Of a stretch of DNA of 64,000 nucleotides, positions 1 through 64,000 are shown piece by piece. Positions within the stretch are counted from its first letter, which is position 1, and each line of letters opens with the position of its first letter. This DNA is from a virus. Lineage: Duplodnaviria; Heunggongvirae; Uroviricota; Caudoviricetes. Location of the stretch: positions 31,358-95,357 of IMG/VR virus record IMGVR_UViG_3300032046_004423, one strand, 5' to 3'. The position numbers and the translations under genes were made by a program. The notes beneath the pieces are model-generated. The model had not been told where the DNA came from. It was given only the letters and a program-made list of their open reading frames with translations, and did no database searches.

Positions 1-823
1 CTTCAAGCCTCCAAAGGAAGAGGATATGCTGGGGCTACAAACCACAATCTTTTGCCGGACAAGGCATTCTGACGTCTATGGCGATAGGAGCCAAGTGTCG
101 AGGTTCCGGCCAGCAGCTGCCTACAAAGAGGTAGCTGAGTACTAAACTAAGTACGTGACCAGTTCCTAGGGATTAGCACTTAAGTAAGGAAGGTTACTGA
201 GGGCGTTTGGAAGAACGAAACCTATGACAGGTGAAGTAGTCGAGATTAAAAATCCTGCCCAAGTCATAGCGAAGGTGTGGGTAAAACGCTGTGAGCAAGC
301 TATGGGCTTGGCAGCTTGGCTGGCACTAGTCTAAGCCACAAGGAGAAACAGGTAAGTAACCTTCTCTAGCTAGATATTAGCACTTTCTAGGAGGAGGCCA
401 ACTTAATAGATGTCGAGGGTGAACGCTTGAGGAACAGGGCTATTTTGGCCCCTACTGACCTCAGGTCTTACAGCCCGGTCTAGATTACGGGGTAGGTATA
501 GTCTGGCGCTGTGTGGGACGAGTGCACCCAGGCAGTGCCTGGAATTAAAACGTCCCTATTCTGGTAAACTTACCAGACGGGTGACAAGCTCAGTGAGTGA
601 CCCCATAAGGTTGGATAGGACCGCCGGAAGACAGCTTGTTGATAGTATTACCAAAGGATAGGCGTAAGGTATGGAATACAGCCATAGCTGACCTCCTCCT
701 AAAAAGTACTAATTAGACTTATCAGCTCTCTCATAGCAATAAGAGAGTTTCGGGTAAATAATATATGAAGGCTCCAGTAAACTGTGGGGGAGCTGGTAGG
801 GTAGTTAAAAAGGACAAAGTAAA
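1..823. other. ORF-free, GC-enriched leader region; candidate structured RNA. It contains a long-range pairing motif (388-400 with 689-701).
   Basis: No ORF of 60 aa or more on either strand in 823 nt, in an otherwise gene-dense genome. GC is visibly higher than in coding parts. taggaggaggcca at 388-400 is complementary (12 of 13) to tgacctcctccta at 689-701. Confidence 0.3.
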
Positions 824-1093
824 ATGGCAAAAGCAATAGTTAAGGACATACAGGTAGGAGGTGGTATCTGCGTAATTAGTTTGGAGGAGGCCTGTAAGGA
901 ATTTATTAGAATGGTTTCTAGGAGTTCTGATTCTGGCTATCGTGCAAAGATAAACTTCACCATAAAGCTCCCAAGTGGAACTATAAAAGCTATAACCATT
1001 CGAGATGAGGATGGCGAAACCGTAGCTTACGGTGACTTTGAGGGATTGCCTTCAATGCTAGATTATGCAAAAGAGGTTCTTAGGGAGCGATAA
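824..1093 (+). CDS. hypothetical protein (89 aa)
   Basis: ORF with an AG-rich RBS upstream. No recognisable motif. Confidence 0.45.
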   Translation: MAKAIVKDIQVGGGICVISLEEACKEFIRMVSRSSDSGYRAKINFTIKLPSGTIKAITIRDEDGETVAYGDFEGLPSMLDYAKEVLRER

Positions 1094-1627
1094 ATGGTTA
1101 TCATAGGAAAAATAGAACAGGAGATTTGTTACAATACCAGAAGGGTTGGCCAATTAGAAGACCCAAGGATAACTTATTTAGATAATGTATGCCCAAGGTT
1201 TGAAATGCGGAAAGAGCTAACTACCCCTAAGAGACCGGGTAGCCCAGCATTTTTACCAGTATGTGGTAACTGTAGATGGTATAGTGTTCAGGGTTAGTCA
1301 AAAAGGAGGTAAAGATGAAAATTAAAGACAAGGCATTAAGGGTAGTTGAGGCATTAGTTAGTGATGACTTTATGGAGAATATGGAGATGCAACAGTTGAA
1401 TCCACCTGTTGTTGTCAGCCAAGAGGATACTCTTCTAATGTTTAAAAAGCTTAGTATGATTTACAGGATAACTCACTCAGTACAAGAAGATAGTTGCTGT
1501 TATAGTGTGCATGATGATTGGCGAAAGGAACTAGAAACTGTATATAAGAGGTTTAAGAAAGAGAGAATCATTTAGGAGGTAAGGATGAAATTTAAGTTAG
1601 GAAAAAAGGAGTAGTAAGTTAGCAACT

Positions 1628-1739
1628 CTTAGGAGGAGGCCAGCCTTATGGTAGGAAGTGCTTAACCAAGTTTACCTCCTTGGATAATAGAGCTGTTGCA
1701 AGCAGAGTCTTTTATAGTTTAGGCTGGCCTCCTCCTAAG
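1628..1739 (+). promoter_or_regulatory. Long hairpin (18-bp perfect stem, 76-nt loop) whose 3' arm overlaps the SD of the downstream ORF.
   Basis: cttaggaggaggccagcc (1628-1645) is a perfect inverted repeat of ggctggcctcctcctaag (1722-1739). The SD aagagg and ATG 1750 follow immediately. Confidence 0.45.
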
Positions 1740-1749
1740 AGGTACTAAC

Positions 1750-1953
1750 ATGAGGAAGAATGAAGTTCTTTGGCTTGAGGTATTTTGTTGGCTATGTGGC
1801 GAGGAGGATAAACTACCTTTTTCCTTTGACCACTCTTATCCTAAGAACATGGGAAGAGGTACTTGTCCTGCTTGTGGGGCAATTATTTGGATTGAGACCC
1901 GTGATATTATAGAAACCAAGGACAGACGTGAAAGAAGGGGGATACCAAGGTAG
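1750..1953 (+). CDS. small zinc-ribbon protein
   Basis: Two CxxC pairs (CWLCG and CPACG) in 67 aa. Confidence 0.4.
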   Translation: MRKNEVLWLEVFCWLCGEEDKLPFSFDHSYPKNMGRGTCPACGAIIWIETRDIIETKDRRERRGIPR

Positions 1954-1967
1954 AAGTACTAACTAAG

Positions 1968-2324
1968 ATGATGAAAGTTATAATGCCATACATTGGTGGG
2001 GTTCTCTCAGTTAATAGCTACAAGGTAAGAGGGATAGGTGGTGTTGCTACTAATAAAACCAAAAGGGTAGTTGAGCTTTGGATGAATGAGCTTACTGAGA
2101 AAGTTAGGGGATTTGAGCATAATGGTAATCTGACTGTAAGTCTCTTCGGTAAGTTCATTGATGATAGGGCTCCCGACTTAGACAACCTAGCAAAAGTTAT
2201 ACTTGATTCTATAAAGGTTGGGGTTGGATTAGACGATAAGAATATTAAGTTTGTTGCTTTAGGATATGATACTGGGTATAGTAAACCGGTTTTGGAGATA
2301 ACTTTAACAACTGAAGCTGTATAG
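1968..2324 (+). CDS. rusA: RusA-like Holliday junction resolvase
   Basis: 118 aa. DDRAPDLDNLAKVILDSIKVGVGLDDKNIKFV matches the RusA catalytic D..DN..K..DD signature. Confidence 0.6.
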   Translation: MMKVIMPYIGGVLSVNSYKVRGIGGVATNKTKRVVELWMNELTEKVRGFEHNGNLTVSLFGKFIDDRAPDLDNLAKVILDSIKVGVGLDDKNIKFVALGYDTGYSKPVLEITLTTEAV

Positions 2325-2332
2325 GAGATTAT

Positions 2333-2755
2333 ATGATAAAAGGAAGACTACCAGTTAGTATATCTCATTTGAAGGGTATAGTACTGGTTGCTTGCTTCTT
2401 AGTAACTATCTGCTTTATCTACTTCCTGGTAGTGCCCGACGTACAGCATGCTGATAGCACTTATAGTGGACAGGAAGTTTTTCTTACACAGCAATCCTAT
2501 GATACTTTTAAGTCAGATATTAAAGCTAGGGTCTATGAAGACAACTTGACCTTGGGGTCTTTTAATGTTCTTGCCTCCGAACCTCCTATTATAGTTAGTT
2601 TTGGGATTACGACACCATATAACTATGAATTTCCTTATGGTAAGTCAAGAACCCACGATATGGATGTATTTCTTATTACTATCCTGTCCCTTGGGATCTT
2701 TCTTATCTCTGTGGGCTTACCTTCTGTACTTATGTTTGGTGGGGATGAAGAGTAG
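2333..2755 (+). CDS. membrane protein (N-terminal TM, hydrophobic C-terminal TM)
   Basis: Hydrophobic segments at the N and C termini. No catalytic motif. Confidence 0.4.
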   Translation: MIKGRLPVSISHLKGIVLVACFLVTICFIYFLVVPDVQHADSTYSGQEVFLTQQSYDTFKSDIKARVYEDNLTLGSFNVLASEPPIIVSFGITTPYNYEFPYGKSRTHDMDVFLITILSLGIFLISVGLPSVLMFGGDEE

Positions 2756-3524
2756 GCAGTAAATGATAGCAGCGAGAGACAGTAAGGGCAACTACATAGT
2801 ACCAGCAAGCGTAGTTGAAGACTTCAAGTTTTGGAAGAAAATAGCAAAGTATGCTCTTGATACAGAGGCGTCCATAGAGTATAGCTATGCCAGAACTTGG
2901 GGCGAAGAAGGTGAAATAGCTCTTGAAAAGGTTGCTAAGGAATTATTTGGCTTGGATATTGATTTCAATAAGATGAGTAGTAAAGATTAGAGTTGGAAAT
3001 TTAAAGGGAGGTAGATAGTAGAGGTATTGAAGAAGGAAAAAATTTTTGTTGGTAGAAAGGGTAGTTATAAAATACTTGAACATCTACCAGACGGTATGCT
3101 ACTAGTTAAATACATCAGTGGAGAGTGGAACGGTAAGGAAGTTCAAATGAGTCAAGCTCTTCACGAGCGGATACAGTTTAAAATTAAAGTCTCAAATAGA
3201 ACCGGTGAGGAAATAAGAGAAAGAAAGCAAAGTAGAAAAAAAGTAAAGGAGGTTGTAGGAAACTTGCATTATGACTACATCACTATTACTAAAGAAAAAG
3301 CTGATAGAATTAGACCTATACTTAGATGGATTAGGGATGGAGCACCTGGGCAGAAGGAGAGAAAGCTAGCTGCTAGATTGCTAGAGGAAATTGGGAATGT
3401 AAAAGAGTCTGGCTGGAAGCAGCTCATAGTTACAAAAGGGGAGGCTAACTTACTAGACTTCGTTCTTACAGAATACCCAGAGGGCGTGGAAGTAGGAAAG
3501 CAGTTAAAACTTATATAGGAGGGA

Positions 3525-4286
3525 TTGATGGTAGTATCAATAGTAGCTGGGGCAGCAGCAGTAGCGATGGCTGAAGACAAGAATGAGGCAGTTGGGGAGG
3601 AAGTTAGGGAAGTCAGGAAGTCTGTAGTTCTACTATCTGGTGGTATAGACTCAACTGTTACTGCCTATCTAGCTAGAAGAGATACTGGCAAAAAAGGCAA
3701 GCTATATGCTGTATCTCTCGACTATGGACAGGCTCATAAAAAAGAGTTACTTTGTGCTAGTGATATAGGTGAGTTACTCGAGGTTGAAGGCCATCCCCTA
3801 TTCAAGATTCTTGGTATGGGATTACTAGGTAGTAGTCTAGTAGGCAAGGGAGAGATACCAACCGAGGAAACTAGGGGTATTCCTTCAACCTGGGTACCAC
3901 AAAGGAATAGTATCTTTTTAGCATTTGCATTTGCTTATGCGGAGACAATCGGTGCAGATAGAGTATATGTGGGAGTAAATAGTAGGGACTACAGTGGTTA
4001 TCCCGACTGTAGGCCTGAGTTTATCGAGGCTATGAACAAAGCTTTAAACCTAGCTAGTAAAAGGTATGTTGAGTCAGGTAAAGGTATAGGTATTATAGCC
4101 CCCCTACAGTATCTGAGCAAAACTGACATTATCAAGAAGGGTATTGAGTTAAAAGTTAACTTCTCAAAAACCTGGTCTTGCTATAGGGGTAGAGAATTAG
4201 CTTGCGGTAAGTGTCCTTCCTGCCTTATCAGGCTTGAGGCTTTTAGGAAGCTAGGAATGAGGGATCCTATAAGTTACGAACTATAG
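3525..4286 (+). CDS. queC: 7-cyano-7-deazaguanine synthase QueC
   Basis: PP-loop SGGIDS, VSLDYGQAHKKE, DYSGYPDCRPEF, TWSCY and the C-terminal zinc motif CGKCPSCLIR all align with E. coli QueC. Confidence 0.9.
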   Translation: MMVVSIVAGAAAVAMAEDKNEAVGEEVREVRKSVVLLSGGIDSTVTAYLARRDTGKKGKLYAVSLDYGQAHKKELLCASDIGELLEVEGHPLFKILGMGLLGSSLVGKGEIPTEETRGIPSTWVPQRNSIFLAFAFAYAETIGADRVYVGVNSRDYSGYPDCRPEFIEAMNKALNLASKRYVESGKGIGIIAPLQYLSKTDIIKKGIELKVNFSKTWSCYRGRELACGKCPSCLIRLEAFRKLGMRDPISYEL

Positions 4287-4461
4287 GAGGGAGTAGTGGA
4301 AGCAAAGGACACAGTAATGACAGATAAACAACTACAAAAAGTTCCAATAGATAATTACCGTAGTTTACATGACCAAAGAGAAGTAGCCAAAGCTCAGGCT
4401 GAAATCTCTTTCCCAGCTGGGGGAACAGACAGAAAAGGAACGTTGGATTAGGTTCTTCAAA

Positions 4462-4719
4462 ATGATGGGAGTGGAGATTGAACAACCCCAACAATTAAAA
4501 CGCATAATCCCTTGTCTAAAAGAAGGTTGTAAACAGGTGGGGATAAAGGAAGTGGTGGAGTTCATAAATCATTACCCCAATGAGGGTGGTGCAAAACTTA
4601 TAGATAAAAGAATAGTAGGAATATTCAAACCATTAATTCTTAGAGAAGAGTGGCAAGCCCAACTCAAAATCTGGTTTAGAAGTAACCCCAGTATACTAAA
4701 GGAACTTGGAATAACATAG
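4462..4719 (+). CDS. small protein, paralog of the next ORF (shared C-terminal WQAQLK.WF..P..LKE.GIT domain)
   Basis: C-termini EEWQAQLKIWFRSNPSILKELGIT and KCWQAQLKVWFKDSPELLKEWGIT. Confidence 0.4.
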   Translation: MMGVEIEQPQQLKRIIPCLKEGCKQVGIKEVVEFINHYPNEGGAKLIDKRIVGIFKPLILREEWQAQLKIWFRSNPSILKELGIT

Positions 4720-4734
4720 GATTGAAAGGAAGCA

Positions 4735-5085
4735 ATGGAAGATAAAGACACAATATCCAAGATTAGGCGTAAGTATTCTCAATTAGAAGGCAGGGAAGAG
4801 GCTCATTATGAGGAAATACTAGATGAAATTTTCAAGGCAGGGTATGAGAAAGCCTTGACTCATCTTGATGTGCTTAACGATGGCAAGAAGATAGGGAGGA
4901 TGGAAGTAGTGAAATGGAGCAATGAACCTTGCATATTACACGGAAATGCAGATGCACGAATACGGGAAGGCAAGGTGCTTCGTCAAGGTAATTGTTATAA
5001 ATGTTGGCAAGCCCAGTTAAAAGTCTGGTTCAAAGATAGTCCCGAATTGCTCAAGGAATGGGGAATAACAGATGAACAATTATAG
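4735..5085 (+). CDS. small protein, paralog of 4462..4719
   Basis: Same conserved C-terminal motif. Tandem duplication. Confidence 0.4.
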   Translation: MEDKDTISKIRRKYSQLEGREEAHYEEILDEIFKAGYEKALTHLDVLNDGKKIGRMEVVKWSNEPCILHGNADARIREGKVLRQGNCYKCWQAQLKVWFKDSPELLKEWGITDEQL

Positions 5086-6010
5086 TAGTGCAAAGAGAGC
5101 ATGTAGGAGAAGTAATGAATACAGGAAAACCAATTATAGAAATACTACAGTATGAAAAAGAGAAAAAAGCTAGGGAGGATAGGAGGGTTAAAGAGAAGTG
5201 GTGTAAGAGTGTTTACCCAAGAGACGATGGGTTTGTATGCCTAAAAAGTCCTATTCGTGATATTTATAGTGAACCATGTACTACTGCTGACTTTGAAAAC
5301 TGTCCTCTCAGGAGTCGTCTATGAAGTTACTTAACTATACTATTACTTTCCTAACTATAGTTGCATTTATTTTCGCTATTCTAGGAAAGTTATTTGGTGG
5401 CTTTAAATTTGATAAGAGGAGAAAGAGGATGATATCTGAGCTTTACATTGCTAATCCAAAACTGTGTGATTTTAGTGCCCCAAAGGATGTTTATAACTTT
5501 AGGGTACCCACGTCTACGCCCGACTTATCAAAGTTGAGAGAACCCGCTAGGGTAGATTTAAATAAAGCAATTGAGTTATTTATTCCCCCAGTGCAAGGAC
5601 TTAGTGTCCAAAGTAGGAGCAAGGAAATGGAACGAATGCCAAGCTCAAAGGAGTCATCTGCTAGTCGCTCAGATGTGGAGGAAGAATCCCAGGGGGACCG
5701 TATAGAGGGAGAGCGGAGTGTCGCAGCTGATAGCAGTAGTACATCACAGCCTGCAGCCTCTATTCCAAAACCTAACTGGGAGTTAGCTAGGAAGTTATTT
5801 GTAGTAGGTTGGAAGGGGGGAAAGTAAATATGTTGGGACTATTGTTAGTAACTTACTTTATCCTATCTACTATCCTAGCCTATGGTTGGCTTGGCTGGGA
5901 TATACCATTTTGTTGTTTTGGGTTTGCTATAGTTCCGTTAGCAGTCCTACTACTAGTTATCAACAAGATATTCCATAAGAGAGTCATAATTGATGGAATA
6001 GAGATAAGCT

Positions 6011-6580
6011 ATGAATAGTGATAATTTATCCAACTACTGTTCCGGACTAGTAGCTGAACTTATGGCACTCTATCCTAGCTGGGATGGAGCAAAGCAGCTT
6101 AAAGGTACTCAAAACAGACTAGTTAGAATGTATAGTGACTTTTGCTGGACTCAGGAAAGAATTGAGGAAGAATTAAGTAGGCAGTTTAAGGTATTTGATA
6201 ATGGTTATGACGAGATGTTGGTAGTAAAAGACATTTGTGTTTGGACTCTATGTCCTCATCACTTACTACCTTGCCATCTTAAGGTTTTTATAGGATATAT
6301 CCCTGCTGGTAAAGTACTAGGTTTAAGTAAGTTTGCTAGGATTGCTGAAATACTATCTAAGAGGCCTACTATGCAAGAAGCTTACAGTACTGAGCTTGCT
6401 GATTTACTAATGGAAAAATTACAGCCTAGAGGTGTTGCAGTATATGTAGTAGGACAGCATGGTTGTATGACTGCTAGAGGAGTAAAACAGCACAGTGACG
6501 TAGTAACTTCAGTCATGAGAGGTAACTTCCTCAAAGAAGGACCTACCAGGGAAGAATTTTTTGCGGTATGTAGGAGCTGA
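6011..6580 (+). CDS. folE: GTP cyclohydrolase I (FolE)
   Basis: LCPHHLLP (CEHH-type motif), YIPAGKVLGLSKFARI and GQHGCMTARG align with FolE. Confidence 0.85.
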   Translation: MNSDNLSNYCSGLVAELMALYPSWDGAKQLKGTQNRLVRMYSDFCWTQERIEEELSRQFKVFDNGYDEMLVVKDICVWTLCPHHLLPCHLKVFIGYIPAGKVLGLSKFARIAEILSKRPTMQEAYSTELADLLMEKLQPRGVAVYVVGQHGCMTARGVKQHSDVVTSVMRGNFLKEGPTREEFFAVCRS

Positions 6581-6681
6581 GTAAAGATGGAAGCACAAGA
6601 TAAGTTGATTAGGTTAGTATCTGAGTACCCAACGAGTTCTTCTTGGACAGAGCTGGGGAAAACATATAGTAGGGAGAAAAG

Positions 6682-7419
6682 ATGATATTAGCACTTGAGT
6701 GCCCAACTGAACTAGTAGATGAGATACAGCCTCTTGCAGACTTTGACTTTATTCTAGCACACGTTGTACTAAGGAGAGGTAGTTATGCTAGTTACTGTGA
6801 GAAGCCAGGAAGGATGAAGATTTTGGATAATAGTTGCAATGAACTACTCCATCCCTGCACCTTTAAAGAACTCAAGGAAGCTGCTGATATGGTAAAGCCT
6901 GATTATATAGTAGCTCCTGACTATTTGGGAGACTACTTTTCAACAGAGAGGGCTTTAGATGAAGCTATCACTATATTTGATAAGGAAAAAATCTTCCCGG
7001 TCATTCAGGGGCATGAGTTAAAGTATGCACTAGAATGTGCTGACTATATAGCTAGTAAAGGATTTGAAAAGATAGCTGTTCCTTATGATATTACTTCCTC
7101 TAGGGGTAGTAGTCTAGAATCTATGGCAAGTAAGAGGGTTAGAGTCGTTAGAGAGTTATTGCCCCGCTTCGAGTGGGTACACCTACTTGGAATGACTACT
7201 CTTGAGGAGTTAGAAAGCTATAAGAATAAAAAACAGGTAAAGTCAATAGATACAGGAAGTCCTATTTTGCACGGAATAAATGGAATTAGATTTGGTAGGG
7301 ATGAGTTACTTAATAAAAGTATACCTACCTGGAATTTGATGGAAGTTGCGCCTAGAATTAATCTAGCAGATATCTACTATAACATAGGGTATTTAAGGAA
7401 GATACTAAATGCTGACTAA
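6682..7419 (+). CDS. dpdA: minimal TGT-fold DNA transglycosylase (DpdA-like), candidate 7-deazaguanine inserter
   Basis: KILDNS (cf. TGT FTDSGGFQ), IVAPDY (the D156 region), FPVIQG (TGT GIVQGG), HLLGMTT (LMGVG) and KSIDTGSP (the FDCVMPTR Asp) appear in TGT order. 245 aa with no Zn subdomain. Confidence 0.5.
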   Translation: MILALECPTELVDEIQPLADFDFILAHVVLRRGSYASYCEKPGRMKILDNSCNELLHPCTFKELKEAADMVKPDYIVAPDYLGDYFSTERALDEAITIFDKEKIFPVIQGHELKYALECADYIASKGFEKIAVPYDITSSRGSSLESMASKRVRVVRELLPRFEWVHLLGMTTLEELESYKNKKQVKSIDTGSPILHGINGIRFGRDELLNKSIPTWNLMEVAPRINLADIYYNIGYLRKILNAD

Positions 7420-7710
7420 AATGGCTTTTATGCCAATGCTTAAACAGTTCCTACTCGACCACGGTGAGGTTTATACAGTAAGAAGATTTAAGATGGCTGA
7501 GAAGGATGTAGAAGTAAAGGATGTAGGACTATGCCATAGAACTCCTATTATGAGTATAACTAGCAAAGAGCAGTTAGAATCATACATTGGGCTAAGTGGT
7601 TTTTCTACTGTTCAAGCTTGGTGGTCAAAGATTTTATATTTTATACCCAGTAAGGAAGATCCGAAGTACTTATACCATGTAGTGAGAAAAGAAGAAGGCA
7701 AGGAGATAGG

Positions 7711-7953
7711 ATGAGATCAGCAAAGAAGTTTCTACATAACTTACTGCGAAGATTGCCTATTTTTGCAGTGCTTACTATCATTGGTGTTATGTTACTTCGA
7801 ATAGGTAACTCTCCACAAGCAACTAGCATAACTCCAGTAGTACTAATTACGCTAGGAATACTAATTGCAGTAGGAATAATAATTCTAGTTTCCTGTATTC
7901 CAGGGGTAGAAGCAGGAGGCGAGGAGGAGTCAAAGCATGAACCAGTTAAGTAA
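7711..7953 (+). CDS. 2-TM membrane protein, tandem paralog A
   Basis: LL.R.P...L.....L..GNSP... followed by LLSC.P, shared with the next ORF. Confidence 0.4.
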   Translation: MRSAKKFLHNLLRRLPIFAVLTIIGVMLLRIGNSPQATSITPVVLITLGILIAVGIIILVSCIPGVEAGGEEESKHEPVK

Positions 7954-8266
7954 GCACGTAAGCATAAAGCAGTTTCTAATTAACTTGCTACATAAATCAC
8001 CTCTACTCATAGCACTTATAGTCCTTAGTTTTGCCTTAATTAAAATGGGTAATTCCCCAGAAGGACAGGCAAGTGCCTGGATTGCTAGCATAACCGATGT
8101 ACTTCCAATAGTATCATTTGTAGGAGTAATGATACTCTTACTTTCTTGCGTACCAGAAATGACAGTGGATGATAAGGAAGACGAAGAGCCTAGTAGGGGG
8201 CTTTATTATCGGATTGGCTCTGATGGTCTTAGGGATTTGGGAGTGAGTAAAATTGAAGCTAGATAG
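7937..8266 (+). CDS. 2-TM membrane protein, tandem paralog B
   Basis: Same architecture and motifs as 7711..7953. Confidence 0.4.
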   Translation: MNQLSKHVSIKQFLINLLHKSPLLIALIVLSFALIKMGNSPEGQASAWIASITDVLPIVSFVGVMILLLSCVPEMTVDDKEDEEPSRGLYYRIGSDGLRDLGVSKIEAR

Positions 8267-9191
8267 TGAACAGCAGGAAGTTGCTGACTACGACAATTCT
8301 TGTATAGTCGTAGCAGGGCCTGGTAGTGGAAAAACTAGGACATTGGTTGCTAAAGCTGAGAAGTTGTGGAATGAGGATAGGGATATTATATGCTTAACTT
8401 TTACTAGGGCAGCTGCAAGTGAAATGAGAGAAAGGATGCCCGGTATTAAAGCACAGACAATTCATTCTTACTGCCATGAGAATGTTGGGTGGGTAGGCAA
8501 CTATGATAAGATGATTTATGCCTTCCTAGATAAGCAAAATAAGATTAAGTATGAGTGGGTTCTACTTGATGAGTGCCAAGACTTAACCGACGAGGAGTTG
8601 GAAGTTGTCTTGTCAATTATGGGAGGTAAGATATTTGCAGTCGGGGACCCTTACCAGAGTATATATGGCTGGAACGGGGCACTTGGTTTGGGTGTATTTG
8701 AGGTATTGAAGGACTACAAAGTATTTAACCTAAGGAATAACTATAGAAGTCTACCAAAGGTAGTAAAGTGGTTAAATTCAGTATATAGTAGAGATTTAGT
8801 TAGCTCTGGTCTAGTTGAGAACGGTTTAACTGCAATCTTATGTAGGACAAATCGTGCTGTTTGGGAAGTAAGTCAAATCCTCGAGGAGAATAGTATCGGT
8901 TTTACGGTTAGGATTGGAGCAAGTGAGCTCAGTCCAACTAGAGAGGAGGACCATGGTAATGATAAGTTAAAAGTTATGACTTGCCATTGTAGTAAAGGTC
9001 TTGAGTTTGATAGTGTTTTACTATATAACTGGTTACCTCGCAACTTATATTGGTCTTGGTGTGCTAAGGATGATGAGGAGATACATTTATATTATACTGC
9101 TGTTGCTAGGGCGAGCAAAAATTTTTGTGAGGTTTGGTCACCTAGTAGTTTACTAAAAGCGTTGGGAGGTTTAAAAAATGGGATTGGTTGA
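8253..9191 (+). CDS. minimal UvrD/PcrA-like SF1 helicase (312 aa, lacking the 1B/2B inserts)
   Basis: Motif I AGPGSGKT, Ia TFTRAAASEMRER, II LLDECQD, III GDPYQSIYGWNGA, IV NYRS, V TCHCSKGLEFDSV, VI YYTAVARAS. Confidence 0.8.
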   Translation: MKLDSEQQEVADYDNSCIVVAGPGSGKTRTLVAKAEKLWNEDRDIICLTFTRAAASEMRERMPGIKAQTIHSYCHENVGWVGNYDKMIYAFLDKQNKIKYEWVLLDECQDLTDEELEVVLSIMGGKIFAVGDPYQSIYGWNGALGLGVFEVLKDYKVFNLRNNYRSLPKVVKWLNSVYSRDLVSSGLVENGLTAILCRTNRAVWEVSQILEENSIGFTVRIGASELSPTREEDHGNDKLKVMTCHCSKGLEFDSVLLYNWLPRNLYWSWCAKDDEEIHLYYTAVARASKNFCEVWSPSSLLKALGGLKNGIG

Positions 9192-9615
9192 CCTAGATAA
9201 AGAACTAGTTGATAAGATCAAGGGTTTGAAGTTGGAATTTAAAGATGAACCTCAACCTGAGTTGCTAATTAGATTACCCAATAGGGATAAGGATGTTGGG
9301 TACGAACTGGAAGTTAAGACTAGTGAGTTTACTTCTTTATGCCCCCTAAACTTAACTCAGCCTGATTACGCTACCCTAATTATTCGCTATAAACCAAAAG
9401 ATTGGATAGTTGAGTTAAAAAGTCTGAAGTTTTATCTCGTATCTTTTAGACAGGTACCTGTCTTTCATGAACAGGTTCCAGCTACAATACTTAAAGCTTT
9501 AGTAGACTTACTAGGCCCTAGAGAATTGATAGTAGCTGGACTATTTGCTGTTCGTGGTGGCCTAGCAACTACTATTAGTGCAGTATTTAAAGAGGAGGTT
9601 GAGGAAGGTGATTAG
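9178..9615 (+). CDS. queF: NADPH-dependent 7-cyano-7-deazaguanine reductase QueF (preQ0 to preQ1)
   Basis: EFTSLCPLNLTQPDYATL (catalytic Cys), the QueF motif ELKSLKFYL, and HEQ...GLFAVRGG align with B. subtilis QueF. Confidence 0.85.
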   Translation: MGLVDLDKELVDKIKGLKLEFKDEPQPELLIRLPNRDKDVGYELEVKTSEFTSLCPLNLTQPDYATLIIRYKPKDWIVELKSLKFYLVSFRQVPVFHEQVPATILKALVDLLGPRELIVAGLFAVRGGLATTISAVFKEEVEEGD

Positions 9616-9870
9616 GCACGAACCAGAGATAATCTTTGAGTTACTATTACCTACTAAAGCAGTAGAAGGAGACCCTAATGAAGAAAAAACTGAAAAAGTC
9701 TTCAGAAAGACTACATTACAGCCAGGTAGGTACCAAGTAGTAGAAGATTTGAAGATGTCTACTGATATAGTCCTAAAACCGGTTAATAGTAAGTCCAGTA
9801 TATGTTATTGGGTAAGTAAAATGGATTTGGTCAATAATAGTTTAAAGTTTAAAAAAGGAGGATAAAGACA

Positions 9871-10101
9871 ATGGGAGACGAATTACTTGATGAGTTGATG
9901 GAGGAAGCTATGAAGGAGGATTCTATTACTTGTCCTGAGTGTGGGGAGATACTAGAACCAGATGTGGATAAGTGTTTTGCCTGTGGCTGGGACAATCCAC
10001 TGGTTAGTATGTTTGATAAGGAGGAGGACAAGGGTAGCCCCGAGACCGAGGTCGATGATGATGATGATGATGATGATGATGATAAAGATAAGAAAGAATG
10101 A
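9871..10101 (+). CDS. zinc-ribbon protein with a poly-Asp tail
   Basis: CPECG...CFACG followed by D10 encoded by (GAT)10. Confidence 0.5.
   Translation: MGDELLDELMEEAMKEDSITCPECGEILEPDVDKCFACGWDNPLVSMFDKEEDKGSPETEVDDDDDDDDDDKDKKE
10054..10083. repeat. (GAT)10 trinucleotide microsatellite inside a CDS
   Basis: Perfect 10x GAT run. Confidence 0.95.
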
Positions 10102-11775
10102 TTGACTGGGAAGTAAGGAAGGCTGAGCCTGGGGATGTTATTAGAATTACTGGACTGGCTAAGAACTATGATAGCTTCCTAATGCCATACATACTCAACG
10201 AGTTTGTAGTTGGAAACTACCTGGACCAGTTTCTAGTAGCTGAGAAAGATGGTGTGGTTGGTGGGGCAGTTCACTATATTGACAAGATTGAATACCATAA
10301 GGTGGGTGTACGGGCTTCTGACAAGGTTGATTGTTTCCTATACTACGTGAAGCAAGTCCCGGAATGCATCATATTGGAATTTATCTCCAATCAGCCTAAG
10401 ACAGCCTTCCTAGGGCAGATAGTTTGTCCAGGCAAGGGTAGTTTCTATGCTATACTAGAGGAGCTAAAGAAGCAGTATGACGAACTGTGGTGCTGGATGT
10501 CGATAGAAGGTCCTTCCTATAGTTCCTATGAGAGGTACGGATTCAAGTTTTTTGAGAGGAGGACGTTCTGGAATATCTATAAGTGCGATTATTCTACTTT
10601 CACTCTAGGAAAGTGGAAAAAGGAGGAAACAAATGGAGTTAATAAAGTTGGGGGATAATCTATATGACCTGAGGGTACCTTTCTGGACCTGGAGCTCAAG
10701 GAAGATACTTACTAAAGCTATCCTTAAACTACAGGAAGAAGGTAAAATAATTACTGCAGTCCAAAAGTGTATTTCCTGGATAGACCACTACATAATTTGC
10801 ACTACTGACAAGAAGTAGGGACAAGTTTAGCGATGAAAAGGCTACTAATAGTAATTAGTATTATTCTATTCTGCCTTTTGGTACTTCTAGTCCCCAGGCC
10901 GGAACCTGAAGAGATTTCTTCTGTAAAGGTATCTAGCTACCCAACCTACTGCTTCTCTTACTCCTGGTCAGTCTTTTTCATCTCTCCTTATGAGGCTAAG
11001 GAGTACTTCGAGAAATTAGATAGCACTTTTAGTGGAGAAAATGAGAGTGTAATTTACCCCCTAGGTACTTGGGAACAATTCAAATGGTCAGAATACCCTA
11101 TGGGCTGGTATTTGAAAGTTACTGTACCAATAGAAGATGGGTATAGAATACCTGAAATTATTGATAAACTTAAGCAGTTAGGAGCCTTAAGGGGGTATAA
11201 TGAGTCTAGTTGGGAAGGAGTTATAGATGGATAAAGGTAGATGTCCTTATACTAAAAGTGGTGACTGGCCAGATAGAAGATTAGTTAAAATTATAAAGAG
11301 TGCACTTAAATCCCCCAAGGAGCTATGTCCTGATTGTATGTTGGAGGTAGTTTATGGAGGCTCGGGTGAAGTAGCTTGGTGTGAATGCCCAAAATGTAGT
11401 GAGTCTATTGGAAGTCCTACTATAATGTAGTGCAGGGGTATCAAGAGGAGGTAATAGATGGAAAAGAGTAAGAGACTCTGGTGGCCTATAATAACTGGGG
11501 AAAAAGAAAATCCAGAGGAAGACTTAGTAATAGGATTTTCTGTTGTGAAGCCTGGGTATGCAGGAATAACTCTAGAGGAGGGGCATACTCTCACCACGAA
11601 AGAAATCCTGCAAGAGTGTGGTGGTGCCTACTCCTTAAGGAAGCAAATACAGGGGGATGTAGCAACTTTACTGGGAGCTATAGATATATTTGAGGGGGCT
11701 ATAGATGGATGAAAAAGTAAAGATAAGGATGACAGATGACCAGGGGCATTTCTACTTTAGAGGTAAAGAGGAAGT

Positions 11776-12108
11776 ATGAAGTTTATAATACCACCACAAT
11801 TCCAAATGGGGGCCAGGACTTTTAGAGTTAGAATCAATGATAAGCTACTTAAGGAGTTAAACTTCAAGGGACAGCTCGTTGACAGGGAGGAATTAGTTAG
11901 ATTATCCCAACGCTCACCTCTATCAATGTTTGAGTCACTAGTACACGAGATGCTACATGAAGCTCACTATCTTTGTGGTTTGGATGATGCTACGGATGCA
12001 TTTGAGGCAAAAGTTATAGCACTATCTAGTTTTATAGCGCAGGGACTAGTCTCACTAGGTATTGAACCGGATTTTAGTCTAGTACCTGATGAAGAAGATA
12101 CAGAGTAA
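11776..12108 (+). CDS. small HExxH protein (possible zincin-like)
   Basis: VHEMLHEAHYLCG. Weak. Confidence 0.3.
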   Translation: MKFIIPPQFQMGARTFRVRINDKLLKELNFKGQLVDREELVRLSQRSPLSMFESLVHEMLHEAHYLCGLDDATDAFEAKVIALSSFIAQGLVSLGIEPDFSLVPDEEDTE

Positions 12109-12653
12109 GTGAGAGTAAAAAGGGAGGTTTCTATAAAGTGGCAAACTATGATGCTACTGGTAATCAAAAGAGAGCAATAACCAGATTATGTATAGCTCTT
12201 GGCATTAAAGAACCGATTGAGGAGGAGCAAATGTCCTCTGGTATTGCTGGAAAGTTAATTCGGCAGTTATATGCTAGGCTTAGAGTTGAGAGGAAGCAGT
12301 TAAGAAGGAGAAAATGATAAAAGAGGAACGTCTACACTTGATGTCCATATGGACAAAAGAAGGCTACTATAACTCACAACATAGTAAGGTCGCAGCTGAA
12401 GTACTAGATAAGTTATCAACTGAGTTAAATGGGCATAATATCAAGTTTGAGGAAGATCCTACCTGGCCTTACCACATACTTGTCCCTAACCTAGGAGGGA
12501 AGTATATAAGTCTATTTTGTGGTGGTTTTAGAAATACTATTGAGATTCAGCAACTGAAAAAAGATGGTACAGCTGATATTAGATTTAAAGAGGAAGCTTT
12601 TTCTACTGTTAAGGGTGCCACTAATTACTTACTAAAGAGAGGATTGGGAAAGG

Positions 12654-13163
12654 ATGTATGAAGCTTATATAGATGGAGCCTGTGAACCTAGAAATCCTGG
12701 GGGGACAGTCTCTTATGGTATTATAGTTTATAGGGTGGATGAGAAGAAGGTAGATAAGGAGGATCTACCAACAGGCCAACTATACCAAATTATTGAGAAC
12801 ATAATAGGAAAAGTAGTATGGAAGGCCTGTGGTATTGTAGGTAGTGGTCTAGGTATGAGTAATAATGTAGGAGAGTATGCTGCTCTAGTTAAACTACTAG
12901 AGTGGCTAAGTAAAACTTTATCCCCAAGTGAGAATGCTAAAATCTATAGCGATAGCAAAATGCTAGTTAACCAGATGATAGGTGAGTGGTCAGCTCATCC
13001 TAGTAAGTTATACTATCCTTATTACCAGAAGGCATCAGCTCTAATGTTAGCTAATAAGTTTGTTGGTAGAGTCATATTTTTTTGGGTTCCTAGAGAGTCA
13101 AATCAAGCTGATGCACTAACAGTTGAAGCCTTGGCCAAGGTTGGTATAGTTAGAAGGAGGTAA
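12654..13163 (+). CDS. rnhA: RNase H (type I)
   Basis: IDGACEPRNPGG (DG...NPG), GEYAAL (E), YSDSKM (D), WVPRESNQADAL (the H..N..AD.LA tail). Confidence 0.8.
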   Translation: MYEAYIDGACEPRNPGGTVSYGIIVYRVDEKKVDKEDLPTGQLYQIIENIIGKVVWKACGIVGSGLGMSNNVGEYAALVKLLEWLSKTLSPSENAKIYSDSKMLVNQMIGEWSAHPSKLYYPYYQKASALMLANKFVGRVIFFWVPRESNQADALTVEALAKVGIVRRR

Positions 13164-13164
13164 A

Positions 13165-13692
13165 GTGATTAGAGTTGAGAAGGTATGGGAAGGAATAAGA
13201 TCCGAGGGGCTTAACTACGGTTTACCTACAACATTCCTTAAGTTAGGACCCGGTCCGGATTACAACTCAGAGGATCTGGTTAAAGAAATACTAATGCAGA
13301 CCAGATGTAAGTGGGTATGTATACTTGGTGAAAGTACAACTCAGATTGGTATTGGGACACTAGTTAAGGGCTTATCTACAGTTGGAATGTATATTGAGGT
13401 TGAGGTTGGTGGCTCCATAAAGGATCCAGGCTGGCTACATACTGTTGATAGATGGTTAGTTGACTATGTTAAGGAACCTACTTTTAACTATGGGGCACTG
13501 AGAACCCAGGATATGATTAGATTTGTGGTTGAAGGCAGAGGAGATTTGAATTTTGCTATTTCAGGTTTCGAGGAACTGAAGTTATTCCCAGGTACTAAGT
13601 TTATTAGATTAACGGATAGTGAACTAGAGAATGAAGCTTTTGCCTTAGTTAGGAAATATGACCGTTCAAGACTATATGAGGAAAGAAGGTAA
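13165..13692 (+). CDS. QueE-like pseudo-paralog lacking all Fe-S cysteines
   Basis: [29 protein letters not shown] parallels the real QueE [31 protein letters not shown], but the cysteines are replaced. [11 protein letters not shown] corresponds to [27 protein letters not shown] to [17 protein letters not shown], and [12 protein letters not shown] to [12 protein letters not shown]. Confidence 0.6.
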   Translation: [175 protein letters not shown]

Positions 13693-13876
13693 AGATGCAA
13701 TTCTTTTTGCTTGCAGGAGTCCTACTTATAGCAGCAGTTGTAGGGAATCTCCTCACAAAGAAGTATCCTAAGTTACTAGGAGCAGTTTGGTTTATTCTTC
13801 CAGTATGCTGTGTTGGGGTAGGTATCTATGGGATTGTAGTAGTAATAGGAGCACTACAGAGTTTGGAGGGGAAATA

Positions 13877-14839
13877 GTGTTAGCTCAGGCAGTACTAGCA
13901 GGCAGCGTACCCCAAAAGGATAGGATTCACACTGGGCAGTTAACTGTTACTGGTATATCGCCGTGTTCTTACAGTACTTATCTTAATTACCTCCATCTAG
14001 ATGATGAGAAGTTTGACCCATTAGCTAGGCTGAGAATGAAGAATGGAAAATGGCAAGAACTTGAGGTGCTAGAAGATTTAAGGAGGGCGGGCTTTAGATT
14101 AAGGCATACAGGCAGTAATCAACTTACAGTCCATGTAGGCAAGGTACCTATAGCTGGGAGGCCAGATGGCCTAATAATAGTTGATGACCGAGAAGATTTA
14201 CTAGAAATTAAGGCTATGAGCCTAGATATGTATACTAATTTTAAGCAAAAGGGAATCGATGCTTTTCCAGGTTATAAATGCCAAACACAACTTTATCTTG
14301 CAAGTGAGGAGTTAAAGGATAAGGTAAAGGGTTGCTGGATTTATGTTAAGCATAAAGATAGTTGTAGGCCCTATGATATATTTATGGAGAGGGATGAAGC
14401 TTACTCTAAACCGATTATAGAAGCTGTAGATGAGATTGTACTTAGACAAGCTGAGATAAAGAGACCGGATGAACCCATTCCTCTCTGTTCTCACTGTAGG
14501 CACAGGTTGTACTGTTGGAAATCTGAGCTTCTTGATACTAGTGGTATAAAAACCCTAACTAAACCTGAAGTAGTACAAATGTGGTTAGAGGGACAATTTC
14601 ATCTTGATATGGGTAAACAGCTAAATGAGGATGCTAGAGTCTTGCTTAAGGAATTTCTAGGAGATAATGATGTTCTCTATATTGAAGACCAAACTGTATT
14701 ACTCGAGGTTAGAAAGATAATACAGCATAGAACTGGAATTAGTGAGGCCAAGTTTATAGAAAAATTCGGTGCTGCAGCTTTAGCTGATGTTACTGAAGTA
14801 GTCCTAGTCCCACAGATGCGTGTATCTAGAAAAGATTAA
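13877..14839 (+). CDS. PD-(D/E)XK nuclease with a C-terminal Cys cluster (Cas4/RecB-exonuclease-like); probable GTG start
   Basis: GRPDGLIIVDDREDLLEIKAM is a D..(D/E).K motif. CSHCRHRLYC near the C-terminus. An in-frame GTG at 13877 is preceded by ggagggg, and the upstream part overlaps another ORF. Confidence 0.5.
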   Translation: MLAQAVLAGSVPQKDRIHTGQLTVTGISPCSYSTYLNYLHLDDEKFDPLARLRMKNGKWQELEVLEDLRRAGFRLRHTGSNQLTVHVGKVPIAGRPDGLIIVDDREDLLEIKAMSLDMYTNFKQKGIDAFPGYKCQTQLYLASEELKDKVKGCWIYVKHKDSCRPYDIFMERDEAYSKPIIEAVDEIVLRQAEIKRPDEPIPLCSHCRHRLYCWKSELLDTSGIKTLTKPEVVQMWLEGQFHLDMGKQLNEDARVLLKEFLGDNDVLYIEDQTVLLEVRKIIQHRTGISEAKFIEKFGAAALADVTEVVLVPQMRVSRKD

Positions 14840-16829
14840 AGGAGGTTATAATGAATGGGGGGGAAAACTATTTACGCCACGAGTTGTGCCACAGGTGTTT
14901 ACACTATGCTAGACATCTACGAGTCGTAGGCATTCCCTTTGGGACTGCTATGAAACAACACCTGCAAGATTATTTACTTGGACTTCTTGATGGAATAGAA
15001 GTAGGTACTAGAACTAGTAGGAAACTTATTAAAGAAGGGATTAAGGAGTTTAGAAATAGTAATAGAATAGAGAAGGAAGGTATTTAAGGATGCTTCGAAA
15101 AGTAGTAACGTGGTTACTTGTCAGACTGCATTTAAAGGGTCCTTCTACTAAGCCTGGAATAGAGGTACTGATGGATGTAACACCCTTTGTCTATGGAATG
15201 CTACTCATTGTGGGAGCTATAAAGTGGCTTTGCCCAGAAGGAGTACACATACCCTGGTATAGGCGATGGCAGTACTGGTTGAAGTACTACTTTAGACATT
15301 TGAGAGCTGTTGTAGTCGGTTACTAGATTTGATGAGGTCAGGGAGACGGTAAAGATTAGATGAATAAACTGATTATTCCCGATGTAGAACCTAATCTACT
15401 AGATTTGGAACCTTACAATAAGTGTGTAGAGGAGATTTACGCTAGGCTAAAAACTAGACACCCTGACTGGATTGAGTTAGATGAAGCTTTAAGCTTGGAT
15501 ATAATGTTGAAGAACACTATTCTAATATCCCTAGTAGGAAAGACTTTCATTATACCTGAGAAACTAGTTAGAGCTAGACGGTACTTAACTAGTCTTAATA
15601 GACTGATTAGTAATATGTTTTCCGTAGCAAGGCATTATTCTTGGAATTTTATTGTTATTGGGCCGAGTCTAGAATCACTTGACGTAAGGATAAGAGATTA
15701 TATAACAGGAGTAGAAATTTGGGATGGAAGTACTGAGTGAATCTAGGAGGAGTATTATGAGAAGTAAACTACTTAGAGTCTGCAAAGTACTACAGCGTGG
15801 TATAAATATCTTGATGAAGAAAGTTGAGAATAATGAAGACTGCCCGGGCTTTATAAGGGCGGTGAAACTAGTTGATGATTGTTCTCTGGAACATTTTATC
15901 TTGACTGGTAATTTTAGCTGTGACCTCTGCCCGGTTAAGGAAGCTTGTGTTAGTCTCTGGGATGGATATGCTGTAAATATTGCTCCTTATAGGATTGGGG
16001 GTTCAGGTTTGCATACCTACCCAGAGTTCGCAAAGATGTTTAGAGGTATTAGAAAAACTAGGAGTAGGAAGTTATATAAAGTCATAGAAAGGGGAAAATG
16101 TCTAACTTTATTTGGCAGGATATAGTTCTAATGGTAGGAGGATTTATCTTTGCACCGGCTCTCATTGTTTCCATTGTAAAGAAGGCAAAGTATCCTGTCT
16201 TAACTTCGCTACCTACAGCTTTGGGATTAACCATATTCATTGCCTGCTATGTAACCCTTGGCTTATATCTTGCTGCGATAGCTACAATCTTAACAGCAGC
16301 TTGTTGGTATATACTACTTATTAGGAGATAAGGATTTGCCCGAAGTGCAGGTCTGCTTACTGGGATAAAGAGAGGATTAGAGGATGTTTGAAGTGAAGTT
16401 TGAAATGAAAAGGGCATTATGTTTTCTAGGTTGGGTTTCTACAGTTCTTATTCTAGTTGGAATTAGTATAGCCATTTTAAGTAACTCTACTATTAGAGGA
16501 AACAACCTGGCCTTCGGTAGTTTAGTATCTGTATTTGTCGTAGTTCCTATAGCTTATGCTGTTGTTTCTTATTATTTGGTGTACTCCACCATGGTCAGAT
16601 GGGTGAAGAAGAAAGATAAATATGTAAGACACCTTACTGGGATAAAGAGAGAATGATGACTAACAAGATGATAGTTTTGATAACTACACATTCACTTTGC
16701 TGGATAGGTATATTGGATCACCTATTCTGGCTAACTATACTGGCAATTCCAGCTTTTATCACAATGGTATTTCTAGTCCTTATAGAAGCCAGTACTACAG
16801 GAGAAAATAGGCAGTAAGGATGTATAGAA

Positions 16830-17171
16830 ATGAACATCTTTAAAGAAAAGATAAGTAAGTTTCTAGCTAAAAAGTTGGCTAAGAGACTACCAAAGGAGGA
16901 TTTTCTGGCCCAGCTTAAAGAAGCATGGGCCCCCGAGATGCATGGTAAGGATGTTGATAAGATAGTTGAGGATACTAGAAAAAGAATTAAAGCTTCTGGG
17001 ATAGAAGATGCTTTTAGCTCAGCGGGGATAACAGATGATGACTTGAGGAAGGTAGTACAGGAGATTATAGATAAGAGAGGTGCACCTATAAAAGTTGAGG
17101 AGAAACCTGAAAGGAACGCACCTTGTCCCTGTGGGAGTGGGAAGAAGTATAAGTATTGCTGTGGTAAGTAA
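16830..17171 (+). CDS. SEC-C motif protein
   Basis: C-terminal [18 protein letters not shown] is the SecA-type metal-binding SEC-C motif. Confidence 0.6.
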
Positions 17172-17173
17172 AA

Positions 17174-17231
17174 TGGGTAGTGAAGACAAGAGATACTTCG
17201 GACGAATGAATTCTCTCGTTGCTTGTTCTCC
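17174..17231 (+). ncRNA. Y-RNA-like hairpin 1 (upstream of the Ro60 homolog)
   Basis: 5' gggtagtgaagacaagag and 3' ctcgttgcttgttctccc arms. They share the tagtgaaga and cttgttctcc boxes with two further copies. Confidence 0.4.
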
Positions 17232-17392
17232 CATTAAATATGTGGGCTCTGCCCTGGGTGACTGGACGGTGGTCCCGTACTGCTGGTTATCCCATAACCC
17301 AGCTGGTAGTCCAGATGAAACTAGCGAAAGTAAACTTAGTAAACTAGGTTGAAAAGGGCATCCCACTTACCAATATTACAGACTAGTAAAAA

Positions 17393-17473
17393 GACTGGTA
17401 GTGAAGAGTAGGATTACATCGAAAAATGGATTCGAGCCGAAAGGCCGTTATCCTGCTTGCTTGTTCTCCAGTC
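17393..17473 (+). ncRNA. Y-RNA-like hairpin 2
   Basis: gactggtagtgaagagtaggat pairs with atcctgcttgcttgttctccagtc (terminal gactgg/ccagtc and aggat/atcct). Confidence 0.45.
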
Positions 17474-17592
17474 AAAATGCTTGCCAGTACCCAAACTATA
17501 AAGATAATAAGGAATGGGCGAGGGTGGAATTCCCTAACCGAGTAGCAGGGTGAAGTAGGCTACCGTCTGGTAAGCTAAAAAAGAAAGAAAGA

Positions 17593-17662
17593 GTGGATAG
17601 TGAAGATAGCAGATACTTCGTATAAATCATATACATTAAACTGCTATCACTTGTTCTTCCAC
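17593..17662 (+). ncRNA. Y-RNA-like hairpin 3
   Basis: gtggatagtgaagatagcag pairs with ctgctatcacttgttcttccac. Confidence 0.45.
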
Positions 17663-18048
17663 TAAGCTGGTTACACTTAAGGGCGGAGAAGCAGTAGTAA
17701 GCAACAGGACAGCAACCCGAACTGTCTACTAGCCAGCAAAAGACTAATTGCCTGAGCCGAGGGTCTGTTAATGTTCACAGAAAACCTAGAACAGGTGAAG
17801 TCGAAATACGTAATTCCAAACGGAGTTTCCGACGTGGCTAATAGCAGAGGAAGCGTAGACCTGACGGAAGTATTAGGCTTGGTGGAGACAAGCAGATTAG
17901 ATGGTTGCGTGTAGGCTCAGGCGCAATCTGGGTGAGGGTGCAAGACGAGAAAACTATTTAGTAGGTTGCTCGCAACTTGGTGAAGATAAATGCAGTACCA
18001 AGCTGACAGCCCTTACCCAGTAAAATGTAAAGTAAGAGGAGGTTTTAG

Positions 18049-19350
18049 ATGTCAAAACTAAATGTAAAACAACAACCAATCTACACCCATGAAGGAGGTA
18101 GGGCAAAACGGATAAATGCTGAACAGCAGCTAAGACGTTCTGTTATGGGCTGTCTCCTATGGGAGGACCAGTTCTATGAGGATGGAATTTCTATCGCTGA
18201 GAGGATTAAGAGTCTCGTACCTCAGGTAGAGGCTAAAAAGGTAGCGGAAATAGCTATCGAGGCTAGACTGAAAATGAAGTTACGCCATGCCCCACTCTTA
18301 ATAGTAAGAGAGATGGCTAGGCATGATACTCATAAGAGCTTGGTATCTAGTACACTAAGCCGAATTATTCAGAGAGTTGATGAGCTATCTGAGTTCCTGG
18401 CTATCTACTGGCAAGAAGGAAAGCAACCTATATCAGCTCAGGCTAAGAGGGGTTTAGCTGAGGCTTTTACAAAGTTTGACTCCTACCAGTTAGCTAAGTA
18501 TAACCGGGATGCTACAGTAAAACTGAGAGATGTACTATTTCTCTGTCACGCTAAGCCTAAGGATGAGGCACAGGGCGAGGTATGGAAGCAGTTAGTAGAT
18601 GGAACACTGCCAATTCCTGACACCTGGGAGGTTGCCTTATCTTCCGGTACAGATAAGAAGACTTCCTGGGAGAGATTACTGCGAGAAGATAAGCTAGGAG
18701 CATTAGCTCTCTTAAGGAATCTGCGTAATATGGAAAGTGTTGGTGTCGACAGTCACTTAGTAAAGGAAAGATTATCTACTATGAGAGTAGAAAGAGTATT
18801 ACCATTCAGATTTATAGCTGCTGCGAAGTATGCTCCTCAGTGGGAAAATACTATTGAGGAGGCCATGATGAGGGCACTTTCTAGCGCTGAGAAACTAAGT
18901 GGAAAAACCTTACTACTCATAGATGTATCTGGTAGTATGACTGAAAATCTATCCAGTAAGTCAGAAATGACTAGAATGGATGCTGCTGCTGGATTAGGCA
19001 TATTAGCTAGAGAGATACTTGACTGCAGGGTATTTACTTTTTCTACTAAGTTAGTTGAAATTCCAGCAAGACATGGATTTGCCTTGCGAGATGCTATAGT
19101 TAATAGCCAAATGCATAGTGCTACCTATCTAGGTGATGCTGTTAGGAGCTTGCTAGGACTACCACATGACCGCCTAATAGTTATTTCTGATGAGCAAGCA
19201 CATGATGATATCCCCAATCCAGTAACTAGGAGCTATGTAGTAAATGTGGCTTCATTTGAGAATGGTGTAGGTTATGGAGCTTGGACCCACATAGATGGTT
19301 GGAGTGAGGCAGTACTAGACTATATCCGTGCTTTTGAGAGAGTAGGATAG
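18049..19350 (+). CDS. rsr: Ro60-like TROVE plus vWA protein (Rsr homolog)
   Basis: C-terminal vWA MIDAS LLLIDVSGSM. Long N-terminal alpha-rich region. Preceded by an 870-nt ORF-free region carrying three Y-RNA-like repeats. Confidence 0.55.
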   Translation: MSKLNVKQQPIYTHEGGRAKRINAEQQLRRSVMGCLLWEDQFYEDGISIAERIKSLVPQVEAKKVAEIAIEARLKMKLRHAPLLIVREMARHDTHKSLVSSTLSRIIQRVDELSEFLAIYWQEGKQPISAQAKRGLAEAFTKFDSYQLAKYNRDATVKLRDVLFLCHAKPKDEAQGEVWKQLVDGTLPIPDTWEVALSSGTDKKTSWERLLREDKLGALALLRNLRNMESVGVDSHLVKERLSTMRVERVLPFRFIAAAKYAPQWENTIEEAMMRALSSAEKLSGKTLLLIDVSGSMTENLSSKSEMTRMDAAAGLGILAREILDCRVFTFSTKLVEIPARHGFALRDAIVNSQMHSATYLGDAVRSLLGLPHDRLIVISDEQAHDDIPNPVTRSYVVNVASFENGVGYGAWTHIDGWSEAVLDYIRAFERVG

Positions 19351-20341
19351 TATGCATGAAGAACAGTAAAAGAGGAGACAATGGAAACGAAAGACACTTA
19401 CAACCCCTATCCAGAAAAGGAAAGAAAAGAGATTCCTTCAGCTGCTTGGATATTCACAGAACGGCTAAAGTTTACCAATGGAGTAAACAATAGCGTTCCA
19501 ACTGAATGGGAGCAACACTTAGCTGAAATCTCTTTCAAGGCGGGGATGAAGAAGGGCATTTGGTTATATGCTTGGTGGAAGGATGGGGTGCAGTATGTTG
19601 GTACTACTGGAAGGACACTAGCAGAAGCATTAAAGGAGGTAGATGATGGTGGATAATCCGTATATTCATAACCACAATAATCCGACTTTCCCATGTAAAG
19701 CCTGCATATTTGAGGAGGGCATAGAGGCAAGCCTAAAAGAAGTGGGGAAGTGGTTGGAAAAACATGCTGTAAGCCATACTGATACCTGGGGCAATACAAT
19801 AAAAGGATTTTGGCGGGAAATGTATGGTGACCCTAAACAGAAAGATGATTGGCATAATCTTATTGAAGTCCTAACATGTGGTAAGATACCGGAGGTCTAA
19901 GAATATTAAGGAGATATGGATAGGTATTTAAATAGGCTGGTGCTGTTGAAGTGCCTGAAATATGCGCCAATAGGATTGGAAGAAGTATGAACTCTTTGGC
20001 ACTCTGAGTGGAATGCTCCAATGCAAACGCACGGTGTACTCCAGCTAAGTGAACCGAGCCGAATAGTCGGTCTGCCAGCAGGAAGAAAAAATGAAGATTA
20101 AAGATTTATTAGAGGAAATCGAGCGATGTAAGGGCGAATATGGTGATGAGTTTTTGGAATGGGATGTCTTTACTGAGCAGATATGTGAGGAGGATAAGCA
20201 GGCAAAGAAAGCAAATCCTCAATGGAAGTGGCTCAGAGATAATGAGGACTGGGAGTATCTGGAGTGTGCTGGCTTCTGGACTACGTTTCCTAAGGAAAGA
20301 GCTTTTACTATAAATGTCAATTACTAGAAGAACTCTAATAA

Positions 20342-20983
20342 TTGGGGGATTTATGTATGAAAGAAATAACTGGGGATATTTGGGATTACTATAAGCAGGG
20401 ATATTGGATAGTAATTACTACCAATGGAACTGTGAAGAAAAATGGTGAAGCAGTAATGGGTAAGGGTATTGCTTTGCAGGCTAGGTTGCGATTTCCAGAA
20501 CTACCTCGTAGACTAGGAAGGCTGCTTGATATATATGGCAATATACCTAATATATTTCGTGACCTTCGGGTAATTTCTTTCCCTACTAAGTACCATTGGG
20601 CCTCACCGGCAGATATTGATCTAATAGAAGAAGGTTGCAAGAAGCTTGTGGAGGGACTTAAGCTACTTGGCCTAGATAGACTTTACTTGACCCGTCTAGG
20701 ATGTAGTAATGGTAGACTAGATTGGAAGGATGTCAAGCCAGTCCTTGAAAGATATTTAGATGATAGATTTATAGTAGTGGAGAAGTCTAGAGGAGGAGTA
20801 AGTAATGAAAGTAACTTAATTGGGTTTGAGAAAGTCTATAAAAGTAGTGGCTGTGGTGGTGGTTATTATGCTAACCACGCTGTAAAAAGTGGTATGGATA
20901 ACTCACACCTAAAGTTGGACTGTAAGGCTTGCTATGAGAATAAAACTGGTTGCTTTGCTATTATTACAAAGAAAGAGTCGTAA
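20342..20983 (+). CDS. Macro domain protein (ADP-ribose binding/hydrolase) with a Cys-rich C-terminal extension
   Basis: ITGDIWDY...WIVITTNGTVKKNGEAVMGKGIALQA fits the macro GDIT...IVNAAN...GGGV.GAI signature. RVISFPTKYHWASP fits the FPAISTG...P loop. Confidence 0.5.
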   Translation: MGDLCMKEITGDIWDYYKQGYWIVITTNGTVKKNGEAVMGKGIALQARLRFPELPRRLGRLLDIYGNIPNIFRDLRVISFPTKYHWASPADIDLIEEGCKKLVEGLKLLGLDRLYLTRLGCSNGRLDWKDVKPVLERYLDDRFIVVEKSRGGVSNESNLIGFEKVYKSSGCGGGYYANHAVKSGMDNSHLKLDCKACYENKTGCFAIITKKES

Positions 20984-21010
20984 ACGGGAGTAAGTAAAGG
21001 GGAGGTATTT

Positions 21011-21547
21011 ATGAAAAGGTTTCTTAAAAAGGGTTATGGGATGATGGCTAGTATAGTATCGGTTATACTAGTCCTATGTCTAGTTAGTGGAATTGGTCTA
21101 GTTTCTGCTCAAGGTACCCTCTTCTTGTCTGGAACAATCAACGTGCAGATAGTGCCGCGGCCTCAGGCTTTAGAGGTTGAGTATCTAAGCCCAAGTAATA
21201 ACAGCTGGGTGAATGATACTGTCAATTCAACCTACACTGTAAGTGGTACTAATTGGACTTCGTTTGAAAATAGCACTCCTATAAATCTAACAGGTCTCTA
21301 CACATATAGCACATTTAATATACCTTTTAAAGTAACTAGTAGTGGCTACACAGTAGATAAGATAGTAAGTTTAAGCACTGCTAGCCTATGTATCGATTTT
21401 GCTACTATTAGTGTAAACAGTACCTGGATAAATACAACAGGAGTATCTATACCAGCAAATGGGACTCCTATAACAAACTATGTTATTATCACTACCTATG
21501 GCTGGTCAGGCAATTGTTCAATAATATTGAACTGGAAAGTACTATAG
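21011..21547 (+). CDS. secreted protein rich in NxS/T sequons
   Basis: Signal peptide ...LVSAQG, and at least 10 N-x-S/T sequons in 150 aa. Confidence 0.5.
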   Translation: MKRFLKKGYGMMASIVSVILVLCLVSGIGLVSAQGTLFLSGTINVQIVPRPQALEVEYLSPSNNSWVNDTVNSTYTVSGTNWTSFENSTPINLTGLYTYSTFNIPFKVTSSGYTVDKIVSLSTASLCIDFATISVNSTWINTTGVSIPANGTPITNYVIITTYGWSGNCSIILNWKVL

Positions 21548-21601
21548 GAGTATACTTACTACTCTTAGGCTGGTGGAAATAGTTCGAGAGGAAGGTGAAG
21601 T

Positions 21602-22237
21602 ATGATAGGTCCATTAGATGAAAAGCCTCAAGACAAAGAGACTCCTGATGAAATTCCTTTAGGAGAGGAGTCTTCTGAGGAAGAGCCTTCTGGGGAGGAA
21701 GGCGACGAAGAACTAACCCCTGAGGAGTTAGCTGCCAGGGAAAGACTAGCAAAAGAAAAGCCTTTTGAGGGAGCAGAGGAAGAAAAACCAGTTAAGAAAA
21801 AGTGGCACTTCCCCAAGGGTATAGGGTTGATTGCACTCATTATGCTCCTAGTAATAGGTGGTGTAGTTGCTGCTAGCAGTCTTCTCCTTAGGCACGGAAC
21901 AGCTCCAATAGTAGTGCAGGAGGCTATAGATGTAGAGTATCAGTATCCTAGTCAAAGTTGGTCTAAGTTTAGTAATGGGACAGTGCTAAGTATTGCTAGT
22001 GTTTTTCCAGGGGACAGCGTAACCATACCTTTTAAGATTACCAACTATAGTACTACAAGCTGGACTGTAAGACTTGATACTATAAATCCTAGCAGTATTA
22101 CTGTTACAGGTAGCTGGCTCGGTGCAGGACTCTTAGTCCAAGGTAGCCAAATAGTAACAAGTAATATAGTTATAACAGTAGAAAAAAGTGCTACTGCAGG
22201 AATAGCTACTGTAGAGCTAGATTGGTATAGAGTCTAA
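21602..22237 (+). CDS. membrane-anchored surface protein (acidic N-terminus, one TM, Ig-like sequon-rich ectodomain)
   Basis: E/P/S-rich N-terminus, TM GIGLIALIMLLVIGGVVAASSLLL, then a beta-rich domain with NGT, NYS and NPS. Confidence 0.5.
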   Translation: MIGPLDEKPQDKETPDEIPLGEESSEEEPSGEEGDEELTPEELAARERLAKEKPFEGAEEEKPVKKKWHFPKGIGLIALIMLLVIGGVVAASSLLLRHGTAPIVVQEAIDVEYQYPSQSWSKFSNGTVLSIASVFPGDSVTIPFKITNYSTTSWTVRLDTINPSSITVTGSWLGAGLLVQGSQIVTSNIVITVEKSATAGIATVELDWYRV

Positions 22238-22500
22238 AGATGAAGAGTGGAAGTTACGTATCCAATCGAGCTAGGTGTAAAGAGCTAGCTGACTGGTTGC
22301 AAGCCAAAGACTTGCATAGCGTCAGTGATGAAGATATGGATTTACTAGATTACTTCTTAGCTAAAATAACTGATGGCCTACCAATTCTTACACCAGAATC
22401 TCTCTCTATCTATGGTTCTGCTTCCTATATGGTAGGCTATAAGAAGGGCTATGAGGTTAAAGGCCTGGAAGTTCTAGTAAGTAAATAGTAAAATTCTATG

Positions 22501-22587
22501 ATGCTTGGGAGCAAGATGTAGTAGACCCTTTGCGTGTCATGGGTGCCTCCAGGTTAACCTCCTTAGAGTCATCTTGCTCCCAAGTAT
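22501..22587 (+). promoter_or_regulatory. 19-bp-stem hairpin immediately after a CDS stop (terminator or RNA operator)
   Basis: atgcttgggagcaagatg (22501-22518) pairs with catcttgctcccaagtat (22570-22587), including one G.U. The loop is 51 nt. No T-run follows. Confidence 0.35.
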
Positions 22588-23551
22588 TATAGAAATACAA
22601 AGGAGGTAAGAATGAGCAAAAAGATATCAGGCTATGAGAGCAAATAGGAGGAGAGAGGAGGTGACTATTTGAAATGATTAACGAAGAGAGAATAAAGTTG
22701 ACTTCCAAAGGATATGCTTACACACGAAGTAAGCATCGGATTCAATATCCTTATTACTTGCTCAAATATTGGCGACTAATGCTCGAAGCGAAGCTAAAGG
22801 ATTTTAGAAGGAGGTAAAAATGTTCATAGCCGTAGAAGGTGGTAATTACTGGAGTGCAGAGGAAAAGTTTGTAAAGGAGTTCAGAGATGAAGTGAAGTCT
22901 AGAGGTAGTAGCCTATCGCTTGTGAAAAACCCTGAGGAGTTCCTTGAGTATATGTCATCTGAGCACACGTATGTTAATTTCCTATTTGCCGAAGGTATTC
23001 TATCCTTGATAGATTGTAGGTCTTCGATGGCAAAGGAGAATAGGGATGCAGCATATTGGTTCAGTGAGCACCGGAAAGTTGAGAATGAGCACGTTGTCCT
23101 GAGTGACATCTTTGAGGTGCCCTTTATTGACCTAAGGATAAGAAGGCTGATAACTCACAGAATACGTGTGCTTGATGCCAAAGGCGATGTACGCTACAGA
23201 GTTGTGAGTTTGCACATCGGACGAGTTGTAGTAGGCAAGTTAGGTGAGGGAACCATTCTGGAAGCAATTAAGGAGTCTGATAGACCCCTTACTCCTGAGG
23301 AGATTGAACAGCAAAATAAAGCCTATGAGCAGGCAGTGGTAGATGACGAATGAAAAGAATAGTTAGATTTTGCTTCAACTACTTTTACTGGATAAGCTAG
23401 ATTGCCTTGCTGCTCGTAATAGCAATAGCTGTACCTTATTCTCTGCGGGATACTGTTACCCACTGGTGGCATTTCTCTCTAGTTTTTATTGGCATCTTTA
23501 TTGCTGTTCTAGGTATTGGAATCGGCTTTTATGCACTAAGAGATTGGACTT

Positions 23552-23905
23552 TTGAGGATGATAACAATGAAAGCAACAGTAGTAAAAAGAATTAGTTTTG
23601 ATGCAGCTCACTTCCTACCAGATTACCCTGGTAAGTGCAAGAATCTCCACGGGCATCACTTTGTGGTTGAAGTGGGAGTTTCCGGAGGAGTAGAGGAAGA
23701 TGGTATGGTCATTGACTTTGGGCAGTTAAAGGAGTTTTTACAGCCTATTATAGATAAATTTGACCACCACCTGATAAATGACACAATTAAGAACCCAACT
23801 GCAGAGAATATTGCTATTTACATTAAAGATAGGTTAGGGGTAGATAAAAAGATAGAGTTCATCCGTGTATGGGAGACGGAAGATTCTTATGCGGAGGTAA
23901 GATAA
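23552..23905 (+). CDS. queD: 6-carboxy-5,6,7,8-tetrahydropterin synthase QueD
   Basis: RISFDAAHFLPDYPGKCKNLHGHHF (Cx5HGH zinc site), IDFGQLKE and DHHLIND align with E. coli QueD. Confidence 0.85.
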   Translation: MRMITMKATVVKRISFDAAHFLPDYPGKCKNLHGHHFVVEVGVSGGVEEDGMVIDFGQLKEFLQPIIDKFDHHLINDTIKNPTAENIAIYIKDRLGVDKKIEFIRVWETEDSYAEVR

Positions 23906-24212
23906 TGCGTTACATTCATACTAAGTGTGGTGGGGAAATTGATGTTAAGAAGCAGCAGTGTACTCGCTGTAAGAAGAAGTGGTCTCCTATCTCCTTTAGA
24001 CTTGACCCTTATGGGATTCGACCTATGCTGGATAGGAAAGGTAGAGTAATGCCTGATAGAGTCAAACCAAAACAGCAGGTAAAGTCCTATGCAGATTGGG
24101 GCGAAGTATTTGTAAACAAGTTGCCTAACTGGCCAAGATGGGCTAGAATATTGACAGCTGTTGTGCTTTTAGCAATAGCTATAGTAATAATTCTTTATGT
24201 AAGGAGGGTCAT

Positions 24213-24335
24213 ATGAAGAAGTTACCCCAAATTAGAGTTGGGTTTGGTACTCTACTTAAAGTTATTTTAGTAGCAATAGCTGTGGGAATAGTCGTAGCTA
24301 TAGTTATTTCAGTAAAGCTTGCTTTAGGGGGGTGA
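24213..24335 (+). CDS. small hydrophobic peptide (40 aa), first of a tandem pair
   Basis: MKKLPQIRVGFGTLLKVILVAIAVGIVVAIVISVKLALGG. Below the ORF-track cut-off, with an RBS aaggaggg upstream. Confidence 0.3.
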   Translation: MKKLPQIRVGFGTLLKVILVAIAVGIVVAIVISVKLALGG

Positions 24336-24336
24336 T

Positions 24337-24420
24337 ATGAAAGTTTTTCTAAAAGTAATTTTCGCTGTAGGACTAGTAATACTTTTAGCAATAATCTTTA
24401 CTATAGTAAGGGGGTGTTAA
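24337..24420 (+). CDS. small hydrophobic peptide (27 aa), second of the pair
   Basis: MKVFLKVIFAVGLVILLAIIFTIVRGC. Confidence 0.25.
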   Translation: MKVFLKVIFAVGLVILLAIIFTIVRGC

Positions 24421-24713
24421 TGTAGCACGGTTTTTGTATTAGTATAGATTAAAAAAGGAGGTTTAAATGTTTAAGGTATTAGCTTCTAGGGTAGTAGTCT
24501 TCGCACTTGCTTGTCTCTGGGTTTTTGGGTTGATTTTAGTAGGAATAGCTCTCTATCCAGCCTTTCAATCTAGTATGGAGAGTATTATTGGTCAGACCTG
24601 GCTAATCACTGCCTCACTAGTATGGTACGTTACTACACTAGTACTGATAGGTATACTAGTAGCAGTGAGAGGCTTTAGATTTGTAGGCAAGTGGGAAAAA
24701 GAAAGTAAAAGTA

Positions 24714-26561
24714 ATGAAGATTAGTCTAGCTGAGCTCCCTTTTTACAGTATCCAAGGAGAAGGTGTATACCAAGGAATACCGACTACCTTTGTAAGACTA
24801 CAGGGGTGTAATCTACTAACTCACTGCAGCTGGTGTCTGGTTGATGGTTTAGTTACATATTCTAATAAAGTAGGCAGTGATATTAGTAGGGTTAAGATAG
24901 GTGATAGATTATTAGCTTGCAGCAACCAGGATGAGGTTACAGAAACTGTAGTAACTCAAGTTTTTTCTAGAGAAGTTGAGAACTATTTACTACTAGTCCT
25001 CCCGGAGGGTAGTTCTAGATTTGACCGGGAAAGGTTACTGAGAGTAACTCCCGAGCACCCCGTTATGACTACTCATAGCTGGAAGAGGGCAGAGGAATTA
25101 GTTCCAGGAGATGAGTTATACTATTTATCTGTAGCTCATCAGAATTCAGTAAGAATGACTCTTCACAATCCTCTGTTTAATCCCGAAGTAGTTTCTAAAA
25201 AAATGAGGTCAACTAACTATGAAGAGATAGGCAGGAAGATTTCTAAAGCTAGACTAGCTTTCACTCCAGAGGAGTGGGATGAGATAAATGAGAAAATGCT
25301 AAGCTCTAGAATGGGAGATAGTCCGGAAGCCTCACTCAAGAGGTTTGAGAGTGATACACTGGAATGGAAGCAAGCAAGGGATAGTTTATTTGAGAAGTTT
25401 AAGCAGAGAAAGCATAAGCTGGAACGCTTAGTGGATTGGAGGAAGTTAGCTGGTATGCAGGAAGGGTTATACGATAGTAGTGGAAGAAGGGTATTCTCAG
25501 AAGAGCATAAAAGGGCAATCTCAGAGGTTAAGAGTGAGAATCCTACTAGGCTCTTCGGTAGTGACAATCCGAACTGGCAAGGAGGAATTTCCTCCTATAG
25601 TAGGTGGACATCCAGATTGGAGAGAGAGGCAGTTTATGAAATCCTAACTGGGAGGGATGGGGAGATATGCCAAGCTGAAAGCTGTAATAATAAAACTGAC
25701 TTAGTTATTCACCATGAGGATTTTGATATAACCAATGACTCTGATAATAACTTAGTACTACTCTGCAGGTCTTGTAACAGTTCGGTTAATCATGGAAGAT
25801 ACCCTCTTAAACTAAAGTCCGGGAAAGTTTGCCCTATTCTAGCCGTGAAGAATGGACTACCGATAGTAGAGATTAGGAAAATTAGCAAAAAGGTGAGGGT
25901 ATATAACCTGCATTGCGAGCCTTATAATAACTACTTCGTTAATGGTATCCTATGCCACAACTGTGATACTGCTTACGCCCAAAATGGTAGTAAAGGTATC
26001 TTAATGGAAGTAGAAGATGTGCTCAGTCAGTGTGCTAAGCTAGAGGGAAGGACGTTTAAGCACTGGGTATGTATTACTGGTGGGGAGCCTCTATTTCAGC
26101 CTGAGGCTCTCCATGAGCTAGTTAAAGGACTAAGAAGGTATGGATTCAGAGTTGAGATAGAAACAAACGGAACCATTTCTAAACCCTATTGGTGGACTCT
26201 AGCTAACTGTTGGGTAGTAGACATTAAATGTCCCAGTTCTGGAGTATGTGGAGCTAGTTTGGTTGAGTGGTTTAACTCAAGGGTAGATGACCAGATAAAA
26301 TTTGTTGTTGGTAGCAAAGAAGATTTAAACTTCGCTAAAGCTATGATTATGAAGAATATAGCTAGAAATCCAGTAGTTCTAGTTAGCCCAGTTATTATAC
26401 TTGGAAAATCCACCAAAATACTAACTATTGATAGCCAGGAGTACCAAGACCAGTTTGGAATGTTGTGGATGCAGGAAGTAGTTGAATTTTGTAAAGAATT
26501 AAAGGTAAGATTTAGTTTGCAAGTACATAAAGTTGTATACGGTAACAAAAAGGGAGTATAG
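24714..26561 (+). CDS. queE: 7-carboxy-7-deazaguanine synthase QueE (radical SAM) interrupted by an intein
   Basis: Exteins [30 protein letters not shown] + CDTAYAQ...WVCITGGEP...VVYGNKKGV align with B. subtilis QueE (GCDYSCSWCDSAF...LLWGNKRGV). The spliced product would be about 239 aa. Confidence 0.85.
   Translation: [615 protein letters not shown]
24834..25961 (+). mobile_element. Intein (376 aa) with an HNH homing-endonuclease domain, inserted before the third cluster-ligand Cys of QueE
   Basis: Starts with C (CLVDGLVTY, block A). Block B is [10 protein letters not shown]. The HNH motif is [29 protein letters not shown]. It ends NGILCHN followed by +1 Cys (CDT). Confidence 0.75.
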
Positions 26562-26591
26562 TAGTAGTATTTGCAGATAGGATAGGGTAGC

Positions 26592-27029
26592 ATGGATATT
26601 TTCTTTTGGACTAGGCATGATGAGCATGGTTACTGCTCCAACTTTTATGGGTCTCCTATTGAGGTAAATGGGAAAACTTATCCTACCGTTGAGCATTTCT
26701 ACCAAGCAAGTAAAACTCTAGTTCCCGAGGAGAAAGAGATGATTAAAAACCTACCTACTCCAAAGGAGGCAAAGTTTGCTGGATATCATGTAACCCTTAG
26801 ACCTTACTGGGATGATATTAAGTACAACATAATGCTAGTAGGCTTGAGAGCAAAATTTACTCAGCATGAGGACTTAAGGATGAAGCTACTCAGTACTGGT
26901 AGTTCTATACTGCACGAGAATAGCCCCTGGGATATATACTGGGGTTATGCAAAAGGGAAAGGATTGGATATGCTTGGTAAAGCCCTAATGCAGGTAAGAT
27001 ATGAATTACAGGAAAGAGGGAAGATATAA
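26592..27029 (+). CDS. NADAR domain protein (YbiA-like N-glycosidase / guanine ADP-ribose hydrolase family)
   Basis: FFWTRHDEHGYCSNFYGSPIEVNGKTYPTVEHFYQASK ... LRAKFTQHEDLRMKLLSTG ... SPWDIYWGYA matches the NADAR/DUF1768 pattern. Confidence 0.7.
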   Translation: MDIFFWTRHDEHGYCSNFYGSPIEVNGKTYPTVEHFYQASKTLVPEEKEMIKNLPTPKEAKFAGYHVTLRPYWDDIKYNIMLVGLRAKFTQHEDLRMKLLSTGSSILHENSPWDIYWGYAKGKGLDMLGKALMQVRYELQERGKI

Positions 27030-27351
27030 TGGATACTTATAGTTGGGATACTAAGAGGTGTATTAGATATGGTGAAAACTTCACGGGGGAAGAGCATCCT
27101 TGCTACTGGTGTGGTCTTCCTTTGACCGACATGCTTAATCTTTCTTTTTGTAGTAAGTGTGGTGGGGTACACTGCCCTCATTGTGGGGGTTGTTGGTGTA
27201 ATGTTAGCAAAGAAAAGTTTGATGCTTTGAAGAAGTTGAGGAATAAGTACTGCTGCACTAGATATCACTTTATGAGAGGAATAGAGGATAAAGACAAACA
27301 GTTACTAGACTTAGTTCCCGGGTTTAGTAAAGCTCTAGACTACTGCAGAAG

Positions 27352-27750
27352 ATGGAAAGGAGTTATAATATGAGTCAGGATTGGTACCAAGACATAGTTG
27401 ATTTTCATAATGAGGTTATGGGTGATAGTTTCCCTCCACACCCCCGTGCTGCTCCTTTTAACTATAGTAACTTGAGATATAATTTAATTAAAGAGGAGAT
27501 GGGGGAAGTCCTTAGGGCAATACTACAAAATGATGTAGTAGGGGTAGCAGATGGTATAGCTGACTCAATTGTAGTTCTGCTTGGTACTGCTGTAACTTAT
27601 GGGATTGATATACGACCAGTATGGGATGAAGTACATAGAACCAATATGGCTAAAAAGGGTGGTAAGTTAAGAGAGGACGGTAAGATGCTAAAACAAAAAG
27701 GTTGGGAGTCACCTGACGTAATAGGAATATTAAGGAGGCAAGGTCTATGA
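27352..27750 (+). CDS. MazG-like all-alpha NTP pyrophosphohydrolase
   Basis: LIKEEMGEVLRAI and GVADGIADSIVVLLG are the EExGE and D..D metal-binding helices. Confidence 0.45.
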   Translation: MERSYNMSQDWYQDIVDFHNEVMGDSFPPHPRAAPFNYSNLRYNLIKEEMGEVLRAILQNDVVGVADGIADSIVVLLGTAVTYGIDIRPVWDEVHRTNMAKKGGKLREDGKMLKQKGWESPDVIGILRRQGL

Positions 27751-27955
27751 AGGTTAAATATCAAGGGGAAGAAGTTGAGGCAGTTGAGGTTGAAGTCTTA
27801 ACGAGTCACGAACCTTGGAGTGAGTTCCAGTTAGCTGATAGTCATGTACTGATGTTTAAGGAAGTACTCGTTACAGTATATAGGATTGAGGGCAAAACTA
27901 ATCCTGATGGGACCCCGGTTTACCAGTTTCAAACTACTAAAGTTGTAAAGATAAA

Positions 27956-28495
27956 GTGAGACTGAAGTTTTTCCCCAATATGAAGCTAACCATTGAGCCG
28001 ATTCCAGAAAGTACTTGGGGAGTTAGTTTAGCTAACTTATTACCTCCCCCGGTTTGGAATGACCTAAGAAAGGAAGTCTATGAGGGGTTTAACTACGCCT
28101 GTGCTATCTGTAAGTCAGCTGATAAGCAGTTACATTGCCACGAGAGATGGGGCTTTGATGATAAAGCAAGAATACAAAGATTACTAGGTTTCCAGTGTTT
28201 ATGTGTTGACTGCCATAACATAAAGCACTGGGGAAGAACAGTAGCAGAGGCACATCGTAATGGGGATTCCGAAATCCTTATAAGGTTGACTAAGCACTTC
28301 TGTAATGTAAACGGTTGTACCACCTCTGCTTTCACACTCTATAAAGTTGAGATTGGTAACATAATGCAGAAGAGAAACAGGTACAAGTATAAGGTAGATT
28401 TTGGTAAGTTTAGACCAGATTTAGTTGAGGAGATTTGGAAACGGCAGAGAAGGACTAAGACACATGGAAAAGAAGAGTCGCCCCAAGATTACTAG
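27956..28495 (+). CDS. HNH endonuclease
   Basis: CAICKS...LHCHERWGFDDKARIQRLLGFQCLCVDCHNIKH is an HNH core with two CxxC pairs. Confidence 0.55.
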   Translation: MRLKFFPNMKLTIEPIPESTWGVSLANLLPPPVWNDLRKEVYEGFNYACAICKSADKQLHCHERWGFDDKARIQRLLGFQCLCVDCHNIKHWGRTVAEAHRNGDSEILIRLTKHFCNVNGCTTSAFTLYKVEIGNIMQKRNRYKYKVDFGKFRPDLVEEIWKRQRRTKTHGKEESPQDY

Positions 28496-28832
28496 AGGAG
28501 AGACTCATAGAGTTACCACTGGATGTGGTGGACTATATATTACTCCTTGCTGGGATCCGGATGATGGGGCTCTAGTCGAAGTATTTGCTGTACTTGGTAG
28601 GACTGGTGGCTGTGCCCACTGCCAGTTAGAAGCTATAACTAGAGCAGTCTCATTAGGATTAAAATACGGTATTCCGGTTAGTGAATACACTGATGAGCTA
28701 AGAGGCCTAAGATGCCCCAAATCAGCATGGGAAAGTGGTGAGCATATACTGAGTTGCCCGGATGCAATAGCGAAAATATTGGAAAAGACAAAAGGGGGAC
28801 GGGATGCAAGTAGGGATAATAGTACCCATTAA
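28464..28832 (+). CDS. stand-alone TSCPD domain protein
   Basis: TTGCGGLYITPCWD...GGCAHCQLEAITRAVSL...RCPKSAWESGEHILSCPDAIAKIL includes the eponymous SCPD motif. The start was chosen at the internal MEKKSR. Confidence 0.5.
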   Translation: MEKKSRPKITRGETHRVTTGCGGLYITPCWDPDDGALVEVFAVLGRTGGCAHCQLEAITRAVSLGLKYGIPVSEYTDELRGLRCPKSAWESGEHILSCPDAIAKILEKTKGGRDASRDNSTH

Positions 28833-29490
28833 GTATCTTAATCTTAGTACTACAAAACTACATTTATGCTATACTACTTTGCTCTCAAACAAGACTTATC
28901 TCAACTTTTATAAAGATAGGGAAGGAACCGTTATACTTGACTATTCCCCAGGACTACCAAGGAGGCCAGACTTAGATAAGCTACTAGTTAGTATCAAGCT
29001 GATAAAACCATCCCTAGTAGTCCTTCCCAGTATTGACTACTCATCCAATAGGACAATATCCTTAGCTGGAGATTTTATAAGGCTAAGCAAGTTCAAAAAG
29101 TTAATTGGTGTAGTACAAGGATTAGACTTGGACACTCTTAATGAGTGCTATAGTTTTCTAAGAAATCATTGTGGTATTATCGGTTTGCCCAGCCCACTGG
29201 AAACTATTGCTAGACGAGATGAGATTATAAGAGACTTAGGAATCAAAGAGAAGATACTCTACTTAGAAGTTTATTCTAATCCTTATGAGGAGATACCCCC
29301 ACCTAACTCGTTTGGCATTTGCACATCCTTTCCAGCTAGGCTAGCAGCTGACCTAAGGAAGTTAACTGAATATACTCCTACACCATCCTCGCTGGATTTT
29401 TATAAGGATAGTCTGGTAGAAAAACTAGTTAAAGCCAATATAGAAGGATATTTAGATGTAGTTAAGTATAGCTGCGGAGCAAAGGGCTAA
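28804..29490 (+). CDS. second minimal TGT/DpdA-like paralog (possibly lacking the nucleophile Asp)
   Basis: It aligns with the 6682 ORF: VILDYSPG, VVLPSIDY, IGVVQG, GIIGLPSP. At the position of KSIDTGSP it has NSFGICTSFP with no Asp. Confidence 0.4.
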   Translation: MQVGIIVPIKYLNLSTTKLHLCYTTLLSNKTYLNFYKDREGTVILDYSPGLPRRPDLDKLLVSIKLIKPSLVVLPSIDYSSNRTISLAGDFIRLSKFKKLIGVVQGLDLDTLNECYSFLRNHCGIIGLPSPLETIARRDEIIRDLGIKEKILYLEVYSNPYEEIPPPNSFGICTSFPARLAADLRKLTEYTPTPSSLDFYKDSLVEKLVKANIEGYLDVVKYSCGAKG

Positions 29491-29512
29491 GGAAGGTAAA
29501 GGAGTAACTATA

Positions 29513-30226
29513 ATGATAAGTAAAAGTTTATGTCTATGCAGCGGTGGCCTAGACTCATCCCTGGTCCTACTTAAACTTTTAGAATCTAACCTTGAGGTTA
29601 CACCTTTCTATGTTGACTATAATCATTGGTCTACTGAGGGAGAGCTATCTACACTAAAGGATTTCATTTCTTGGATTAGACAACATAAACTAAGTAGGAG
29701 TCATCTAGTTAATGGTAGCCTCGCCGACCTGGTAATAGTAAAAGCAGACTTAGGTCTGCGTATTGGTGGAGTTTGGGGTAGGAGTATAGCTCTTGTTGGT
29801 CTTGCTTCTATGTGGGCATTTACTCATGGTAATGACTATAGTTATATAGCTATGGGTAGTCATAAGGGAGATATATGTCCTGACTGTAGGCCTGGTCTTT
29901 TTGATATGGAGTTAGATGCAGTCCTTAAAGAGGCTACTGAAAGTAAACTTAGTCTGTTTCTACCAATTAGAAATTATTCCATTGAGGAGATAGGAGTAGA
30001 ACTTTTAGGTGGTAAGTATGAAGTACCATACGAATTAGCATATAGTTGTTACTGGTATCCACCATGTGGTTATAAAAGCAAGAATGAAACTTATAGATGC
30101 CCAGGATGTAGAAGAAAAGTAATAGCAATGAAAGCAGCTAGTATAGAAGACCCTGCTAAGCTAGATTTACCCAACTGTAAGGAAAGATCTTACTATCCCG
30201 GGAGTGCAGAAAGGACGGTTTACTAG
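29513..30226 (+). CDS. QueC-like PP-loop ATPase paralog
   Basis: LCSGGLDSS, HKGDICPDCRPGLFD (cf. DYSGYPDCR), AYSCYW (cf. TWSCY) and CPGCRRK (cf. CGxCxxC). It diverges from the 3525 QueC. Confidence 0.6.
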   Translation: MISKSLCLCSGGLDSSLVLLKLLESNLEVTPFYVDYNHWSTEGELSTLKDFISWIRQHKLSRSHLVNGSLADLVIVKADLGLRIGGVWGRSIALVGLASMWAFTHGNDYSYIAMGSHKGDICPDCRPGLFDMELDAVLKEATESKLSLFLPIRNYSIEEIGVELLGGKYEVPYELAYSCYWYPPCGYKSKNETYRCPGCRRKVIAMKAASIEDPAKLDLPNCKERSYYPGSAERTVY

Positions 30227-31021
30227 TATGGATAAGATTAAAACTACTACAAAGGAAGATAAAGTCCGAATAGAAGAGTTCTCCTCTGCTATGTTTGAGA
30301 AGATGAGTAAAGGCAGGGAGGAGCATGGCATCAAGATTAGCCTAAACCCCTTTATTGAAGCTATGAATGAGTGCCTAGATTTATCTAATTACTCTATGAT
30401 GATTTACTTTAGACTAAAACTACTGTTAGAAAAGTATGAGAAGCTAGAAAGGAGGTTTAATGAACAAAAGAAACCATAAGGAGCTCTGGGAACAGCTAAA
30501 AGTACTGATTATCTATAGTAGTAAGAGGAGGTACTCCCAGGGGGAACTCTACGAGATTATGTCTAGGTTAGAATTAGGGCAGTTAGCCCAAGACCCCTTT
30601 ATTGAAATACTGAAGGCAAGTAAGGAGGGAGGAGAATAGATGAACTATACAGTTAGGAGACTAGTGCTTCATAGTCTGGTTTTATGCTTAGCTATTGGTA
30701 TTGGATTATCCTCATATATAATGAGGACTATAGATCCAGCTATACCAGTAAATAAGACTACAAGTACAATAGGTCTTATTCTATTCCTTCTCTGGCTTAT
30801 CATGCCCCTAGTTCTTGGTTGGGTAAAAGTAAAGGGGGGAGATAGTGAAAAATAGATTTGCAGGTAAGTAGATTTAGACTAATAAGAGTTAACAACCCGG
30901 AGGTAGATGAATGACCCTAAGAAGATGAAGTTGAGTAGTTTATAAGGAGGTACAGTTTGAGAAAGTAAATAGAAGGAAAACAAAGTAGGTAAAATGGAGA
31001 AATAAAAAAGGAGGTTTTACA

Positions 31022-33016
31022 GTGTCGTCTTTAATTGTTTTAGGTATCATAGGCATAGTATTTCTTATACTGGTCCTACCCTCAATTAGAGTAATAGGAC
31101 CTACGGAAGTAGGCTTGGTAACCAAAAGGTTTGGAAGGAAGTTATCTCCAGATAATCCTGTAGCTTTAGAAGGGGAGGCTGGTTATCAGGCAGACTTGCT
31201 AATGCCTGGATGGAGGTTTAAATTCTGGGTTGTCTACGATGTAGAGAAACATCCTTGGGTACAGATACCTGCTGGTAAGATTGGGGTTGTAGTAGCCCAG
31301 GTAGGAAAACCCCTTCCTATAGGAGCTAAGTCAGCCAAGTATGAGAGGGAGATAAACATAAAGGATGTCCGAAGTTTTATGGGGGGAGTAGAAGCCGAGA
31401 GGGAAGGTAAGAAAGTTATAGTATTTGGGCAGAAAGGAGTTCAAAGGCCAGTTCTATCCCCAGGAACCCTACTACCACTCCATCCTATTGCTTTTCTAGT
31501 TATTACCTCCGAGAGGTGCTACGGAAAGCCTATCGACCCAGACCTTCGTGAGTGCTATCATAAAGGTAGCCTTAACTGTGAGGATTTTGGCTTAAAGCAG
31601 GAATGGTTAGACGTAAGAATTATTAAGCCAGAATTTAGGGGGGAAGGAAAAATAGTTGATATGGTCGGCATCATTACAACCTTGGAGGGAGATCCATTAC
31701 CACCAGGAGACATCGCTGGTAGGCTAGAAGGTTTTAAGGACATAGCAGATGCAATGGCGGGGGGAAAAGGTGACTCCGACTTAATTGAGTTAATCATAGG
31801 TTCCAAAAACCAGAAGCATAACAACTATCAGGACTTCCAAGCTTTCCTAGATAATGGAGGTAAGATAGGTTTACAGCATGACCCACTACTTTATGGGGCC
31901 TATAACTTAAATCCCTTCCTTATCAAGGTAGAGGCAGAACCAATGTTGGTGGTAGAACAGGGGGAAGTCGCAGTTGTAAAGTCTTACGTTGGATTACCTA
32001 CTGAGGCTGGAAAAGTAGGAGAAGAGGAGTTCAAGTTCGGTACTATTGTCAGGCCAGGGCATCGAGGGATCTGGAATGAGGCCTTGGTAACTGGTAAGTA
32101 TGCTATAAATCCTCACTGCTACCAGTGGGAGAAGGTGCCAGTGTCTATCATCAACCTTAACTGGGCAGAGGGGAGCTTAAAAGCTTATGAGTGGGAATCC
32201 CAGCTAAGCCCCATTGATGCAAAGAGTAGGGAAGGATTTATCTTTCATATTGACTTACAAGTCCAGATTCATATCGCTGCGAAAGAGGCTCCTGCTGTTA
32301 TTTCAATGGTTGGAACTATGGCTAACTTAACTAACCAAGTTTTGCAGCCAGCAGTAGGGAATCACTTCAGGGATAAGCTCCAGAGTATGCCTGCTGTTAT
32401 GTTCATAGAAACCAGGCAGCTGGTACAGAGAGAAGCTCAAGCCCACATTACCTCAGAGCTAGAAAAATACCATATTGAGACTCGTGGTGTTTATATCCAG
32501 AACGTTATTCTACCAGAAAAACTTGTTGAGGTATTAACCAATAGGGAAATTGCGAACCAACAGATAGATACCTATAAGAAGCAAAAAGAAGCCCAGGACC
32601 AGAGAGTTGAGACTGAGAAAGCTACTGGTACAGCCGATATGCAGAAAGAACTAGCAAAAGCTAAGGTAGGAGTAGGCATAAAGACCTTTAATGCTGAGGC
32701 TAGGGTACAAGAAGCAGGTGGTGAGGCTTCTTATATACAACTTACAGGTGAGGCTGAAGGAGCGAGACAGAAAGCTATCGGTGTAGGAAAAGCAGAGGGG
32801 TATAAAGCTCAGGTAGAAGCATTAGGGCAAGAGTCAACAGCATTTGTCAACGTGGTAACTAGTCTATCTGACAAGCAGTTGAAGTTTGTGCCAGATGTTA
32901 TGGTAAGTGGTAGCGGGGATGCCCTAGGTGGGTTGGCAGGAGTCATTATGAAGAGACTCCTAGGCGACCAGAGGAAGGAGAAGGTAGAGGAAGTAGCAGC
33001 AACAACAAAGAAATAA
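31022..33016 (+). CDS. flotillin-like SPFH/band-7 protein (664 aa)
   Basis: N-terminal TM plus IRVIGPTEVGLVTKRFG (SPFH start). The C-terminal half has E/A/Q/K-rich coiled-coil flotillin-type repeats (AEARVQEAGGEASY..GEAEGARQKAIGVGKAEGYKAQVEALG). Confidence 0.65.
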   Translation: MSSLIVLGIIGIVFLILVLPSIRVIGPTEVGLVTKRFGRKLSPDNPVALEGEAGYQADLLMPGWRFKFWVVYDVEKHPWVQIPAGKIGVVVAQVGKPLPIGAKSAKYEREINIKDVRSFMGGVEAEREGKKVIVFGQKGVQRPVLSPGTLLPLHPIAFLVITSERCYGKPIDPDLRECYHKGSLNCEDFGLKQEWLDVRIIKPEFRGEGKIVDMVGIITTLEGDPLPPGDIAGRLEGFKDIADAMAGGKGDSDLIELIIGSKNQKHNNYQDFQAFLDNGGKIGLQHDPLLYGAYNLNPFLIKVEAEPMLVVEQGEVAVVKSYVGLPTEAGKVGEEEFKFGTIVRPGHRGIWNEALVTGKYAINPHCYQWEKVPVSIINLNWAEGSLKAYEWESQLSPIDAKSREGFIFHIDLQVQIHIAAKEAPAVISMVGTMANLTNQVLQPAVGNHFRDKLQSMPAVMFIETRQLVQREAQAHITSELEKYHIETRGVYIQNVILPEKLVEVLTNREIANQQIDTYKKQKEAQDQRVETEKATGTADMQKELAKAKVGVGIKTFNAEARVQEAGGEASYIQLTGEAEGARQKAIGVGKAEGYKAQVEALGQESTAFVNVVTSLSDKQLKFVPDVMVSGSGDALGGLAGVIMKRLLGDQRKEKVEEVAATTKK

Positions 33017-33074
33017 GCCGAAACCAGGGAGCAATCCCTGGTATACAGATGAATCTGTACTGAGGAGGCTAGCT

Positions 33075-33305
33075 ATGGTAACGGTTATAATGATAGTAGT
33101 AGCAGTTATAATACTACTTCTTACTAGTGAAGATGAGGAAGAGGACGGAATTAAGAATAAAGTTAAGAATAAAGACCAGAAAGAATTAGTAACATCAATC
33201 TTAAAGGAGCAAGAAAAGTTTTTACATTCTGTAAGGAAAGAGGTACCAAAGAAAGTTATAGAAAATATTAGTGAAGAGCCCAAGAGATTTTTTGGGGAGA
33301 AGTAA
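33075..33305 (+). CDS. small single-TM protein ending KRFFGEK (paralog 1)
   Basis: N-terminal TM plus a charged tail. The C-terminal heptapeptide is identical to that of the next ORF. Confidence 0.45.
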   Translation: MVTVIMIVVAVIILLLTSEDEEEDGIKNKVKNKDQKELVTSILKEQEKFLHSVRKEVPKKVIENISEEPKRFFGEK

Positions 33306-33319
33306 CAAGGAGGAAATTC

Positions 33320-33610
33320 ATGACACCGATTTTACTAGCTTTATTTATACCAGTAGTAATTGCTATAGTACTCTTTGGACTAAAGTGGAGTAAGGATAAA
33401 TGGATATTCAGGGGAATTCTAACTAGGGAAAAGAAGGAAGATACGTGGTTAGGTGATTTAGAGGGGAAGAAGGCTGACAGTTGGGATAAGGAAGTTACTA
33501 GCAAGATTATGAAGAATGAAGATGCTCTCCTTAACTACAAAAGTCCCACTACAAGGAAGGATGTGAGTAAAACTCAGGGAAAGTCCAAAAGATTTTTTGG
33601 AGAGAAGTAG
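33320..33610 (+). CDS. small single-TM protein ending KRFFGEK (paralog 2)
   Basis: Same architecture. The 3' nucleotide sequence is nearly identical (agattttttgg[g/a]gagaagta). Confidence 0.45.
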   Translation: MTPILLALFIPVVIAIVLFGLKWSKDKWIFRGILTREKKEDTWLGDLEGKKADSWDKEVTSKIMKNEDALLNYKSPTTRKDVSKTQGKSKRFFGEK

Positions 33611-33936
33611 GGTAGAAGGTATGAAGTTAAGCTATGAAGACTTATGTGGTGGTTGGCACTGGCCCTGGTTCCAAATTGGCTAAAGCAGAGAAAGTAGATA
33701 GTAAAAAGTAGGAGCTAGCATAATGGCATTTAGTAAAGAATGGTATAGCAAAACCCTGGCAGAAGTAGAGAATCTTCGCCCAAATAGACTCATATAAAAT
33801 ACTGCAATTTATTCTAGGTTATATGCAAAGGAGTAAAGGTGTAGATGGCTATGTAGCTTTTATGGAAGGTCTAGATTCGGGTCTCATTGAGTATAATAGT
33901 AAGGCAATAGTAGAGCAGAGGAGATAGTAAAGTAGG

Positions 33937-36270
33937 ATGGATCCTTTAGAATTATGTAAATGTGAGGAATGCCCTCTAAAAGATAGTAAAAAAGTACCTG
34001 GTGAGGGCACCGGTTCCGATGAAAACTATAATATAGTACTAGTTGGTATTGCACCTGCTAAGACTGAGGTAAGGGAAGGAAGGCCTTTAGTTGGCTGGTC
34101 GGGAACCTTACTAAGGAAGACACTTGCTAAACTTGGTGTAACTAGCTTCTACTTAACTAATACTTTACTATGTCAGCTACCAGAGGATATTAGGGATAGT
34201 GAGCAAAGGTTAGCTATAAATTGTTGCAAAGATAGACTGTTTAAAGAGGTTGAATCTAAAAATCCCGAGATAGTTGTTGCAATGGGTAATATACCTCTTG
34301 AGGCACTTACTGGTATTGGTTACAAGATTAAGAGTGTTAACGGTAGGATATTACCTGGACTGATTTGTCCAGTATTACCAGTTATACATCCTGCCTCACT
34401 TAGTAGGCGAGCTGAGGAGTTCTATGACTTTGTTGATGGCTTAAAGTCTGCTCCTAAATATCTAACTGGAACTTACCAGCTAGCTAGTATACCTCATAGA
34501 ACTATCATTAACGAGGATAATATTGGTGAAGTGTTGCAGGTGCTGGATAAGTCTGAACTCCTAGCAGTAGATCTTGAGACAACTGGTAGAGGTTTTTACC
34601 CCTATGGAAAGGACCCAGATAAGATAAGATGTATATGTCTAGCTACTGATGAGAAAACAGCTTATATATTTCCGGGTGAGAGTTCACCTTATTTTGAACA
34701 ACATCAAAACTATGTCTATGATAGTAGATTGAAGAATCTACTTAGTAGGAAGAAGTGCATATTCCATAATGGGCCTTTTGATGTTGGTTTCCTTAAGCAA
34801 GCAGGCTACGATGTAAAAATCTTCTTTGATACCTTACTAGCTCACTATATGATAGATGAGAGGCAGTATAGCCATGGTCTAAAGGTCTTAGCAGGTAAGT
34901 ACTTGGGTGCTCCTAACTGGGAAGAGGATATAAAAGAGTTTTTGCCCCATAAAGCTAGCAGTTACGACTTAGTCCCAGACGATAAGCTGTATGAGTATGC
35001 AGCTTATGACGTTGCCTATACATACCAGCTATCCGAAGGAGCTGGCTTTAGAAGAAAAGTAGCCAATACCCAACTATATAAGGAGATTTTAAACCCTTGT
35101 GCCAATATGTTTGCTGAGATTAGGCATAGAGGAATACCTGTAGATGTTGGGTATTTGATGGAGTTGGATGGTGTTCTCGAGAAGGAAATGGATGAGAAGC
35201 TAGAGGAGCTTGAAAAACTAGTAGGACGTTACTTAAATCCTTTCTCTCCCCAAGAAGTAGCAGAACTACTGTATGACAACCTTGGCTATCAGCAGGTTCC
35301 TGGATTCGGTAGATCGACTGCTGCTAGAATCCTACGGATGTTAGGAGGTGAGATTTGTGATAAAATACAAGAGGTAAGAGAGTTTGGCAAGCTAAAATCT
35401 ACCTATGTCGTGGGTGTGGCTAACTTCATAGATGATAGTTTTAGAATACATCCATTCACTAATCTATCGGGGACAGTAACTGGTAGGATCTCAATGTCTG
35501 ATCCAAGTATGATGAACGTTAGTTATAGTGGTGGTGTAAGAAAGCTTTACCTTCCAGAACAAGGGCATTTAATACTTGAGGCTGACCAGAAACAGATTGA
35601 GCTAAGATGCTATGCTATAACTAGTGGTGATAGTCATCTACAGGACTTACTAGCAAGTGGAGGTGATCCTCATCAGCTGGTGCAAGACCAGTTGGTTAAA
35701 AGAACTAGCCTATCTAGTAAATGGTCCGGGCATGAAGGTAGGGTTAAAGCTAAAGCTGGGGTATTTGGTAGGTTATACGGTAGAGGTAAAAGAGATTTTA
35801 TGATGAGTTATAAACTAAACGAGAAAGATGCTGACGAGTTAGTAGCTACAATTGATACAATCTTCCCGTCAGTTAAAGAATATCTAGCTAGAGTAAAGAA
35901 GGAAATTCACGAAACAGGAGTACTAACATCTTACTTTGGTAGGAAGAGAAGATTTGGACTAGTACTTGACGAGAATAAGCATGAGTGCTACAGACAGGGA
36001 GCTAACTTCTACATCCAATCTATGGCATCAGATATTAACCTTTACTGTATGCTTCACTTATGGGATTTAAAGGATAAGTGGGGAATTTACCCACTCTTCC
36101 CAGTTCATGATAGTATAGTTATAGATATACCAGATGTCTCGGTAGTGCCTGAGATTAAGAAGGAGCTAGAAGAATACTCCAGAACCTTAGTACAGGAGCA
36201 GATAAAGTTTAAAGTAGATTGCTCAGTTGGTACTAACTGGGGAGAAACTAAGAAGTTGGAGATTGGGTAA
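33937..36270 (+). CDS. polA: Family A DNA polymerase with an N-terminal family-4 UDG-like domain and a 3'-5' exonuclease
   Basis: UDG4-like region: VPGEGTGSDENYNIVLVGIAPAKTEVREGRPLVGWSG (motif A with E replaced by I), VIHPASL (HPS-like), Cys ligands C7, C9, C12 and CC. Exo I is DLETTG. Pol motif B is RVKAKAGVFGRLYGRG. Motif C is PVHDSIVID. Confidence 0.9.
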   Translation: MDPLELCKCEECPLKDSKKVPGEGTGSDENYNIVLVGIAPAKTEVREGRPLVGWSGTLLRKTLAKLGVTSFYLTNTLLCQLPEDIRDSEQRLAINCCKDRLFKEVESKNPEIVVAMGNIPLEALTGIGYKIKSVNGRILPGLICPVLPVIHPASLSRRAEEFYDFVDGLKSAPKYLTGTYQLASIPHRTIINEDNIGEVLQVLDKSELLAVDLETTGRGFYPYGKDPDKIRCICLATDEKTAYIFPGESSPYFEQHQNYVYDSRLKNLLSRKKCIFHNGPFDVGFLKQAGYDVKIFFDTLLAHYMIDERQYSHGLKVLAGKYLGAPNWEEDIKEFLPHKASSYDLVPDDKLYEYAAYDVAYTYQLSEGAGFRRKVANTQLYKEILNPCANMFAEIRHRGIPVDVGYLMELDGVLEKEMDEKLEELEKLVGRYLNPFSPQEVAELLYDNLGYQQVPGFGRSTAARILRMLGGEICDKIQEVREFGKLKSTYVVGVANFIDDSFRIHPFTNLSGTVTGRISMSDPSMMNVSYSGGVRKLYLPEQGHLILEADQKQIELRCYAITSGDSHLQDLLASGGDPHQLVQDQLVKRTSLSSKWSGHEGRVKAKAGVFGRLYGRGKRDFMMSYKLNEKDADELVATIDTIFPSVKEYLARVKKEIHETGVLTSYFGRKRRFGLVLDENKHECYRQGANFYIQSMASDINLYCMLHLWDLKDKWGIYPLFPVHDSIVIDIPDVSVVPEIKKELEEYSRTLVQEQIKFKVDCSVGTNWGETKKLEIG

Positions 36271-36271
36271 T

Positions 36272-36718
36272 ATGCAGCATAAGGTAGATATTAACTACAG
36301 ATTTACCTGCCATGACTGCGGAGTTAGGGAAGGCCAGATACATAAGCTAAATTGTGATATGGAGAGTTGTCCATTCTGTGGTAACCAGCTTATGAGTTGT
36401 GACTGCTGTTACGAGAAGTTAAAGCTTGACTGCTCTGAAGGTACTTGGACCTACGAGAATGGGCTAACAGATAAGGAAGAAGCTCAGTGGTTAGACATGC
36501 TTACTAGAAGGGGAAGGGTACCCTACTTCCAAACGATAGTAAGATGTTATAGGTGTGGCTGCCATATCAATCATACTCAGCTCCATAAGTGGATGGTATC
36601 AGATAAAGAGTGGAGAGCAGTAGTACCAATAGATTGGCAAAATGAAGTACTATGTTTTGATTGCTTTAACTGGATAAAGAGAATAAGAGAACAGGAGGAT
36701 ACATTGGATGGATATTAA
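36272..36718 (+). CDS. Cys-rich zinc-binding protein
   Basis: CHDCG, CPFCG, CDCCYEKLKLDC, CYRCGC, CFDCF. Confidence 0.4.
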   Translation: MQHKVDINYRFTCHDCGVREGQIHKLNCDMESCPFCGNQLMSCDCCYEKLKLDCSEGTWTYENGLTDKEEAQWLDMLTRRGRVPYFQTIVRCYRCGCHINHTQLHKWMVSDKEWRAVVPIDWQNEVLCFDCFNWIKRIREQEDTLDGY

Positions 36719-37229
36719 ACCCTATCATCGGAAATACCCTGAGATAACTAAGCTCTTGTATGAGAAAGGAATTCTAGCTGGTTACCCTATACAGATAGAT
36801 AGGAGTGACCTTCAGTATGCTGAGGGTATTGATATAGTTTATACTCTAAAAGGTATGACACCTGCTAAGTTTAAAGCATATGCAGACCCCTTACTATGGG
36901 CTGCCTATGAAGAAGCGAGGAGATACGATGAGGAACCAATAAAATTTGCTAGGTTTGACGTTCAGCTTAATAGGACAGAAAAAGGCAGGAAAACAATAAC
37001 TAATCCAGTAAGGGGGTTTACAGCTAGAGGTCACGATGATGTAAGTGTTATGGTATTTGGGGAAGAAGCTATGGGTGCTACAGTACCTGAAGGAATGGCT
37101 AAGCCCTTTCTAGTTAATAGGGTGGATGAGATACTAGCATTGACGGAGAAGTACATGAAAGACTACCTTCAAAAGCAAAGACCGTATAAAGTTATTGCTC
37201 TAGTAATAAGTATTAGAAGAAAATTTTAA
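36708..37229 (+). CDS. hypothetical protein between the two polymerases
   Basis: 173 aa, no motif. Start overlaps the upstream stop. Confidence 0.4.
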   Translation: MDIKPYHRKYPEITKLLYEKGILAGYPIQIDRSDLQYAEGIDIVYTLKGMTPAKFKAYADPLLWAAYEEARRYDEEPIKFARFDVQLNRTEKGRKTITNPVRGFTARGHDDVSVMVFGEEAMGATVPEGMAKPFLVNRVDEILALTEKYMKDYLQKQRPYKVIALVISIRRKF

Positions 37230-37246
37230 AGGGAGGTTAACTGCGT

Positions 37247-38917
37247 GTGGTTCCAACTTTCGATATAGAGGCCGTTCAATGGACCCAGCCAATTGCTGTA
37301 GGGTTCTTTGATGGGAGAGAGTACCATGAATTCTTAAAGATAAACGAGGAGTGCGATGTAATCTGGGAGTTTCTAAAGTTCATAAAGAAGTATGAAGGTA
37401 TAAAAGTCTATGCTCATAATGCTGCTGGATATGATAATAAGTTTATCTTGGACAGTTTAACTAAGCATGACCAGATAGTTAGGTTTGTTGCAGGCTTAGG
37501 TGCTCTGATTTGGATAGGGCCAAATATCTCATTTGAAGATAGCTACCTCCTACTTAGTAGAAAATTATCTGTATGCTGCGAGGCTCTCGGTGTATCCCAA
37601 AAACTAGAATGGAGGCATGACGAAACTAAGAACCCCTGGGAGATGCAGCCCATACTTGGTAGTTTTAGTGAGTATCTTAAGCGCGACTGCATAGCTCTTA
37701 GTGAGGTACTAGATTCCTTTACTGAGAAGCTACTTACTAACTTTGGTATTACACCATCCTCTACTCTAGCACTAACAGCTATAAAGGCGTTCAATAAGCG
37801 CTTCTATCCAGTTAGAAAGATAGCCTCGAACGTGGAGTTTGAGACCTTTATTAGGGCAGCTACCTATGGGGGTAGGAATGAGGTATATAAGAGGTATGGT
37901 GAGAATATTAACTTCTACGATGTTAAAAGAATGTTTATGTCCTGCTATGATACACCTGTTCCCGTAGGTAGAATGAGATGGAGAAGTCCCAATATAGATA
38001 AAGGAACTCTAGCAGAGGCTATAGTTAAAGTCCCTGATGCAAGTATAGGACCCTTACCATATAGATTTAATGGTAGGCTAATATTTCCTATAGGAGAATT
38101 TAGAGGCTGGTGGGATATGGTTGAACTGAGATATGCTGCACAGCTTGGAGTTGATATAAAGCTTATAAGGCAGCTAGAGTGCGATGAGAAGCCAATACTA
38201 AAATCCTTCTGTGAGTTTGTGAACAAGCTTAGTGAGAACTCCAATTTAGATATGGGAAGGATTTGGAAGTTGTTTGGCCTAAGACTGAGTGGTAAGTTTG
38301 GTCAGCATAGGATTAGAACTGAGATAAAGCACGTGAAAGATATAAAAGAGAACGAGTATAATCCTATGGATAAAAATGAGATATACCACGAGGTAACATC
38401 TAGTCTTGCTAGCTTTAAATCTCCATATATTAAACCAGCTATAAATATGAGAATAAGAGCTGAAGCTAAAGTTAGGCACCTAGAGAAGTTACTGGAAGCC
38501 CAAGATGTTTACTACTGTGATACTGACTCAGTATATACTACAGTAGAGTTACCTACTGGGAATCATATAGGTGATTTAAAACTAGTTGAGTTTGCAGTTA
38601 GAGCTTACTTTGTTGGTAGTAAGTTTTACGGCTATGTAAATAGCAGTGAAATATTAAAACAAAAAACTGCTGGCTATAGAGACTACCAGCTGACTGAGTA
38701 TGACTTTAAGAGAGTACTAAAAGGGGAAGAAATACCCTGTACTTTTAGTAGGATAGAAAACTGGAAGGAAATACTAAAAGGAAGAGGTGTTAATTTAGTT
38801 AAACACTCTTTTACTTTTAGACAGCCAAATTTTAGTAATAGGATACTAGGAGAGATAGAAACCTCACCTATTAAACTAATTGATGGGAAGGCGGAGGAGA
38901 TTCCCAGTATTAGATAA
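37247..38917 (+). CDS. protein-primed-type family B DNA polymerase (phi29-like pPolB)
   Basis: Exo I FDIE, Exo II YAHNAAGYDNKFIL, Exo III YLKRDCIAL, pre-motif B KLFGLRLSGKFGQ (cf. phi29 KLMLNSLYGKFA), motif C YYCDTDSVYT. Confidence 0.8.
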   Translation: MVPTFDIEAVQWTQPIAVGFFDGREYHEFLKINEECDVIWEFLKFIKKYEGIKVYAHNAAGYDNKFILDSLTKHDQIVRFVAGLGALIWIGPNISFEDSYLLLSRKLSVCCEALGVSQKLEWRHDETKNPWEMQPILGSFSEYLKRDCIALSEVLDSFTEKLLTNFGITPSSTLALTAIKAFNKRFYPVRKIASNVEFETFIRAATYGGRNEVYKRYGENINFYDVKRMFMSCYDTPVPVGRMRWRSPNIDKGTLAEAIVKVPDASIGPLPYRFNGRLIFPIGEFRGWWDMVELRYAAQLGVDIKLIRQLECDEKPILKSFCEFVNKLSENSNLDMGRIWKLFGLRLSGKFGQHRIRTEIKHVKDIKENEYNPMDKNEIYHEVTSSLASFKSPYIKPAINMRIRAEAKVRHLEKLLEAQDVYYCDTDSVYTTVELPTGNHIGDLKLVEFAVRAYFVGSKFYGYVNSSEILKQKTAGYRDYQLTEYDFKRVLKGEEIPCTFSRIENWKEILKGRGVNLVKHSFTFRQPNFSNRILGEIETSPIKLIDGKAEEIPSIR

Positions 38918-39002
38918 GAACTCTCCTACCGCCCCCAGGACTGATCCCTTTACTACTTTGGTTTGGGCTTGGGTTTACTTTTTTGCACTATCTCACCTCC
39001 TT

Positions 39003-39020
39003 AACTAGTAATTACTAGTT
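39003..39020. repeat. 18-bp perfect palindrome aactagtaattactagtt in the convergent intergenic region
   Basis: It is self-complementary. It lies in the 300-nt pyrimidine-rich gap where plus- and minus-strand gene blocks meet. Confidence 0.6.
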
Positions 39021-39533
39021 TATCTACAAACTAACCTTTCTTTCCGCCTGCCCTCCCCCTGCTATAACCTTTCACGTGTACCTTCTTACCCCCTCGGGAA
39101 TAGGAAAAGGACTTTACGTGAACCGCATGACCCCTCTGTTTACCTTTCCTGCTTTTAGCCACTTAACAAAAAACCTCCTTTTAAATTTACTATCTAAGGT
39201 TAACTTACCCTTCTTAAGTTGGTAACTGCTCTTGCTGGGGTGCCACTGGGGTAATATACCCTAAGTCTGCCAAGTGCCTTAGAGCAGTCACTACTATACC
39301 GGGACTAATATTTCCAACTGTAGTAAGCTCATCAACCTCGGCTATTCCTCCCATCTCAGCAAGTACCGTCATTATCTTTTGTTCCGTAGGATTTATTGAC
39401 CCCAGACTACCACTCTGAAGTCTCTGAACTCCTATAGGTGTTAACTGCCAGTACTGAACCTCAGGGGCACCAAAGATATCCATAGTTTTACTTGCACTCT
39501 TCATAGCATTACCTCCTTTCCACGACTTTCTTC

Positions 39534-39944
39534 TTACAGCTTAAACCTACTAGGATCAATTCCGTATTTCTTAGCTAGATCTGGATTAGCCCTAGCCATT
39601 TCCCTAAGGAAACCCCTCTTGGTCTTACCTCTCTCAGACCTCTTCTTTTTTCTCTCAGCTTGGGTCATCTTAGGACCCTTCTTCCTGGGCTCTAAACCGT
39701 ACTTCTTTAGTACTTCTCGTCTAGTTGCCTTCCTCTCATCCCTCCTCTTTTTAGCAGCAGCTTTCTTCTCCTCAGGAGTATCATACTTCTTCTTTTTTCT
39801 CTTAAGTCCAAGAGCTTCAAGCACTTCCTTCCTCTTTTGTGCTAGTGTAAGGCTCTCTGACTCTATGACCTTGGAGAAGTCCAATGGCTCTGCTACTACT
39901 GGTACTAGTCCTGTTGATTGTGGTTTCGGCGCTCTCTTCGACAT
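39534..39944 (-). CDS. highly basic K/R/E-rich protein
   Basis: KRKKKKYDTPEEKKAAAKKRRDERKATRRE. Low complexity. Confidence 0.4.
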   Translation of the reverse strand: MSKRAPKPQSTGLVPVVAEPLDFSKVIESESLTLAQKRKEVLEALGLKRKKKKYDTPEEKKAAAKKRRDERKATRREVLKKYGLEPRKKGPKMTQAERKKKRSERGKTKRGFLREMARANPDLAKKYGIDPSRFKL

Positions 39945-40208
39945 TTAGTTTATACCTCCCTTTATTTTTTTCTGCTTCTCTAAACTCTTTAAGTAAAGCT
40001 TCGGGATCAAATGGTAAATGGTCTCCTATCCTCCAAATTTCTTCTTTACTTAACTTCTTTACTGACAGAATTCTACCCTTTATCCTTTTACTACTATTCC
40101 TAGAAAGGGTAAGCCTAGTTCCGAATCCTTTTCCACCCGGCTTTTTATACCTAATCTTAAGTACTGGTTTTCCTCTACTTTTACTTACTATACTCTCCAC
40201 AGTGCCTC

Positions 40209-41330
40209 CTAACTAGTCCTAGTAGCTGTACTTCCTGGCCTGGATGTAAGTGGGATTCGTCTAAATTGGGGCTTCCTTATCTTAGGAAGCATCGCTCCCT
40301 TTAGATGCTCTAAACCTCCCGCACCTCCAGTACTAAACATTGGCTGTAAGGGTCTTCTCAGGCCCGACAGGTCAACATTGGGAGTACCAACCCTGTACGC
40401 TTCAATCGGTAAGCTAGGAACTAAACCTCTTGCTTTGCTAGGCTTCCCTCTAGGTAGGATAGCTTGTGCAGTACCTGCTACACCTAGCATACTTACAGCA
40501 GCCATCTCTTGGCCAAAACCTCCTATAGCTTTGGAAATCCTGTAAGGTGTCGACCTTTCTCTCTTTCGCTGTTTAGCCTCAGCTATCTCCTCCTCAATCA
40601 TGACACCACCAAGTTTTTGGATTCTAGCCTCAGCTAATCTTTCCTGAGGGGATAAGGTAACCTCGATCTCCCTCCATTCCCACTGCTTAGTTTGGTCATT
40701 CCATTGGTGAACTAGTTTCTTCTTTTTCTTAGGTATATTACCTTCCCAGAGCTCAAAGGCAGCTTCGGCTTGAGTTTTAAAAGATTCCCCAGCCCTCTTC
40801 TCATAGCGTTTTCTCTCCTTCGGGGGTAGTTTCCCTATCTTCCGTGCAAGTTCTTCCTCCTCAACCTTTCTCTGGGCTCTCAGCCTTTCGTATTCCATCC
40901 TCTCCGCAGCCTCATTAGCAGCCCTCTGACGAGTGAACTCGTCCTCAGCTCTTCTCTTTGCCTCATCCTCTTTAAACTTTTGGTTTTCTGCTTCTCCTTC
41001 AGACCCACTAATAGTTCCCTCTCCAGGTACCTCCCTGTACTCAGCTTCTGTAATAGGCTCAGGCTTAGGCTCAGCTTCAGGCCTGGGCTTTCTACTTAGC
41101 TTCTCCTTAACCCACTTAATAGGGTTCCAGTTGTGGGCAGTAACCACAGCCCTGTAACCACCATCGGGGTCTTTCCCCTTACCAAGCACTCGGAAGTTTA
41201 CTAAATCATTCTTCTTGGCAAACTCCTTACTAGAACGTATTAAGGCATTCAGATCCTTCATAGAGTTTGCTTGAAGGATAGATGTTTCCTCCTTTCCTTG
41301 GTACCTGCGTGCAATAACCTTTTCCTTCAT
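40209..41330 (-). CDS. charged coiled-coil protein (373 aa) with a G/A/P-rich C-terminus
   Basis: Central E/R/K-rich heptad region. No catalytic motif. Confidence 0.4.
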   Translation of the reverse strand: MKEKVIARRYQGKEETSILQANSMKDLNALIRSSKEFAKKNDLVNFRVLGKGKDPDGGYRAVVTAHNWNPIKWVKEKLSRKPRPEAEPKPEPITEAEYREVPGEGTISGSEGEAENQKFKEDEAKRRAEDEFTRQRAANEAAERMEYERLRAQRKVEEEELARKIGKLPPKERKRYEKRAGESFKTQAEAAFELWEGNIPKKKKKLVHQWNDQTKQWEWREIEVTLSPQERLAEARIQKLGGVMIEEEIAEAKQRKRERSTPYRISKAIGGFGQEMAAVSMLGVAGTAQAILPRGKPSKARGLVPSLPIEAYRVGTPNVDLSGLRRPLQPMFSTGGAGGLEHLKGAMLPKIRKPQFRRIPLTSRPGSTATRTS

Positions 41331-43241
41331 AGTAATCCAACCTCCTTTTTAACTTTCTTTCCCCCTCTCCTCTAAATAGAAACCCAACACTCTTGACTTT
41401 CCATCAAGCTCCTCCACATCCTCAAAAAAATTTGAATTGGTTCGTTTGAAAGTCTAACTTCCTTAAGTTCATCTTTAAATAACCATCTCTCAAAGGGTGT
41501 TAACCCCCTAGCCTTTATATTAGGCAAATTCCCACTAGAATTCCATCTGTAATATTCTTCCCACCACTTTCTTATAGCTGAGCTCTTATTAGATGCAAGC
41601 ACTATTTCTTCTTCATACTTATTTGTTAGACCAATAATTAGATAAGCTTTATCTCCCATTCTTTTCTTTACTATTCCAATACATACCGACTAGTCCTTCT
41701 TGGACAATAACATCTAAATCTTTCCAATCAGGAATATCCTCAACTGATTCAATACCACTATCTGAGAGTATATGAGCTATTCTAGTAGTTGGAACCTCAT
41801 ACTTTTCAGCTAGAACATCAAGTATAGCTTTAAAAGCTTCTATCTTTTTACTCATTTCCAATTACCTCCTACCTAGCATATAAATTCCAATCCTCCCCAG
41901 GTGCACTATAAGGAAAGATTCTACCTCTATTTATAGTAGGTACCTCTGTAGGAGCCCAAGAATACTCTCCAAACTCATTCCCTGCATAGTCAGAGAGAGC
42001 CTCTACTATTTCTCCTAATTCCTCCTCAGTAAGGCCTACTGTTCCTCCTTTAGAAGCTTGAATTTTCCTAAGGGCAGACTTAGCCCCTGGGCTTCCCCAA
42101 CCCGAAGAGATATACTGGTTTAGAATTAGTCCCAAGAATTCCTTTTTATTGGGTTGTAGACTAATGTACTTCATAATAGACTACCTCCTTTTTACTATAC
42201 TCCTCTACTTTTCCTACTTAGCTGGATAATAGGTGAACTATCAAATGGGTTACTTCGAGGTTGAGGCTGAGCTTGCTGTTGCACTTGTGCTCCTCCAAAG
42301 CTGTTAGCAAAATAAGGCCTTGCCTGCTTAGGATTAACCGGCTCTACCTCTTCCTTAACTACCTCTCCAGTTGTTTCTACAGGTACTGGAGGAACCTCAA
42401 CTACTTGTTCTGGTGACTTACTAGCTTCGTACTCAAGTTTAACTTGAGTTTGTATCTCCCCAGGCTGCATCCTATTAACTTTTACTAAGCTCCTTGTTGC
42501 TTGTCTATTACTCCAGGTAATAACACCACTTCTAGAAAGGTAATCGAGATAGGCAGTCCTAGCATGTCTAGTACTGGAGGCATCAACTTCCGCAGTTGGG
42601 GCTTCACTGCCTGGTATATGCACATAGTAAGTTGCCATTTTTATTTCTCTTTCTTTCAGTTTCTCCTTATTATATTACCAATTGATTCACCATTTTTTAT
42701 TACTAGCTTACTCATAACTAACCTCCTTTACCTCCTAGGCCATTGGTAGTTACGGAACATAGGTCCTAAATTAGAGAAGTTACCCAAACTAATACCAAGC
42801 TTGCTCCTACTAACCCTAAAAAAGTTCTGACCAAATCCCATGGTCTGACCTGTTCCTCTAGGTGGTAAAGGCTGCCCGGGATAAAACCTAGCATGCCTTA
42901 CAGCTCTCTCTTCTTCGGTTCTTGGATGCCCATACTTCCTGTAGTCAAACATTTTAATCTACCTCCTTTCTAAGATTTAATCACAATTATCTTCCAGTTC
43001 TCGGAGTCAATTTACTTTGAACTTCCCACTTTCCAGTCTTTTTATTCTTCCCAAAAACTAATCTGACACCTGCCTTGTTAGGTTTACCTATTTTAAACTC
43101 AGAGAATAGTTTTGGACTTTTAAGTCTAGGACCATGGATATACTTCTCACCCTTCCAAGAGGAACCAATCCTTCTATTTCTCAATCTACTTTTCTTAACC
43201 AATTCTATTTACCTAACAATGACCTAAGTGTCTCCACCACC

Positions 43242-44177
43242 TTATAAGTGCGTTTCCTTAACTGCTATATCCTCTCTCTCTCCAACAAATACGGGTGCTC
43301 TTAGTCTTCCTCTTGAACCAACCTTCATATATTCTACCTTAGCAAAAACCTTTTTGCCACTATCAATTTTCCTCTTTAAATCTGCAAGCTCCTCATCAGT
43401 AAATCCCGTCCCAACTTTTGCTACTTCCCTTACTTTATGCGTTTTCGAGTCATAAACTCCTACTCTCAAGGTACCAATACCCTCTCTTTTACCCTTACCT
43501 TTTACATAGCCTAATACTACAGTGTCAGCTTCTTTCTTAAACTTTAACTTTCTCCAGTTTTTACTCTTTCCATAAGTGTAAGGCGTTCCAATCTTTTTAA
43601 GGACAATGCCCTCGGAAATACCACCCTTCTTCTCTTCTTTAGTAAACTTTTCTGGATTCTTAGAGTAACTAACAACCTTTACTTCTACACCTTTAGGAAT
43701 AGTGCTTTCTAGTATTTTTCTTCTCTCAAGTAAATCCTTATTTACCACCCACTGGTTATTTTTGTTTAGGATATCAAAAGCACCAAACTTTAGAGGGTAC
43801 CTTTTTTGTCTTCTCCTAGCTTCTTCAGGGTCTTGCAGTAAATCCCTTCTAAGAAAATCTTCAAAAGTTCCTACTCCACCACTGCCTTCGTAGACTTCAC
43901 CTTGGATTATAGTTAATCCCTTAGTTTTAATCTTTTTAGGTTCATCATCCGTTAACTCAGGATAGATATCTGTCTTGTTAGTTCCTCTTCTATTAACATA
44001 CGCTACTGCTCCATCTATAAGATACATAAGGGTAAGGGAGCCATCTAACTTTCTCTCAGCAATCCAACCATGCCTAGGTATCTCCTCAGTATCAGTTGGT
44101 CGCATGGGTTCAATAAGTGGAACTTTCCTAACGACTCCATCACTAAATCTAATCCTTATGTACCTTCTTCTTGCCAT
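43242..44177 (-). CDS. lig: ATP-dependent DNA ligase (compact, T7-like)
   Basis: Motif I AERKLDGSL (KxDG), III GAFDIL, IV EGIVLKK, V WRKLKFK. Confidence 0.85.
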   Translation of the reverse strand: MARRRYIRIRFSDGVVRKVPLIEPMRPTDTEEIPRHGWIAERKLDGSLTLMYLIDGAVAYVNRRGTNKTDIYPELTDDEPKKIKTKGLTIIQGEVYEGSGGVGTFEDFLRRDLLQDPEEARRRQKRYPLKFGAFDILNKNNQWVVNKDLLERRKILESTIPKGVEVKVVSYSKNPEKFTKEEKKGGISEGIVLKKIGTPYTYGKSKNWRKLKFKKEADTVVLGYVKGKGKREGIGTLRVGVYDSKTHKVREVAKVGTGFTDEELADLKRKIDSGKKVFAKVEYMKVGSRGRLRAPVFVGEREDIAVKETHL

Positions 44178-44313
44178 ACTCGCCCATAAATCTAGCTCTT
44201 ATACTAGCCTCGGCATTCTTTTTAGTTACAGAAGAACCAACAACTTTCCCAGTTATCTTGTTAACTATTTTCCAAGGCCTGGGGCCACTTTCCTTAACTA
44301 TCTTATAAGGCAT

Positions 44314-44682
44314 CTACTTCTTTTCCTTATCATAATGCTCAAAAAAGTATCTAGCATCCCTTAAAGCTTTAGTTTTTGTTTCAGGGTCAACCGTTACGTT
44401 AGCCAGAGCTTGCATCTCCCTAGCTGCCCCAAGGTAGTTCTTCTTAAGGGATTTAAGTACTTTAATTCTTCTCTCCCTAGCAGCCATTTCCTTCTTCCAG
44501 CCTGTCTTATGCTTAGGCTTATACCACCTCTTCTTCTTAGGTGTTCTACCTTTCTTACCGGTATCCTTTTTAAGGTAAGATTTCCGCTTGATAGTCTTAG
44601 CTGGGTGTCTATTACCCCAACGGTCCACATATGCCTCTCTTTTATAGATTGTTGCTGGTACTTTTAATAGTGCTGTTGTCAT
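44314..44682 (-). CDS. very basic small protein (possibly nucleic-acid binding)
   Basis: About 30% K/R, including KKDTGKKGRTPKKKRWYKPKHKTGWKK. Confidence 0.4.
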   Translation of the reverse strand: MTTALLKVPATIYKREAYVDRWGNRHPAKTIKRKSYLKKDTGKKGRTPKKKRWYKPKHKTGWKKEMAARERRIKVLKSLKKNYLGAAREMQALANVTVDPETKTKALRDARYFFEHYDKEKK

Positions 44683-44806
44683 GGTTTTTTTACCTCCTTT
44701 AAAATCTTCCTAGTTATTTCCCTACATTAACATTTTATAATAATCCCATAATGTAATGCCATATTCATATTATAAATTCAATAATGACAACTTACTAAAA
44801 GAAGCA

Positions 44807-46273
44807 CTACCTTTTATAAACATATACTTCTACTTTGTCATCCTCAAATACTGCTAGGAGTTTCATATTCGCATAGTCACTCTTCTCACTAGGCTTCCCA
44901 TACTGGTACCAGTAGCATTCTGGACTAGTCTTACATGTCATAGGCTTAGTTCTATACACTATATACTCACCTCCATCCTCCATATATTTTCCTTTAGTAA
45001 ATCTACTATATATCCAGGGAGCAATCTGAGTAGAAGTAGTATAAGTTACATTACTTTGACTATTCAAGTAAGCTATAGCCTCCTTATCTACTGGTCTAAT
45101 AGCACTATTATAACCAAACCAAGTAACAAGTGGAAGGATAGAACCTAGTATAGCTAAGGATATGAAAGTAGGTAAGATCATCCTCTTTATCTTTCTATTC
45201 TTAACTAGAATCCCTACAAAGATAGCTGCTAGTATAGCTAAAAAGGTTGAGAGGTCTAGTGCTACCCTAATAGAGTCAGAGGCTAGAATAATCTCAGGTA
45301 TAAAAGCTACAATAAATACTAGTAAAATAAGTCCAAGCAGTATTGTACCTTTATCAAGAACTAGTCTATGTTTTATCCTGAGTATTACTATAAGAGCTAG
45401 TCCTGAGAAAAGAATTGCTGAAGTACAGAGAGGTAAGTATATTGTAAAGAATTGGAAAGGAGATACTCGTGGAATACTTGTTAGGATTGAGTTAAAAGGA
45501 GCAGCGGCTGCAAGCAACTCAAGATTTAAGAAATCTGGTAGAACAAGGCAAGGAATGAGAAGGTTGGTCACAAGGAATGCCCCAGAAAATAAACCTATCC
45601 TCTTCAATTCCTCTTTATTCCTTTTAGCAATATAATATATTAGAGCTCCTACCAAAAATAGGGCTATTGCGTTAAACACATAAAGAGCAGTAAGTGAGTG
45701 CAAGACTCCACAAAGAAGAAAAAATATAAGTGAAAGTACTAACTGGTAATCTTTATTTTCTTTTATCCAAAAAACTAAGAAGAGTATAGCAAGAGGCAGT
45801 ATAACATACATTCCCAGTACATTAAAGATTGTTCCACAGTAGAATAAAGTAAGGATATTGGGAGTACAGAAGAATACAATGGGAATACTTACTAGTCCTG
45901 CCCATTTATTAACTAGTTTAGCTAGTAGAAAATAGATTGAGGTTGCAGCAAGAATTAAAACAAGGTAATTAAAGATTAGAAAGAGGGTATCAGTCCCAGC
46001 CCCAGTTAGTCTACAGATTATGCCTAGCAGTATAGGGCCATAGTAGCTCACTTTAGGCCAACCCTCTACCATAGGTATACTGTCATGTGCTACTACTTTA
46101 TCCATCACTTGGAGATGCATAGCTGTATCATCTCCAGTTGACGAATAGATATAATGGTAGTGAACTAGCGGGAATAGGACTATGGTACTGAAAAGTATAA
46201 AAAATAGGATAGGTAAGAAGTACTTACTCCTTAACCTATCCTTTAACCAATTACCTATGTCTCTTGGGTGCAT
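44807..46273 (-). CDS. polytopic membrane protein (about 12 TM), candidate GT-C-type glycosyltransferase
   Basis: 488 aa, hydrophobic throughout. There is a DD in the first loop after TM1 (YSSTGDDTAMH). Confidence 0.35.
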   Translation of the reverse strand: MHPRDIGNWLKDRLRSKYFLPILFFILFSTIVLFPLVHYHYIYSSTGDDTAMHLQVMDKVVAHDSIPMVEGWPKVSYYGPILLGIICRLTGAGTDTLFLIFNYLVLILAATSIYFLLAKLVNKWAGLVSIPIVFFCTPNILTLFYCGTIFNVLGMYVILPLAILFLVFWIKENKDYQLVLSLIFFLLCGVLHSLTALYVFNAIALFLVGALIYYIAKRNKEELKRIGLFSGAFLVTNLLIPCLVLPDFLNLELLAAAAPFNSILTSIPRVSPFQFFTIYLPLCTSAILFSGLALIVILRIKHRLVLDKGTILLGLILLVFIVAFIPEIILASDSIRVALDLSTFLAILAAIFVGILVKNRKIKRMILPTFISLAILGSILPLVTWFGYNSAIRPVDKEAIAYLNSQSNVTYTTSTQIAPWIYSRFTKGKYMEDGGEYIVYRTKPMTCKTSPECYWYQYGKPSEKSDYANMKLLAVFEDDKVEVYVYKR

Positions 46274-46506
46274 AACTTCCTTTCATATTACTCTTAATGG
46301 AAGTAAGCTCTCCACGTAGAGACTTAGCAAAGTGTTTAAGTACCGACTTCTTTTTCTTCATCTGCTTCTCCTTAACTTTTTATTCTTAACTTCCTTGGGA
46401 CTCTTAACTATCTTCCTAGGGTCAGGACCCATACCATACCAAACACCCTGCAGAAATTGTTTAGTGATATCTCCCAAACTACTAGTAAACTTTTTAGGTA
46501 GTAATT

Positions 46507-46974
46507 TCACCATTTCACCTCCTTTCCAGTATAGCCAACCCTTTGCCTAGCTACCCTATCTAGTCTTTCTATCATACTCCTAGTTAGGCCCAGCCCTCTA
46601 GCGAGCCTCTTACTCCTTCCTATTGACCACTTTATTTTACTAGTCTCAATTCGGTACTTTAGAGCAAAATAATCAGCACACAACTCCCTAAATAAGTTAA
46701 GGGCGTGATACTCATACCAATTCCAAGTATTTATAGCCTCATCGACGTCAACTGGGAACTTTATATGGCCCAGCTCATGGGTGAATACTCTAGCCGATTC
46801 CTTGGTTGGGTAACCTTTCTTTATTGCTATATATCTAGGCTCCTCAGTCTCCTCAGATATGCCAGCCGCTCCTTCAAATTGTCCCTCCTCTTCATGGGTC
46901 ATATACCTAACTACAATGGGCATCATCTTAATGACCAACAAAACTAGGAATCCCATCAACGTAAACCATTCCAC
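46507..46974 (-). CDS. HExxH zincin, member 1 of a four-member ImmA/IrrE-like paralog family (N-terminal TM)
   Basis: FTHELGHIKFPVD. N-terminal hydrophobic helix. Confidence 0.4.
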   Translation of the reverse strand: MEWFTLMGFLVLLVIKMMPIVVRYMTHEEEGQFEGAAGISEETEEPRYIAIKKGYPTKESARVFTHELGHIKFPVDVDEAINTWNWYEYHALNLFRELCADYFALKYRIETSKIKWSIGRSKRLARGLGLTRSMIERLDRVARQRVGYTGKEVKW

Positions 46975-47863
46975 TTAAAGAAACTATTCTTTCTATCTGA
47001 ACAGTATAGGTTATCCCATCTGTGACAACCACAATCGTGCCATTGACATCGGTGCCATAGATTTTAGCTCCTATTTCCTCTAGAGCTTCAATAGTCTCTG
47101 CGTGAGGATGACCATACGGGTTACCAATCCCTGCCATATAAATAGCAACTTCCGGGGTAGTCACCGCCAGAAAAGCTGTTGAAGAAGCCGTCCTAGAGCC
47201 GTGGTGCCCCACTTTGAGAATTTCTACATCTGGAACAATGCCCTCCGTGAGCATACTTGCCTCAGCTTCCTGCTCTGCATCCCCAGTAAACAAGAAGTCA
47301 ACCTGTCCATAGCTAAGGCTCAAAACAATAGAGTTATCATTAGTGGTACCACTCAAACTAGCAGGATTGAGTACATTAAAGGTAAGGTTATTAACCTGGA
47401 TAGTATCTCCTCTCCTAGCCTCATATACCTGAACCCCTTCAGAGTTGACCGCTGACATGAACTGGGAGTAGGTTTCGGAAGTACTTATGTCTCCATTAAA
47501 CCAGATTTCGTCAACTTTAAAAGCATCTAAGACTCCGATTAGCCCCCCAATATGGTCAGCATGGGGATGAGTAGCTACTACGACTTCAAGTGGCCCATCA
47601 ATATAGTTATCAATATAGCCAACTACATCTGAGGACTTTCCTCCCCCATCAATTAGTACTTCGATATCACCAAGGTCTATAAGTATAGAATCACCCTGCC
47701 CAACATCAATGAAGTGGACTGTCAAGGCAGCTGGACTGGTAGTTATGATACTACCATCATCTGAGGTAGGTAAAGTAGTATTAGTTACGGGGGTACACCC
47801 TACAAGTCCAAACAGTAATGAAATTACCAGTATGGAAACTAGACTTATAGCCTTAGATATCAT
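46928..47863 (-). CDS. metallo-beta-lactamase-fold lipoprotein
   Basis: Lipobox LFGLVGC. HPHADHIGG (HxHxDH), then VGHHGS. Confidence 0.75.
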   Translation of the reverse strand: MISKAISLVSILVISLLFGLVGCTPVTNTTLPTSDDGSIITTSPAALTVHFIDVGQGDSILIDLGDIEVLIDGGGKSSDVVGYIDNYIDGPLEVVVATHPHADHIGGLIGVLDAFKVDEIWFNGDISTSETYSQFMSAVNSEGVQVYEARRGDTIQVNNLTFNVLNPASLSGTTNDNSIVLSLSYGQVDFLFTGDAEQEAEASMLTEGIVPDVEILKVGHHGSRTASSTAFLAVTTPEVAIYMAGIGNPYGHPHAETIEALEEIGAKIYGTDVNGTIVVVTDGITYTVQIERIVSLSGMVYVDGIPSFVGH

Positions 47864-48594
47864 CTAAGAAGTCTCCTTATCTGGCTAAGTTGCTTCTTAT
47901 AAAGATTTCTCTTCTTATGCCTATTACCATCCACATTCAACTTCATATTCCTAAATCTGGAGAAATCTCTCAATTCTTCATCTGGTAAAACTAGCTTAAT
48001 TTTTTCCATTCTATTTCCTACTACCTTCCAATTTACTACGCCTTCTCATGTACCCTCTCATGCGCTCTCTCATATACTGCTTTCTTTTCTCAGTCTTAGC
48101 CTGCTTCCTCCAGCCTCTCCTAGAAGCTTCCTTACCTTTTTCAGTCGCGAGATATCTCTTCTGGGTTAGTCTCCTGCCCTTTAATGCTTCCTCTTGTGAA
48201 AAGTACTTCCTATATTTCCACTTAGTTCCTCCTACTGGTTTAAAACTTACCCTAGATTCCTGCTGGGCAGTACTACCAGGTTCTATTCTAACTCCCTTAA
48301 GATTATTCTTCTTCGCAACCCTGTGAATCTCGTCAACCTCATCGGGGAATAGGGACTGCTCGATAGTCACAAACCCACCAGGACTAGCATGGCCAGACCC
48401 GCCAGCACAACTAGTATAAGTTGGGTAACCTAATCTGAGTAACTCATGCACAAAGCCACGTATCTCCGGGTCTACCTCTTCTGCCTCAGCCTTTATATAG
48501 TCATCAACTGACCAGCCAGGAGTATTGGGTAATTCATAGGTTTCTATTTCTTTTATTACTTCATCCTTAATCCTGCTTGGCATTTATTCTCCTC

Positions 48595-49179
48595 CTACTC
48601 CAGATACCCTTCCTTAACTAGTTCCTTTCTAGCTTGCTTTATATACTGAAAAGGAATATGTATACCTCTTGCAGTTTGCTTTACTAGCTCAAAAGACTGG
48701 CTAGGCTCAAAGCCAAAGTCTCGAATACCTTTTCTTACAAAAAAGGCTATATCTTCATACAGATAAGGAAGTCCTTCAGTAGCTCTTCTAGAAATGAAGT
48801 CTGCCTTTAAGTCCCTTCTAACAAAACCTAGAAAGTCACCCCAGTCCTCCAACTTACTAGTAGAAGGACCTTTCTCAGGATGACCCAGGACAATATGTCC
48901 CGCCTCATGCCTAATGATACCCCAATCTCCTATAGCAGAAGGAGATATATCAACAACATATAGAGGTCTCCTCTTTTTCCCACATATCTCAAAGCAAAGG
49001 TCTACCTCACCAGATATACCCTCCAGATTTTTGTTATAGTAAAGCTTAATCTTTGTATCCCTAGATATTAGGCCTCTCTCCTTACCCATATCTAGCACAG
49101 TCCTCAGATAACTACCAGCCTCATGCATGAACTTATGCTTGCCTGCAGTTAGCTTAAATCCTTCCTGACTCTCTTCCAA
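48595..49179 (-). CDS. ImmA/IrrE-like zincin paralog 2
   Basis: IRHEAGHIVLGHPE followed by EDWGDFLGF. Confidence 0.45.
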   Translation of the reverse strand: MEESQEGFKLTAGKHKFMHEAGSYLRTVLDMGKERGLISRDTKIKLYYNKNLEGISGEVDLCFEICGKKRRPLYVVDISPSAIGDWGIIRHEAGHIVLGHPEKGPSTSKLEDWGDFLGFVRRDLKADFISRRATEGLPYLYEDIAFFVRKGIRDFGFEPSQSFELVKQTARGIHIPFQYIKQARKELVKEGYLE

Positions 49180-49366
49180 CTATTTTAATAACCTCCCCTA
49201 TACTATTTTTACGTCTATCTACAAAGCTTCCTTAATTGGTATGGGATGCCACTTGCCCGATTAAATGGATTCGGAAAAGGGCGAATCCACTCCAGAACAC
49301 GACGGGAGGAGTAGGTACGCAATGGACTACGCTGTTCTAGTTCCCCTGGCAGAGCCCATCATTATA

Positions 49367-50452
49367 TTAGGGTAAAACTTTCTCTCTTAAAGCAGGAATA
49401 TGGGAAATTATATCTTCCCTAACCTCTGGCCTCTGAAAATATTTACTTAGATAGCATACAAGATAAGAGAGTGCTATAATACTAAGGAAGATCATTTCGA
49501 CCATTTGGTAATATATACCTGCCCATCCTATACCTAAAACTACCGCAATTAAAATAGCTACTAATAACCAGTACTGCTTTTCCTTAATAGCAAAGTATAA
49601 ACCAGGAATAACGAGGACTGCAAAAGCTGCTATACCTGAGTGAATTAGGAATATACCCAGTTGAGGAAGAATATTCCCAGCCCAGAATATCGTTCTTGCA
49701 ACTTCACTCATAGCCAACCAATGGTTAATTAAGTAGAAAGGAGATCCTCCTATAACCCAAGTTGCAATCCAGTAAGGAACTATAACAGTTGCACTAAGTA
49801 AATACTTCCAGTCTCTATCTTTAATTATTAGAGGTAATAGAAATGCTACTGCTGGTAATTTACTAAGAGCCAGAGCAGCTCCAGCTAAGTACTTCCACTT
49901 ACTCTCCGTCTCAGATAAATAAATAGTAAGAATTAGGAAGAATAGCATAAACGCCTCGTGGTAAAAGTAAATACCACCAAACATAACTATCTCATCAAAG
50001 AGTAGTACAGGGCTAATAGTAATTACTGCTAACATTGGACTTAGTCTTCTTCTCAGTATGAGGAATAGTAAAACTAAGGAACCCATAGTTAATGTTATCG
50101 GGATAGCTCTCAAGCCTTTGATATTATCTGTAGCCTTAACAAAAGGATAAACTAGTACACTATCTAAGGATGGATGGACCCAGACCTGCTTTTCATAAGC
50201 TAGTCTATTTACCTTAACTACTATATCTTTACCCCACACCTGTTCTGACTTATGGGTTATTAAATCGGGTCTATCTACTAAAATCCAATCAGCGGATGAA
50301 GAGTAGGCAGGTAATCCTTCACTTACTTTATAAAATACATACTCATCAGAGTAGACAGGATTCTTCCAAGCAGTGTATCCTAGAGTAAATAGGATTGCTC
50401 CAAAGACTATAATCCCAATTAGTAAAGGCAGTTTACTTCTCAAATGCTTCAA
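49367..50452 (-). CDS. polytopic membrane protein with a DE after TM1 (possible GT-C-like)
   Basis: TM1, then PVYSDEYVFY, then about 8 further TM segments. Translationally coupled to the upstream GT2 gene. Confidence 0.35.
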   Translation of the reverse strand: MKHLRSKLPLLIGIIVFGAILFTLGYTAWKNPVYSDEYVFYKVSEGLPAYSSSADWILVDRPDLITHKSEQVWGKDIVVKVNRLAYEKQVWVHPSLDSVLVYPFVKATDNIKGLRAIPITLTMGSLVLLFLILRRRLSPMLAVITISPVLLFDEIVMFGGIYFYHEAFMLFFLILTIYLSETESKWKYLAGAALALSKLPAVAFLLPLIIKDRDWKYLLSATVIVPYWIATWVIGGSPFYLINHWLAMSEVARTIFWAGNILPQLGIFLIHSGIAAFAVLVIPGLYFAIKEKQYWLLVAILIAVVLGIGWAGIYYQMVEMIFLSIIALSYLVCYLSKYFQRPEVREDIISHIPALREKVLP

Positions 50453-51851
50453 CTAAGTCACACCCAAATACGTACTTAAAGCCAATAGGCTTTAATCCAA
50501 ACTTAAGACACATTTCCTCAAGTGTCTTTCTAGTAAATCTAAATCTATGTTCTTCCTTATAGGGAGTAAACTCCTCTGCAATTCTCCAAAGTAATTTACC
50601 ATAGTCCGGGGTTGCAATAACTAACCTCCCATCTCTAGCTATTACCGAGGATACTCTCGATAGAATTTCTTCCGGATTACTAAGATGTTCTAGAACCTCA
50701 CTGATAATTACTAAATCAAACTCTTTACCAGCTTGTATTCTTCTAACATCCCCAACCTCATACCTTATATTTGCAGGAGTCCTACTCCTCATAAACTTAA
50801 TCTTGTTCTCATTACTATCAATACCAAGACCCTCACAGTGATAGGAGTTAAGTAAGGGGGAGCTACCGCAACCTAAATCCAAAATCCTATCTGGCTTACC
50901 AGAAAAACTAACTATTACTTTACCTATTTTTCTTTTCCAGTACTTCTGAACTGGATTACCCTTATACCAAGCATTCCACTCATAGTCTGCTTCACCAGGT
51001 TCCCTACTACCCGGAAATACAAGTACTTTCTCTAGTGAAAATCTTAATAGTAACCCTACTGCACTAGCAAGTAGCATACTTAGCATATACCACAGTCCCA
51101 TAAACTCGGTTAAGATGTAGGTACCAGCAAAAATTAAAGCTGTAGTAAGTGCTGCAATCGCCCCAAATAGTCCCAATCTTAAATACTTACTAACGTATGA
51201 GGATAATACTTGCTTTGTGAAAGCTACTATAGTTCTCTTACTATAAAACTTACTTACCCCAAAGATTCTCTTACTGAAAGTCATTGGCACTTCCTTATAA
51301 GTATAGTAGTTACCTTTCACGAGTACCTCAAGCAAAATCTTTGGAACATCCTCTCTAATAGTCCCGATAAGACCCTTTCTTACTGCGAAGAATCCAGAAG
51401 TATTATCTTTAACTCTAGTTAGGAATGGGTAGGATAGTAAACAAGCAACCCTCGAGATAAACTTCCTCTTAAAAGTAAAACCAGGAGATGAGCCATCTTT
51501 TATGTATCTACTTCCAACTACTAGATCAAAGCCCTCAAATATAGACCGAAGTAAGTTAGATACATCCTCAGCCCTATGCTGTCCATCCCCATCCATTACA
51601 ACTACTACTTCGTTACTAGTCTCTTTAATACCTTTCAGGATTGCGGATGTTAATCCTTTCCTATCACCTTCAACTAGCTTTATATACCCGTCTCCAATCC
51701 CCCTAATGCCTCTAACCAATTCTCTAGTTCCATCGGTTGAACCATCATCTACTATAATAATCTCACAGTTTGGGCTCATCAACTTTGGTAGCAGTACCTT
51801 TAGATTTTCCTTCTCATTTATAGTAGGTATTACAATAGAATACTTTTCCAT
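50433..51851 (-). CDS. GT2 (DPM1-like polyprenyl-phosphate sugar synthase) + TM segment + class I SAM methyltransferase fusion
   Basis: GT2: IVIPTINEKENL, IIVDDGSTDGT, VVVMDGDGQHRAEDV. TM around residues 215-270. MTase: ILDLGCGSS, GIDSN, FDLVIISEVLEHL. Confidence 0.8.
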   Translation of the reverse strand: MEKYSIVIPTINEKENLKVLLPKLMSPNCEIIIVDDGSTDGTRELVRGIRGIGDGYIKLVEGDRKGLTSAILKGIKETSNEVVVVMDGDGQHRAEDVSNLLRSIFEGFDLVVGSRYIKDGSSPGFTFKRKFISRVACLLSYPFLTRVKDNTSGFFAVRKGLIGTIREDVPKILLEVLVKGNYYTYKEVPMTFSKRIFGVSKFYSKRTIVAFTKQVLSSYVSKYLRLGLFGAIAALTTALIFAGTYILTEFMGLWYMLSMLLASAVGLLLRFSLEKVLVFPGSREPGEADYEWNAWYKGNPVQKYWKRKIGKVIVSFSGKPDRILDLGCGSSPLLNSYHCEGLGIDSNENKIKFMRSRTPANIRYEVGDVRRIQAGKEFDLVIISEVLEHLSNPEEILSRVSSVIARDGRLVIATPDYGKLLWRIAEEFTPYKEEHRFRFTRKTLEEMCLKFGLKPIGFKYVFGCDLVEAFEK

Positions 51852-52403
51852 ACTACTCCTCTAACCTCTCAACTAGCTTTTCCATCTTTACTATTGCTTT
51901 CTTAAATCCATACTTCTCAACAAACTCTTTAGCTTTAGCCTTCTCACCTTCAGTTATATACTCTCTCCCTTCTGACTCAGCTTTAGTGAAAGCTAGCATG
52001 TCAGCTGTGTAATCTATACCCAACTCCTTAAATCTAGTAGCTACTCCCAGTTTCTTAGCTAATTTCTTACCTCTAATATAAGTCATAACTTCTTCTTGCC
52101 TACTACTAGCATAGATGCCAGGTTCAGTCTTTTCTAGGTCGTGAGAAAAGGCATGAAGGAAGTTTACTACAGCCTCTTCTAAGGCCTCCTCCCGACCTAG
52201 ATTAGTTGGAAGTCCCACAGAAATATTACTACCAGATCTAGTACCAGAACCTCTCTCCAGGATGGGGAACCAACCAACATAAACCCTTCCCTTCCAGCCT
52301 ACCTCCCTAGCAGTCTTCCTTAGTTCTCTACCTACCCATCTTCTCCCACTCCAAGTTAATGGTACAGCCATATATTCCCACACCTATAGGGGGGGATTCT
52401 TTA

Positions 52404-52919
52404 CTACTTTACTAATCTTTCTACTAACCTTCTACCGTAGGTTATAGTTCTTTTAGGAACTTTCAGTTCAATCGATACTTTGGTAACCAAACTTAGGGCT
52501 TTCCTCCTACCAAATCCAAAGTCTTGCATTATTATTACCACTAAGTTTGCTAGGTCAGAGGAAGAAATCCTACCCTCTAAGTGCCTCATAACCTCAAGTT
52601 CGTTCCTAGTTACTACTCCTGGTTCCCTAGACTCTTTATGGCCTAACTTAGCATGAGCTAACTCGTGGCGAAGAGTCTCCCTAGCAGCTCCTTTTCTCTC
52701 CCTTCTAGGAACTAGTACTAAACCAAGTAAACCCTCTTTACTGGGAGGATAGTAAACACCTTCCTTTCCTCGAGTAATAATTATATGAGGTAGCTCAGTC
52801 CTAAGCAAGCCTACTTCTTCAGCCGCCTTATATATTATCCCAGGAGGTATCTCCTTGTAACCACCAGTCCTAGTTATATTAGGGAACTCCTCTTTGGCTA
52901 AATAGTACTTACCTGTCAT
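52404..52919 (-). CDS. ImmA/IrrE-like zincin paralog 3
   Basis: LRHELAHAKLGHKE followed by QDFGFG. Confidence 0.45.
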   Translation of the reverse strand: MTGKYYLAKEEFPNITRTGGYKEIPPGIIYKAAEEVGLLRTELPHIIITRGKEGVYYPPSKEGLLGLVLVPRRERKGAARETLRHELAHAKLGHKESREPGVVTRNELEVMRHLEGRISSSDLANLVVIIMQDFGFGRRKALSLVTKVSIELKVPKRTITYGRRLVERLVK

Positions 52920-53329
52920 CTAAACCCCCCAAGGCAGCACTCAGGCCTAGTACTTTCGTTAACTAGATATGGCTTACCCTCCTTGTCAACACCCCTGTTA
53001 AGGATAAGGGAGGAATATCTAGTAACTCCAAAACTCCTTCTAATAAAATCTAAGGCCTTCTCCTTATCAAAATCCAAACAACTAAAAACATCTAAGTAAA
53101 TAAAGTTAAACTCAGGATACGTATGTATAGTTATAGAACTCTCACCTAGAAATATAACTCCTGAAAGTGCAGTACCTTCTCTAGTAGGGAATGGGAAGTC
53201 AACAATTACAGGCTTACCAAAAGGGTGCATTCCAGAAACTAAAGCTGCTTCCAGTAACCACTCCTTTAACTTCTGCTCCCTACTTAGAAGCTGTGAATTA
53301 CTACAAAAAGCATCTACTATCAAGTGCAC
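52916..53329 (-). CDS. speH: SpeH-type pyruvoyl-dependent S-adenosylmethionine decarboxylase proenzyme
   Basis: LSGVIFLGESSITIHTYPEFNFIYLDVFSC aligns with Thermotoga SpeH [30 protein letters not shown] (ES cleavage site). Confidence 0.7.
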   Translation of the reverse strand: MHLIVDAFCSNSQLLSREQKLKEWLLEAALVSGMHPFGKPVIVDFPFPTREGTALSGVIFLGESSITIHTYPEFNFIYLDVFSCLDFDKEKALDFIRRSFGVTRYSSLILNRGVDKEGKPYLVNESTRPECCLGGFR

Positions 53330-53758
53330 TTAGCATATCCCTCCTTTCTCTAGTACTTCAGTCCTGCCACTTTGCAAGCCATGAGCGAACCAATTCAAGT
53401 CTTGTCTTGCTCTCCTACTAACTTTAATACCCCTCGCAGCTAATCTCCTCTCAACAAGTCCAGAGGCTTCAGATGGACTGAGCCCCCAATCCTGAACCAA
53501 CTCGCATACTATGGAGATACCAATCTTGTAAGTTAAAGGCTTATCCATTGCCCTATATGCATAGGACTCAGCATCTAACTCTCTATCAATAAGCTCATTA
53601 AGAGCCATTAAGCCAGGCTCATGTCCCAGTACCTTATGCCCCAACTCATGGAGCCTAGTTTTAGTACTTGGCTTACCATAGAACTTAATAACACCACCAC
53701 CAAGATAAGCACTAGTATTCTCCTCCCTACCAGGCCTTGGCTCAAGAAACTTACTCAT
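53330..53758 (-). CDS. ImmA/IrrE-like zincin paralog 4
   Basis: LHELGHKVLGHEPG followed by QDWGL. Confidence 0.45.
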   Translation of the reverse strand: MSKFLEPRPGREENTSAYLGGGVIKFYGKPSTKTRLHELGHKVLGHEPGLMALNELIDRELDAESYAYRAMDKPLTYKIGISIVCELVQDWGLSPSEASGLVERRLAARGIKVSRRARQDLNWFAHGLQSGRTEVLEKGGIC

Positions 53759-55346
53759 GCCCTAGGTAATCCTTTAAAATTCAACATCTTACTTAAAGGA
53801 CTACTACTAGAAGTGGTTCCTTGCTTCTCTAAACCCTTCTTTGCACTAACTAGAAAACTCCTAAGTGTAGATAAATCAGTAAACTTACTAATGCCAAGTG
53901 TCTTTGCCCAGCTAGTACCATACTGCTTCTTTAGCTGAGCTATTACAGCCTCGCGCTCAGCAATCTCAGCTTTCTTAGACAGTACTTCCTCTTCAATAGT
54001 CAGATGCTCTTTCTCTTCTTCTAGTTCACCAATTGTCTTTTTTCTTCCAAGTCTAAATGCTATTTAATTCCTCCTTATAGGGGACTTTCCCTCCATAGAA
54101 ACTTTCCCACTCATATGTCCTTTCAACTTTTTCTCCTCGTATTCTATAGCTATTCCAAGGTTCACATTCCCGTTTACATCCACACTCACATAAAAATCCT
54201 TTAGTCTCTAAGTCATATATAGCCATAATCTAGTCTCCAGTAAGCTCTTCAACATATCCTTTCCTTTGATACTCATTTAATTTACTCCTTGCTTCTTTAT
54301 CAACTACCAGCAACTCATCCAAGGATGCTGTTTTGAACTCATAGATATGGTCAAGTACTGCATCCCTATTAGGACCAGGTATCCTAGCAGCTCTTTTTCC
54401 CTCCTTAGTTAGTCTATAGATTTTCATATTCCTTTAATCTCCCAACCCTTTTTCTTCAATAACTCCACAAACCACCTCCTATCCTTCAACTTAGTTTTTC
54501 CTCTCAATCAAATACTTAGTAGCTTCAACTTTAAGTTCAGGCCCAAACCTACCAGCTAGTATAATCTCAGGATGCTCTCTAAGGAAGTTCTGAGCAAACT
54601 CTTTTATCTCCTCATCCTCAGTCCTAACTTTAAAAGATAGAGGGCGACCATCTGATATTACAAGTACTGGATCCCTAGAATACTTAGTAATAACTGCCAT
54701 AGCTTTATAACACAACTTCTCAAAGTCCTTATCTCGCATCTCCTTCCTAGTAAGGTGCTTATCTCTATCAACCACAACTATAGCGGTATATACTCTAGGT
54801 CCCTGCCATACTGTAAATGCAGCCCATCCAGGTCTTATCTCAAAGTCATAACTTCCTACAAACTTAGCCATCTACCTAGTATCCTTTTTAGCATTGAAAA
54901 GCTTCTCTAAGTCTAGTAAGTACTGTACCCCCTTAGTTTTCTCAGTACAAAATTCATCCTCTAACTTAGCTATTGCAGGCCGTCCCCCCTCCCTGTAAGC
55001 ATCAAGATATATACTTCTAAGTGCTGTGCTCTCAAAACCGGGTAAATCTCTAATCCTCTGCGTATCTATTTCTCTCTTCAATTGGAGACTGAAGTCCCTA
55101 AAATCAGGCTCAATCGGATAAAAATACAAGGTTCCATGTCTACTACTACGTCCAACCTTACCTTTCCAGACTAGATTCTTAAGTACCATCTTCAAGTCAG
55201 AGGCCATTATAACCACCCCTAACCGTTTAAGTACCCCAGCAAGCTTCTGATTAGTTACAGCAGTATCTCCCTCTGCCCTAGTTGCCAAGGTTAGAACAAA
55301 AAGTATTTGCTCCTCCCTGAGTGTAAGAAAAGGATCTGTAGACGTA

Positions 55347-56015
55347 CTATAAGTCCTCAACTGGAATCCTCATCTGCTTTCCTGTAAACGGTATAACCTC
55401 TTCAGTATTATATGCCCCAAAGAAAGCAGGGCCAAACACTCGAATCCTACTCCTCCTACCTGTCCTCAAGTCAAGGAATCTAGTAGTTGCCCATCCCGTT
55501 ACGCAATAGCCCAAGCATCTCGGACATACCTCTCCAGTTCCCTTACAAAAAGGACAATCTGTGTTTGGTGCCTCACCATCTTTACCACATGCAGGACACA
55601 TTACTCCACCCCTATTAACCATACCCTTACCACCACACTTCCTACATGGTTCTTCTTTTTGATACCTACAAGTACCCCTAACATCAACCTGTCTTCTAAA
55701 CCTTTTGTCTATAACATCTATATGGTGGAAGCATGCGTATAAGTCTACACCCCTTTTTCTAGTCTGAACAGTATAGTAAGTCCAAAGTATATTTGCCCTA
55801 CCCCCCGATCTTCTAGCATCAAGATACTGATGAGCTTCATCCAGTAATGTAACGCAGTTATTGAGAACTTCATCTTGTAGATGTTCCATAAAAAACTGCA
55901 TATCAAACTTAGTATAGGGGAAGCCCAAGTGTATATTGGATATTATCTTCCTTCCATACTGGTAATGTTCACTACAAGCCAGAGCAACAGCAGTTAAGGT
56001 CTTACCACTGCCCAT
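55347..56015 (-). CDS. Zot-like P-loop ATPase fused to a DnaJ-type CxxCxGxG zinc finger
   Basis: Walker A GSGKT, Walker B LLDEAHQ, Zot-type RKRGVDLYACFHHIDVIDKRFRR. The C-terminus has CRKCGGKG, CPACGKDG, CPFCKGTG and CPRCLG. Confidence 0.6.
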   Translation of the reverse strand: MGSGKTLTAVALACSEHYQYGRKIISNIHLGFPYTKFDMQFFMEHLQDEVLNNCVTLLDEAHQYLDARRSGGRANILWTYYTVQTRKRGVDLYACFHHIDVIDKRFRRQVDVRGTCRYQKEEPCRKCGGKGMVNRGGVMCPACGKDGEAPNTDCPFCKGTGEVCPRCLGYCVTGWATTRFLDLRTGRRSRIRVFGPAFFGAYNTEEVIPFTGKQMRIPVEDL

Positions 56016-56049
56016 TACTCCTTCAAAAAAGTGTAGATTGACATCTACA

Positions 56050-56235
56050 TCACCTCCTGCCCTCTTTAAACTCCCTTACTAACTCTTCCTCAGTAAGATA
56101 AGTATACGGAGAAGCTAGTATAGGACTAAATACTACTTCTTTACTCCCCAGAAACTGTCTGTAAGCTATAGCTATGGCAGATAAGGTCATTCCAGAACCT
56201 TTCACGCTCTCAAAACTGACTATATTAAACTCCAT
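56050..56235 (-). pseudogene. Duplicated N-terminal fragment of the Zot-like ATPase with a disrupted Walker A (GSGMT)
   Basis: FESVKGSGMTLSAIAIAY...SPYTY compares with FEGVMGSGKTLTAVALAC...FPYTK in the adjacent gene. It is separated from that gene by a stop and a frame change. Confidence 0.4.
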
Positions 56236-56776
56236 TCTAATCCTGTCTTTCCTCCATTCTCCTCATACCAAGGAGAACCTCCACTAACTCAAGTACACCC
56301 TGCCTATCTCTACTCTTCTGCCTCGATAGAAACTCCTCATCAAACAACTTTAACACCTTGGAGTTGTATCTCCTCTGTAAGACTCCCAACACAGTCATTA
56401 CATACATTAACTGTGGTGGTATCTCACTTATCATCTTCAACCTCTGGTAGTTTTTAGTATCAAACAATATGTTTATTGCTGATATCTCCTCAGGCGCTGC
56501 TGAGGCCATAATTGTGTCCATTAAACTTCTTTCCCCTGGCATATTACCTCCTTTCTAAAACTCCTAATTTTTCCAATTTCTTAACTGCAGCTAGTATTTC
56601 ATCCGTAGTGGCAAACTCCTTCCTACCATACTTATTTATGTATGGCTTTCCCGCTTTAAGTACTCTAACTATATTCATACTGATCTCACACTTAGTAAGA
56701 ATAGCCAAATCAAGCATAGTTAGCTTATCTTTCGCCTCCTTCATAGCCTTCTTATCTTTCACTGTGTGAAACTTCG

Positions 56777-57559
56777 TCACTGAAGCCTCCTGCGCTCTCT
56801 AATTGTCCTTAACCTCTCCTTATGCCTCTCCTTAGTTAACTGACTTCTCGATTTGACTGGCTCACGTGGGATTTTACTCCACTCAGACCAAAGCTTACCC
56901 TGTGACTCAGTCCTGACCTCAGTCCTCATCTGCCAAGTAAGAGGTACTATCACCATTATAATGAAGACAAAACCCAGTACCTGTGTCCAAGGACTATCTA
57001 GTCCAAGGTTGGTTACGTTTCCTATCAAAAGCCAGATTCCTAGCACTAACCAAATCAGGGCAGCTGCTATCCTCATAAGCAACTGACCCGTGTATCTAGC
57101 TAGGAAAGTCAAGAACCCAGCCATTATAATTACTCCGATAAACAAAAACGATTGACTCATAAAGTTTCCAACTCCAGTAGTACCAGTTTCTTCCCAAGTA
57201 CCATTCGCAGTTTCAGACCATGCTCTATAGTATATCGGCCCAACAAGACCGAGATTCTCAATCCATTGGGTAGCACTAGTACCACTCCCATAGTAGATCT
57301 CAAATCCATCACTCCTATCTGTAGGCAGCCTATCGTAAGCTGCTCTTACTAATGTATTTACTGCACCCGGACCTTTTGTCCATGATATCCCTATCTCATA
57401 GTCACTAATGTAGGTTAAGGTAAGTCCCCCTGGGGCACCAACAATATAGCCTACCGCTGTTATCGTTATAGTTTCCGTTGAGTCTGCTGATACTAGAGTT
57501 GGAGCTACTAGTAACAGTAGTATGACTACAAAGAAAGCTAATCTTTTCCACTTCCACAC
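56777..57559 (-). CDS. membrane-anchored FN3-like surface protein (signal peptide, FN3, 3 TM, basic tail)
   Basis: Signal ...LVSADS. LTLTYISDYEIGISW...IYYRAWSETANGTW has an FN3-like pattern. Three hydrophobic helices follow, then RKERHKERLRTIRERRR. Confidence 0.5.
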   Translation of the reverse strand: MWKWKRLAFFVVILLLLVAPTLVSADSTETITITAVGYIVGAPGGLTLTYISDYEIGISWTKGPGAVNTLVRAAYDRLPTDRSDGFEIYYGSGTSATQWIENLGLVGPIYYRAWSETANGTWEETGTTGVGNFMSQSFLFIGVIIMAGFLTFLARYTGQLLMRIAAALIWLVLGIWLLIGNVTNLGLDSPWTQVLGFVFIIMVIVPLTWQMRTEVRTESQGKLWSEWSKIPREPVKSRSQLTKERHKERLRTIRERRRLQ

Positions 57560-58421
57560 TTTGTTACCTCATTCGATAGTTCGCTTGCTAAAAACTCCCT
57601 GCACAACTTAACTCTCATGCTAGAACATGGCATAATTCTTCCTGCTAGTCTAACCAGCCATATACCAATTTTAAGTCTTACTGTTCTTATCATTCTATAG
57701 CCCCTATAATAGCTTCCAAGCATCTGTCCACCATATCCTCCTCCCAAGGCTGCAAGGTAGTCTTGAACTCACCAAACTCTACACCATCAAAGCCATCTTC
57801 ATCCCAATAAAAACGAACTGGCACTCTTATCTCAATTACCTCTTTATAATTCTCAGTAGATATAGAAGCAACCTCTATAGTCATTGTTTCACAACCTCAA
57901 TTTGCTTTTTGTAATATGGACGCTTACCACCCCTTCTCTCCCACACTAGGGCTGCCTTGTAAGTAGTCTTACGCCCAATCTGTTTAACCTTTGAGCCAGG
58001 AAATTCCCCCTGGTGCTCAGCCTCTCGTCCATTTAGGTCATAGGTAATACTTCGTAGTACTACCTTACGTCCTATCTTGAGTTGGTATTTATAGGTATCT
58101 TTCTCTTTAGAGGGTATGGATGCAACTTCAATCATAGTGTTCCTTAACCCAAGCTAAGGCAGCTTCTCGTGTAGTTTTTCTACCAACTTGTTCAACTGTA
58201 GCATCAGGATAACGGGCCTTGATGCCTGAACTCACTAGTTTAATACTACTCGAGCACTGTCTCATTATTACGGTATTCTTTCGCCTCACAAGAATCTTGT
58301 ATGTATCTTTAACTTTCACTTACTTTCTCTCCTTTACTGCCTACTATAGGAAGAACATAGTAGAACATTAGCCAACTCCCGATACCCCAGAATGCTACCA
58401 TCCACCATACTCGTAGATACT

Positions 58422-58958
58422 CTATTGCATTACTACAAGCCACCTTGAGCAAAGTTCCGTTTGTATTGTTCCTCCCTGTGTTATATCCTTAACGCTTATC
58501 CAAAACTCCCACTTGTCTGCTGTGATTACCACATTGGCAGGAATATCAAGAGCAACTAGTATTTCTCTTGTCTCGTAGGGCATTAAGACAGGACTACTAT
58601 CAGCAATAACTACCCAGCTATCCGCTTCAATAGGGGGCTCAGCATAGCCCTCAGCTACGTAGTCAGGCTCACGGTAGACTACAGCAAACTCTGCTGTTGC
58701 ATCGTTACCATTGTGTACTGATAGTTCCCATTCAGCCCTAGCACCAGGGTAAAAGTTCCCTATCTGGACTTTAGCTGGGCTAATCCAGGTCCTATCAACT
58801 GGAGGTTGCCCATCAGTAGTTGTATTGCTAGTTGGTATATTGTCTGCTGGGATAAATAGGCTACATCCTGTTAGTAGTAAAACTCCTATAATTAGTAAGG
58901 GAGTTATTAACTTCAGTTTCCTTTCCATATTCACCTCATTTTTGAGTCTAGGGGGCAC
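58422..58958 (-). CDS. secreted lipoprotein
   Basis: Lipobox LLLTGCS. Probable start at the internal MERKLKL. Confidence 0.5.
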   Translation of the reverse strand: MPPRLKNEVNMERKLKLITPLLIIGVLLLTGCSLFIPADNIPTSNTTTDGQPPVDRTWISPAKVQIGNFYPGARAEWELSVHNGNDATAEFAVVYREPDYVAEGYAEPPIEADSWVVIADSSPVLMPYETREILVALDIPANVVITADKWEFWISVKDITQGGTIQTELCSRWLVVMQ

Positions 58959-59004
58959 TTTCCTTTCAACCTCAATCGCCCGCTTTCCACGAGTCCTAAT
59001 TAGA

Positions 59005-59547
59005 TTAACCAGTTGCGTTCATTGCTGCTGTTAGTGTTATGGTATCTTGCTGAGCATCACCATGCGTAAAGGCATTTGGGGCATCAAGCTGTACTCCCCA
59101 CTGTTGAGAAGCACCATTATCCAAGTCAGTTTTGAAGCTAACAGTGCTTCCACTAGGTATTGTAGTGCCAGGGAAGCTTCCAGCAGAAAGAGCAAAACTT
59201 AGCTGTCCTGTGTTTGAACCTGCTGCACCATAAGTCCAGTTAGTACTACCATCTTTTGCCCAGCCGTTACACCCGATAGTTATGTTACAAGCTACACTCC
59301 CCTCATTGGTCACATTGAAGCCATTAAGAGTTGTGTTCTCATCTGTGTCAGCGAGTACCGTGCCAAAGTCAAAGGTGGTTAGGTTATTACTAATACTAAC
59401 CCAGCCCGGTGTAGCATTTATGGTCACATTTTGGGTTGTAGCAGCAGCAAAAGCCATTCCACTAAAACCTAGCAATCCAGCTACAGGTGATAACATTAGG
59501 ATAGCTACTAGAGCTATTCCCAACAACCACTTAAAACCTTTCCTCAT
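59005..59547 (-). CDS. secreted CARDB/DUF11-like domain protein; stand-alone paralog of the C-terminal domain of the 881-aa protein
   Basis: Signal peptide. NATPGWVSISNNLTTFDFGTV...FNVTNEGSVACNITI...QWGVQLDAP parallels NTPASWDFGTV...FNVTNTGDVPVNISI...QWGLELYTP. Confidence 0.5.
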   Translation of the reverse strand: MRKGFKWLLGIALVAILMLSPVAGLLGFSGMAFAAATTQNVTINATPGWVSISNNLTTFDFGTVLADTDENTTLNGFNVTNEGSVACNITIGCNGWAKDGSTNWTYGAAGSNTGQLSFALSAGSFPGTTIPSGSTVSFKTDLDNGASQQWGVQLDAPNAFTHGDAQQDTITLTAAMNATG

Positions 59548-59659
59548 TTACCTTTCCCTCCTTTCTTATTATTTTCTAGAGCCTGACCGACCACAGGCAG
59601 TTCAGTTTTCTTACCGTAACCTTTTGGTTTCTTATTATTACGTCTTCCTTTCTTTCCCA

Positions 59660-62305
59660 TTATGATGCCTCCGTCGCAGTTAAAGTAACTACTCCTGACT
59701 TCTCATAACCACCGCTGTAACTTGTTGGAGTATATAATTCCAGTCCCCACTGCGTGCTGTTACCGACTCCCAAATTAGTTACAAGATTATTGTATGTAGG
59801 TTCTTTCTTAACTATAATTGTATAATCACCCCCTACAACTCCTGCCTTCAGCCCATATGTATCTGCCCCTGGTGTTGCTGTGTCATTGAGAGTCCAAGTC
59901 CCTACACCTGTCATATTAGTCCCACTTATGCTTATATTAACTGGCACATCCCCAGTATTGGTGACATTGAAGGCAGTTAACCCTGTAGAATAGGTTGAGT
60001 TCTCCCATACTGTGCCGAAGTCCCAACTAGCAGGAGTATTAGTAATATCTACCTTCAAAGTAGTAAAGTTAGCTGTGCTGTCTGCCCAATCACTTCCTGC
60101 ACTGTTATTGGCATAACATCTGTAATAGTAAGTCGTATTTAGTGTCAGGTTGGAGATGTCTGTATAAAATGTCCCATTTGCTAAGACTCCCTTGTTCTCA
60201 TTATTAGTCCAGTTGCTACTGTTTGTTACTCCATCACTGGTCCCCCAATAGATATGGACTGTACAGTTCTCTCCTCCGTCATTAGTTAAGTTTCCATTTA
60301 ATCTTGCAGTCGTTGTCGTAACATTAGTAGCACCAACCCCATTTGTTACTGTGGGAATTACAGACACTGATGGTTCACCTACAGCATAGCCAACAAGCCA
60401 AAAGTCAGTATTTACGTTAAGTATCTTTCCTTCAATAATATTGTTGGAGTCACATCCTACAAAAGCACTAGGATGAATACAAGCATAGTTATAAATCTCC
60501 TTAGAACTTCCATTCCTCCTCAAGCCATAAGGATATTCTATGCCATCTGTAGTAGTTATCTCAATAAAACCCATTGCAGCGTCAGATGGCAGTGTACTAA
60601 GATCGGTCCAGCTTCTATCTACACTTAAACTAAGGTCTGTGGCATTAGTATAAAAAGTCGCTCCAGCTGTTATATAGCCAACTAAGTACAAGTCAACTGA
60701 GGTATTTCCAATATATCCTTCACATACACTGCCAGAGTCGCACCCTACTATCCAGCCAAAGTCGTTGTGTACTTGCACATCATTCGTTCTATTGTCAGAT
60801 GAACCATTATTTCTTAGACCAAATTTATACTCAGTCTGATTACCAACTACCTCAAATATCAGCCCAATGGCAGCATCGTAGGTTTCGAAGGTGCAATCTA
60901 TGTCAGTCCAGGCATTAGCCACAGTTAGAGACTTATCAATGGCACTAGTTAAGAAAACCACCCCAGTTTCAGTATAGCCAGCTATGTAGATATCAATAGT
61001 AGTCGTGTTGCCAACGTATACCTCAAAGATGTGGTTGGAATCAACTCCGATAGCTGCCCAAAAGAGTGAGTAGTAATAAACAGTAGCTGTTCTGTTATCT
61101 GTACTACCATTCTTGCGCAAGCCAAAAGCTGGGTTACCACCACCTACATCCGCACAACATAAAATTACACCAGTAACATCAGCTCCTAATCCACTTGTAT
61201 AGTCGTCGAGGTCAACATCAGTCCAGTTATTAGCAGTAGTTAGTACTACTTCAATTGGTTCTAATGGGAAAAAGGTTTGTATTAAAGTAGTAAAGTTTAC
61301 TTCAGCTCCATAGCTGTACCCTGCTGAGTTGTGAGCATAAGCTCTAACATAGTACTTAGTCCCTGCAGTAAGCCCAGTAATTAACTCGTTGAAGGTACCA
61401 GTGTCAAATGAGCCTGTTTCCTCTGTTATATTGTCAGCTACTGTAGGACTTCCTATAGTATTCCAGCAAACTCCTCGCTTGTCACAGTTTTCTCCCCCAG
61501 TAGCTGTTATATTTCCATTTCCAGTAGCTTTAGTTACTAATACTTCAGAAGCCGCCTGAGTAGTAACTGTTGGGGGAGTTATATACGTAACATAGAGTTT
61601 AGCTCCGTAAGTAGAGTTTCCAGAAGTATCATAGCAATAACTACGAAGAGTTTTGCTCACATTAGCATTCGGCAGAGCAATTAAGACAATAGCTGTAACA
61701 GCAGTTGTATTCACCAATTCTTGCAGTGGAGCAGCTAAGCTTGGAGAGTTGTACCATCCAACTACTCCACCAGTCACATTGTCCTGTACCCAGGATACAT
61801 TCGCTACTGTTCTTGTCCGATTGGTTGTGTTAGTTATATTATAAGCATCTGTTGTAAGTGTAGTAGGAGATGCTGCCAACTGGAAATACAAATTTATGTT
61901 AGCATCATCGTAAGAAGTGCTATATAAATACAATGAAATATATGCTGTCCCGATAGTAGCATTCTTTGGTATACTAACTTCCCAACGGTGTGCTCCCCAT
62001 AGTGGTACGGGAGATGTTCCAGACCTGTGATAAACAGTAGTGCCAGCAATATCCATGGCACCAGTAGATTGAAGCTCATACCCATCATCACTACTAGCAT
62101 TTACTTGAATATCTATTATAGTAGGACTGTAAGACTGTACTATTGGTATTTTAGGTGGCAGTGTATTAACAGCAAGAGCTACATTAGTACTTACCGACAA
62201 ATATCCTGTGCTGATATTTATAGTTACTCCACCAATAGGCAAGGACAGAAAGCCCATTGCTCCTATCAGGATTATTGCCAAGAATACTGCTAACTGCTTT
62301 CTCAT
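59660..62305 (-). CDS. large secreted repeat protein (881 aa): FN3-like modules, three tandem repeats of about 95 aa and a CARDB-like C-terminal domain; candidate adhesin or receptor-binding protein
   Basis: Signal peptide. The YYVRAYAHNSAGYSYGAEVNFTTL and YYYRCYANNSAGSDWADSTANFTTL pair. Triple repeat FGLR(K/N/R)NGS..., GxDS....E.Y.GNT..D.YL.GY. More than 40 NxS/T sequons. Confidence 0.7.
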   Translation of the reverse strand: MRKQLAVFLAIILIGAMGFLSLPIGGVTINISTGYLSVSTNVALAVNTLPPKIPIVQSYSPTIIDIQVNASSDDGYELQSTGAMDIAGTTVYHRSGTSPVPLWGAHRWEVSIPKNATIGTAYISLYLYSTSYDDANINLYFQLAASPTTLTTDAYNITNTTNRTRTVANVSWVQDNVTGGVVGWYNSPSLAAPLQELVNTTAVTAIVLIALPNANVSKTLRSYCYDTSGNSTYGAKLYVTYITPPTVTTQAASEVLVTKATGNGNITATGGENCDKRGVCWNTIGSPTVADNITEETGSFDTGTFNELITGLTAGTKYYVRAYAHNSAGYSYGAEVNFTTLIQTFFPLEPIEVVLTTANNWTDVDLDDYTSGLGADVTGVILCCADVGGGNPAFGLRKNGSTDNRTATVYYYSLFWAAIGVDSNHIFEVYVGNTTTIDIYIAGYTETGVVFLTSAIDKSLTVANAWTDIDCTFETYDAAIGLIFEVVGNQTEYKFGLRNNGSSDNRTNDVQVHNDFGWIVGCDSGSVCEGYIGNTSVDLYLVGYITAGATFYTNATDLSLSVDRSWTDLSTLPSDAAMGFIEITTTDGIEYPYGLRRNGSSKEIYNYACIHPSAFVGCDSNNIIEGKILNVNTDFWLVGYAVGEPSVSVIPTVTNGVGATNVTTTTARLNGNLTNDGGENCTVHIYWGTSDGVTNSSNWTNNENKGVLANGTFYTDISNLTLNTTYYYRCYANNSAGSDWADSTANFTTLKVDITNTPASWDFGTVWENSTYSTGLTAFNVTNTGDVPVNISISGTNMTGVGTWTLNDTATPGADTYGLKAGVVGGDYTIIVKKEPTYNNLVTNLGVGNSTQWGLELYTPTSYSGGYEKSGVVTLTATEAS

Positions 62306-63138
62306 TTCTTAGCCACCATAACTAAATTCTGAGGAATAAGACCATCATTGTAAGGAAGAATTTTTCCCTCTCTTAACAATACAGTATCCATTTCTCCTAC
62401 TGAGAATCTTACAAGTTGATGTTGTTGCCTAAATATTATTTTACTCATCCACTCAGCAAAAGTTCCTCCCTTAGGAATAAGATTAAGCATACCCTTTGCT
62501 GTTCCACGTAACTGCCATACAATTTTGGTCATACTGGAAAAGTAGTCTTGACCAAAGACCTGCACTTCTCCAAAGTAGTCGAGTAACAGTTGGTGGAGTT
62601 CTTCTAGACAGAACTCCTGAGTATGACACCAGCTAAGTGGCTTGTTTAGTATTGGAGAAGTTGCATTTCTGTTTGGTGTAGAACAGATGAAACTGCCATC
62701 CCCTTTTAATACTCTCTTACACTCTGACAAGAACTTCTTATACTCTTTGATATGTTCGATAGTCTCAAGAGATACTACACAATTAAAGGAATTGTCTACA
62801 AAAGGTAACATAGCAGCGTCTCCACTAATAAATTCTGTCTTCCCACCTCCATAGTATTTAGTTGCATTAGATATAGCTTCTAGCGACTTGTCATACCCAA
62901 TAACTCTACTAGCTCCCTTTTTAGCTAAATAGCTTGAGCCATAGCCAACTCCGCAGGCAATGTCCAGAACATACTTGCCAACAACAAACTGAGAAGCAAA
63001 GACATATCTACCTATATGGTACTGAGAATCCAAGTATGTTATCTCACTACCCTCTAACCACGACCCCCACTCTTGCTTCAGTCTTCCCTTAGACATTCTA
63101 CAATCTTGTGTATTTACCATCCTACCCCTTTTAAGCAT
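62302..63138 (-). CDS. class I SAM-dependent methyltransferase
   Basis: VLDIACGVGYGS (motif I), GYDKS (post I), FNCVVSLETIEHI (motif II). Confidence 0.75.
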   Translation of the reverse strand: MLKRGRMVNTQDCRMSKGRLKQEWGSWLEGSEITYLDSQYHIGRYVFASQFVVGKYVLDIACGVGYGSSYLAKKGASRVIGYDKSLEAISNATKYYGGGKTEFISGDAAMLPFVDNSFNCVVSLETIEHIKEYKKFLSECKRVLKGDGSFICSTPNRNATSPILNKPLSWCHTQEFCLEELHQLLLDYFGEVQVFGQDYFSSMTKIVWQLRGTAKGMLNLIPKGGTFAEWMSKIIFRQQHQLVRFSVGEMDTVLLREGKILPYNDGLIPQNLVMVAKK

Positions 63139-64000
63139 CTGAGTACCTATCCACTAATGATTTATCAAATACCTGCTCCAGCTCATTAGTTGCTTTATCC
63201 CAAGTAAACTCTTTAATATGCCTATAACCTGCCTTGGCAATATTCTCCCTTAATTCCTTATCTTCTATCAATTTAATGATGTTATCAGCCAGCAACTCAG
63301 GATAATATGGTGGAGAGAGCAAGGCAGTTTTATCTGATATAGTAAAGTCGGGAACTCCACCAACATCAGTTGATACCACGGCACACTTGCACGCCATCGC
63401 CTCCATTGGTGGGAGTCCAAAACCTTCAAAGTGACTTGGGAAGATAAAGATATCACAGGAGTTATAGACCTTCCTCAGTTTCTCACCAAAAGGTCTTCTG
63501 TAGAACTCTGCATACGGGGGTACTCCTGCCCCTTTATTTAGACCAAACATGACCAACTGAATATTGGGATGTACTTGTCTTGCATACTCGAAAGCCTTGA
63601 CTCCATCTCCAGTACCCTTCCACTCTTCCTTACGATATGGTATAAGAACTCTAATCCTATCATTTTCCTTTCTCCCATCAGAATAGAAATCCCCCAAGTT
63701 CACAGCATCAAATATCACTGCTTCAACTGGTGCATTGAGGTTGCGGAGTATATTCTTTAACCAGGTTGAGATAACAATGTTTTTTAGCCCAAGTCTATAC
63801 GAATTATTAACCTTCTTCTCCGGACCAGTCCAGGTCTCATAATGCTGGATGAGATAGAATTTCTCACCCTTGTTCTTACTAAACTTGCTTACATAGTAAG
63901 CCGTCTCCCACATCGTGGCCACGATAATGTCGGCATCGGGAATATACTTCTCAGTAAGCCTAGGTACCCTTATCAAGTCTGCTTTGAGGTCGAACCAATC
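63131..64000 (-). CDS. GT4 (GT-B) glycosyltransferase, 5' end beyond the window
   Basis: FIFPSHFEGFGLPPMEAMACKCAVVSTDVGGVPD is the E..G....EAMA.G.PVV signature. The ORF is open to the window edge. Confidence 0.75.
   Translation of the reverse strand, partial: DWFDLKADLIRVPRLTEKYIPDADIIVATMWETAYYVSKFSKNKGEKFYLIQHYETWTGPEKKVNNSYRLGLKNIVISTWLKNILRNLNAPVEAVIFDAVNLGDFYSDGRKENDRIRVLIPYRKEEWKGTGDGVKAFEYARQVHPNIQLVMFGLNKGAGVPPYAEFYRRPFGEKLRKVYNSCDIFIFPSHFEGFGLPPMEAMACKCAVVSTDVGGVPDFTISDKTALLSPPYYPELLADNIIKLIEDKELRENIAKAGYRHIKEFTWDKATNELEQVFDKSLVDRYSDA

What the first reader, a model, noticed from the sequence alone, without database searches (positions are those of the whole stretch)
3525..30226. 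Expanded, dispersed 7-deazaguanine DNA-modification gene set with duplicated transglycosylases and QueC
FolE, QueD, QueE, QueC and QueF are all present, which is sufficient to make preQ0 and preQ1 from GTP.

Two minimal TGT-fold (DpdA-like) proteins are also present (6682..7419 and 28804..29490), and a second divergent QueC paralog (29513..30226) lies directly downstream of the second one.

This layout is what one expects for a virus that replaces guanine in its DNA with a 7-deazaguanine derivative. QueF argues for preQ1-level or further derivatised bases. The duplicated DpdA/QueC pair suggests either two different bases (for example an amide ADG-type product from the variant QueC) or two sequence contexts.

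The genes are scattered over 27 kb among unrelated small ORFs rather than in one operon.
Basis: partly seen in the sequence, partly recalled or inferred. Interest (0 to 1): 0.75.

Follow-up and report, generated by a model that had tools for sequence, protein, structure and literature searches.

The report
Phage 7-deazaguanine genes with remodelled paralogues
An uncultured virus carries the full gene set to swap guanine in its DNA for a 7-deazaguanine base, which is a known kind of system, but it also carries conserved extra copies of three pathway enzymes whose catalytic motifs are lost or changed and whose function is unknown.

Summary
QueC, FolE, QueF, QueD and QueE are all present at the stated coordinates with strong HMM support. 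Both "TGT-like" ORFs fold as TIM barrels whose best solved match is the DNA transglycosylase DpdA.

ORF 6682-7419 is a DpdA3-family enzyme with all three catalytic aspartates. With a NADPH-type QueF, the set matches Flavobacterium phage immuto, minus its formyltransferase, so dPreQ1-level replacement of G is the expected outcome.

ORF 28804-29490 ("TGT2") is not a plain duplicate. It belongs to a DpdA3-derived clade (about 90 clusters at 50% identity) that has lost the nucleophile Asp and gained Glu/Asp next to the base-stacking Leu. It sits in a conserved orf179-TSCPD-TGT2-PolA block.

The second QueC ("QueC2") lacks three canonical QueC motifs. It occurs in 0-3 copies, only in QueF-positive relatives, and usually right after QueF. 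Its position next to TGT2 is specific to this window and its closest relative.

A third paralogue was missed: a conserved QueE-like protein (13165-13692) without the Fe-S motif. QueE itself carries an intein.

Verdict: a known kind of system with new, uncharacterised paralogues.

The parts
3525..4286 (+). QueC1, canonical 7-cyano-7-deazaguanine synthase. The true start may lie about 14-30 codons downstream of the TTG.
   Evidence: PF06508 E 2e-64 and TIGR00364 188 bits, above the 150.3 cut-off. The motifs SGGIDS, YGQAHKKE, VPQRN, YPDC and SCY...CGKCPSC are all present (motif definitions from PMC13329287).
6011..6580 (+). FolE, GTP cyclohydrolase I
   Evidence: PF01227 E 4e-46.
6682..7419 (+). 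DpdA3-family DNA guanine transglycosylase: a minimal TIM barrel without a Zn subdomain
8253..9191 (+). Minimal UvrD-like SF1 ATPase (312 aa), a candidate motor for DNA base exchange
   Evidence: PF00580 E 2e-26 and PF13361. It lies next to DpdA3 and QueF in L001 and L012, is nearby in L006 and L033, and lies next to TSCPD-TGT2 in L007. Its role is inferred by analogy with the DpdB ATPase requirement (PMC10164549).
9178..9615 (+). QueF, unimodular NADPH-dependent preQ0 reductase
   Evidence: TIGR03139 115.6 bits, above the 86.9 cut-off. The sequence shows EFTSLCP (catalytic Cys), the ELKSLKFY NADPH motif and FHE (motif from PMC10516641).
13165..13692 (+). QueE-like paralogue (175 aa) lacking the radical-SAM Cys loop and the GGEP motif; a presumed pseudoenzyme
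   Evidence: The alignment with QueE shows a clean deletion of QGCNLLTHCSWCDTAYAQ, and GGEP is replaced by GEST. The protein is 41-73% identical in the relatives L001, L003, L005, L006, L007, L009, L012, L031 and L032, always in addition to a true QueE wherever the region is covered.
23552..23905 (+). QueD, 6-carboxytetrahydropterin synthase. It has the CxxxHGH motif, so it is not the DpdL decarboxylase variant.
   Evidence: TIGR03367 104 bits, above the 89 cut-off. The CKNLHGHHF motif is in the sequence. The DpdL signature LxxxHRHxF comes from PMC10516641.
24714..26561 (+). QueE, a radical-SAM CDG synthase interrupted by an intein
   Evidence: QueE models at E 2e-33 to 3e-24. Also Intein_splicing, PT-HINT, intein_Cterm and an HNH-like stretch. 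The spliced extein is 239 aa and aligns end to end with the intein-free QueE of relatives.
24834..25961 (+). Intein (aa 41-416, CLVDG...ILCHN|C) inserted inside the CNLLTHCSW|CDT Fe-S cluster motif
   Evidence: for the boundaries; for the Hint/HNH hits. It is absent from QueE in L001, L003 and L006.
27352..27750 (+). MazG/PRA-PH-like NTP pyrophosphohydrolase, syntenic with the module
   Evidence: PF01503 E 1e-11. It is conserved upstream of orf179-TSCPD-TGT2 in L001, L011, L012, L025 and L027, and sits between QueF and QueC2 in L006 and L033.
27956..28495 (+). orf179, a Cys/His-rich protein of unknown function and the first gene of the conserved block
   Evidence: No Pfam or PADLOC hit. It is 47-77% identical and lies upstream of TSCPD-TGT2, mostly directly, in more than 20 loci.
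28425..28832 (+). Stand-alone TSCPD-domain protein, overlapping the TGT2 start
   Evidence: PF12637 E 6e-19. It is conserved immediately upstream of TGT2.
28804..29490 (+). TGT2, a DpdA3-derived TIM-barrel paralogue with a remodelled active site (no nucleophile Asp)
29513..30226 (+). QueC2, a divergent QueC-family PP-loop ATPase
   Evidence: PF06508 52.9 bits, but TIGR00364 only 31.7 bits against a 150.3 cut-off. 24% identical to QueC1. The family consensus keeps SGGLDS, the Arg of VPxRN, PDC and SCY. It changes YxQxHxxE, loses Tyr131 and has a distinct CY..W.PPCGYKS..YRCPGCRRK zinc motif.
33937..36270 (+). Family A DNA polymerase with an N-terminal UDG-like domain. It is the gene that directly follows TGT2 in most relatives.
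   Evidence: PF00476 E 3e-60, plus PF03167 and PF01612. Synteny.

Best explanation
The window is the replication and nucleotide-metabolism arm of an uncultured tailed virus that replaces guanine in its own DNA with a 7-deazaguanine base.

Core pathway (assigned by homology, with the catalytic motifs read directly in the sequences):
1. FolE, QueD and QueE (after its intein splices out) convert GTP to CDG.
2. QueC1 converts CDG to preQ0.
3. The NADPH-type QueF reduces preQ0 to preQ1.

Inferred from family behaviour: the DpdA3-type transglycosylase (6682-7419) exchanges G in double-stranded phage DNA for the deazapurine after replication, probably to a high level. The adjacent minimal UvrD-like ATPase may help. 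No DpdN, DpdM or DpdL homologue was found, so the default product is dPreQ1.

Three extra paralogues are superimposed on this core. They are conserved in the lineage but have altered catalytic motifs.
- QueE-like (175 aa): it lacks the Fe-S loop and cannot be a radical-SAM enzyme.
- TGT2: it keeps what looks like a purine-binding pocket (D78, Q105-G106, E133, stacking L154) but lacks the covalent nucleophile. I favour an accessory subunit that binds 7-deazaguanine or DNA and works with DpdA3 at the replication module, by analogy with QTRT2 and QTRT1. An enzyme with a relocated carboxylate (E155) is the close second.
- QueC2: it keeps the ATP-binding loop and part of the deazapurine-binding residues, and it is genomically tied to QueF. 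I infer that it is an ATP-dependent tailoring ligase of the preQ1 branch, not a second preQ0 synthase.
For: Core pathway:
- HMM scores exceed the curated cut-offs for QueC1, QueF and QueD, and E-values are very low for FolE and QueE.

DpdA3 membership of ORF 6682-7419:
- (E 5.6e-44 to immuto DpdA3).
- The Asp triad is intact.

Comparison with a characterised phage:
- Immuto phage has the same gene set (DpdA3, FolE, QueD, QueE, QueC, QueF) plus DpdN, and its G is fully replaced by fdPreQ1 (PMC10516641).
- No DpdN homologue is in the window.

TGT2:
- Homologous to DpdA3.
- Position 173 is never Asp in about 90 family clusters, whereas the weaker DpdA3-type hits have Asp there. Position 155 is Glu/Asp in TGT2 and Gly in DpdA3.
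- The orf179-TSCPD-TGT2-PolA synteny holds in about 25 loci.
- TGT2 co-occurs with a DpdA3-like gene on every sufficiently long contig: the window, L001, L006, L012, L031 and L033 directly, and L003 and L007 by matching contig lengths.
- The DpdA3-like family is acidic (median pI 5.2) and TGT2 is near neutral (median 7.1; window protein 8.7).

QueC2:
- Motif divergence.
- It is always additional to a canonical QueC and has 1-3 copies.
- All six QueC2-bearing loci have QueF. It lies directly after QueF (L031, L034), after QueF-MazG (L006, L033), or within 1 kb (L005).
- It is absent from the two QueF-negative relatives.

QueE-like.
Against: - No chemistry was measured. The identity and level of the modified base are inferred.
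- DpdA3 substrate specificity is not established, even in the literature, and heterologous tests of DpdA3 failed (PMC10516641).
- L032 and the isolated DpdA3 phages lack TGT2, so DpdA3 does not need it.
- The many invariant polar residues of TGT2 (R53, D78, E133, R138, E155, E163, T174, S175) fit an enzyme as well as a binding subunit.
- The equivalence of E155 with the Gly of HLLG rests on hhalign and the secondary-structure register, not on superposed coordinates.
- The QueC2-QueF link rests on 6 loci. Two QueF-positive relatives (L001, L012) show no QueC2 in the sequenced region.
- In this window QueC2 lies 20 kb from QueF.
Confidence: 0.7

Rival explanations
1. There are two active DNA transglycosylases, each with its own QueC. 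They install two different 7-deazaguanine bases (for example dPreQ1 and an amide or ADG-type base) or act in two sequence contexts.
For: - Both proteins have the TGT/DpdA fold.
- TGT2 and QueC2 are adjacent with a 22-nt gap here. In the closest relative they share one 3,653-bp contig, judged by matching contig lengths.
- QueC2 keeps the PP-loop, the Arg, the PDC motif and a Zn site, so an amide product is chemically plausible.
Against: - The nucleophile Asp is absent and that position is variable throughout the TGT2 family.
- TGT2 has no adjacent QueC in about 25 other loci.
- QueC2 tracks QueF, not TGT2.
- TGT2 is present in a relative that has neither QueF nor QueC2.
Confidence: 0.12
2. TGT2 is a catalytically active glycosylase or transglycosylase whose catalytic carboxylate has moved from strand beta-8 (Asp) to the end of beta-7 (E155). 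It acts on a different substrate, for example single-stranded or replicating DNA, or nucleotides. That would fit its translational coupling to PolA.
For: - E155 (or Asp) is nearly universal in the family, whereas DpdA3 has Gly there. It directly follows L154, the counterpart of the base-stacking L236 of Salmonella DpdA.
- D46, the general acid/base position, is kept in most members.
- Many polar residues are invariant.
- The gene overlaps PolA in L001.
Against: - D46 is Glu, Gly or Asn in some members.
- A few family members have Gly at position 155 and also lack Asp173.
- There is no structural superposition or biochemistry.
Confidence: 0.3
3. The remodelled paralogues (TGT2, QueC2, QueE-like) are anti-defence decoys or mimics. 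They would target host systems built from the same folds, such as type IV CBASS Cap9/Cap10 deazaguanylation or QatC, rather than taking part in DNA modification.
For: - Host defence systems repurpose QueC and TGT folds for protein deazaguanylation (10.1101/2025.04.06.647259 and PMC13329287).
- Loss of catalytic residues is typical of mimics.
Against: - Cap10 scores below DpdA, TGT and QTRT2.
- The PADLOC Cap9-type QueC model fits QueC1 better than QueC2, and no PADLOC model hits TGT2.
- There is strict synteny with replication and deazaguanine genes, and no CD-NTase or Qat genes are nearby.
Confidence: 0.05
4. The pathway serves host tRNA queuosine metabolism or a small-molecule product, not viral DNA modification.
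For: The FolE-QueD-QueE-QueC-QueF pathway is the bacterial preQ1 pathway. No DNA chemistry was measured.
Against: - The transglycosylase is of the DpdA3 type, found in phages with fully substituted DNA, and is not a bacterial TGT (PMC10516641).
- Both TGT-fold proteins lack the Zn subdomain of tRNA-dependent TGTs.
- The module is embedded among replication genes.
Confidence: 0.04

Closest known systems
[quoted passage not shown] 2023, PMC10516641)
   Same: It has the same enzyme set, including a DpdA3-type transglycosylase and QueF. The genes are likewise interspersed with small ORFs on one strand and lie near a family A DNA polymerase.
   Different: - The window has no DpdN formyltransferase.
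- The proteins are only 27-31% identical.
- Immuto lacks TGT2 and QueC2 at BLAST sensitivity across the phage collection. A QueE-like paralogue was not searched for there.
- QueF here is unimodular, whereas immuto's is 306 aa.
DpdA3 of Campylobacter phage CP220 (dADG) and Cellulophaga phage phiST (dDG)
   Same: A minimal TIM barrel of about 250 aa without a Zn domain and with a conserved Asp triad. phiST M4SLA5 is the best viral structural match even for TGT2.
   Different: Those phages stop at CDG and lack QueC and QueF (PMC10516641). The window runs through to preQ1 and adds a second, nucleophile-less paralogue.
Eukaryotic TGT heterodimer QTRT1/QTRT2 (a catalytic subunit plus a non-catalytic paralogue)
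   Different: This would be an independent origin, since TGT2 derives from DpdA3. There is no Zn subdomain. Heterodimer formation is untested. TGT2 is dispensable in some relatives.
Type IV CBASS Cap9 (QueC-like) and Cap10 (TGT-like), and QatC: protein deazaguanylation
   Same: A QueC-family ATPase occurs with a remodelled TGT-fold protein. The chemistry is carboxylate adenylation followed by attack of an amine other than ammonia.
   Different: - There is no CD-NTase, QatA, QatB or QatD nearby.
- Cap10 is a weaker structural match than DpdA.
- QueC2 has neither the QatC motifs nor the truncated Cap9 architecture.
- QueC2 and TGT2 are not a conserved pair.
Bacterial Dpd system (DpdA + DpdB ATPase + DpdC; Salmonella DpdA structure 7ui4)
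   Same: It is the best solved structural match for both barrels. It shares the catalytic Asp triad with ORF 6682-7419. An ATPase partner is needed for insertion into dsDNA.
   Different: Bacterial DpdA is 400+ aa with insertions. It inserts preQ0 at less than 0.1% of G and belongs to a restriction-modification island. There is no DpdB or DpdC here. The candidate ATPase is a UvrD-like SF1 protein.
Gat-QueC, ArcS and QueF-L routes to dG+ in phages such as 9g
   Same: They are an example of a QueC-family variant used for a product other than preQ0. Weak tblastn hits of QueC2 include Bacillus phage Gat-QueC.
   Different: QueC2 has no glutamine amidotransferase domain. The identity is only about 29% over half the protein. 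QueF here has the NADPH motif, so it is not QueF-L.

Membership tests
DpdA3 (phage DNA guanine transglycosylase subfamily) | Sequence homology to the founding members (phiST CGPG_00065, the Campylobacter CP220 group, immuto DpdA) | tested here: met
   ORF 6682-7419: tblastn E 1e-12 to 3e-14 over 86-93% of the protein. The family HMM against immuto DpdA3 gives E 5.6e-44. PHROG 19058 E 8e-13.
DpdA3 (phage DNA guanine transglycosylase subfamily) | TGT/DpdA TIM-barrel fold | tested here: met
DpdA3 (phage DNA guanine transglycosylase subfamily) | The three active-site Asp residues invariant in TGT and DpdA (general acid/base, base recognition, nucleophile) | tested here: met
   ORF 6682-7419: D49 (LDNS), D80 (APD) and D190 (SIDTG) are invariant or nearly so in 49 homologues. 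D190 aligns with D256 of Salmonella DpdA.
DpdA3 (phage DNA guanine transglycosylase subfamily) | Base-exchange activity on DNA, with complete G replacement | not testable with these tools
   This needs LC-MS/MS of virion DNA or heterologous expression.
DpdA/TGT catalytic transglycosylase, applied to TGT2 (28804-29490) | Nucleophile Asp at the end of beta-8 | tested here: not met
   Position 173 is C/Y/F/V/I/L/A/W/G/T/M in essentially all strong family members. The DpdA3-type weak hits carry Asp there.
DpdA/TGT catalytic transglycosylase, applied to TGT2 (28804-29490) | Base-recognition Asp (D130 of DpdA) | tested here: inconclusive
   The aligned position is S76. An invariant D78 lies two residues later. 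Without coordinates the spatial equivalence cannot be decided.
DpdA/TGT catalytic transglycosylase, applied to TGT2 (28804-29490) | TGT-type TIM-barrel fold and homology | tested here: met
Canonical QueC (PF06508 cluster 1 / TIGR00364), applied to QueC2 (29513-30226) | SGGxDS PP-loop | tested here: met
   CSGGLDSS in the window protein; SGGLDS is conserved in more than 90% of the family.
Canonical QueC (PF06508 cluster 1 / TIGR00364), applied to QueC2 (29513-30226) | YxQxHxxE, VPxRN and YPDC motifs (Y35, R99 and Y131 are essential in E. coli QueC; PMC13329287) | tested here: not met
   The window protein has YNHWSTEGE, VWGRS and CPDC. The family consensus is DYxQW..E.E, W..GR and gPDC. Only the Arg and the DC are kept.
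Canonical QueC (PF06508 cluster 1 / TIGR00364), applied to QueC2 (29513-30226) | Equivalog-level HMM score | tested here: not met
   TIGR00364 gives 31.7 bits against a cut-off of 150.3. QueC1 scores 188.3.
Canonical QueC (PF06508 cluster 1 / TIGR00364), applied to QueC2 (29513-30226) | C(x)8CxxCxxC zinc motif with the essential Tyr after the first Cys | tested here: inconclusive
   Four Cys and the SCY Tyr are present, but the spacing is C-x5-C-x10-C-x2-C with a family-specific insertion (PPCGYKS..YRCPGCRRK).
Type IV CBASS Cap9/Cap10 or Qat (QatC) | Operon partners: a CD-NTase, or QatA/QatB/QatD | tested here: not met
   No such domains were found among the window ORFs scanned or among the called genes of related loci. 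PADLOC gives only a generic QueC hit, weaker for QueC2 than for QueC1, and nothing for TGT2.
QueF (NADPH-dependent preQ0 reductase, unimodular) | Catalytic Cys and the E(S/L)K(S/A)hK(L/Y)(Y/F/W) NADPH motif. This distinguishes it from QueF-L. | tested here: met
   EFTSLCP and ELKSLKFY are in the sequence. TIGR03139 gives 115.6 bits, above the 86.9 cut-off. The motif is from PMC10516641.
QueE (radical-SAM CDG synthase), applied to the 175-aa paralogue 13165-13692 | Cys motif binding the [4Fe-4S] cluster, and the GGEP SAM motif | tested here: not met
   The loop carrying all three Cys is deleted and GGEP is replaced by GEST. The same holds in four relatives.

The most novel reading that the evidence does not exclude
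This virus lineage runs a second, undescribed branch of 7-deazaguanine chemistry built from remodelled paralogues.
- QueC2 would be an ATP-dependent ligase genomically coupled to QueF and amplified to three tandem copies in some relatives. It would make one or more new preQ1- or CDG-derived hypermodified bases, for instance N-acylated or N-substituted amide derivatives.
- TGT2 would be a TGT-fold protein with a relocated catalytic carboxylate or a QTRT2-like partner role. It would act with the polymerase to install or read the base.
- The Fe-S-less QueE-like protein would serve as a pterin- or deazapurine-binding subunit.

If so, this would be the first viral example of pseudoenzyme partners in a DNA-hypermodification pathway.
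Probability: 0.2. Interest if true: 0.85.

Novelty: new variant of a known kind. Interest (0 to 1): 0.6.

Why it matters
Phage 7-deazaguanine DNA modifications defeat restriction enzymes and are a source of new nucleic-acid chemistry. Eight derivatives and five DpdA subfamilies are known.

The core system here adds a distant new member, which is unsurprising.

What matters is that a whole metagenomic lineage keeps three extra paralogues with altered catalytic motifs:
- a DpdA3-like protein without its nucleophile;
- a QueC-like protein without three canonical motifs, tied to QueF;
- a QueE-like protein without its Fe-S cluster.

None of these was found in the searchable literature. They could be tailoring enzymes for unknown bases. 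They could be non-catalytic partners that explain how DpdA3 reaches complete substitution, given that DpdA3 has so far failed in heterologous tests. Or they could be examples of catalytic-residue migration in a TIM barrel. Each possibility can be tested directly with cloned genes.

Tried and rejected
- Megablast of 8.5 kb and 7 kb of the region against 50,697 phage records found no match. The virus has no close cultured relative.
- tblastn of TGT2 against phages found no match.
- Pfam, NCBIfam and PADLOC found nothing for TGT2.
- A profile search of the PDB sequences with the TGT2 family found nothing meaningful.
- A look-up of the exact TGT2 protein on its source contig returned nothing on record.
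- An IMG/VR scan with the TGT2 profile returned only one locus.
- A DpdN (formyltransferase) search by tblastn with the immuto protein gave E 0.74, so it is absent.
- DpdL was rejected because QueD has CxxxHGH.
- No protein scanned against Pfam or PHROGs matched a DpdM-type (DUF3109/YkgJ) family. Many ORFs under 100 aa were not scanned.
- The Cap9/Cap10 or Qat reading was considered and rejected for lack of partner genes and weaker matches.
- DpdA4 (PF20314) was considered. Neither barrel hits it in Pfam.
- Rfam found no family in the window, and there are no tRNAs.
- A literature search for further DpdA subfamilies or DpdA3 paralogues returned nothing beyond Cui et al. 2023.
- I could not obtain model coordinates, so the spatial position of E155 and D78 relative to the DpdA active site was not checked.

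Full report
WHAT IS THERE

The first 38.9 kb of the window is a single co-directional block of + strand genes with positive GC skew; the remainder is on the - strand. It has no near relative among 50,697 deposited phage genomes.

- QueC, 3525-4286: PF06508 E 2e-64; TIGR00364 188 bits, cut-off 150.
- FolE, 6011-6580: E 4e-46.
- QueF, 9178-9615: unimodular; TIGR03139 116 bits, cut-off 87.
- QueD, 23552-23905: TIGR03367 104 bits, cut-off 89.
- QueE, 24714-26561.
- A second QueC-family protein, 29513-30226: PF06508 52.9 bits.

The QueF sequence has the catalytic Cys (EFTSLCP) and the NADPH motif ELKSLKFY. That motif separates true reductases from QueF-L (motif from PMC10516641). QueD has CxxxHGH, so it is not the DpdL variant.

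QueE is 615 aa because a 376-aa Hint/HNH intein (aa 41-416) sits inside the Fe-S cluster motif, at CNLLTHCSW|C...HN|CDT. The spliced extein is 239 aa and aligns end to end with the intein-free QueE of relatives.

THE TWO TGT-LIKE ORFS

ORF 6682-7419 is a DpdA3.
- It matches the CP220-group Campylobacter phage proteins and the annotated DNA guanine transglycosylase of Flavobacterium phage immuto at E 1e-12 to 3e-14.
- A profile of its 49 metagenomic homologues hits immuto DpdA3 at E 5.6e-44.
- The residues that correspond to the Salmonella DpdA general acid/base D95, base-recognition D130 and H181-G182, stacking L236 and nucleophile D256 are D49, D80, Q109-G110, L169 (in HLLG) and D190 (in SIDTG). 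All are invariant or nearly so.

ORF 28804-29490 (TGT2) is a distant paralogue of that family.
- hhalign of the two family profiles gives 98.9% probability, E 3e-17, over the full length.
- The TGT2 profile hits immuto DpdA3 at E 5.6e-10.
- Its best viral structural match is the Cellulophaga phiST protein M4SLA5 (E 7e-12, TM 0.81). At 259 aa, this is probably the founding DpdA3.

TGT2's active site is remodelled. An exhaustive profile search found 48 representatives at E<=1e-30 and 105 at E<=1e-10. I aligned the best 150 together with the first 38 homologues and read the key columns.
- Essentially every strong hit, about 90 clusters at 50% identity, has a non-acidic and variable residue (C/Y/F/V/I/L/A/W) at position 173, which is the nucleophile position.
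- Those hits have Glu or Asp at position 155.
- The weak hits, which are DpdA3-type proteins, have Asp at 173, Asp at 76 and Gly at 155.
- Position 155 directly follows L154, the counterpart of the base-stacking Leu.
- D46 (the acid/base position) is kept in most members, and Q105-G106, D78, E133, R53, R138, E163, T174 and S175 are conserved.

TGT2 therefore looks as if it still has a purine-type pocket, but it cannot use the canonical covalent Asp.

GENOMIC CONTEXT

About 30 related loci were fetched. TGT2 lies in a fixed block, orf179-TSCPD-TGT2-PolA. It often overlaps both neighbours. Every locus with enough downstream sequence shows the polymerase next, sometimes after one or two small ORFs. 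None of these loci has a QueC-family gene beside TGT2. The only likely exception is the closest relative, where matching contig lengths suggest both genes share a 3.6-kb contig.

TGT2 co-occurs with a DpdA3-like gene on every long contig examined. However, a more distant relative (L032) has DpdA3, QueC, QueD and QueE and the TSCPD-PolA junction without TGT2. The isolated DpdA3 phages also lack TGT2. DpdA3 therefore does not strictly need it.

The DpdA3-like family is acidic (median pI 5.2) and TGT2 is near neutral (median 7.1; window protein 8.7). This is weakly compatible with a nucleic-acid-binding partner role.

THE SECOND QueC (QueC2)

QueC2 is 24% identical to QueC1 and scores far below the equivalog cut-off (31.7 against 150.3 bits). 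I compared it with the experimentally defined QueC signature of SGGxDS, YxQxHxxE, VPxRN, YPDC and C(x)8CxxCxxC (PMC13329287).
- The QueC2 family of 59 homologues keeps the PP-loop, the essential Arg, the PDC and the SCY.
- It changes the YxQxHxxE motif.
- It loses Tyr131.
- It has its own zinc motif and a C-terminal tail.
- It has no close relative in cultured phages.

QueC2 is always additional to a canonical QueC, and its copy number varies:
- one copy in the window, L005, L031 and L034;
- two copies in L033;
- three tandem copies in L006;
- none in L001 and L012 between QueF and PolA;
- none in the two QueF-negative relatives.

In L031 and L034 it abuts or overlaps the end of QueF. In L006 and L033 it follows QueF-MazG. 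In L005 it lies 1 kb downstream of QueF. Its position after TGT2 in this window is the exception. The "DpdA/QueC pair" is therefore not a conserved module. The conserved association is QueF-QueC2.

A THIRD PARALOGUE

ORF 13165-13692 (175 aa) is a QueE paralogue in which the loop carrying the three cluster cysteines is cleanly deleted and GGEP is replaced by GEST. It is conserved at 41-73% identity in the relatives, in addition to a true QueE wherever the region is covered, in the synteny RNase H - QueE-like - YqaJ-like - QueD. It cannot be a radical-SAM enzyme.

MECHANISM

Shown by homology and motifs: a complete route from GTP to preQ1 and a catalytically competent DpdA3.

Inferred from characterised DpdA3 phages: these show complete G replacement in CP220, phiST and immuto, and immuto with the same gene set plus DpdN carries fdPreQ1 (PMC10516641). 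By analogy, this virus is expected to replace G post-replicatively with a preQ1-level base at high occupancy.
- No DpdN, DpdM or DpdL was found, so dPreQ1 is the default product.
- A minimal UvrD-like ATPase (8253-9191) lies next to DpdA3 and QueF in L001 and L012, and next to TSCPD-TGT2 in L007. It may play the role that the DpdB ATPase plays for bacterial DpdA. This is inference only.

For TGT2 I give about 0.4 to a non-catalytic, ligand- or DNA-binding partner of DpdA3, analogous to QTRT2. I give about 0.3 to an enzyme with a relocated carboxylate (E155). The remainder goes to other roles.

For QueC2 I infer an ATP-dependent ligase that tailors the preQ1 branch. The family chemistry is carboxylate adenylation followed by attack of an amine. 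Cap9 and QatC show that the amine need not be ammonia. The nature of the product is unknown.

COMPARISON AND NOVELTY

The core is a new, distant member of the known DpdA3-type phage deazaguanine systems. The dispersed gene layout is ordinary, as immuto shows the same. Relative to L001, the window simply carries an insertion of about 8.7 kb between the YqaJ-like gene and QueD, and a second one between TGT2 and PolA.

The three remodelled paralogues are not described in the literature I could search. I rate the finding as a new variant of a known kind, with interest 0.6.

Noticed in passing
window 24834-25961 (+): A 376-aa intein with Hint and HNH-like regions is inserted inside the [4Fe-4S]-binding motif of QueE (CNLLTHCSW|CLVDG...ILCHN|CDTAYAQ). 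The QueE genes of relatives (L001, L003, L006) have no intein.
   Followed up: yes
window 17172-18048 (+), upstream of 18049-19350: An ORF-poor gap of about 880 nt precedes a TROVE/vWA (Ro60-like) gene. It holds three tandem stem-loop modules (17174-17238, 17395-17476, 17594-17666) that share a 5' arm GGnTAGTGAAGA and a 3' arm CTTGTTCTyCCA. Their folding z-scores are -2.0 to -3.6. There is no Rfam match. They are candidate Y-RNA-like partners of a viral Ro60 orthologue. The exact motif is not found in the fetched relatives, although L032 encodes a TROVE homologue that is 55% identical.
   Followed up: partly
window 26592-27029 (+): A stand-alone NADAR-domain protein (PF08719, E 6e-32) lies directly after QueE. 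From my own knowledge, not checked here, NADAR proteins reverse guanine ADP-ribosylation, so this could be a counter-defence gene.
   Followed up: no
window 8253-9191 (+); L001 1578-2486; L007 8771-9673: A minimal UvrD-like SF1 ATPase of about 310 aa is repeatedly adjacent to DpdA3 and QueF, or to TSCPD-TGT2. It is a candidate motor for base exchange in dsDNA.
   Followed up: partly
L006 8943-11770; L033 8967-10693: Tandem arrays of three (L006) or two (L033) QueC2-family paralogues sit downstream of QueF-MazG, in addition to a canonical QueC elsewhere on the same contig.
   Followed up: partly
window 33937-36270 and 37247-38917 (+): Two DNA polymerases lie in one module: a family A polymerase with an N-terminal UDG-like domain, and a PF03175 (DNA_pol_B_2, 'organellar and viral' type) family B polymerase. 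Both are conserved in relatives.
   Followed up: no
L034 1990-7180: In one relative, the genes directly upstream of QueC1 are a B12-binding radical-SAM protein, a DegT-type aminotransferase, a GT4 glycosyltransferase and a UDP-glucose dehydrogenase-like protein. This may be a sugar-modification cassette next to the deazaguanine module.
   Followed up: no
window 50433-51851 (-): A 472-aa protein combines a GtrB-like glycosyltransferase N-terminal part with a methyltransferase-like C-terminal part (PHROG 841 E 1e-24; PHROG 4752 and 22502).
   Followed up: no
window 14851-23353 and 29513-33900 (+): Relative to L001, the window has an insertion of about 8.7 kb of small ORFs, including the TROVE gene, between the YqaJ-like gene and QueD. 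It has a second insertion (QueC2, small ORFs and a 664-aa Band_7/SPFH protein) between TGT2 and PolA.
   Followed up: partly

Follow-up and report, generated by a model that had tools for sequence, protein, structure and literature searches.

Ro60 and its Y RNAs form particles whose conservation extends from bacteria to humans, and lupus and Sjogren syndrome have Ro60 as a major autoantigen. The lower stem of the hY and xY RNAs comprises a terminal helix, a single-nucleotide bulge in the 5' strand, 2 bp, an asymmetric loop, an upper helix and a variable loop, with CUUG adjoining the terminal helix on the 3' strand. To our knowledge, the 2025 study of phiLo is the only biochemical study of a phage Ro60. 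In vitro, the phiLo protein phiRo60 associates with phage RNAs, including the proposed Y-like hairpins Yrl1 and Yrl2, and with the PNPase of the host, and the reported effect on PNPase was attenuation, not activation; Yrl1 and Yrl2 were picked upstream of phiRo60 by a CGAA motif and RNAfold (PMC12135203). In the Rsr-Yrn1-PNPase particle of D. radiodurans (RYPER), the Y RNA binds Ro60 by one module and tethers PNPase by another, and structured RNA is channeled into the exonuclease (PMC4201824, PMC12135203). Chen et al. (2014) took as Y RNAs those within 4 kb of a Ro60 orthologue on the same strand, reported at least one Y RNA with a tRNA-like domain per species, and proposed GNCGAAN0-1G near the 5' end as the Rsr contact (PMC4201824).

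Here we describe a locus in the window, the whole 64,000-nt stretch of viral DNA that was analyzed (Table 1). The locus is very probably a phage Ro60/Y-RNA module in which three hairpins act as Y-like small RNAs that dock on Ro60. The pairing of Ro60 with Y RNAs is already known from phages and bacteria, and the locus is a new example of it, not a new type of system.

Table 1. Features of the Ro60 locus in the window (R2, covariance model of the RNA family).
Feature	Coordinates	Strand	Evidence
Y-RNA-like element 1, 64 nt	17172-17235	+	R2 54.9 bits, E 2.6e-14; exact box pattern; fold z -1.9
Spacer 1, 157 nt, non-coding	17236-17392	+	fold z -2.3; no model match
Y-RNA-like element 2, 81 nt	17393-17473	+	R2 46.3 bits, E 1.1e-11; fold z -4.1
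Spacer 2, 118 nt, non-coding	17474-17591	+	one orphan GGUGAAG box, 17549
Y-RNA-like element 3, 72 nt	17592-17663	+	R2 61.0 bits, E 3.6e-16; fold z -3.4
Tail, 385 nt, non-coding	17664-18048	+	orphan GGUGAAG boxes 17794, 17979; fold z -2.1
TROVE + vWA protein gene, 433 aa	18049-19350	+	Pfam TROVE, PHROG 850, 9KOP, Ro60/Rsr profile matches

The original prediction gave the 433-aa protein a Ro60 architecture, with an N-terminal helical TROVE domain followed by a C-terminal vWA domain, and our searches bore this out. PF05731 (TROVE), the Pfam family proposed for the search, was matched at 57.1 bits, above its cutoff of 23, and was also matched by 19 of 19 aligned homologues; PHROG 850 was matched with an E-value of 1.9e-46. 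The closest solved relative is phiRo60 of the Thermus phage phiLo, whose structures (9KOP/9L5Y) were matched over their full length; the crystal structure 9KOP aligned end to end with residues 12-428 (E 2e-23). The two proteins share ~26% identity and differ in length (~500 aa for phiRo60, 433 aa here). A profile of the family matched human Ro60 (9NEN, E 1.8e-20), Xenopus Ro60 (1YVP, 4.8e-18) and the D. radiodurans Rsr (2NVO, 6.9e-15) over ~380 positions. The predicted MIDAS motif DVSGSM was located at residues 292-297 (nt 18922-18939), and D292, S294, G295, S296 and D381 were invariant across 19 homologues; DVSGSM and TDEQ of phiRo60 line up with the MIDAS motif of the window protein. The score against PF25045 (vWA_Ro60) was 22.4, below the cutoff of 27.7, whereas 17 of 19 relatives match this family.

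The window protein scored 23 bits against the NCBIfam Rsr equivalog NF041674, for which the cutoff is 900. Judged by sequence, it is a member of a shorter phage clade and no equivalog of cellular Rsr. Its predicted secondary structure is all-helical to approximately residue 280 and alpha/beta thereafter, consistent with the Ro60 fold, and the full-length alignment to 9KOP suggests that the protein would adopt the closed-ring fold. A single-sequence AlphaFold2 model had a pLDDT of 43.9, too poor for a fold search. A strong Shine-Dalgarno sequence, AAGAGGAGG, lies at 18034-18042 ahead of the ORF. At the DNA level, comparison of positions 15000-22900 with the phage collection returned just short coding matches within the TROVE gene.

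The gene is preceded by the 877-nt stretch (17172-18048) that had been described as free of ORFs, and no ORF longer than 50 aa lies wholly inside it. The automatic gene caller on the source contig called an ORF of 73 aa that overlaps element 1 and another of 47 aa (17771-17914), the latter with GAGGG 7 nt ahead of its ATG, and if the region encoded such small proteins the hairpins would be incidental. This is very unlikely, since codon-usage scores of the five small ORFs ranged from -0.02 to -0.10, compared with 0.01 to 0.39 for nine neighboring small genes, the 73-aa call overlaps a conserved RNA element, and similar sequence was found in no related locus. The ORFs of 47 and 40 aa in the tail had non-coding scores, and the small ORFs of 17172-18048 were rejected as coding on codon usage.

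The three paralogous hairpins of the original prediction were recovered at the positions given for them, with ends refined by the covariance model R2, which was built without any window sequence. The pattern TAGTGAAGA-N25-55-CTTGTTCT has exactly three matches in the 64-kb window, all of them the hairpins, and none in 100 shuffles; each copy folds into a hairpin. The elements sit 386-877 nt upstream of the TROVE ATG on the + strand, and element 1 begins one base past the stop codon of the upstream gene. The outer part of element 1 consists of a terminal stem (P1), a bulged U, a 2-bp AG/CU step and an internal loop (5' UGAA / 3' GCUUGUU), and the inner part consists of a stem (P2), an AUACUUC box and a small apical loop. 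Element 3 has the same architecture with a perfect 8-bp P2. Element 2 shares P1, the boxes and P2, and its apical part is branched into two small hairpins; its P2 contains G-U pairs that are compatible with the + strand alone. Common to all three are the 5' box UAGUGAAG, the AUACUUC box and the 3' box CUUGUUCU, and both the terminal and inner stems carry compensatory changes between the copies.

Scans with curated models were negative. The search with Rfam Y_RNA (RF00019) suggested with the original prediction gave no match at the gathering threshold or at E<=1 in the whole window, nor even at E<=10 in 17100-18100, and the same scopes yielded no match to YrlA (RF02553). ARAGORN found no tRNA or tmRNA in the 64-kb window. 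The sole Rfam outputs, for sucC and an lncRNA family, were regarded as chance matches. Because the Y_RNA scan was negative, the Y-like identity of the hairpins is supported by comparative analysis, not by a curated model. None of the first 29 related loci contained the exact box pattern. Because the boxes vary among loci, the scan had to be loosened and then replaced by covariance models, and the models R1 and R2 were defined in this analysis from related loci.

The covariance model recovered 98 elements in 28 of 29 viral or phage loci and 275 elements in 69 of 80 metagenome loci, the latter all upstream on the TROVE strand; 10 of the 11 metagenome loci without elements have less than 420 nt of upstream sequence. 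Members of this RNA family share P1, a bulged U, 2 bp, an asymmetric YGNA/GYUUGUU loop, an 8-bp P2 and a UUACUUC box. In a MAFFT alignment of 37 short elements, which was unfitted and for whose selection P2 played no part, P2 was paired at 85%, compared with 44-50% in slid controls, and had double changes in 8 of 8 pairs; the 98-sequence family alignment was 92.6% paired. The consensus of the 5' box is GG-YG-NAG, and a G-to-A change in it covaries across the family with a C-to-U change in the 3' box. The three window copies have AGUGAAG as the 5' box, a 5/7 match to GNCGAAG; for one of its two departures, the 3' box with which it pairs has a compensating C-to-U change. Arrays reach 8 or more copies in some related loci. 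The adjoining TROVE clade takes in crAss-like phages, Caulobacter and Brevundimonas jumbo phages, and Xanthomonas and Microcystis phages. The predicted Y-RNA-like identity is thus supported by a covarying family that adjoins this clade in nearly every related locus.

As tandem imperfect hairpins between genes, without an Rfam match and with a minus strand that also folds, the elements might be taken for generic intergenic repeats (REP-like sequences, terminators or attenuators) or for decayed tRNA relics with no tie to Ro60. However, all 373 of 373 matches in related loci adjoin the TROVE gene on its strand, nearly all of them directly upstream, whereas elsewhere in the 64 kb just one weak R2 match was obtained (62203-62284, 25 bits), antisense within an 881-aa ORF and treated as chance. 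Moreover, the unpaired boxes are conserved more than the stems, the G-U pairs suit one strand, and no U-tract was found 3' of the hairpin stems. An origin as generic repeats is therefore extremely unlikely.

The same linkage bears on whether the hairpins are cis-acting operators in a long leader of the TROVE mRNA, through which the protein would autoregulate translation or stability with no separate small RNAs. Elements always lie on the strand of the gene, ending a median of 28 nt before the TROVE start codon and overlapping the annotated start in a few loci; in the window, no terminator separates the hairpins from the gene, and the orphan GGUGAAG boxes run through the 385-nt tail to the ribosome-binding site. 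A scan for promoters and terminators around the elements gave no clear signal, with nothing above shuffled expectation. However, crAss-like and Microcystis phages have the elements downstream of the gene, where they cannot be a 5' leader, and arrays that reach 8 or more copies, many of which include the whole tRNA-like domain, resemble RNA genes. In addition, the Salmonella Y RNAs, encoded beside rsr, were isolated in complex with Rsr as separate ncRNA species (PMC4201824). Operator and small-RNA roles could coexist, and we consider a purely cis-acting role improbable.

Comparison with described Y RNAs favors docking RNAs of the Ro60 type. All three window elements lie within the 4-kb, same-strand distance used by Chen et al. 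(PMC4201824). Like YrlA and YrlB of Salmonella and Mycobacterium (RF02553; PMC4201824), they are encoded a few hundred bases from the Ro60 gene on the same strand, and their paired 5' and 3' ends form a stem with an asymmetric internal loop; the bacterial 5' motif, GNCGAA(N)G, is approached by their AGUGAAG box at 5 of 7 positions. Exact GGCGAAG, found in 54 of 235 family members (23%), equals the GNCGAAN0-1G motif proposed for Rsr contact (PMC4201824). The window elements are short (64-81 nt) and without a tRNA-like domain, as is YrlB. Longer members of the family carry a tRNA-like domain with a T-arm, an acceptor-like stem and a D-arm, and a T-loop-bearing element occurs in 22 of 28 related loci; these sister elements resemble YrlA, and those of CcrColossus scored 42, 30.5 and 29.9 bits against Rfam YrlA, below the gathering score of 69. 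In contrast, the 64-kb window has no RF02553 match and no tRNA-like domain by ARAGORN or Rfam, which departs from the one such Y RNA or more per species in Chen et al., and the boxes UAGUGAAG, AUACUUC and CUUGUUCU are specific to the short-TROVE phage clade. The rsr-rtcBA operon context of bacterial Rsr is also absent at the window locus.

Beside the canonical Ro genes of actinophages, R2 had no match, so the box module is specific to its clade and not universal to Y RNAs, and homology to validated Y RNAs rests on the architecture, the short motif and the tRNA-like domain of the sister elements. With metazoan Y RNAs (RF00019; 1YVP), the window elements share the hY/xY lower-stem layout and the 3' CUUG. 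They differ in that the bulge is U here and C in the metazoan RNAs, and the flanking step is GG/CC or AG/CU here and GA/UU there. They also have no RF00019 match and form tandem arrays beside a protein gene, and the animal transcription and end signals are inapplicable to a phage locus. The phiLo locus resembles that of the window in that a TROVE + vWA/MIDAS protein is phage-encoded and proposed Y-like hairpin RNAs adjoin its gene on the same strand. The family model found no member upstream of phiRo60 and one 25-bit candidate, in MH673673, just downstream of it, whereas the window has three clear members upstream of the gene.

We infer that the three hairpins would be read from the + strand, probably in one transcript with the TROVE gene, which may also take in the upstream gene, and that this transcript would then be processed into small RNAs of ~64-81 nt. 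The bulged stem, formed by P1, the bulged U, the 2 bp and the 5' YGNA / 3' GYUUGUU loop, would be the docking site for the ring of the phage Ro60. Going by the Ro60 RNPs of cells and of phiLo, the bound RNAs would most likely gate entry to the Ro60 cavity and/or link Ro60 to exoribonucleases of the host, for example PNPase. The decay or quality control of structured RNAs would thereby be re-tuned during infection; the manipulation of host RNA decay through a Ro/PNPase-type RNP, as originally proposed, is plausible and agrees with the in vitro data on phiLo (PMC12135203). In contrast to RYPER, the short window RNAs have no recognizable PNPase-binding module, and the phage would need the PNPase of its host.

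With a 433-aa Ro60, a set of three Y-like RNAs that are all short, and no tRNA-like domain, the window locus is a clean minimal example that can help to define the smallest RNA module able to bind Ro60. The comparative set is worth more than the locus itself: in the short-TROVE phage clade, tandem arrays of Y-like RNAs with sharply conserved boxes are almost always present, and the set yields a specific, testable model of the binding site and a covariance model that finds elements missed by Rfam.

Further structured RNA had been proposed at 17700-18040; this claim found no support, as the fold z-score there was just -2.1, Rfam gave no match in the tail, and no similarity was found in 114 related loci. 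Across the spacers and tail, blastn and nhmmer found no similarity to 113 related loci, and the covariance model with filters off gave at most 4.5 bits for additional family members. The tail (17664-18048) could serve as the TROVE mRNA leader or could be RNA of another kind. An unlikely, more speculative reading is that the ~660 nt of phage-unique spacers (10x the norm) and tail, with their three orphan GGUGAAG boxes, would be a new kind of Ro60-associated RNA, for example, a multi-site scaffold or sponge replacing the missing YrlA module; separately, the box-defined family of ~370 elements with its short and long forms, may be an undescribed one that co-evolves specifically with the short phage TROVE clade. 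The spacers of 157 and 118 nt are far longer than the median inter-element gap of 11 nt in the RNA family. Fold z-scores of the spacers and tail were weakly below those of shuffles (-1.8 to -2.3), and orphan GGUGAAG boxes were enriched, with three across spacer 2 and the tail.

The 16.8-19.4 kb part of the window read as the original prediction had described it: an 877-nt region with no ORF longer than 50 aa wholly inside it, followed by a 433-aa ORF with a strong ribosome-binding site. The stop codon of the upstream gene, which encodes a 113-aa protein with a zinc-binding SEC-C motif at its end (PF02810, 37.7 bits), abuts the first Y-like RNA, and the two may therefore be co-transcribed. The window has a phage-like content (DNA polymerase genes, a QueE-like radical-SAM gene and strongly strand-polarised gene blocks) and matches a 28.4-kb contig in the Logan assembly of SRR9617926. 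A 615-aa ORF whose C-terminal part resembles QueE-type radical-SAM proteins also has matches to intein/HINT and HNH endonuclease; it probably represents a queuosine-pathway gene interrupted by an intein.

The predicted TROVE identity of the 433-aa protein was confirmed by the Pfam TROVE model (57 bits; cutoff, 23), and a profile of 19 clade members matched human Ro60 (E 1.8e-20), Xenopus Ro60 (4.8e-18) and D. radiodurans Rsr (6.9e-15) over approximately 380 positions. The vWA models were just sub-threshold, and PHROG 850 'RNA-binding protein' matched with an E-value of 2e-46. The best solved relative was the 'TROVE domain-containing protein' 9KOP/9L5Y (E 2e-23, residues 12-428), which is phiRo60 of the Thermus phage phiLo (PMC12135203), as confirmed by tblastn. 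That alignment takes in DVSGSM and the later D-E-Q, and the MIDAS residues D292, S294, S296 and D381 were invariant in the alignment with clade homologues. The NCBIfam Rsr equivalog model scored 23 bits against a cutoff of 900; judged by sequence, the protein is not an equivalog of cellular Rsr and belongs to a shorter phage clade. Relatives with 40-54% identity were found in Caulobacter phage CcrColossus, Brevundimonas jumbo phages, Xanthomonas and Xylella phages, Ralstonia phage RsoM2USA, Microcystis phage Mvi-JY20 and crAss001-like phages, and those from metagenomes (more than 560 stretches) reached 67%. Single-sequence AlphaFold2 gave a pLDDT of 44, too poor to show a ring, so the putative ring shape is taken from homology.

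The Rfam match that had been expected for the hairpins was absent from 17172-18048, even at E<=10, and the decisive evidence is therefore comparative. In CcrColossus, approximately eight tandem elements occupy a long non-coding stretch upstream of the TROVE gene and carry the boxes of the window (5' GGUGGCGUAG...GAUACUUCG and 3' CUUGUUCCCC); three of them match Rfam YrlA sub-threshold through T-/D-arm sequences (42, 30.5 and 29.9 bits). This layout recurred in the upstream regions of all 13 other loci that were read. Short elements were collected using a loose rule (5' T[GA]G[TC]G, 3' T[TA]C[CT], flanks complementary over 5 bp or more, and a box resembling TACTTC), and 37 were aligned with MAFFT. 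From the outside inward, the architecture consists of helix P1 (5-16 bp), a bulged U, a 2-bp step (GG/CC or AG/CU), an internal loop (5' YGNA, 3' GYUUGUU), the 8-bp inner helix P2, and a UUACUUC box followed by a variable apical part. P2 was not used in selecting the elements, nor was the alignment fitted to structure; P2 was 85% paired, with 8 of its 8 pairs changed on both sides. When the 3' partners were slid by 1-3 columns as a control, 44-50% of the cells of the whole structure were paired.

With the covariance model of this seed (R1), 98 elements were detected, spread over 28 of 29 viral or phage loci and invariably on the strand of the TROVE gene; the alignment of these elements was 92.6% paired. 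A second model (R2), built from those 98 only and excluding the window sequence, detected 275 further elements in 69 of 80 metagenome loci, all upstream of the TROVE gene and on its strand; 10 of the 11 loci with no match have less than 420 nt of upstream sequence. That the hairpins are generic repeats or terminators has almost no probability in our estimate, being ruled out by this strand and locus specificity.

The three predicted hairpins with common boxes were confirmed. The pattern TAGTGAAGA-N25-55-CTTGTTCT occurs exactly three times in the 64 kb, always within 17172-18048, and never in 100 shuffles; each hairpin folds more stably than shuffled controls (z-scores, -1.9, -4.1 and -3.4), and R2 gave 54.9, 46.3 and 61.0 bits for elements 1, 2 and 3, respectively (E 4e-16 to 1e-11). 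Their 2-bp step is AG, whereas that of most family members is GG (GG/CC, 218; AG/CU, 9). Since the first-position G-A change is accompanied by a C-U change in the 3' box, the window copies can be classed as a covarying variant rather than degenerate copies. A further R2 match, with 25 bits and four non-canonical pairs, lies antisense within an 881-aa ORF and is probably due to chance.

Coordinates of features in the window and, local to each locus, at related TROVE loci
Locus	Feature	Position	Strand
Window	SEC-C-motif gene	16830-17171	+
Window	Element 1	17172-17235	+
Window	Spacer 1	17236-17392	
Window	Element 2	17393-17473	+
Window	Spacer 2	17474-17591	
Window	Orphan GGTGAAG motifs	17549-17555, 17794-17800, 17979-17985	+
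Window	Element 3	17592-17663	+
Window	Tail	17664-18048	
Window	433-aa TROVE gene	18049-19350	+
Window	615-aa ORF	24714-26561	+
Window	881-aa ORF	59660-62305	-
Window	R2 match, probably chance	62203-62284	+
phiLo (L115, MH673673)	Family-model match	3984-4047	+
PhiCrAssBcn1 (L116)	Elements	3927-4680	
Mvi-JY20 (L117)	Elements	3850-4060	
CcrColossus (L030)	Annotated tRNA; Y-like element	2128-2195; 2124-2288	
Gurke (L031)	Annotated tRNA; Y-like element	2811-2885; 2813-2944	
Gurke (L031)	Permuted tmRNA	6387-6732	
UViG_3300020583_000158 (L008)	tRNAs, RNase P RNA	860-6050	
Forza (L119)	tmRNA, tRNAs	4093-6696	

The reading of the hairpins as Y RNAs was supported by the covarying family, its TROVE linkage and sister elements bearing YrlA features. 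Approximately 40% of family members exceed 100 nt, with a typical length of about 130 nt; apically they resemble YrlA in having a T arm, an acceptor-like stem and a D arm. Elements with a T-loop occur in 22 of 28 loci. The family also shares its layout with the lower stem of animal Y RNAs: a terminal helix, a one-base 5' bulge, two pairs, an asymmetric loop and an upper helix. In 23% of members the 5' box, GG-YG-NAG, takes the exact form GGCGAAG, which corresponds to the GNCGAAN0-1G motif of bacterial Y RNAs; Chen et al. proposed this motif as the site of Rsr contact, reasoning by analogy from GGUCCGA, which Xenopus Ro60 contacts (PMC4201824). R2 gave no match beside the canonical Ro genes of Microbacterium, Gordonia and Streptomyces phages, where Rfam YrlA gave 33-52-bit matches; the box sequences are thus specific to the short-TROVE clade. 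Curated Rfam membership tests exclude the window RNAs. On sequence grounds they are homologous to the YrlA-bearing sister elements, and by analogy they may work like Y RNAs. Upstream of the TROVE genes of CcrColossus and Brevundimonas phage Gurke, the annotated tRNA-Gln and tRNA-Ser, both below the Rfam tRNA threshold, lie within Y-like elements and are probably mis-annotated tRNA-like domains of YrlA-type RNAs.

In established Ro60 biology, Y RNA gates the Ro60 cavity, and Rsr, Y RNA and PNPase form the RYPER complex. Both phage RNAs and T. thermophilus PNPase are bound in vitro by phiRo60, which attenuates the PNPase (PMC12135203). The protein family, the conserved RNA structure with conserved unpaired boxes, and the near-universal same-strand gene linkage make a role of the three window RNAs as ligands of the phage Ro60 the best-supported reading. 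By analogy with these systems, their bulged stem would be the docking site, and in infected cells they would influence which RNAs gain access to Ro60 and to host exonucleases. It is improbable that the elements of this locus act purely in cis as an autoregulatory leader, and as a general explanation this is contradicted by phages that have them downstream of the TROVE gene. In crAss001, TROVE belongs to the early genes (PMC8375218), and TROVE genes often lie inside arrays of phage tRNAs, in some cases together with RNase P RNA or tmRNA; both observations fit a role in structured-RNA handling early in infection.

The locus has several peculiarities. The window has short elements only (three, of 64-81 nt), no tRNA or tRNA-like RNA was detected within its 64 kb, and 5 of the 28 loci with matches likewise have exclusively short, T-loop-free elements (L001, L006, L020, L023 and L025). 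The inter-element gaps are 157 and 118 nt (family median, 11 nt), and 385 nt separate the last element from the ATG (median, 28 nt). The extra structured RNA predicted at 17700-18040 was not borne out: the spacers and tail showed weak excess folding, no family-model match and no similarity to any related locus compared. That the region encodes small proteins is unlikely, codon usage being against it; the small ORFs of these parts are not coding-like. The spacers and tail contain three orphan GGUGAAG motifs, which fit the family 5' box, where approximately 0.2 would be expected from the whole-window density; the third lies within a small hairpin (CUUGG-N17-CCAAG).

Apart from the extra structured RNA and the Rfam match, the original prediction held in both observation and interpretation. 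Ro60 with adjacent Y-like RNAs was reported for 22 phages in 2014 (PMC4201824) and studied structurally in 2025 (PMC12135203); the pairing is thus already known and this locus is a further example, to which we add a clade-specific RNA model and the unexplained extra non-coding sequence. In phiLo, the sole match of the family model (25 bits, E 1.5e-5) lies just downstream of phiRo60, overlapping the annotated CDS phiLo_25, and the upstream region in which the 2025 paper placed Yrl1/Yrl2 gave no family-model match; phiRo60 may therefore have as its conserved partner an RNA other than those tested. Elements unannotated in the records also lie downstream of the TROVE gene in Bacteroides phage PhiCrAssBcn1 (three with E<1e-4 and a weak fourth, E 0.16) and in Mvi-JY20 (two, followed by tRNAs); in crAss001-like phages they fill an unannotated 850-nt gap. 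The tRNA-array setting is common to the short and canonical clades: 25 tRNA matches and a bacterial-type RNase P RNA adjoin the TROVE gene of an IMG/VR virus (L008), Gurke has a permuted tmRNA, and a tmRNA and 13 tRNAs lie just downstream of the TROVE gene in Gordonia phage Forza.

Follow-up and report, generated by a model that had tools for sequence, protein, structure and literature searches.

Two DNA polymerases of different families lie side by side at this locus, a family A polymerase (PolA) fused to a UDG-like domain and a protein-primed-type family B polymerase (pPolB), which raises the question of how replication is shared between them. The locus is part of a 64-kb window (the whole stretch of DNA analysed here), positions 31,358 to 95,357 of the 109.6-kb contig IMGVR_UViG_3300032046_004423, and the original prediction had located both ORFs correctly (33937-36270 and 37247-38917; Table 1). 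Its view that two seemingly active enzymes adjoin is borne out by their domains and by their catalytic residues, since both look intact to judge from the sequence, and its remark that a PolA and a pPolB seldom co-occur is shared by the literature (PMC4889955, PMC11348598). In the best reading the pair would form the replication core, built on two polymerases, of a linear replicon that ends in inverted terminal repeats (ITRs).

Table 1. Positions in the window of the genes, domains and motifs discussed.
Feature	Position	Strand	Basis
Conserved 228-aa protein upstream of PolA	28804..29490	+	blastp, PHROG
UDG-like / 3'-5' exonuclease / family A DNA polymerase fusion (PolA), 777 aa	33937..36270	+	Pfam, PHROG, tblastn
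Family-4 UDG-like domain of PolA (aa 25-161)	34009..34419	+	alignment to 1ui0, 1l9g
Proofreading exonuclease domain of PolA (aa 189-366)	34501..35034	+	Pfam; family alignment
Polymerase domain of PolA (aa 406-770)	35152..36246	+	alignment to Bst and Klenow polymerases; family alignment
Cys-rich ORF, 163 aa from TTG start	36227..36718	+	shorter call in another assembly: 148 aa, start at 36272
Conserved 173-aa protein, putative pPolB partner	36708..37229	+	synteny in 10/10 related loci
phi29-fold, protein-primed-type family B DNA polymerase (pPolB), 556 aa, altered nucleotide pocket	37247..38917	+	Pfam, Foldseek, motifs
pPolB motif B (aa 341-353), K-LFG-L-R-L-S-GKFGQ	38267..38305	+	alignment with phi29, Bam35, AP50
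pPolB motif C, Y-C-D-T-D-S (aa 423-428), catalytic aspartates	38513..38530	+	D425 116/118, D427 118/118
Convergent junction, immediately 3' of pPolB	38918..39213	.	ORF map, GC skew
222-aa Zot-like ATPase	55347-56015		match in Asgard archaeal viruses

A conserved gene block in a large family

By its sequence, the window is a member of a large uncultivated family with genomes of ~67-120 kb, both polymerases being present in every one. The pPolB homologues fall into at least 174 clusters, and contigs carrying related pPolB loci reach 119 kb. The gene order PolA – 173-aa gene – pPolB, all in the same orientation, recurs in 10 of 10 related loci, at identities of 45-60% for pPolB and 36-56% for PolA. 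This synteny contradicts the earlier suggestion of an embedded selfish module. A pPolB that had arrived within a self-replicating module, inserted into the genome of a PolA-replicated phage, would be in keeping with the fact that pPolBs are typical of small mobile elements, with the distant relatives (24-30% identity) on contigs of 2-18 kb and with the place of the gene at a module boundary, the convergent junction. However, its position and orientation do not vary, the GC content of the window is uniform, no flanking repeats surround the gene in the 64-kb window, neither an integrase nor a second ITR pair is present near it, and in an 87.8-kb relative the ITRs flank the whole genome and not pPolB, so that we give the insertion hardly any credence. 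At the junction, gene orientation and GC skew both flip sign (skew +0.21, then -0.07, then -0.30); it has the same position in relatives, lying at 52-53% of the genome length in two of them. The skew gives no clean replication signal.

The two ORFs between the polymerases had both been put forward as terminal-protein or accessory candidates. Both exist, and only the 173-aa protein is conserved. The proposal is not supported for the Cys-rich ORF, for which 12 related loci yielded no homolog and Pfam and PHROG no family, and which stands outside the conserved module. The 173-aa gene overlaps or abuts the start of pPolB, as terminal-protein genes do in phi29, Bam35 and AP50, and by position its product is the leading candidate for the terminal protein or else for an accessory factor that binds DNA. 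The protein is shorter than known terminal proteins, none of its Ser, Thr or Tyr residues is strictly invariant (two members have Phe in place of Y160), and it shows no likeness to any known terminal protein, viral protein or viral structure.

The UDG-fused PolA

Three Pfam domains, all above the curated cut-offs, follow each other in PolA: UDG (aa 25-161, E 1.4e-17), DNA_pol_A_exo1 (aa 189-366, 6.8e-17) and DNA_pol_A (aa 406-770, 2.8e-60). The ORF also matches the PHROG 17 DNA polymerase (E 8e-110). This order of UDG-like, exonuclease and polymerase domains in one polypeptide is that of the UDG-fused PolAs of SPO1-like, N4-like and SP15-like phages (PMC10201439; bioRxiv 10.1101/2025.03.26.645540), and the enzyme represents a known phage architecture of the SPO1 type: the best tblastn matches are polymerases of SPO1-like Bacillus phages, which align to aa 9-708 and cover 85-90% of PolA. 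The large inserts and the C-terminal domain of the SP15-like enzymes are both absent here, and the PolA of the window differs from these groups in being paired with a pPolB. The exonuclease motifs are present (Exo I DLE, Exo II NGPFD, Exo III YAAYD), as are those of the polymerase: D-Q-K-Q-I-E-L-R in motif A, R-x-K-A-K-x-x-x-F-G-x-x-Y-G in motif B and H-D-S in motif C.

The UDG-like domain, which is also matched by PDB 9qhs, had been described as retaining the Fe-S cysteines and HPA while having the motif A Glu replaced. The description is correct because alignment to the T. thermophilus UDG 1ui0 (E 5e-14) keeps a CxxC pair, two further Cys and HPA, and aligns G-I-A-P-A with motif A of that enzyme, G-E-G-P-G. 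Among the family PolAs that are readable at this motif, seven of seven have Ile or Met in place of Glu. With its four Fe-S Cys and HPA kept, the domain thus departs from active family 4 UDGs in the Glu of their motif A, GE(A/G)PG; the uracil-sensing role first proposed for it is putative. The Glu is likewise replaced in the N4-like group, whereas the SPO1-like enzymes keep it although they are more similar overall.

The 228-aa protein upstream of PolA was found in all 7 loci of an ORF-level blastp, and its gene is directly upstream of PolA in two loci (L006 and L010). It shares phrog_19058 with ORF 6682-7419, which is similar to Flavobacterium phage genes that carry the annotation 'DNA guanine transglycosylase', but the pairwise E between the two is only 0.002. 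It is possibly a DpdA-like DNA-guanine transglycosylase paralog, a weak assignment.

A phi29-fold pPolB with an altered nucleotide pocket

The pPolB scores 127.2 bits against Pfam DNA_pol_B_2 (cut-off 25.8; E 1.1e-36). As had been claimed, it carries Exo I, II and III and YCDTDS: Exo I D6/E8, Exo II H57-N58...D63, Exo III Y143/D147, motif A D225, motif C D425/D427 and KxY K459/Y461 all align with the phi29, Bam35 and AP50 polymerases. Across the pPolB family (n=118) the exonuclease and polymerase Asp, Glu, Tyr and Lys residues are 97-100% conserved (for example, D225 and Y461 in 118/118 and K459 in 117/118), the exception being the Exo II Asn (69/118). The original description as phi29-like agrees with the predicted fold, for which the top Foldseek match in the PDB is phi29 DNAP (E 3e-16, TM 0.55-0.62, full length over 561-587 columns); RNA-primed PolBs reach TM 0.3-0.4. 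The original prediction had staked its case on the catalytic Asp pair, which is kept, and on the TPR1 and TPR2 regions, of which likely counterparts are predicted. The interval between motifs A and B spans 116 aa, as against 134 in phi29, and contains beta-rich elements (238-315), and a beta-hairpin occupies 356-386 between motifs B and C; in a model that is of moderate confidence in the polymerase half (pLDDT 45-88), these elements would fit TPR1 and TPR2.

The stretch that had been labelled pre-motif B, KLFGLRLSGKFG, is motif B itself, with the conserved Asn and Tyr of the phi29 counterpart, KLMLNSLYGKFA, replaced. The family pattern is K-x-F-G-[LIV]-[RSA]-L-[SCT]-G-K-F-G-Q as against the canonical Kx3NSxYG: the Asn position is L, I or V in all 118 members and the Tyr position S, C, T, V or A in 117, a single member having Tyr. 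Motif A, D-x-x-x-M-[YF]-x-S-C-Y, has similarly lost the Ser and Pro of Dx2SLYP, and the family therefore lacks the canonical nucleotide pocket on both counts. In contrast, phi29, Bam35 and AP50 keep both motif B residues, as do the distant pPolBs on small contigs (n=12; Asn in 12, Tyr in 11, the exception being L024), and most of those 12, along with phi29, Bam35 and AP50, keep the canonical motif A. In phi29 the equivalent motif B change, Y390S, relaxes nucleotide discrimination (PMC1976434).

One could imagine that such a pPolB had been recruited to a non-initiating job, be it the copying or fill-in of 7-deazaguanine or lesion DNA or a late strand-displacement amplification, with the ITRs serving some other kind of end replication. 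We regard this as doubtful. The substituents of 7-deazaguanine lie in the major groove, while the motif B Tyr makes its contact with the nascent pair on the opposite side. Moreover, the little-finger match is weak and the fold generic, neither a hairpin-telomere resolvase nor any other enzyme of end replication came to light, and protein priming is the simplest account of a phi29-fold pPolB that occurs with ITRs.

The piPolBs of pipolins (PMC5695915) belong to the same pPolB branch, have TPR1-like and TPR2-like regions and also occur outside the classical small viruses; the pPolB here could in principle supply primers. We rejected a piPolB identity because pPolB has the canonical motif C and KxY: the family carries YCDTDS and K-[FL]-Y, and both SxTTDG and KH-X8-KTRG of the piPolBs are absent.

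Genome ends, division of labour and host

In IMGVR_UViG_3300017971_002799 (87,793 bp), a relative that shares the gene order, nt 1-96 recur with 100% identity, as the reverse complement, at the right end, the copy there starting 112 nt from the terminus; the ITR is perfect over at least 96 nt and probably totals at least 208 nt, an observation that belongs to one relative and to a single contig (IMG/VR and JGI both carry this one assembly) and not to the window's own genome, for which we infer ITRs. The ends of this relative coincide within tens of bases in three assemblies, and a second relative, of 66.9 kb, has coincident contig ends in two. The ITRs and coincident ends of the 87.8-kb genome fit protein priming at linear termini and lend support to the terminal-protein replication proposed originally. 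Known protein-primed viruses have genomes below 50 kb (PMC4889955); since one relative has ITRs, this mode of replication may work far above the accepted limit of ~50 kb.

The explanation that we favour, with slightly better than even confidence, is that pPolB and its 173-aa partner initiate at the ITR ends by protein priming, PolA being a second, co-essential polymerase. The pPolB, probably with the 173-aa protein, would start synthesis at the inverted-repeat ends and extend it by strand displacement, as in phi29 and the tectiviruses, whereas the SPO1-type PolA, which is no recent add-on, might be the enzyme that continues elongation, that makes displaced single strands double-stranded or that performs the synthesis of recombination and repair, alongside RNase H, ligase, UvrD-like helicase, annealing protein and exonuclease of the element. 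Protein priming, the choice of terminal protein and the polymerases' division of labour are our inferences; counting for such a module are the intact motifs, strict synteny, phi29 fold, the place of the 173-aa gene, the relative's ITR and ends and a search for primases and DnaB-type helicases that found none across the 64-kb window and 70 kb of the 87.8-kb relative, and against it the genome of more than 50 kb, RNase H and ligase, the motif B loss, and the short length of the 173-aa protein with no invariant hydroxyl.

An unlikely alternative is that PolA is the bulk replicase, working from internal sites in a recombination-dependent or RNA-primed manner, and that pPolB and its partner only patch the 3' overhangs at the ends, as in Streptomyces. 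Phages with PolAs of the SPO1 type replicate by means of these enzymes (bioRxiv 10.1101/2025.03.26.645540), and the genome is 2-6 times the size of any known pPolB replicon (PMC4889955). The element encodes RNase H, an ATP-dependent ligase, a UvrD-like helicase and a Cas4/YqaJ exonuclease, to which the relative adds a Rad52-type annealing protein and RusA, all of which would serve such a scheme. RNase H and ATP-dependent ligases typically go with discontinuous synthesis from RNA primers, and the degraded fidelity pocket of pPolB would suit short specialised synthesis. Against this, the 64 and 70 kb yielded neither a primase nor a replicative helicase and no internal origin came to light; the proofreading exonuclease of pPolB is fully conserved, and its predicted TPR2-like element is of a kind associated with long processive synthesis. 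The precedent for internal origins with protein-primed patching is not viral: the Streptomyces linear replicons are also large and linear, with ITRs, more than one polymerase and protein priming at the ends, but they use the cellular Pol I and Pol IV with Tpg/Tap and have no pPolB (PMC3273824).

Returning to the protein-primed module, its closest parallels are phi29 (Salasmaviridae) and the tectiviruses PRD1, Bam35 and AP50, which have the same compact DNA_pol_B_2 enzyme with the phi29 fold and intact Exo I-III, motif C and KxY, a small gene directly upstream of the polymerase, often overlapping it, and likewise a linear genome with ITRs (here in a relative). AP50 and Bam35 are the best named sequence relatives of pPolB, at 24-26% identity. 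They differ in genome size (10-20 kb as against ~67-120 kb), in the family A polymerase that is always present here and in retaining the motif B Asn/Tyr and motif A Ser/Pro; compared with the phi29 terminal protein, the 173-aa upstream protein is shorter and dissimilar, and capsid genes are not recognised here. Two kinds of polymerase per genome are also known from tailed phages that add divPolA1 or divPolA2 to a regular DNAP, a rare combination (2 of 1,514 genus-level subtrees; PMC11348598). Their extra enzyme, however, is a divergent PolA with an inactive or absent exonuclease (PMC11348598), whereas here both are full proofreading polymerases, the second of them a pPolB, and their genes lie close together in a single block.

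No HK97-fold major capsid, portal or large terminase was recognised with Pfam and PHROGs among the ORFs scanned in the 64-kb window and in 70 kb of the relative, stretches that cover all but ~45 kb of the source genome and all but 18 kb of the relative's. The assignment of the element to the tailed viruses (Caudoviricetes), or to viruses at all, is tentative. The sole PHROG match to a 'tail protein' was rejected as an MBL-fold hydrolase. A wider and rather speculative reading, which we think somewhat unlikely to hold in full, sees an undescribed, widespread family of 67-120 kb linear ITR elements, maybe non-tailed archaeal viruses related to the small pPolB viruses, in which two polymerases work in relay: a pPolB without the motif B Asn/Tyr, dedicated to initiation from a terminal protein and served by the 173-aa protein as a new primer or accessory factor, and a UDG-sensor PolA that does most of the synthesis on 7-deazaguanine-modified DNA. 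If true, a two-polymerase relay would break the ~50-kb ceiling of protein-primed replication. The Asgard archaeal viruses (Muninn virus, wyrdviruses) are among the few or only named matches of both pPolB and the 222-aa Zot-like ATPase, but they have genomes of 12-16 kb without a PolA, and the similarity is only 25-30% over part of the proteins. These matches, and the binning of in-family contigs in archaeal MAGs, hint weakly at an archaeal host for the element family.

The polymerase gene block and its conservation

The ORF map of the window contains all four genes of the original prediction: a PolA (777 aa, a UDG-like/exonuclease/family A polymerase fusion), a Cys-rich ORF, a gene for a 173-aa protein and a pPolB (556 aa, a protein-primed-type family B polymerase). 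In the ten related loci long enough to show gene order, PolA, the 173-aa gene and pPolB follow one another in this order on a single strand (10/10), and pPolB is in every one of them the last gene ahead of a convergent junction. Across the related loci identity is 45-60% for pPolB, 36-56% for PolA and 34-55% for the 173-aa protein; the genes lying between PolA and pPolB vary among the relatives (thymidylate synthase, HD, NUDIX, MazG-like and methyltransferase genes). Homologs of pPolB form at least 174 clusters at 90% in public metagenomes, and the 120 matches listed are 47-100% identical, many of them on contigs of 50-119 kb; the source contig of the window has 109,607 bp. Megablast with 15 kb found no close relatives among GenBank phages.

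Features of the polymerase block and associated genes in the window (nucleotide positions, or residues where stated)
Feature	Position	Strand	Basis
PolA	33937-36270	+	
PolA, Pfam UDG	residues 25-161		well over curated cut-off
PolA, Pfam DNA_pol_A_exo1	residues 189-366		well over curated cut-off
PolA, Pfam DNA_pol_A	residues 406-770		well over curated cut-off
Cys-rich ORF	36227-36718	+	
173-aa protein	36708-37229	+	
pPolB	37247-38917	+	
pPolB, Exo I	D6, E8		alignment
pPolB, Exo II	H57-N58...D63		alignment
pPolB, Exo III	Y143, D147		alignment
pPolB, motif A	D225		alignment
pPolB, motif C	Y423-C-D-T-D-S428		alignment
pPolB, KxY	K459-F-Y461		alignment
Convergent junction	38918-39213		
UvrD-like helicase	8253-9191		
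RNase H	12654-13163		
Cas4/YqaJ-type exonuclease	13787-14839		
ATP-dependent DNA ligase	43242-44177	-	
7-deazaguanine DNA-modification toolkit genes, complete set	3525-4286, 6011-6580, 6682-7419, 9178-9615, 28804-29490, 29513-30226	+	

The pairing of PolA with pPolB had been called unusual, and the literature agrees: among 18,382 tailed-phage genomes, two polymerase families occur in one genome in 2 of 1,514 genus-level subtrees, and in both the extra enzyme is a divergent PolA, not a pPolB (PMC11348598). UDG-fused PolAs, pPolBs and inverted terminal repeats (ITRs) are each already known; no description of their combination was found in the literature searched, the coverage of which is incomplete. 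It had also been suggested that pPolB might belong to an embedded selfish module. GC content is uniform in the window, with a GC skew that flips sign exactly at the convergent junction, and the repeat search in the window revealed neither flanking repeats around pPolB nor any relevant long repeats. The conserved order (10/10), the uniform GC and the absence of flanking repeats thus speak against a selfish module, which we regard as extremely improbable.

Both ORFs between the polymerases, neither of which belongs to a Pfam or PHROG family, had been put forward as terminal-protein or accessory candidates, and here the prediction survives in part. The Cys-rich ORF has no homolog across 12 related loci and, being unconserved and outside the module, was rejected as a terminal protein. 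The 173-aa protein holds up as a positional candidate: it has a homolog in 11 of these 12 loci, and its gene abuts or overlaps the start codon of pPolB in the window and in several relatives, much as the terminal-protein genes of phi29, Bam35 and AP50 abut or overlap their polymerase starts (GenBank records). Its homologs are without Pfam domain and confined to contigs of the window's element family. The structural model, a confident one (pLDDT 84, pTM 0.80), predicts an alpha/beta fold in which a basic K-G-R-K loop is flexible; it has no match in the viral structure sets and only weak, generic ones in the PDB. No Ser, Thr or Tyr is strictly invariant in the family, Y160 being Phe in two members and Y73 missing in one. 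As the best positional candidate, the 173-aa protein may be either the terminal protein or a DNA-binding accessory factor.

Motifs and folds of the two polymerases

PolA falls into PHROG 17 ('DNA polymerase', E 8e-110), and its residues 9-708 align by tblastn with the polymerases of SPO1-like Bacillus phage and a few other phages at 25-29% identity. Proofreading PolAs with a fused family-4 UDG-like domain are an established type, for which three groups are described (bioRxiv 10.1101/2025.03.26.645540, citing PMC10201439): an N4-like group that has lost the UDG catalytic residues, a SPO1-like group that conserves them and a SP15-like group whose UDG is active, reading dU ahead of the fork. Aligned with the Thermus thermophilus UDG 1ui0 (E 5e-14), the domain in the window retains the CxxC pair, two further Cys and the HPA, and its motif A reads G-I-A-P-A versus G-E-G-P-G; the original description of this domain (Fe-S cysteines and HPA kept, motif A Glu replaced) is therefore correct. 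Since all seven related PolAs that can be read at this motif have Ile or Met for the Glu, its loss is a family trait. In the alignments the remainder of PolA keeps Exo I, II and III, the motif A Asp and Glu, the motif B R/K/F/Y/G and the motif C His-Asp, the motif C Glu position being Ser, Ala or Asp. Nothing in these sequences suggests that PolA is an inactive polymerase.

For the second enzyme, pPolB, the Pfam match is DNA_pol_B_2 (organellar/viral protein-primed type), with a score of 127 bits where the cut-off is 25.8. Its motifs were placed by alignment with phi29 gp2 and the Bam35 and AP50 polymerases from GenBank records, and the Exo I/II/III and YCDTDS motif C read earlier all align with these three. 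The AlphaFold2 model, derived from 12 family members, scores a pLDDT of 68, with about 90 for the exonuclease half and 45-88 for the polymerase half. When its fold was searched against the PDB, phi29 DNA polymerase ranked first, aligning over the full length (E 3e-16, TM 0.55-0.62), with RNA-primed PolBs reaching TM values of only 0.3-0.4; phi29 was found by fold search only, as neither the single sequence nor the family profile matched any polymerase in the PDB. The protein-primed assignment had been staked on TPR1/TPR2 and the catalytic Asp pair. The Asp pair is present, and in the model the 116-aa spacing between motifs A and B holds beta-rich elements at 238-315, with a beta-hairpin at 356-386 between motifs B and C, elements that are compatible with TPR1 and TPR2, respectively. 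The primer-independent PolB (piPolB) signatures SxTTDG and KH-X8-KTRG (PMC5695915) are both absent, and pPolB was rejected as a piPolB on these motifs.

One label had to be revised: the string KLFGLRLSGKFG, taken for the pre-motif B, is the actual motif B (phi29 KLMLNSLYGKFA) and carries other residues in place of the Asn and Tyr of Kx3NSxYG. Counted over 118 full-length family members, the Asn position is L/I/V in 118/118 and the Tyr position S/C/T/V/A in 117/118; motif A is D-x-x-x-M-[YF]-x-S-C-Y, replacing D-x-x-S-L-Y-P, and the catalytic residues of both active sites are 97-100% conserved. Twelve distant pPolBs, 24-30% identical and encoded on 2-18 kb contigs, have the motif B Asn in 12/12 and the Tyr in 11/12, and most of them a canonical motif A. 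Because these distant small-contig enzymes retain the canonical residues, the altered nucleotide pocket is a derived character of the window's pPolB family. The motif B Tyr has been described as invariant among family B polymerases, and the engineered phi29 mutant Y390S is still active, with discrimination opposite 8-oxoguanine lost (PMC1976434). If confirmed, the family would provide phi29-like enzymes whose nucleotide pocket has changed by natural evolution, relevant to the incorporation or copying of modified bases.

Genome ends and the mode of replication

The window holds no genome ends; these were read in an 87.8-kb relative (IMGVR_UViG_3300017971_002799; pPolB 52% identical, gene order as in the window), walked to its left terminus. 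The first 24 nt of this relative recur on the opposite strand near the right end, and nt 1-96 are a 100% reverse complement of the right end, the copy beginning 112 nt inside the terminus and the arms diverging beyond the 96-nt match. The ITR envisaged at the outset is thus present in this one relative (the JGI collection holds the same contig and is not an independent confirmation); it is at least 96 nt long, and probably at least 208 nt since the left end is truncated in the assembly. As assembled, the right terminus (the last 112 nt) is very G-rich (GGGGGTGGGCGGTGGGTGGTGGGGGGGGTGG...), which may be a genuine reiterated terminal sequence or a poly-G sequencing artefact.

The assemblies lend independent support: the same relative was assembled three times (87,777, 87,793 and 87,816 bp), with pPolB at 44.66-44.71 kb in each, and a second relative twice (66,879 and 66,970 bp) with the same offsets, some of these assemblies probably sharing reads. 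Such coincident ends are expected of linear genomes with fixed termini, not of circular or permuted ones. Both relatives with defined ends (the 87.8-kb genome and the P0077-type genome) have the pPolB stop codon, together with the convergent junction, 52-53% of the way along the genome. The GC skew of the 87.8-kb relative is negative throughout the right arm, even across plus-strand genes at 81-88 kb, and tracks gene orientation in the left arm. Immediately past the junction are two strongly basic, low-complexity Lys/Arg-rich proteins (39534-39944 and 40209-41330, minus strand), conserved in relatives, the 373-aa one having a 538-aa homolog in the 87.8-kb relative; they could be DNA-condensing, core or end-binding proteins.

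Given that pPolB has the phi29 fold and is coupled to an upstream partner gene, and given the ITRs and the fixed ends, protein priming at linear termini is the simplest reading: pPolB and its partner protein would start synthesis at the ends of the genome. PolA, equally conserved, equally intact and within the same gene block, is on these grounds a core component too. On balance we lean, somewhat cautiously, towards initiation at the ends by pPolB and its partner, with PolA as a co-essential second polymerase; a specialised, non-initiating role for pPolB strikes us as improbable. The division of labor could take several forms. Perhaps pPolB copies the whole genome and PolA serves recombination and repair, or perhaps pPolB initiates and PolA then takes over. 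Alternatively, and this we consider rather unlikely, PolA does the bulk of the copying, from primers that are internal or arise by recombination, and the task of pPolB is limited to patching the ends, like the patching of Streptomyces telomeres (PMC3273824). A scan of ORFs from the window and 70 kb of the relative turned up neither a primase nor a DnaB/gp4-type helicase, and no clamp was noticed; the lack of a primase favors the first two arrangements. The RNase H and ligase, the genome size and the degraded pPolB pocket favor the last two. The 87.8-kb relative additionally encodes a Rad52-family annealing protein, a RusA-like resolvase and a BRCT-domain protein.

Protein priming is regarded as a small-genome (<50 kb) solution that needs almost no accessory proteins. 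Published accounts restrict protein-primed systems to genomes below 50 kb (PMC4889955; PMC5695915). The Chaacviridae, considered as a precedent for a large virus with a pPolB, were rejected, being tailless viruses of 10-11 kb. The present family combines genomes of 67-120 kb, ITRs (in one relative), a strict PolA/pPolB pair and a pPolB without the 'invariant' motif B Tyr. If confirmed, initiation at the ends would extend the size range of protein-primed replicons several-fold and provide a natural model for polymerase hand-off or end patching in a virus-like element.

Three copies of a motif of about 30 nt (TTAGCA.CT.TTAGGAGGAGGCCA.C; window 374-406, 1618-1646 and 1721-1749, two direct and one inverted) sit in a gene-poor stretch at the left edge of the window and may be regulatory or origin-like.

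Element type, host and accessory genes

No capsid, portal or terminase family was detected with Pfam and PHROGs among the ORFs scanned from the window and 70 kb of the relative. A PHROG 'tail protein' match (phrog_7043; 46928-47863, minus strand) was rejected as evidence of a tailed virion, the protein being an MBL-fold metallo-hydrolase, ComEC-like and 42% identical to a Geobacillus phage GBSV1 gene. Virus status rests on the relatives in IMG/VR and on phage-like genes; the element may instead be a linear plasmid-like one. With respect to the host, all three in-family matches in GTDB species genomes are archaeal MAGs (Thermoplasmatales, Bathyarchaeia and Woesearchaeota). A conserved P-loop ATPase (222 aa; 55347-56015, minus strand), Zot-like by a faint match, is matched by tblastn in the Asgard archaeal viruses WyrdV1 and Muninn only, out of 50,697 phage and archaeal-virus records, and is possibly a packaging or morphogenesis ATPase. 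Muninn virus and Methanosarcina spherical virus are also matched by pPolB, and sigma-70 promoters and intrinsic hairpin terminators are not enriched. These are weak hints of an archaeal host; the PolA, RusA and Rad52-type genes are more like their bacterial phage counterparts. If confirmed, the family may amount to a new group of large elements, either viruses or linear plasmids and possibly archaeal.

The gene content of the element includes a 7-deazaguanine pathway, with two QueC, FolE, a QueF-like protein, an intein-interrupted QueE and two DpdA-like proteins. ORF 6682-7419 matches Flavobacterium phage genes annotated 'DNA guanine transglycosylase' and has homologs in Campylobacter phage CP220; the DpdA-like gene at 28804-29490, a weak assignment, is present in 7/7 loci by ORF-level blastp, in two relatives as the immediate upstream neighbor of PolA. 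From this gene content the DNA of the element is probably modified at guanines. The QueE-like radical-SAM gene (24714-26561, plus strand; 615 aa) is apparently split by an intein with an HNH endonuclease: Pfam places Intein_splicing and PT-HINT in residues 57-416 and Radical_SAM from 414, and PHROG matches are QueE-like and HNH. The QueE of the relatives is uninterrupted, at about 217-237 aa.

Another HNH endonuclease gene (27956-28495) overlaps a 135-aa ORF (28425-28832; both plus strand) whose matches in ribonucleotide reductase large subunits are confined to their C-terminal (TSCPD) part. In relatives this place is taken by a full reductase of 683 aa, behind a homolog of the HNH-like gene, and the reductase of the window genome may be reduced or disrupted. 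Just upstream of PolA is a SPFH/Band-7 (flotillin-like) protein (664 aa; 31022-33016, plus strand), an unusual cargo for a virus; at 11.7-14.6 kb of the 87.8-kb relative's contig a 508-aa SPFH-like counterpart stands beside a NfeD-like membrane protein, both being readings by eye. The window further encodes a TROVE/Ro60-like protein with a vWA domain (433 aa; 18049-19350, plus strand), a NADAR-domain protein (26592-27029, plus strand), a S-adenosylmethionine decarboxylase-like protein (52916-53329, minus strand) and several glycosyl- and methyltransferases (50433-51851 and 62302-63976).

Follow-up and report, generated by a model that had tools for sequence, protein, structure and literature searches.

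A Putative GtrB/GT-C-Type Glycosylation System with a Fused Methyltransferase on a Virus-Like Mobile Element

The Glycosylation Genes and Their Carrier

The genes described here, located between 44 and 64 kb of the window (the whole 64,000-nucleotide stretch of DNA that was analysed), can with moderate confidence be considered parts of an extracytoplasmic glycosylation system of the three-component type (GtrB plus GT-C), carried by a virus-like mobile element whose host is probably a member of the Dehalococcoidales. The system probably decorates secreted or surface proteins encoded by the element itself. This model is supported by the domain identities of the encoded proteins, the modelled GT-C fold of a 488-aa polytopic protein, the predicted same-side location of both catalytic domains of a fusion protein, the linkage of the genes, and the sequon enrichment of neighbouring secreted proteins.

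A sequence-only reading of this DNA had described a surface-glycan modification locus with a GT2–methyltransferase fusion, two polytopic membrane proteins, a GT4 glycosyltransferase, and a second methyltransferase, organised according to the gtrABC logic. Gene calls place all five genes, on the minus strand, at the positions given in that reading. Its anatomy and its gtrABC logic hold. The picture of a single locus does not: the genes form three separate groups scattered over a 19-kb block, with about 25 other, unrelated genes interspersed. No separate ORF for a small four-TM GtrA flippase is present in the 44–64 kb region (the contig is 109.6 kb long). No capsid, portal, or terminase protein was found among the proteins scanned, and the carrier is best described as a large virus-like mobile element.

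The GT4 and Methyltransferase Genes and Their Sequon-Rich Neighbours

The group at the end of the window begins with a GT4-type glycosyltransferase, presumably of the GT-B fold (63131..64000, minus strand; PF00534, 2.9e-28; PF13692, 1e-20), represented by its C-terminal ~289 aa. Between 63976 and 64000 its reading frame stays open, indicating that the gene is cut by the window; the PF00534 match covers the C-terminal domain, the N-terminal one being largely outside the window. The next gene (62302..63138, minus strand), overlapping the GT4 stop by 8 nt, encodes a stand-alone class I SAM methyltransferase of 278 aa (PF08241, Methyltransf_11, 3.8e-23; PF13649, 2e-19). Both this protein and the C-terminus of the fusion protein exceed the cut-offs of several methyltransferase Pfam models; all NCBIfam matches of the 278-aa protein are far below the cut-offs, so its assignment is generic only. 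The methyltransferase gene in turn overlaps by 4 nt the start of a gene encoding a secreted or anchored protein of 881 aa (59660..62305, minus strand), followed after a 112-nt gap by a gene for a secreted protein of 180 aa (59005..59547, minus strand).

Both proteins are candidate acceptors. The 881-aa protein has FN3-like domains, three internal repeats, and a single N-terminal hydrophobic segment, and it contains 40 N-x-S/T sequons where its own composition predicts 15.6 (z 7.3), with N-x-T alone occurring 29 times against an expected 10.1. The enrichment is specific, the control motifs occurring about as often as predicted (reversed [ST]-x-N, z 0.1; N[ST], z 0.2; D-x-[ST], z 0.7). The 180-aa protein, which is paralogous to the C-terminal domain of the longer one (33% identity over 128 aa with residues 752–877, E 2e-12), has eight N-x-T motifs compared with 1.9 expected (z 5.0; z 3.2 for N-x-[ST]). 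In a related element, contig L004, a secreted protein of 974 aa, which shares FN3-like segments with the 881-aa protein, is also sequon-rich (43 versus 12.9 expected, z 10.5). This specific enrichment in secreted proteins encoded just downstream of a GT4 and a methyltransferase gene, and repeated in a related element, is a new observation. It lends weight to the earlier suggestion that the targets are secreted proteins of the element itself, and it points to Asn-linked glycosylation, which requires an oligosaccharyltransferase. None was identified in the window, and we know of none in Dehalococcoidia. Signal peptides of a lipobox-like type, a point in favour of the proposed host, are present in two window proteins.

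The enrichment also bears on a less likely alternative, in which a (methyl)hexose is added to an envelope polymer or an S-layer protein of the host, as by gtrABC of Shigella and Salmonella phages; superinfection would then be blocked or receptor properties altered, and the element's proteins would not be the main target. The parts list fits phage GtrB plus GT-C cassettes, the PHROG match of the fusion protein being a GtrB-like protein of O-antigen conversion. The genes of the two polytopic proteins lie away from those of the secreted proteins, amid non-structural genes, and the presence of two distinct GT-Cs would be in keeping with two separate acceptors in the host. Glycosylation of the element's own proteins is nevertheless favoured by the sequon enrichment of adjacent secreted proteins in two independent elements, and by the related contigs, in which the cassette adjoins a conserved module of an ATPase, a membrane protein, and a large secreted protein. 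Modification of the host surface and of the element's own proteins are compatible with each other.

The GT2–Methyltransferase Fusion Protein

The fusion protein of 472 aa (50433..51851, minus strand) was characterised by Pfam, PDB, NCBIfam, and PHROG searches and by TM prediction. From the N- to the C-terminus it comprises a GT2 polyprenyl-phosphate-sugar synthase domain of the DPMS/GtrB type (residues 5–136, PF00535, 4e-26), a GtrA/DPMS-type hairpin (residues 229–284, a weak, half-length match to PF04138, GtrA_DPMS_TM, 2.5e-5), and a class I SAM methyltransferase domain (residues 309–454, PF13489, 2.4e-14). Its top PDB match is the Dol-P-Man synthase of Pyrococcus furiosus, PfDPMS (5mlz, E 3.8e-38, residues 3–273), which scores 134.7 bits versus 54.7 bits (7e-14) for ArnC, and its PHROG match is GtrB-like (1.2e-24), in agreement with the DPM1-like GT2 proposed earlier. 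The best NCBIfam models, PgfS, AglJ, ArnC, and Dol-P-hexose transferase, all remain below their equivalog cut-offs. The DxD motif (D87, D89) is conserved across 13 homologues. Judged by these matches, the GT2 domain is of the polyprenyl-phosphate-sugar synthase type, like GtrB, DPMS, and ArnC. The two domains are indeed joined via the membrane, as had been noted, not through a single TM segment but through a two-helix hairpin predicted at ~223–248 and 250–279; with two helices, both catalytic domains should face the same, cytoplasmic side.

The fused methyltransferase is likely to be active, since the SAM-binding loop LDxGCGSSP (G327/G329/S330/S331/P332) and D345 are invariant in the 13 homologues. 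It is rather unlikely that it acts elsewhere than on the lipid-linked sugar, i.e., on a lipid (polyprenyl or quinone-like, cf. UbiG), on a finished glycan as a chain terminator (cf. WbdD/WsaE), or on a protein, the fusion then merely co-localising two independent activities at the membrane. Such a role would accord with its nearest named NCBIfam models, UbiG (6e-12), MetW, and BioC, none of which reaches its cut-off, and with the occurrence of a TM-less version of the fusion in cellular genomes devoid of GT-C neighbours (P0047, L008/L011/L013). On the other hand, the GT2 and methyltransferase domains stay fused in about 50 clusters of 28–87% identity, with a conserved linker motif, DYEW...KGN..QKWWK, which suggests that the two reactions are coupled on a single substrate; stand-alone methyltransferases additionally recur in the related cassettes L005 and L007.

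The Two Polytopic Membrane Proteins

The 488-aa protein (44807..46273, minus strand; family A1) has about 12–13 helices, with D48-D49 after TM1, and a soluble C-terminal domain of ~100 aa. G47-D48-D49 and H53 are invariant among five A1 homologues of 31–54% identity. An AF2 model (pLDDT 63, pTM 0.64) retrieved exclusively GT-C proteins among its top 22 Foldseek matches, so that, as modelled, the protein has a GT-C fold, its family being unannotated. Oligosaccharyltransferases cannot be told apart from other GT-C enzymes by likeness in Foldseek alone.

In view of the N-x-T-packed secreted proteins in a bacterial lineage devoid of known N-glycosylation, it is conceivable, although quite doubtful, that family A1 comprises sequon-directed Asn-glycosylating GT-Cs, which would make it a novel family resembling oligosaccharyltransferases and introduced by the element. 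STT3 and PglB occupy positions 4–15 of the Foldseek results (E ~1e-3, TM ~0.5), and the conserved, extracytoplasmic C-terminal domain begins straight after the last TM helix. The sequon z score follows the presence of a full-length A1 protein, amounting to 7.3 in the window and 10.5 in L004, ~2.5 in L009, with a short A1-like protein of 321 aa, and 0.0 in L007, with no A1 member; this correlation is, however, based on just four loci. Moreover, Pmt4, AftA, and DPY19 perform equally well or better in the fold search, and the defining WWDxG motif of STT3, AglB, and PglB is absent, there being no WWD in the A1 alignment and W-[FL]-[GS]-Y-[NT]-S (in essence W-F-x-Y-N-S) at the equivalent position. 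The linked synthase would also provide a single sugar bound through a monophosphate, whereas oligosaccharyltransferases use diphosphate-linked oligosaccharides.

The 361-aa protein (49367..50452, minus strand; family A3) starts with TTG at 50452 (or at 50443 in the JGI gene call) and thus overlaps the fusion stop by 20 or 11 nt. The acidic pairs reported earlier after TM1 of both polytopic proteins are borne out, as D36-E37 here and D48-D49 above. The 361-aa protein itself has no Pfam match at E up to 0.1 (PF02366, PMT, appears only at E 1.4), and neither polytopic protein has a match of its own among the Pfam, NCBIfam, and PDB sequence models. The AF2 model of the 361-aa protein is unusable (pLDDT 42), and its classification as a GT-C candidate follows from family-level matches. 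An exhaustive HMMER search yielded 59 representatives of family A3, and 43 members were aligned (consensus around the motifs, DEYVF...W.HPPLA): E37 is invariant, and conservation reaches 90% or more at D36, H93 of the HPPL motif, K198, and P207. An Asp-Glu pair following TM1, together with an HPPL-type motif where the PMT_2 region begins, characterises enzymes of the PMT and ArnT type, and 361 aa is at the small end of GT-C enzyme sizes. PMT_2 is matched by seven of the 43 members (E up to 0.1, best 1.5e-8) and GT87 by four; for one relative, P0130, 29% identical to the 361-aa protein, the PMT_2 score of 29.8 bits exceeds the cut-off of 26.1.

At the family level, then, these sequence matches make the 361-aa protein a GT-C member and a candidate small PMT_2/GT87-like glycosyltransferase. 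Formal membership in PMT_2 (PF13231) was considered and rejected, the protein falling below the Pfam gathering threshold; it appears PMT_2-like as a distant relative outside the family by Pfam's own rule. Of the HMMs named in the earlier reading, PF00535 and PF00534 match as proposed, but PF13231 and PF02366 match only relatives of the 361-aa protein and no window protein. That reading had also named hits to transporter families as the outcome that would contradict it; both proteins proved to be GT-C-like, the 488-aa protein in Foldseek and the 361-aa protein through the PMT_2 and GT87 matches of its relatives. That the two are transporters or structural membrane proteins, placed near the GT2, GT4, and methyltransferase genes by coincidence, is extremely improbable: despite their lack of significant sequence-model matches, only GT-C enzymes top the fold searches (transporters, probability < 0.2), the acidic motifs are conserved, and the synteny with the fusion recurs. 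No kinship is detectable between families A1 and A3 (hhalign probability < 4%).

Gene Linkage in Related Contigs

When A1 and A3 members are assigned by HMM, the fusion gene adjoins genes of these families in four independent related contigs, indicating that their linkage is functional and not due to chance. In L001/L002 the order is the fusion, a 200-aa gene, and an A3-family gene, with an A1-family gene further on. In L004 the fusion is followed by a 183-aa gene, a separate GtrA gene, and an A1-family gene. L005 contains, in this order, methyltransferase, GT4, DUF2206, and 115-aa genes, the fusion, and an A1-family gene, and L009 the fusion, an A1-like gene, an A3-family gene, a 165-aa gene, and TMEM260_N. 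The fusion proteins of L001/L002 and L009, the only ones compared, are 86% and ~40% identical to that of the window, respectively. Additionally, in L090 an A1-family gene adjoins genes for a GT2, an epimerase, and a UDP-sugar dehydrogenase.

Proposed Mechanism

According to the favoured model, the GT2 domain of the fusion would transfer a hexose from a nucleotide sugar to polyprenyl phosphate on the membrane's cytoplasmic side; by analogy with Dol-P-Man and Dol-P-Glc synthases the sugar may be mannose-like or glucose-like. The methyltransferase, tethered by the hairpin on the same side, would most likely O-methylate the lipid-linked sugar or the same acceptor glycan. The lipid-linked sugar would then be flipped by a flippase, possibly with the aid of the GtrA-like hairpin of the fusion, and the two unrelated GT-Cs (361 aa, DE; 488 aa, GDD) would pass it to extracytoplasmic acceptors with differing specificity. 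The cytoplasmic GT4 and the second methyltransferase, presumably co-transcribed with the two sequon-rich secreted proteins, would serve the same end by assembling or modifying a lipid-linked glycan.

Comparison with Known Systems

In three-component systems, such as GtrA/GtrB/GtrC of Shigella and Salmonella phages, CsbB/YfhO, GacI/GacL, and PgfS/PgfM, cytoplasmic synthesis of a polyprenyl-phosphate-monosaccharide falls to a membrane-associated GT2, and a polytopic GT-C transfers the sugar outside (PMC8035078, PMC11127046). Adjacent or overlapping GT2 and GT-C type genes on a mobile element are common to these systems and the window. The window differs in that its synthase is fused to a SAM methyltransferase, that half of a GtrA/DPMS-type TM domain lies inside the synthase in place of a stand-alone GtrA in the 44–64 kb region, and that its two GT-Cs belong to families with no Pfam models and its genes extend over 19 kb. 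Its likely host is a monoderm Dehalococcoidales bacterium, and its likely acceptor a protein and not O-antigen or teichoic acid. The window system is best read as a gtrABC-like scheme with an added putative methylation step.

A similar logic is found in Haloferax volcanii, where the GT2 AglD loads mannose onto a separate dolichol phosphate, AglS, after flipping of this sugar, adds it outside the cell to a glycan already Asn-linked, and AglP, a SAM methyltransferase, methylates a sugar in that same glycan (PMC3871713). The likeness of AglD/AglR/AglS and AglP to the scheme proposed here (GT2, methyltransferase, outside transferase, N-glycoproteins) is one of logic: the Agl genes are separate and lie on an archaeal chromosome, whereas for the window the nearest cellular homologues are bacterial.

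PfDPMS, to which the GT2 domain and the first part of the membrane domain are closer than to any other solved structure, has four TM helices. Deposited as a Dol-P-Man synthase, it has no methyltransferase domain; in the window protein the two-helix hairpin is followed by a methyltransferase of 190 aa. With the PMT_2/GT39/GT83/GT87 enzymes (Pmt, ArnT, PimE) the 361-aa protein shares a conserved lysine, the HPPL-like motif, and the DE-type acidic motif that follows TM1, and the 488-aa protein, as modelled, the GT-C fold. Unlike those enzymes, neither polytopic protein reaches any Pfam threshold.

Cellular Relatives and the Host

The four best full-length matches of the fusion among 185,579 species genomes come from Dehalococcoidales or Chloroflexota (41–33% identity). 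The nearest cellular homologues being in Dehalococcoidales bacteria, not archaea, the carrier may be bacterial polyprenyl phosphate and not dolichol, and the host is probably a Dehalococcoidales bacterium. The fusions of Dehalococcoidales and DPANN archaea, 28–50% identical, have the same three-part architecture as that of the window; they are uncharacterised and annotated just as "glycosyltransferase" or "dolichol-phosphate mannosyltransferase". In contrast to the window, the cellular Dehalococcoidales fusion genes examined have no GT-C neighbour, so the native role of the protein need not involve a GT-C. These copies sit amid housekeeping genes, L010 and L006 being cellular contigs with, e.g., rpsF and ssb, or adjoin PAP2 and ABC-2 transporter genes. 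As a point against this host, the GC content of the window is 40%, compared with 47–55% in the Dehalococcoidales loci.

The synthase-methyltransferase fusion

Transcription in the 44.8-64 kb block is entirely from the minus strand, and the five genes named by the sequence-only reading, which had proposed a gtrABC-like surface-glycan modification locus, are all present there. One of them, at 50433-51851 (-), encodes a 472-aa fusion protein in which a GT2 domain (PF00535, 4e-26, residues 5-136) is followed by a weak match to the GtrA/DPMS transmembrane family (PF04138, 2.5e-5, residues 229-284) and, in the C-terminal part, by a class I SAM methyltransferase (PF13489, 2.4e-14, with PF13847 and PF08241; residues 309-454). 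Its top solved relative is the dolichol-phosphate mannose synthase of Pyrococcus furiosus, 5mlz (E 3.8e-38, residues 3-273), the next being bacterial ArnC (7e-14); the top NCBIfam and PHROG models all describe polyprenyl-phosphate-sugar synthases, namely PgfS, AglJ, ArnC, a Dol-P-hexose transferase, and a GtrB-like model. A hydropathy scan places two neighbouring membrane helices at residues ~223-248 and 250-279, so the GT2 and methyltransferase domains lie on one side of the membrane, which must be the cytoplasmic one because nucleotide sugars and SAM are available there. The DxD motif (D87, D89), the SAM loop (G327, G329, S330, S331, P332), and the acidic residue D345 are invariant in 13 fusion homologues, so that both domains are probably active.

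The architecture is not unique to this element: approximately 50 clusters of 28-87% identity combine the GT2 and methyltransferase domains, usually with the transmembrane hairpin. Such fusions are common among Dehalococcoidales and DPANN archaea, with no characterised example known.

A gene for S-adenosylmethionine decarboxylase (PF02675, 6.8e-23), located at 52916-53329 (-), ~1 kb upstream of the fusion gene with two genes between them, is also conserved in the related contig L001; it places a SAM consumer near two SAM-dependent methyltransferases.

Two families of membrane proteins

The gene for the 361-aa membrane protein (49367-50452) has its start, TTG, at 50452; the JGI gene call puts the start at 50443. 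The overlap with the 3' end of the fusion gene is 20 or 11 nt, respectively. This overlap is not fixed in the cassette, since in L001, a relative of 83-86% identity, a 200-aa soluble gene (3904-4506), absent in the window, separates the fusion gene from the 361-aa GT-C gene. Searches of Pfam, NCBIfam, PHROG, and PDB sequences gave nothing significant for the protein itself, and the profile of its family gives only a chance match against PDB sequences. A word-indexed search returned two relatives, and an exhaustive HMMER search of 1.84 billion representatives returned 59, mostly of 300-400 aa. In the alignment of 43 of these 59 (the A3 family) E37 is invariant and conservation reaches 90% or more at D36, F40, P48, W56, H93, P103, P148, Y164, K198, and P207, with a consensus of DEYVF...LP.Y...W.HPPLA..L.YP. 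An Asp-Glu motif after TM1 is typical of PMT and ArnT-type enzymes, and it is present in the 361-aa protein. When compared with Pfam, seven of the 43 members match PMT_2 (best 1.5e-8) and four match GT87, no other model being recurrent. The homologue P0130, which matches the 361-aa query profile at 4e-43, scores 29.8 bits for PMT_2 against a cut-off of 26.1, the match starting at the HPPL motif, while P0128, 50% identical to the 361-aa protein, matches GT87 at 8e-4. To judge from these matches among its relatives, the 361-aa protein belongs to the GT-C clan as a small and divergent member; it falls below Pfam's own PMT_2 threshold and is not a PMT_2 member. Its AlphaFold model, built from two sequences, is unusable (pLDDT 42).

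The 488-aa membrane protein (44807-46273) likewise has no direct matches in Pfam, NCBIfam, PHROG, or PDB sequences. A BFVD viral fold search gave weak matches only (E 2e-3 or worse). Together with five relatives of 31-54% identity the 488-aa protein forms the A1 family, in which G47-D48-D49, H53, and D58 are invariant in the loop after TM1 and a conserved soluble domain of ~100 residues follows the last helix. Its AlphaFold model has a pLDDT of 63 and a pTM of 0.64, with the membrane core mostly at 70-90. In a Foldseek search with this model, ranks 1-22 were all GT-C enzymes (DPY19, STT3, PglB, AglB, AftA, ArnT, ALG9) and transporters had a probability below 0.2; the assignment of the 488-aa protein to GT-C rather than to a transporter family, on which the earlier proposal depended, is thereby upheld. 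The WWDxG motif of oligosaccharyltransferases is absent from the A1 family. No relation between the A1 and A3 families was detectable with hhalign, and the 361-aa and 488-aa proteins are therefore not paralogues.

The distal gene pair and the sequon-rich secreted proteins

At the end of the block lie a generic class I methyltransferase gene (62302-63138 (-); PF08241, 3.8e-23) and a gene encoding the C-terminal domain of a GT4-type enzyme (63131-64000 (-); PF00534, 2.9e-28), whose reading frame is still open at the window's last base, so that the gene is cut by the window and not truncated. The GT4 stop and the methyltransferase start overlap by 8 nt, and the methyltransferase stop overlaps by 4 nt the start of a gene for an 881-aa protein (59660-62305), which is followed by a gene for a 180-aa protein (59005-59547). 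Both products have one N-terminal hydrophobic segment, and the 180-aa protein is homologous to the last 130 residues of the 881-aa protein.

With expected counts derived from each protein's own composition, the 881-aa protein contains 40 N-x-S/T sequons versus 15.6 expected (z 7.3) and 29 N-x-T versus 10.1 (z 6.6), while the reversed motif [ST]-x-N is at expectation (16 versus 15.7, z 0.1), as are the control motifs N[ST], N..[ST], D-x-[ST], G-x-[ST], and [ST]-x-[ST] (all |z| <1). The 180-aa protein has eight N-x-T versus 1.9 expected (z 5.0), and none of the other proteins of the 44.8-64 kb block is sequon-enriched. A directional excess of this kind usually marks selection for Asn-linked glycosylation.

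Related loci

With families assigned by HMM searches, the fusion was found to adjoin the same membrane families in virus-like contigs with many one-strand ORFans. The order in L001/L002 is fusion, 200-aa gene, A3-family gene, and, where the contig ends, an A1-family gene; in L004 it is fusion, 183-aa gene, GtrA, and A1-family gene; in L005, methyltransferase, GT4, DUF2206, 115-aa gene, fusion, A1-family gene, and radical SAM; and in L009, fusion, an A1-like 321-aa gene (E 1e-28), an A3-family 366-aa gene (E 3e-97), a 165-aa gene, and TMEM260_N. L090 carries an A1-family gene with GT2, epimerase, and UDP-sugar dehydrogenase genes. The GT4 and methyltransferase of the window resemble their counterparts in L005 and L007 only generically, and orthology is not demonstrable.

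A 974-aa secreted protein of L004 has FN3-like segments in common with the 881-aa protein and is more sequon-enriched (43 versus 12.9 expected, z 10.5). Enrichment is weak in L009 (z ~2.5), where the A1-like gene is short, and nil (z 0.0) in L007, which has the fusion with another membrane protein and no A1-family gene.

Large and small secreted proteins, a lipoprotein, a membrane protein, and a Zot-like ATPase recur as a conserved module in the related contigs, the L004 ATPase being 36% identical to that of the window. The window encodes this Zot/pI-like P-loop ATPase at 55347-56015 (-), with 56050-56235 (-), and it has a Cys-rich zinc-ribbon C-terminus and the Walker A motif at its extreme N-terminus; related ATPases adjoin the large secreted protein in L004 and, as judged by eye, do so in L007 and L009 too. 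The ATPase, membrane, and secreted proteins look like a conserved unit for morphogenesis or secretion in a family of elements not yet described.

L007 (GCA_004196255.1, SDBU01000086.1; positions of interest 11347-12477 and 13198-14394) is a related element of 118.9 kb from a Loki's Castle sediment assembly. After its fusion come a membrane protein of 337 aa, a methyltransferase, and a pair of arylsulfotransferase-like proteins, a hint that the glycan of these relatives is sulfated as well as methylated.

A proposed glycosylation pathway

The best-supported model for the locus is a glycosylation pathway of the three-component type (PMC8035078, PMC11127046). The GT2 domain would make a polyprenyl-phosphate-hexose in the cytoplasm, where the tethered methyltransferase domain would methylate it; the lipid-linked sugar would then be flipped across the membrane and passed by the two GT-C enzymes to acceptors outside. 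The GT4 enzyme and the second methyltransferase may act from the cytoplasmic side on a lipid-linked or protein-linked glycan. The model predicts polyprenyl-phosphate-O-methylhexose as the donor. The closest functional parallel is found in Haloferax volcanii, where a separate dolichol phosphate is loaded with mannose by AglD; AglS adds this mannose to the Asn-linked glycan outside the cell, and AglP methylates a sugar (PMC3871713). The model is weakened in that no flippase gene was found in the window, no oligosaccharyltransferase was identified, and the fusion genes of cellular genomes have no GT-C neighbours. The sequence-only reading thus stands as to the architecture of the locus, whereas its functional details are ones that we infer.

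As acceptors we favour the element's own secreted proteins, on the basis of the operon arrangement and the sequon enrichment; a modification of host surface polymers, as by gtrABC, is considered less likely. That the 488-aa family is a new sequon-recognising, Asn-directed transferase lacking WWDxG, brought into a Dehalococcoidales host by the element, is a long shot drawn from fold similarity and a correlation across four loci; its donor would be a polyprenyl-monophosphate-(methyl)hexose from the fused synthase-methyltransferase, and, if true, it would explain why N-x-T is over-represented 2.5- to 3.3-fold in the large secreted proteins only where the A1 family is present.

Cassettes of a lipid-linked-sugar synthase and a GT-C enzyme are familiar from serotype-converting phages and, in Gram-positive bacteria, from the decoration of the cell wall. 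The present one differs from them in the fusion of the synthase to a methyltransferase, in two GT-C families unrecognised by curated models, in its carrier, a large virus-like element likely of the little-studied monoderm, S-layered Dehalococcoidales, and in the adjoining secreted proteins with their specific N-x-T excess. If the three-component model is true, the fusion family would gain a function and the GT-C catalogue two families, and the biology of virions or surface proteins in Dehalococcoidia would be likely to include protein glycosylation, possibly Asn-linked.

Host and nature of the element

The contig of the closest fusion homologue, P0010 (50% identity), also carries genes for homoserine dehydrogenase and GTP cyclohydrolase I as well as rpsF, ssb, and leuS. 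In a search of one genome each of 185,579 species, the best four full-length fusion matches were Dehalococcoidales/Chloroflexota MAGs (41, 36, 33, and 33% identity), and in L010, a locus from one of these four, a TM-containing fusion lies amid housekeeping genes, beside PAP2 and an ABC-2 transporter. Lipobox-like signal peptides ending in LVGC and LTGC, in the products of 46928-47863 (-) and 58422-58958 (-), are consistent with a bacterial host, and the PolA and UvrD-type helicase encoded by the element were counted in the same direction. However, the GC content of the window is 40%, versus 47-55% in the Dehalococcoidales loci, and given this mismatch with the homology evidence a Dehalococcoidales bacterium is a probable host only. 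An archaeal host, suggested by the match to the P. furiosus synthase, the archaeal names among GT2-only matches, and the sequons, was downgraded by P0010, the species genomes, and L010. The Dehalococcoidales group is monoderm, with an S-layer-like envelope in some members (bioRxiv 10.1101/2025.02.02.636118); a literature search on oligosaccharyltransferases or N-glycosylation in Dehalococcoidia found nothing relevant. A scan for sigma-70 promoters and intrinsic terminators matched shuffled expectation and was uninformative on host or operons.

The window proteins scanned included no recognisable capsid, portal, or terminase, the A1 and A6 alignments found no relatives in IMG/VR, and a tblastn search of deposited phages gave no record covering more than 47% of the fusion; the viral nature of the element is therefore an assumption. 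A genome scan with the A5 alignment gave no matches. The end of the window had no exact match in JGI metagenomes or IMG/VR, and exact look-ups of the 278-aa methyltransferase (62302-63138) and the 881-aa protein were likewise empty, so that the analysis covers the window within a contig of 109.6 kb.

Other genes of the window

The plus strand carries the genes of the first ~38.9 kb (1-38900) and the minus strand those of the remainder (39000-64000). This is also where the GC skew reverses its sign, being +0.2 to +0.3 in the first part and -0.1 to -0.35 in the second; two gene blocks therefore converge there. Two replicative polymerases, an unusual combination in one element, are encoded at 33937-36270 (+) and 37247-38917 (+): a family A DNA polymerase fused to uracil-DNA glycosylase and 3'-5' exonuclease, and a protein-primed family B polymerase with 24-26% identity to those of tectiviruses, autolykiviruses, and Methanosarcina spherical virus. 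The plus strand also encodes a TROVE/Ro60-like protein (18049-19350), an intein-interrupted radical SAM protein (24714-26561), a 664-aa SPFH/Band 7 protein (31022-33016), and a Cas4-like nuclease (13787-14839). Amid the glycosylation genes, the product of 46928-47863 (-) is a metallo-beta-lactamase-fold protein (PF00753, 1.7e-18), and four small HExxH..GH proteins are encoded at 46507-46974, 48595-49179, 52404-52919, and 53330-53758, all (-). Three of these four can be shown to be paralogous (25-31% identity, E 1e-3 to 7e-7) and the fourth has a weak Peptidase_M78/IrrE match; they are putatively an expanded set of metalloprotease or antirepressor-like proteins.
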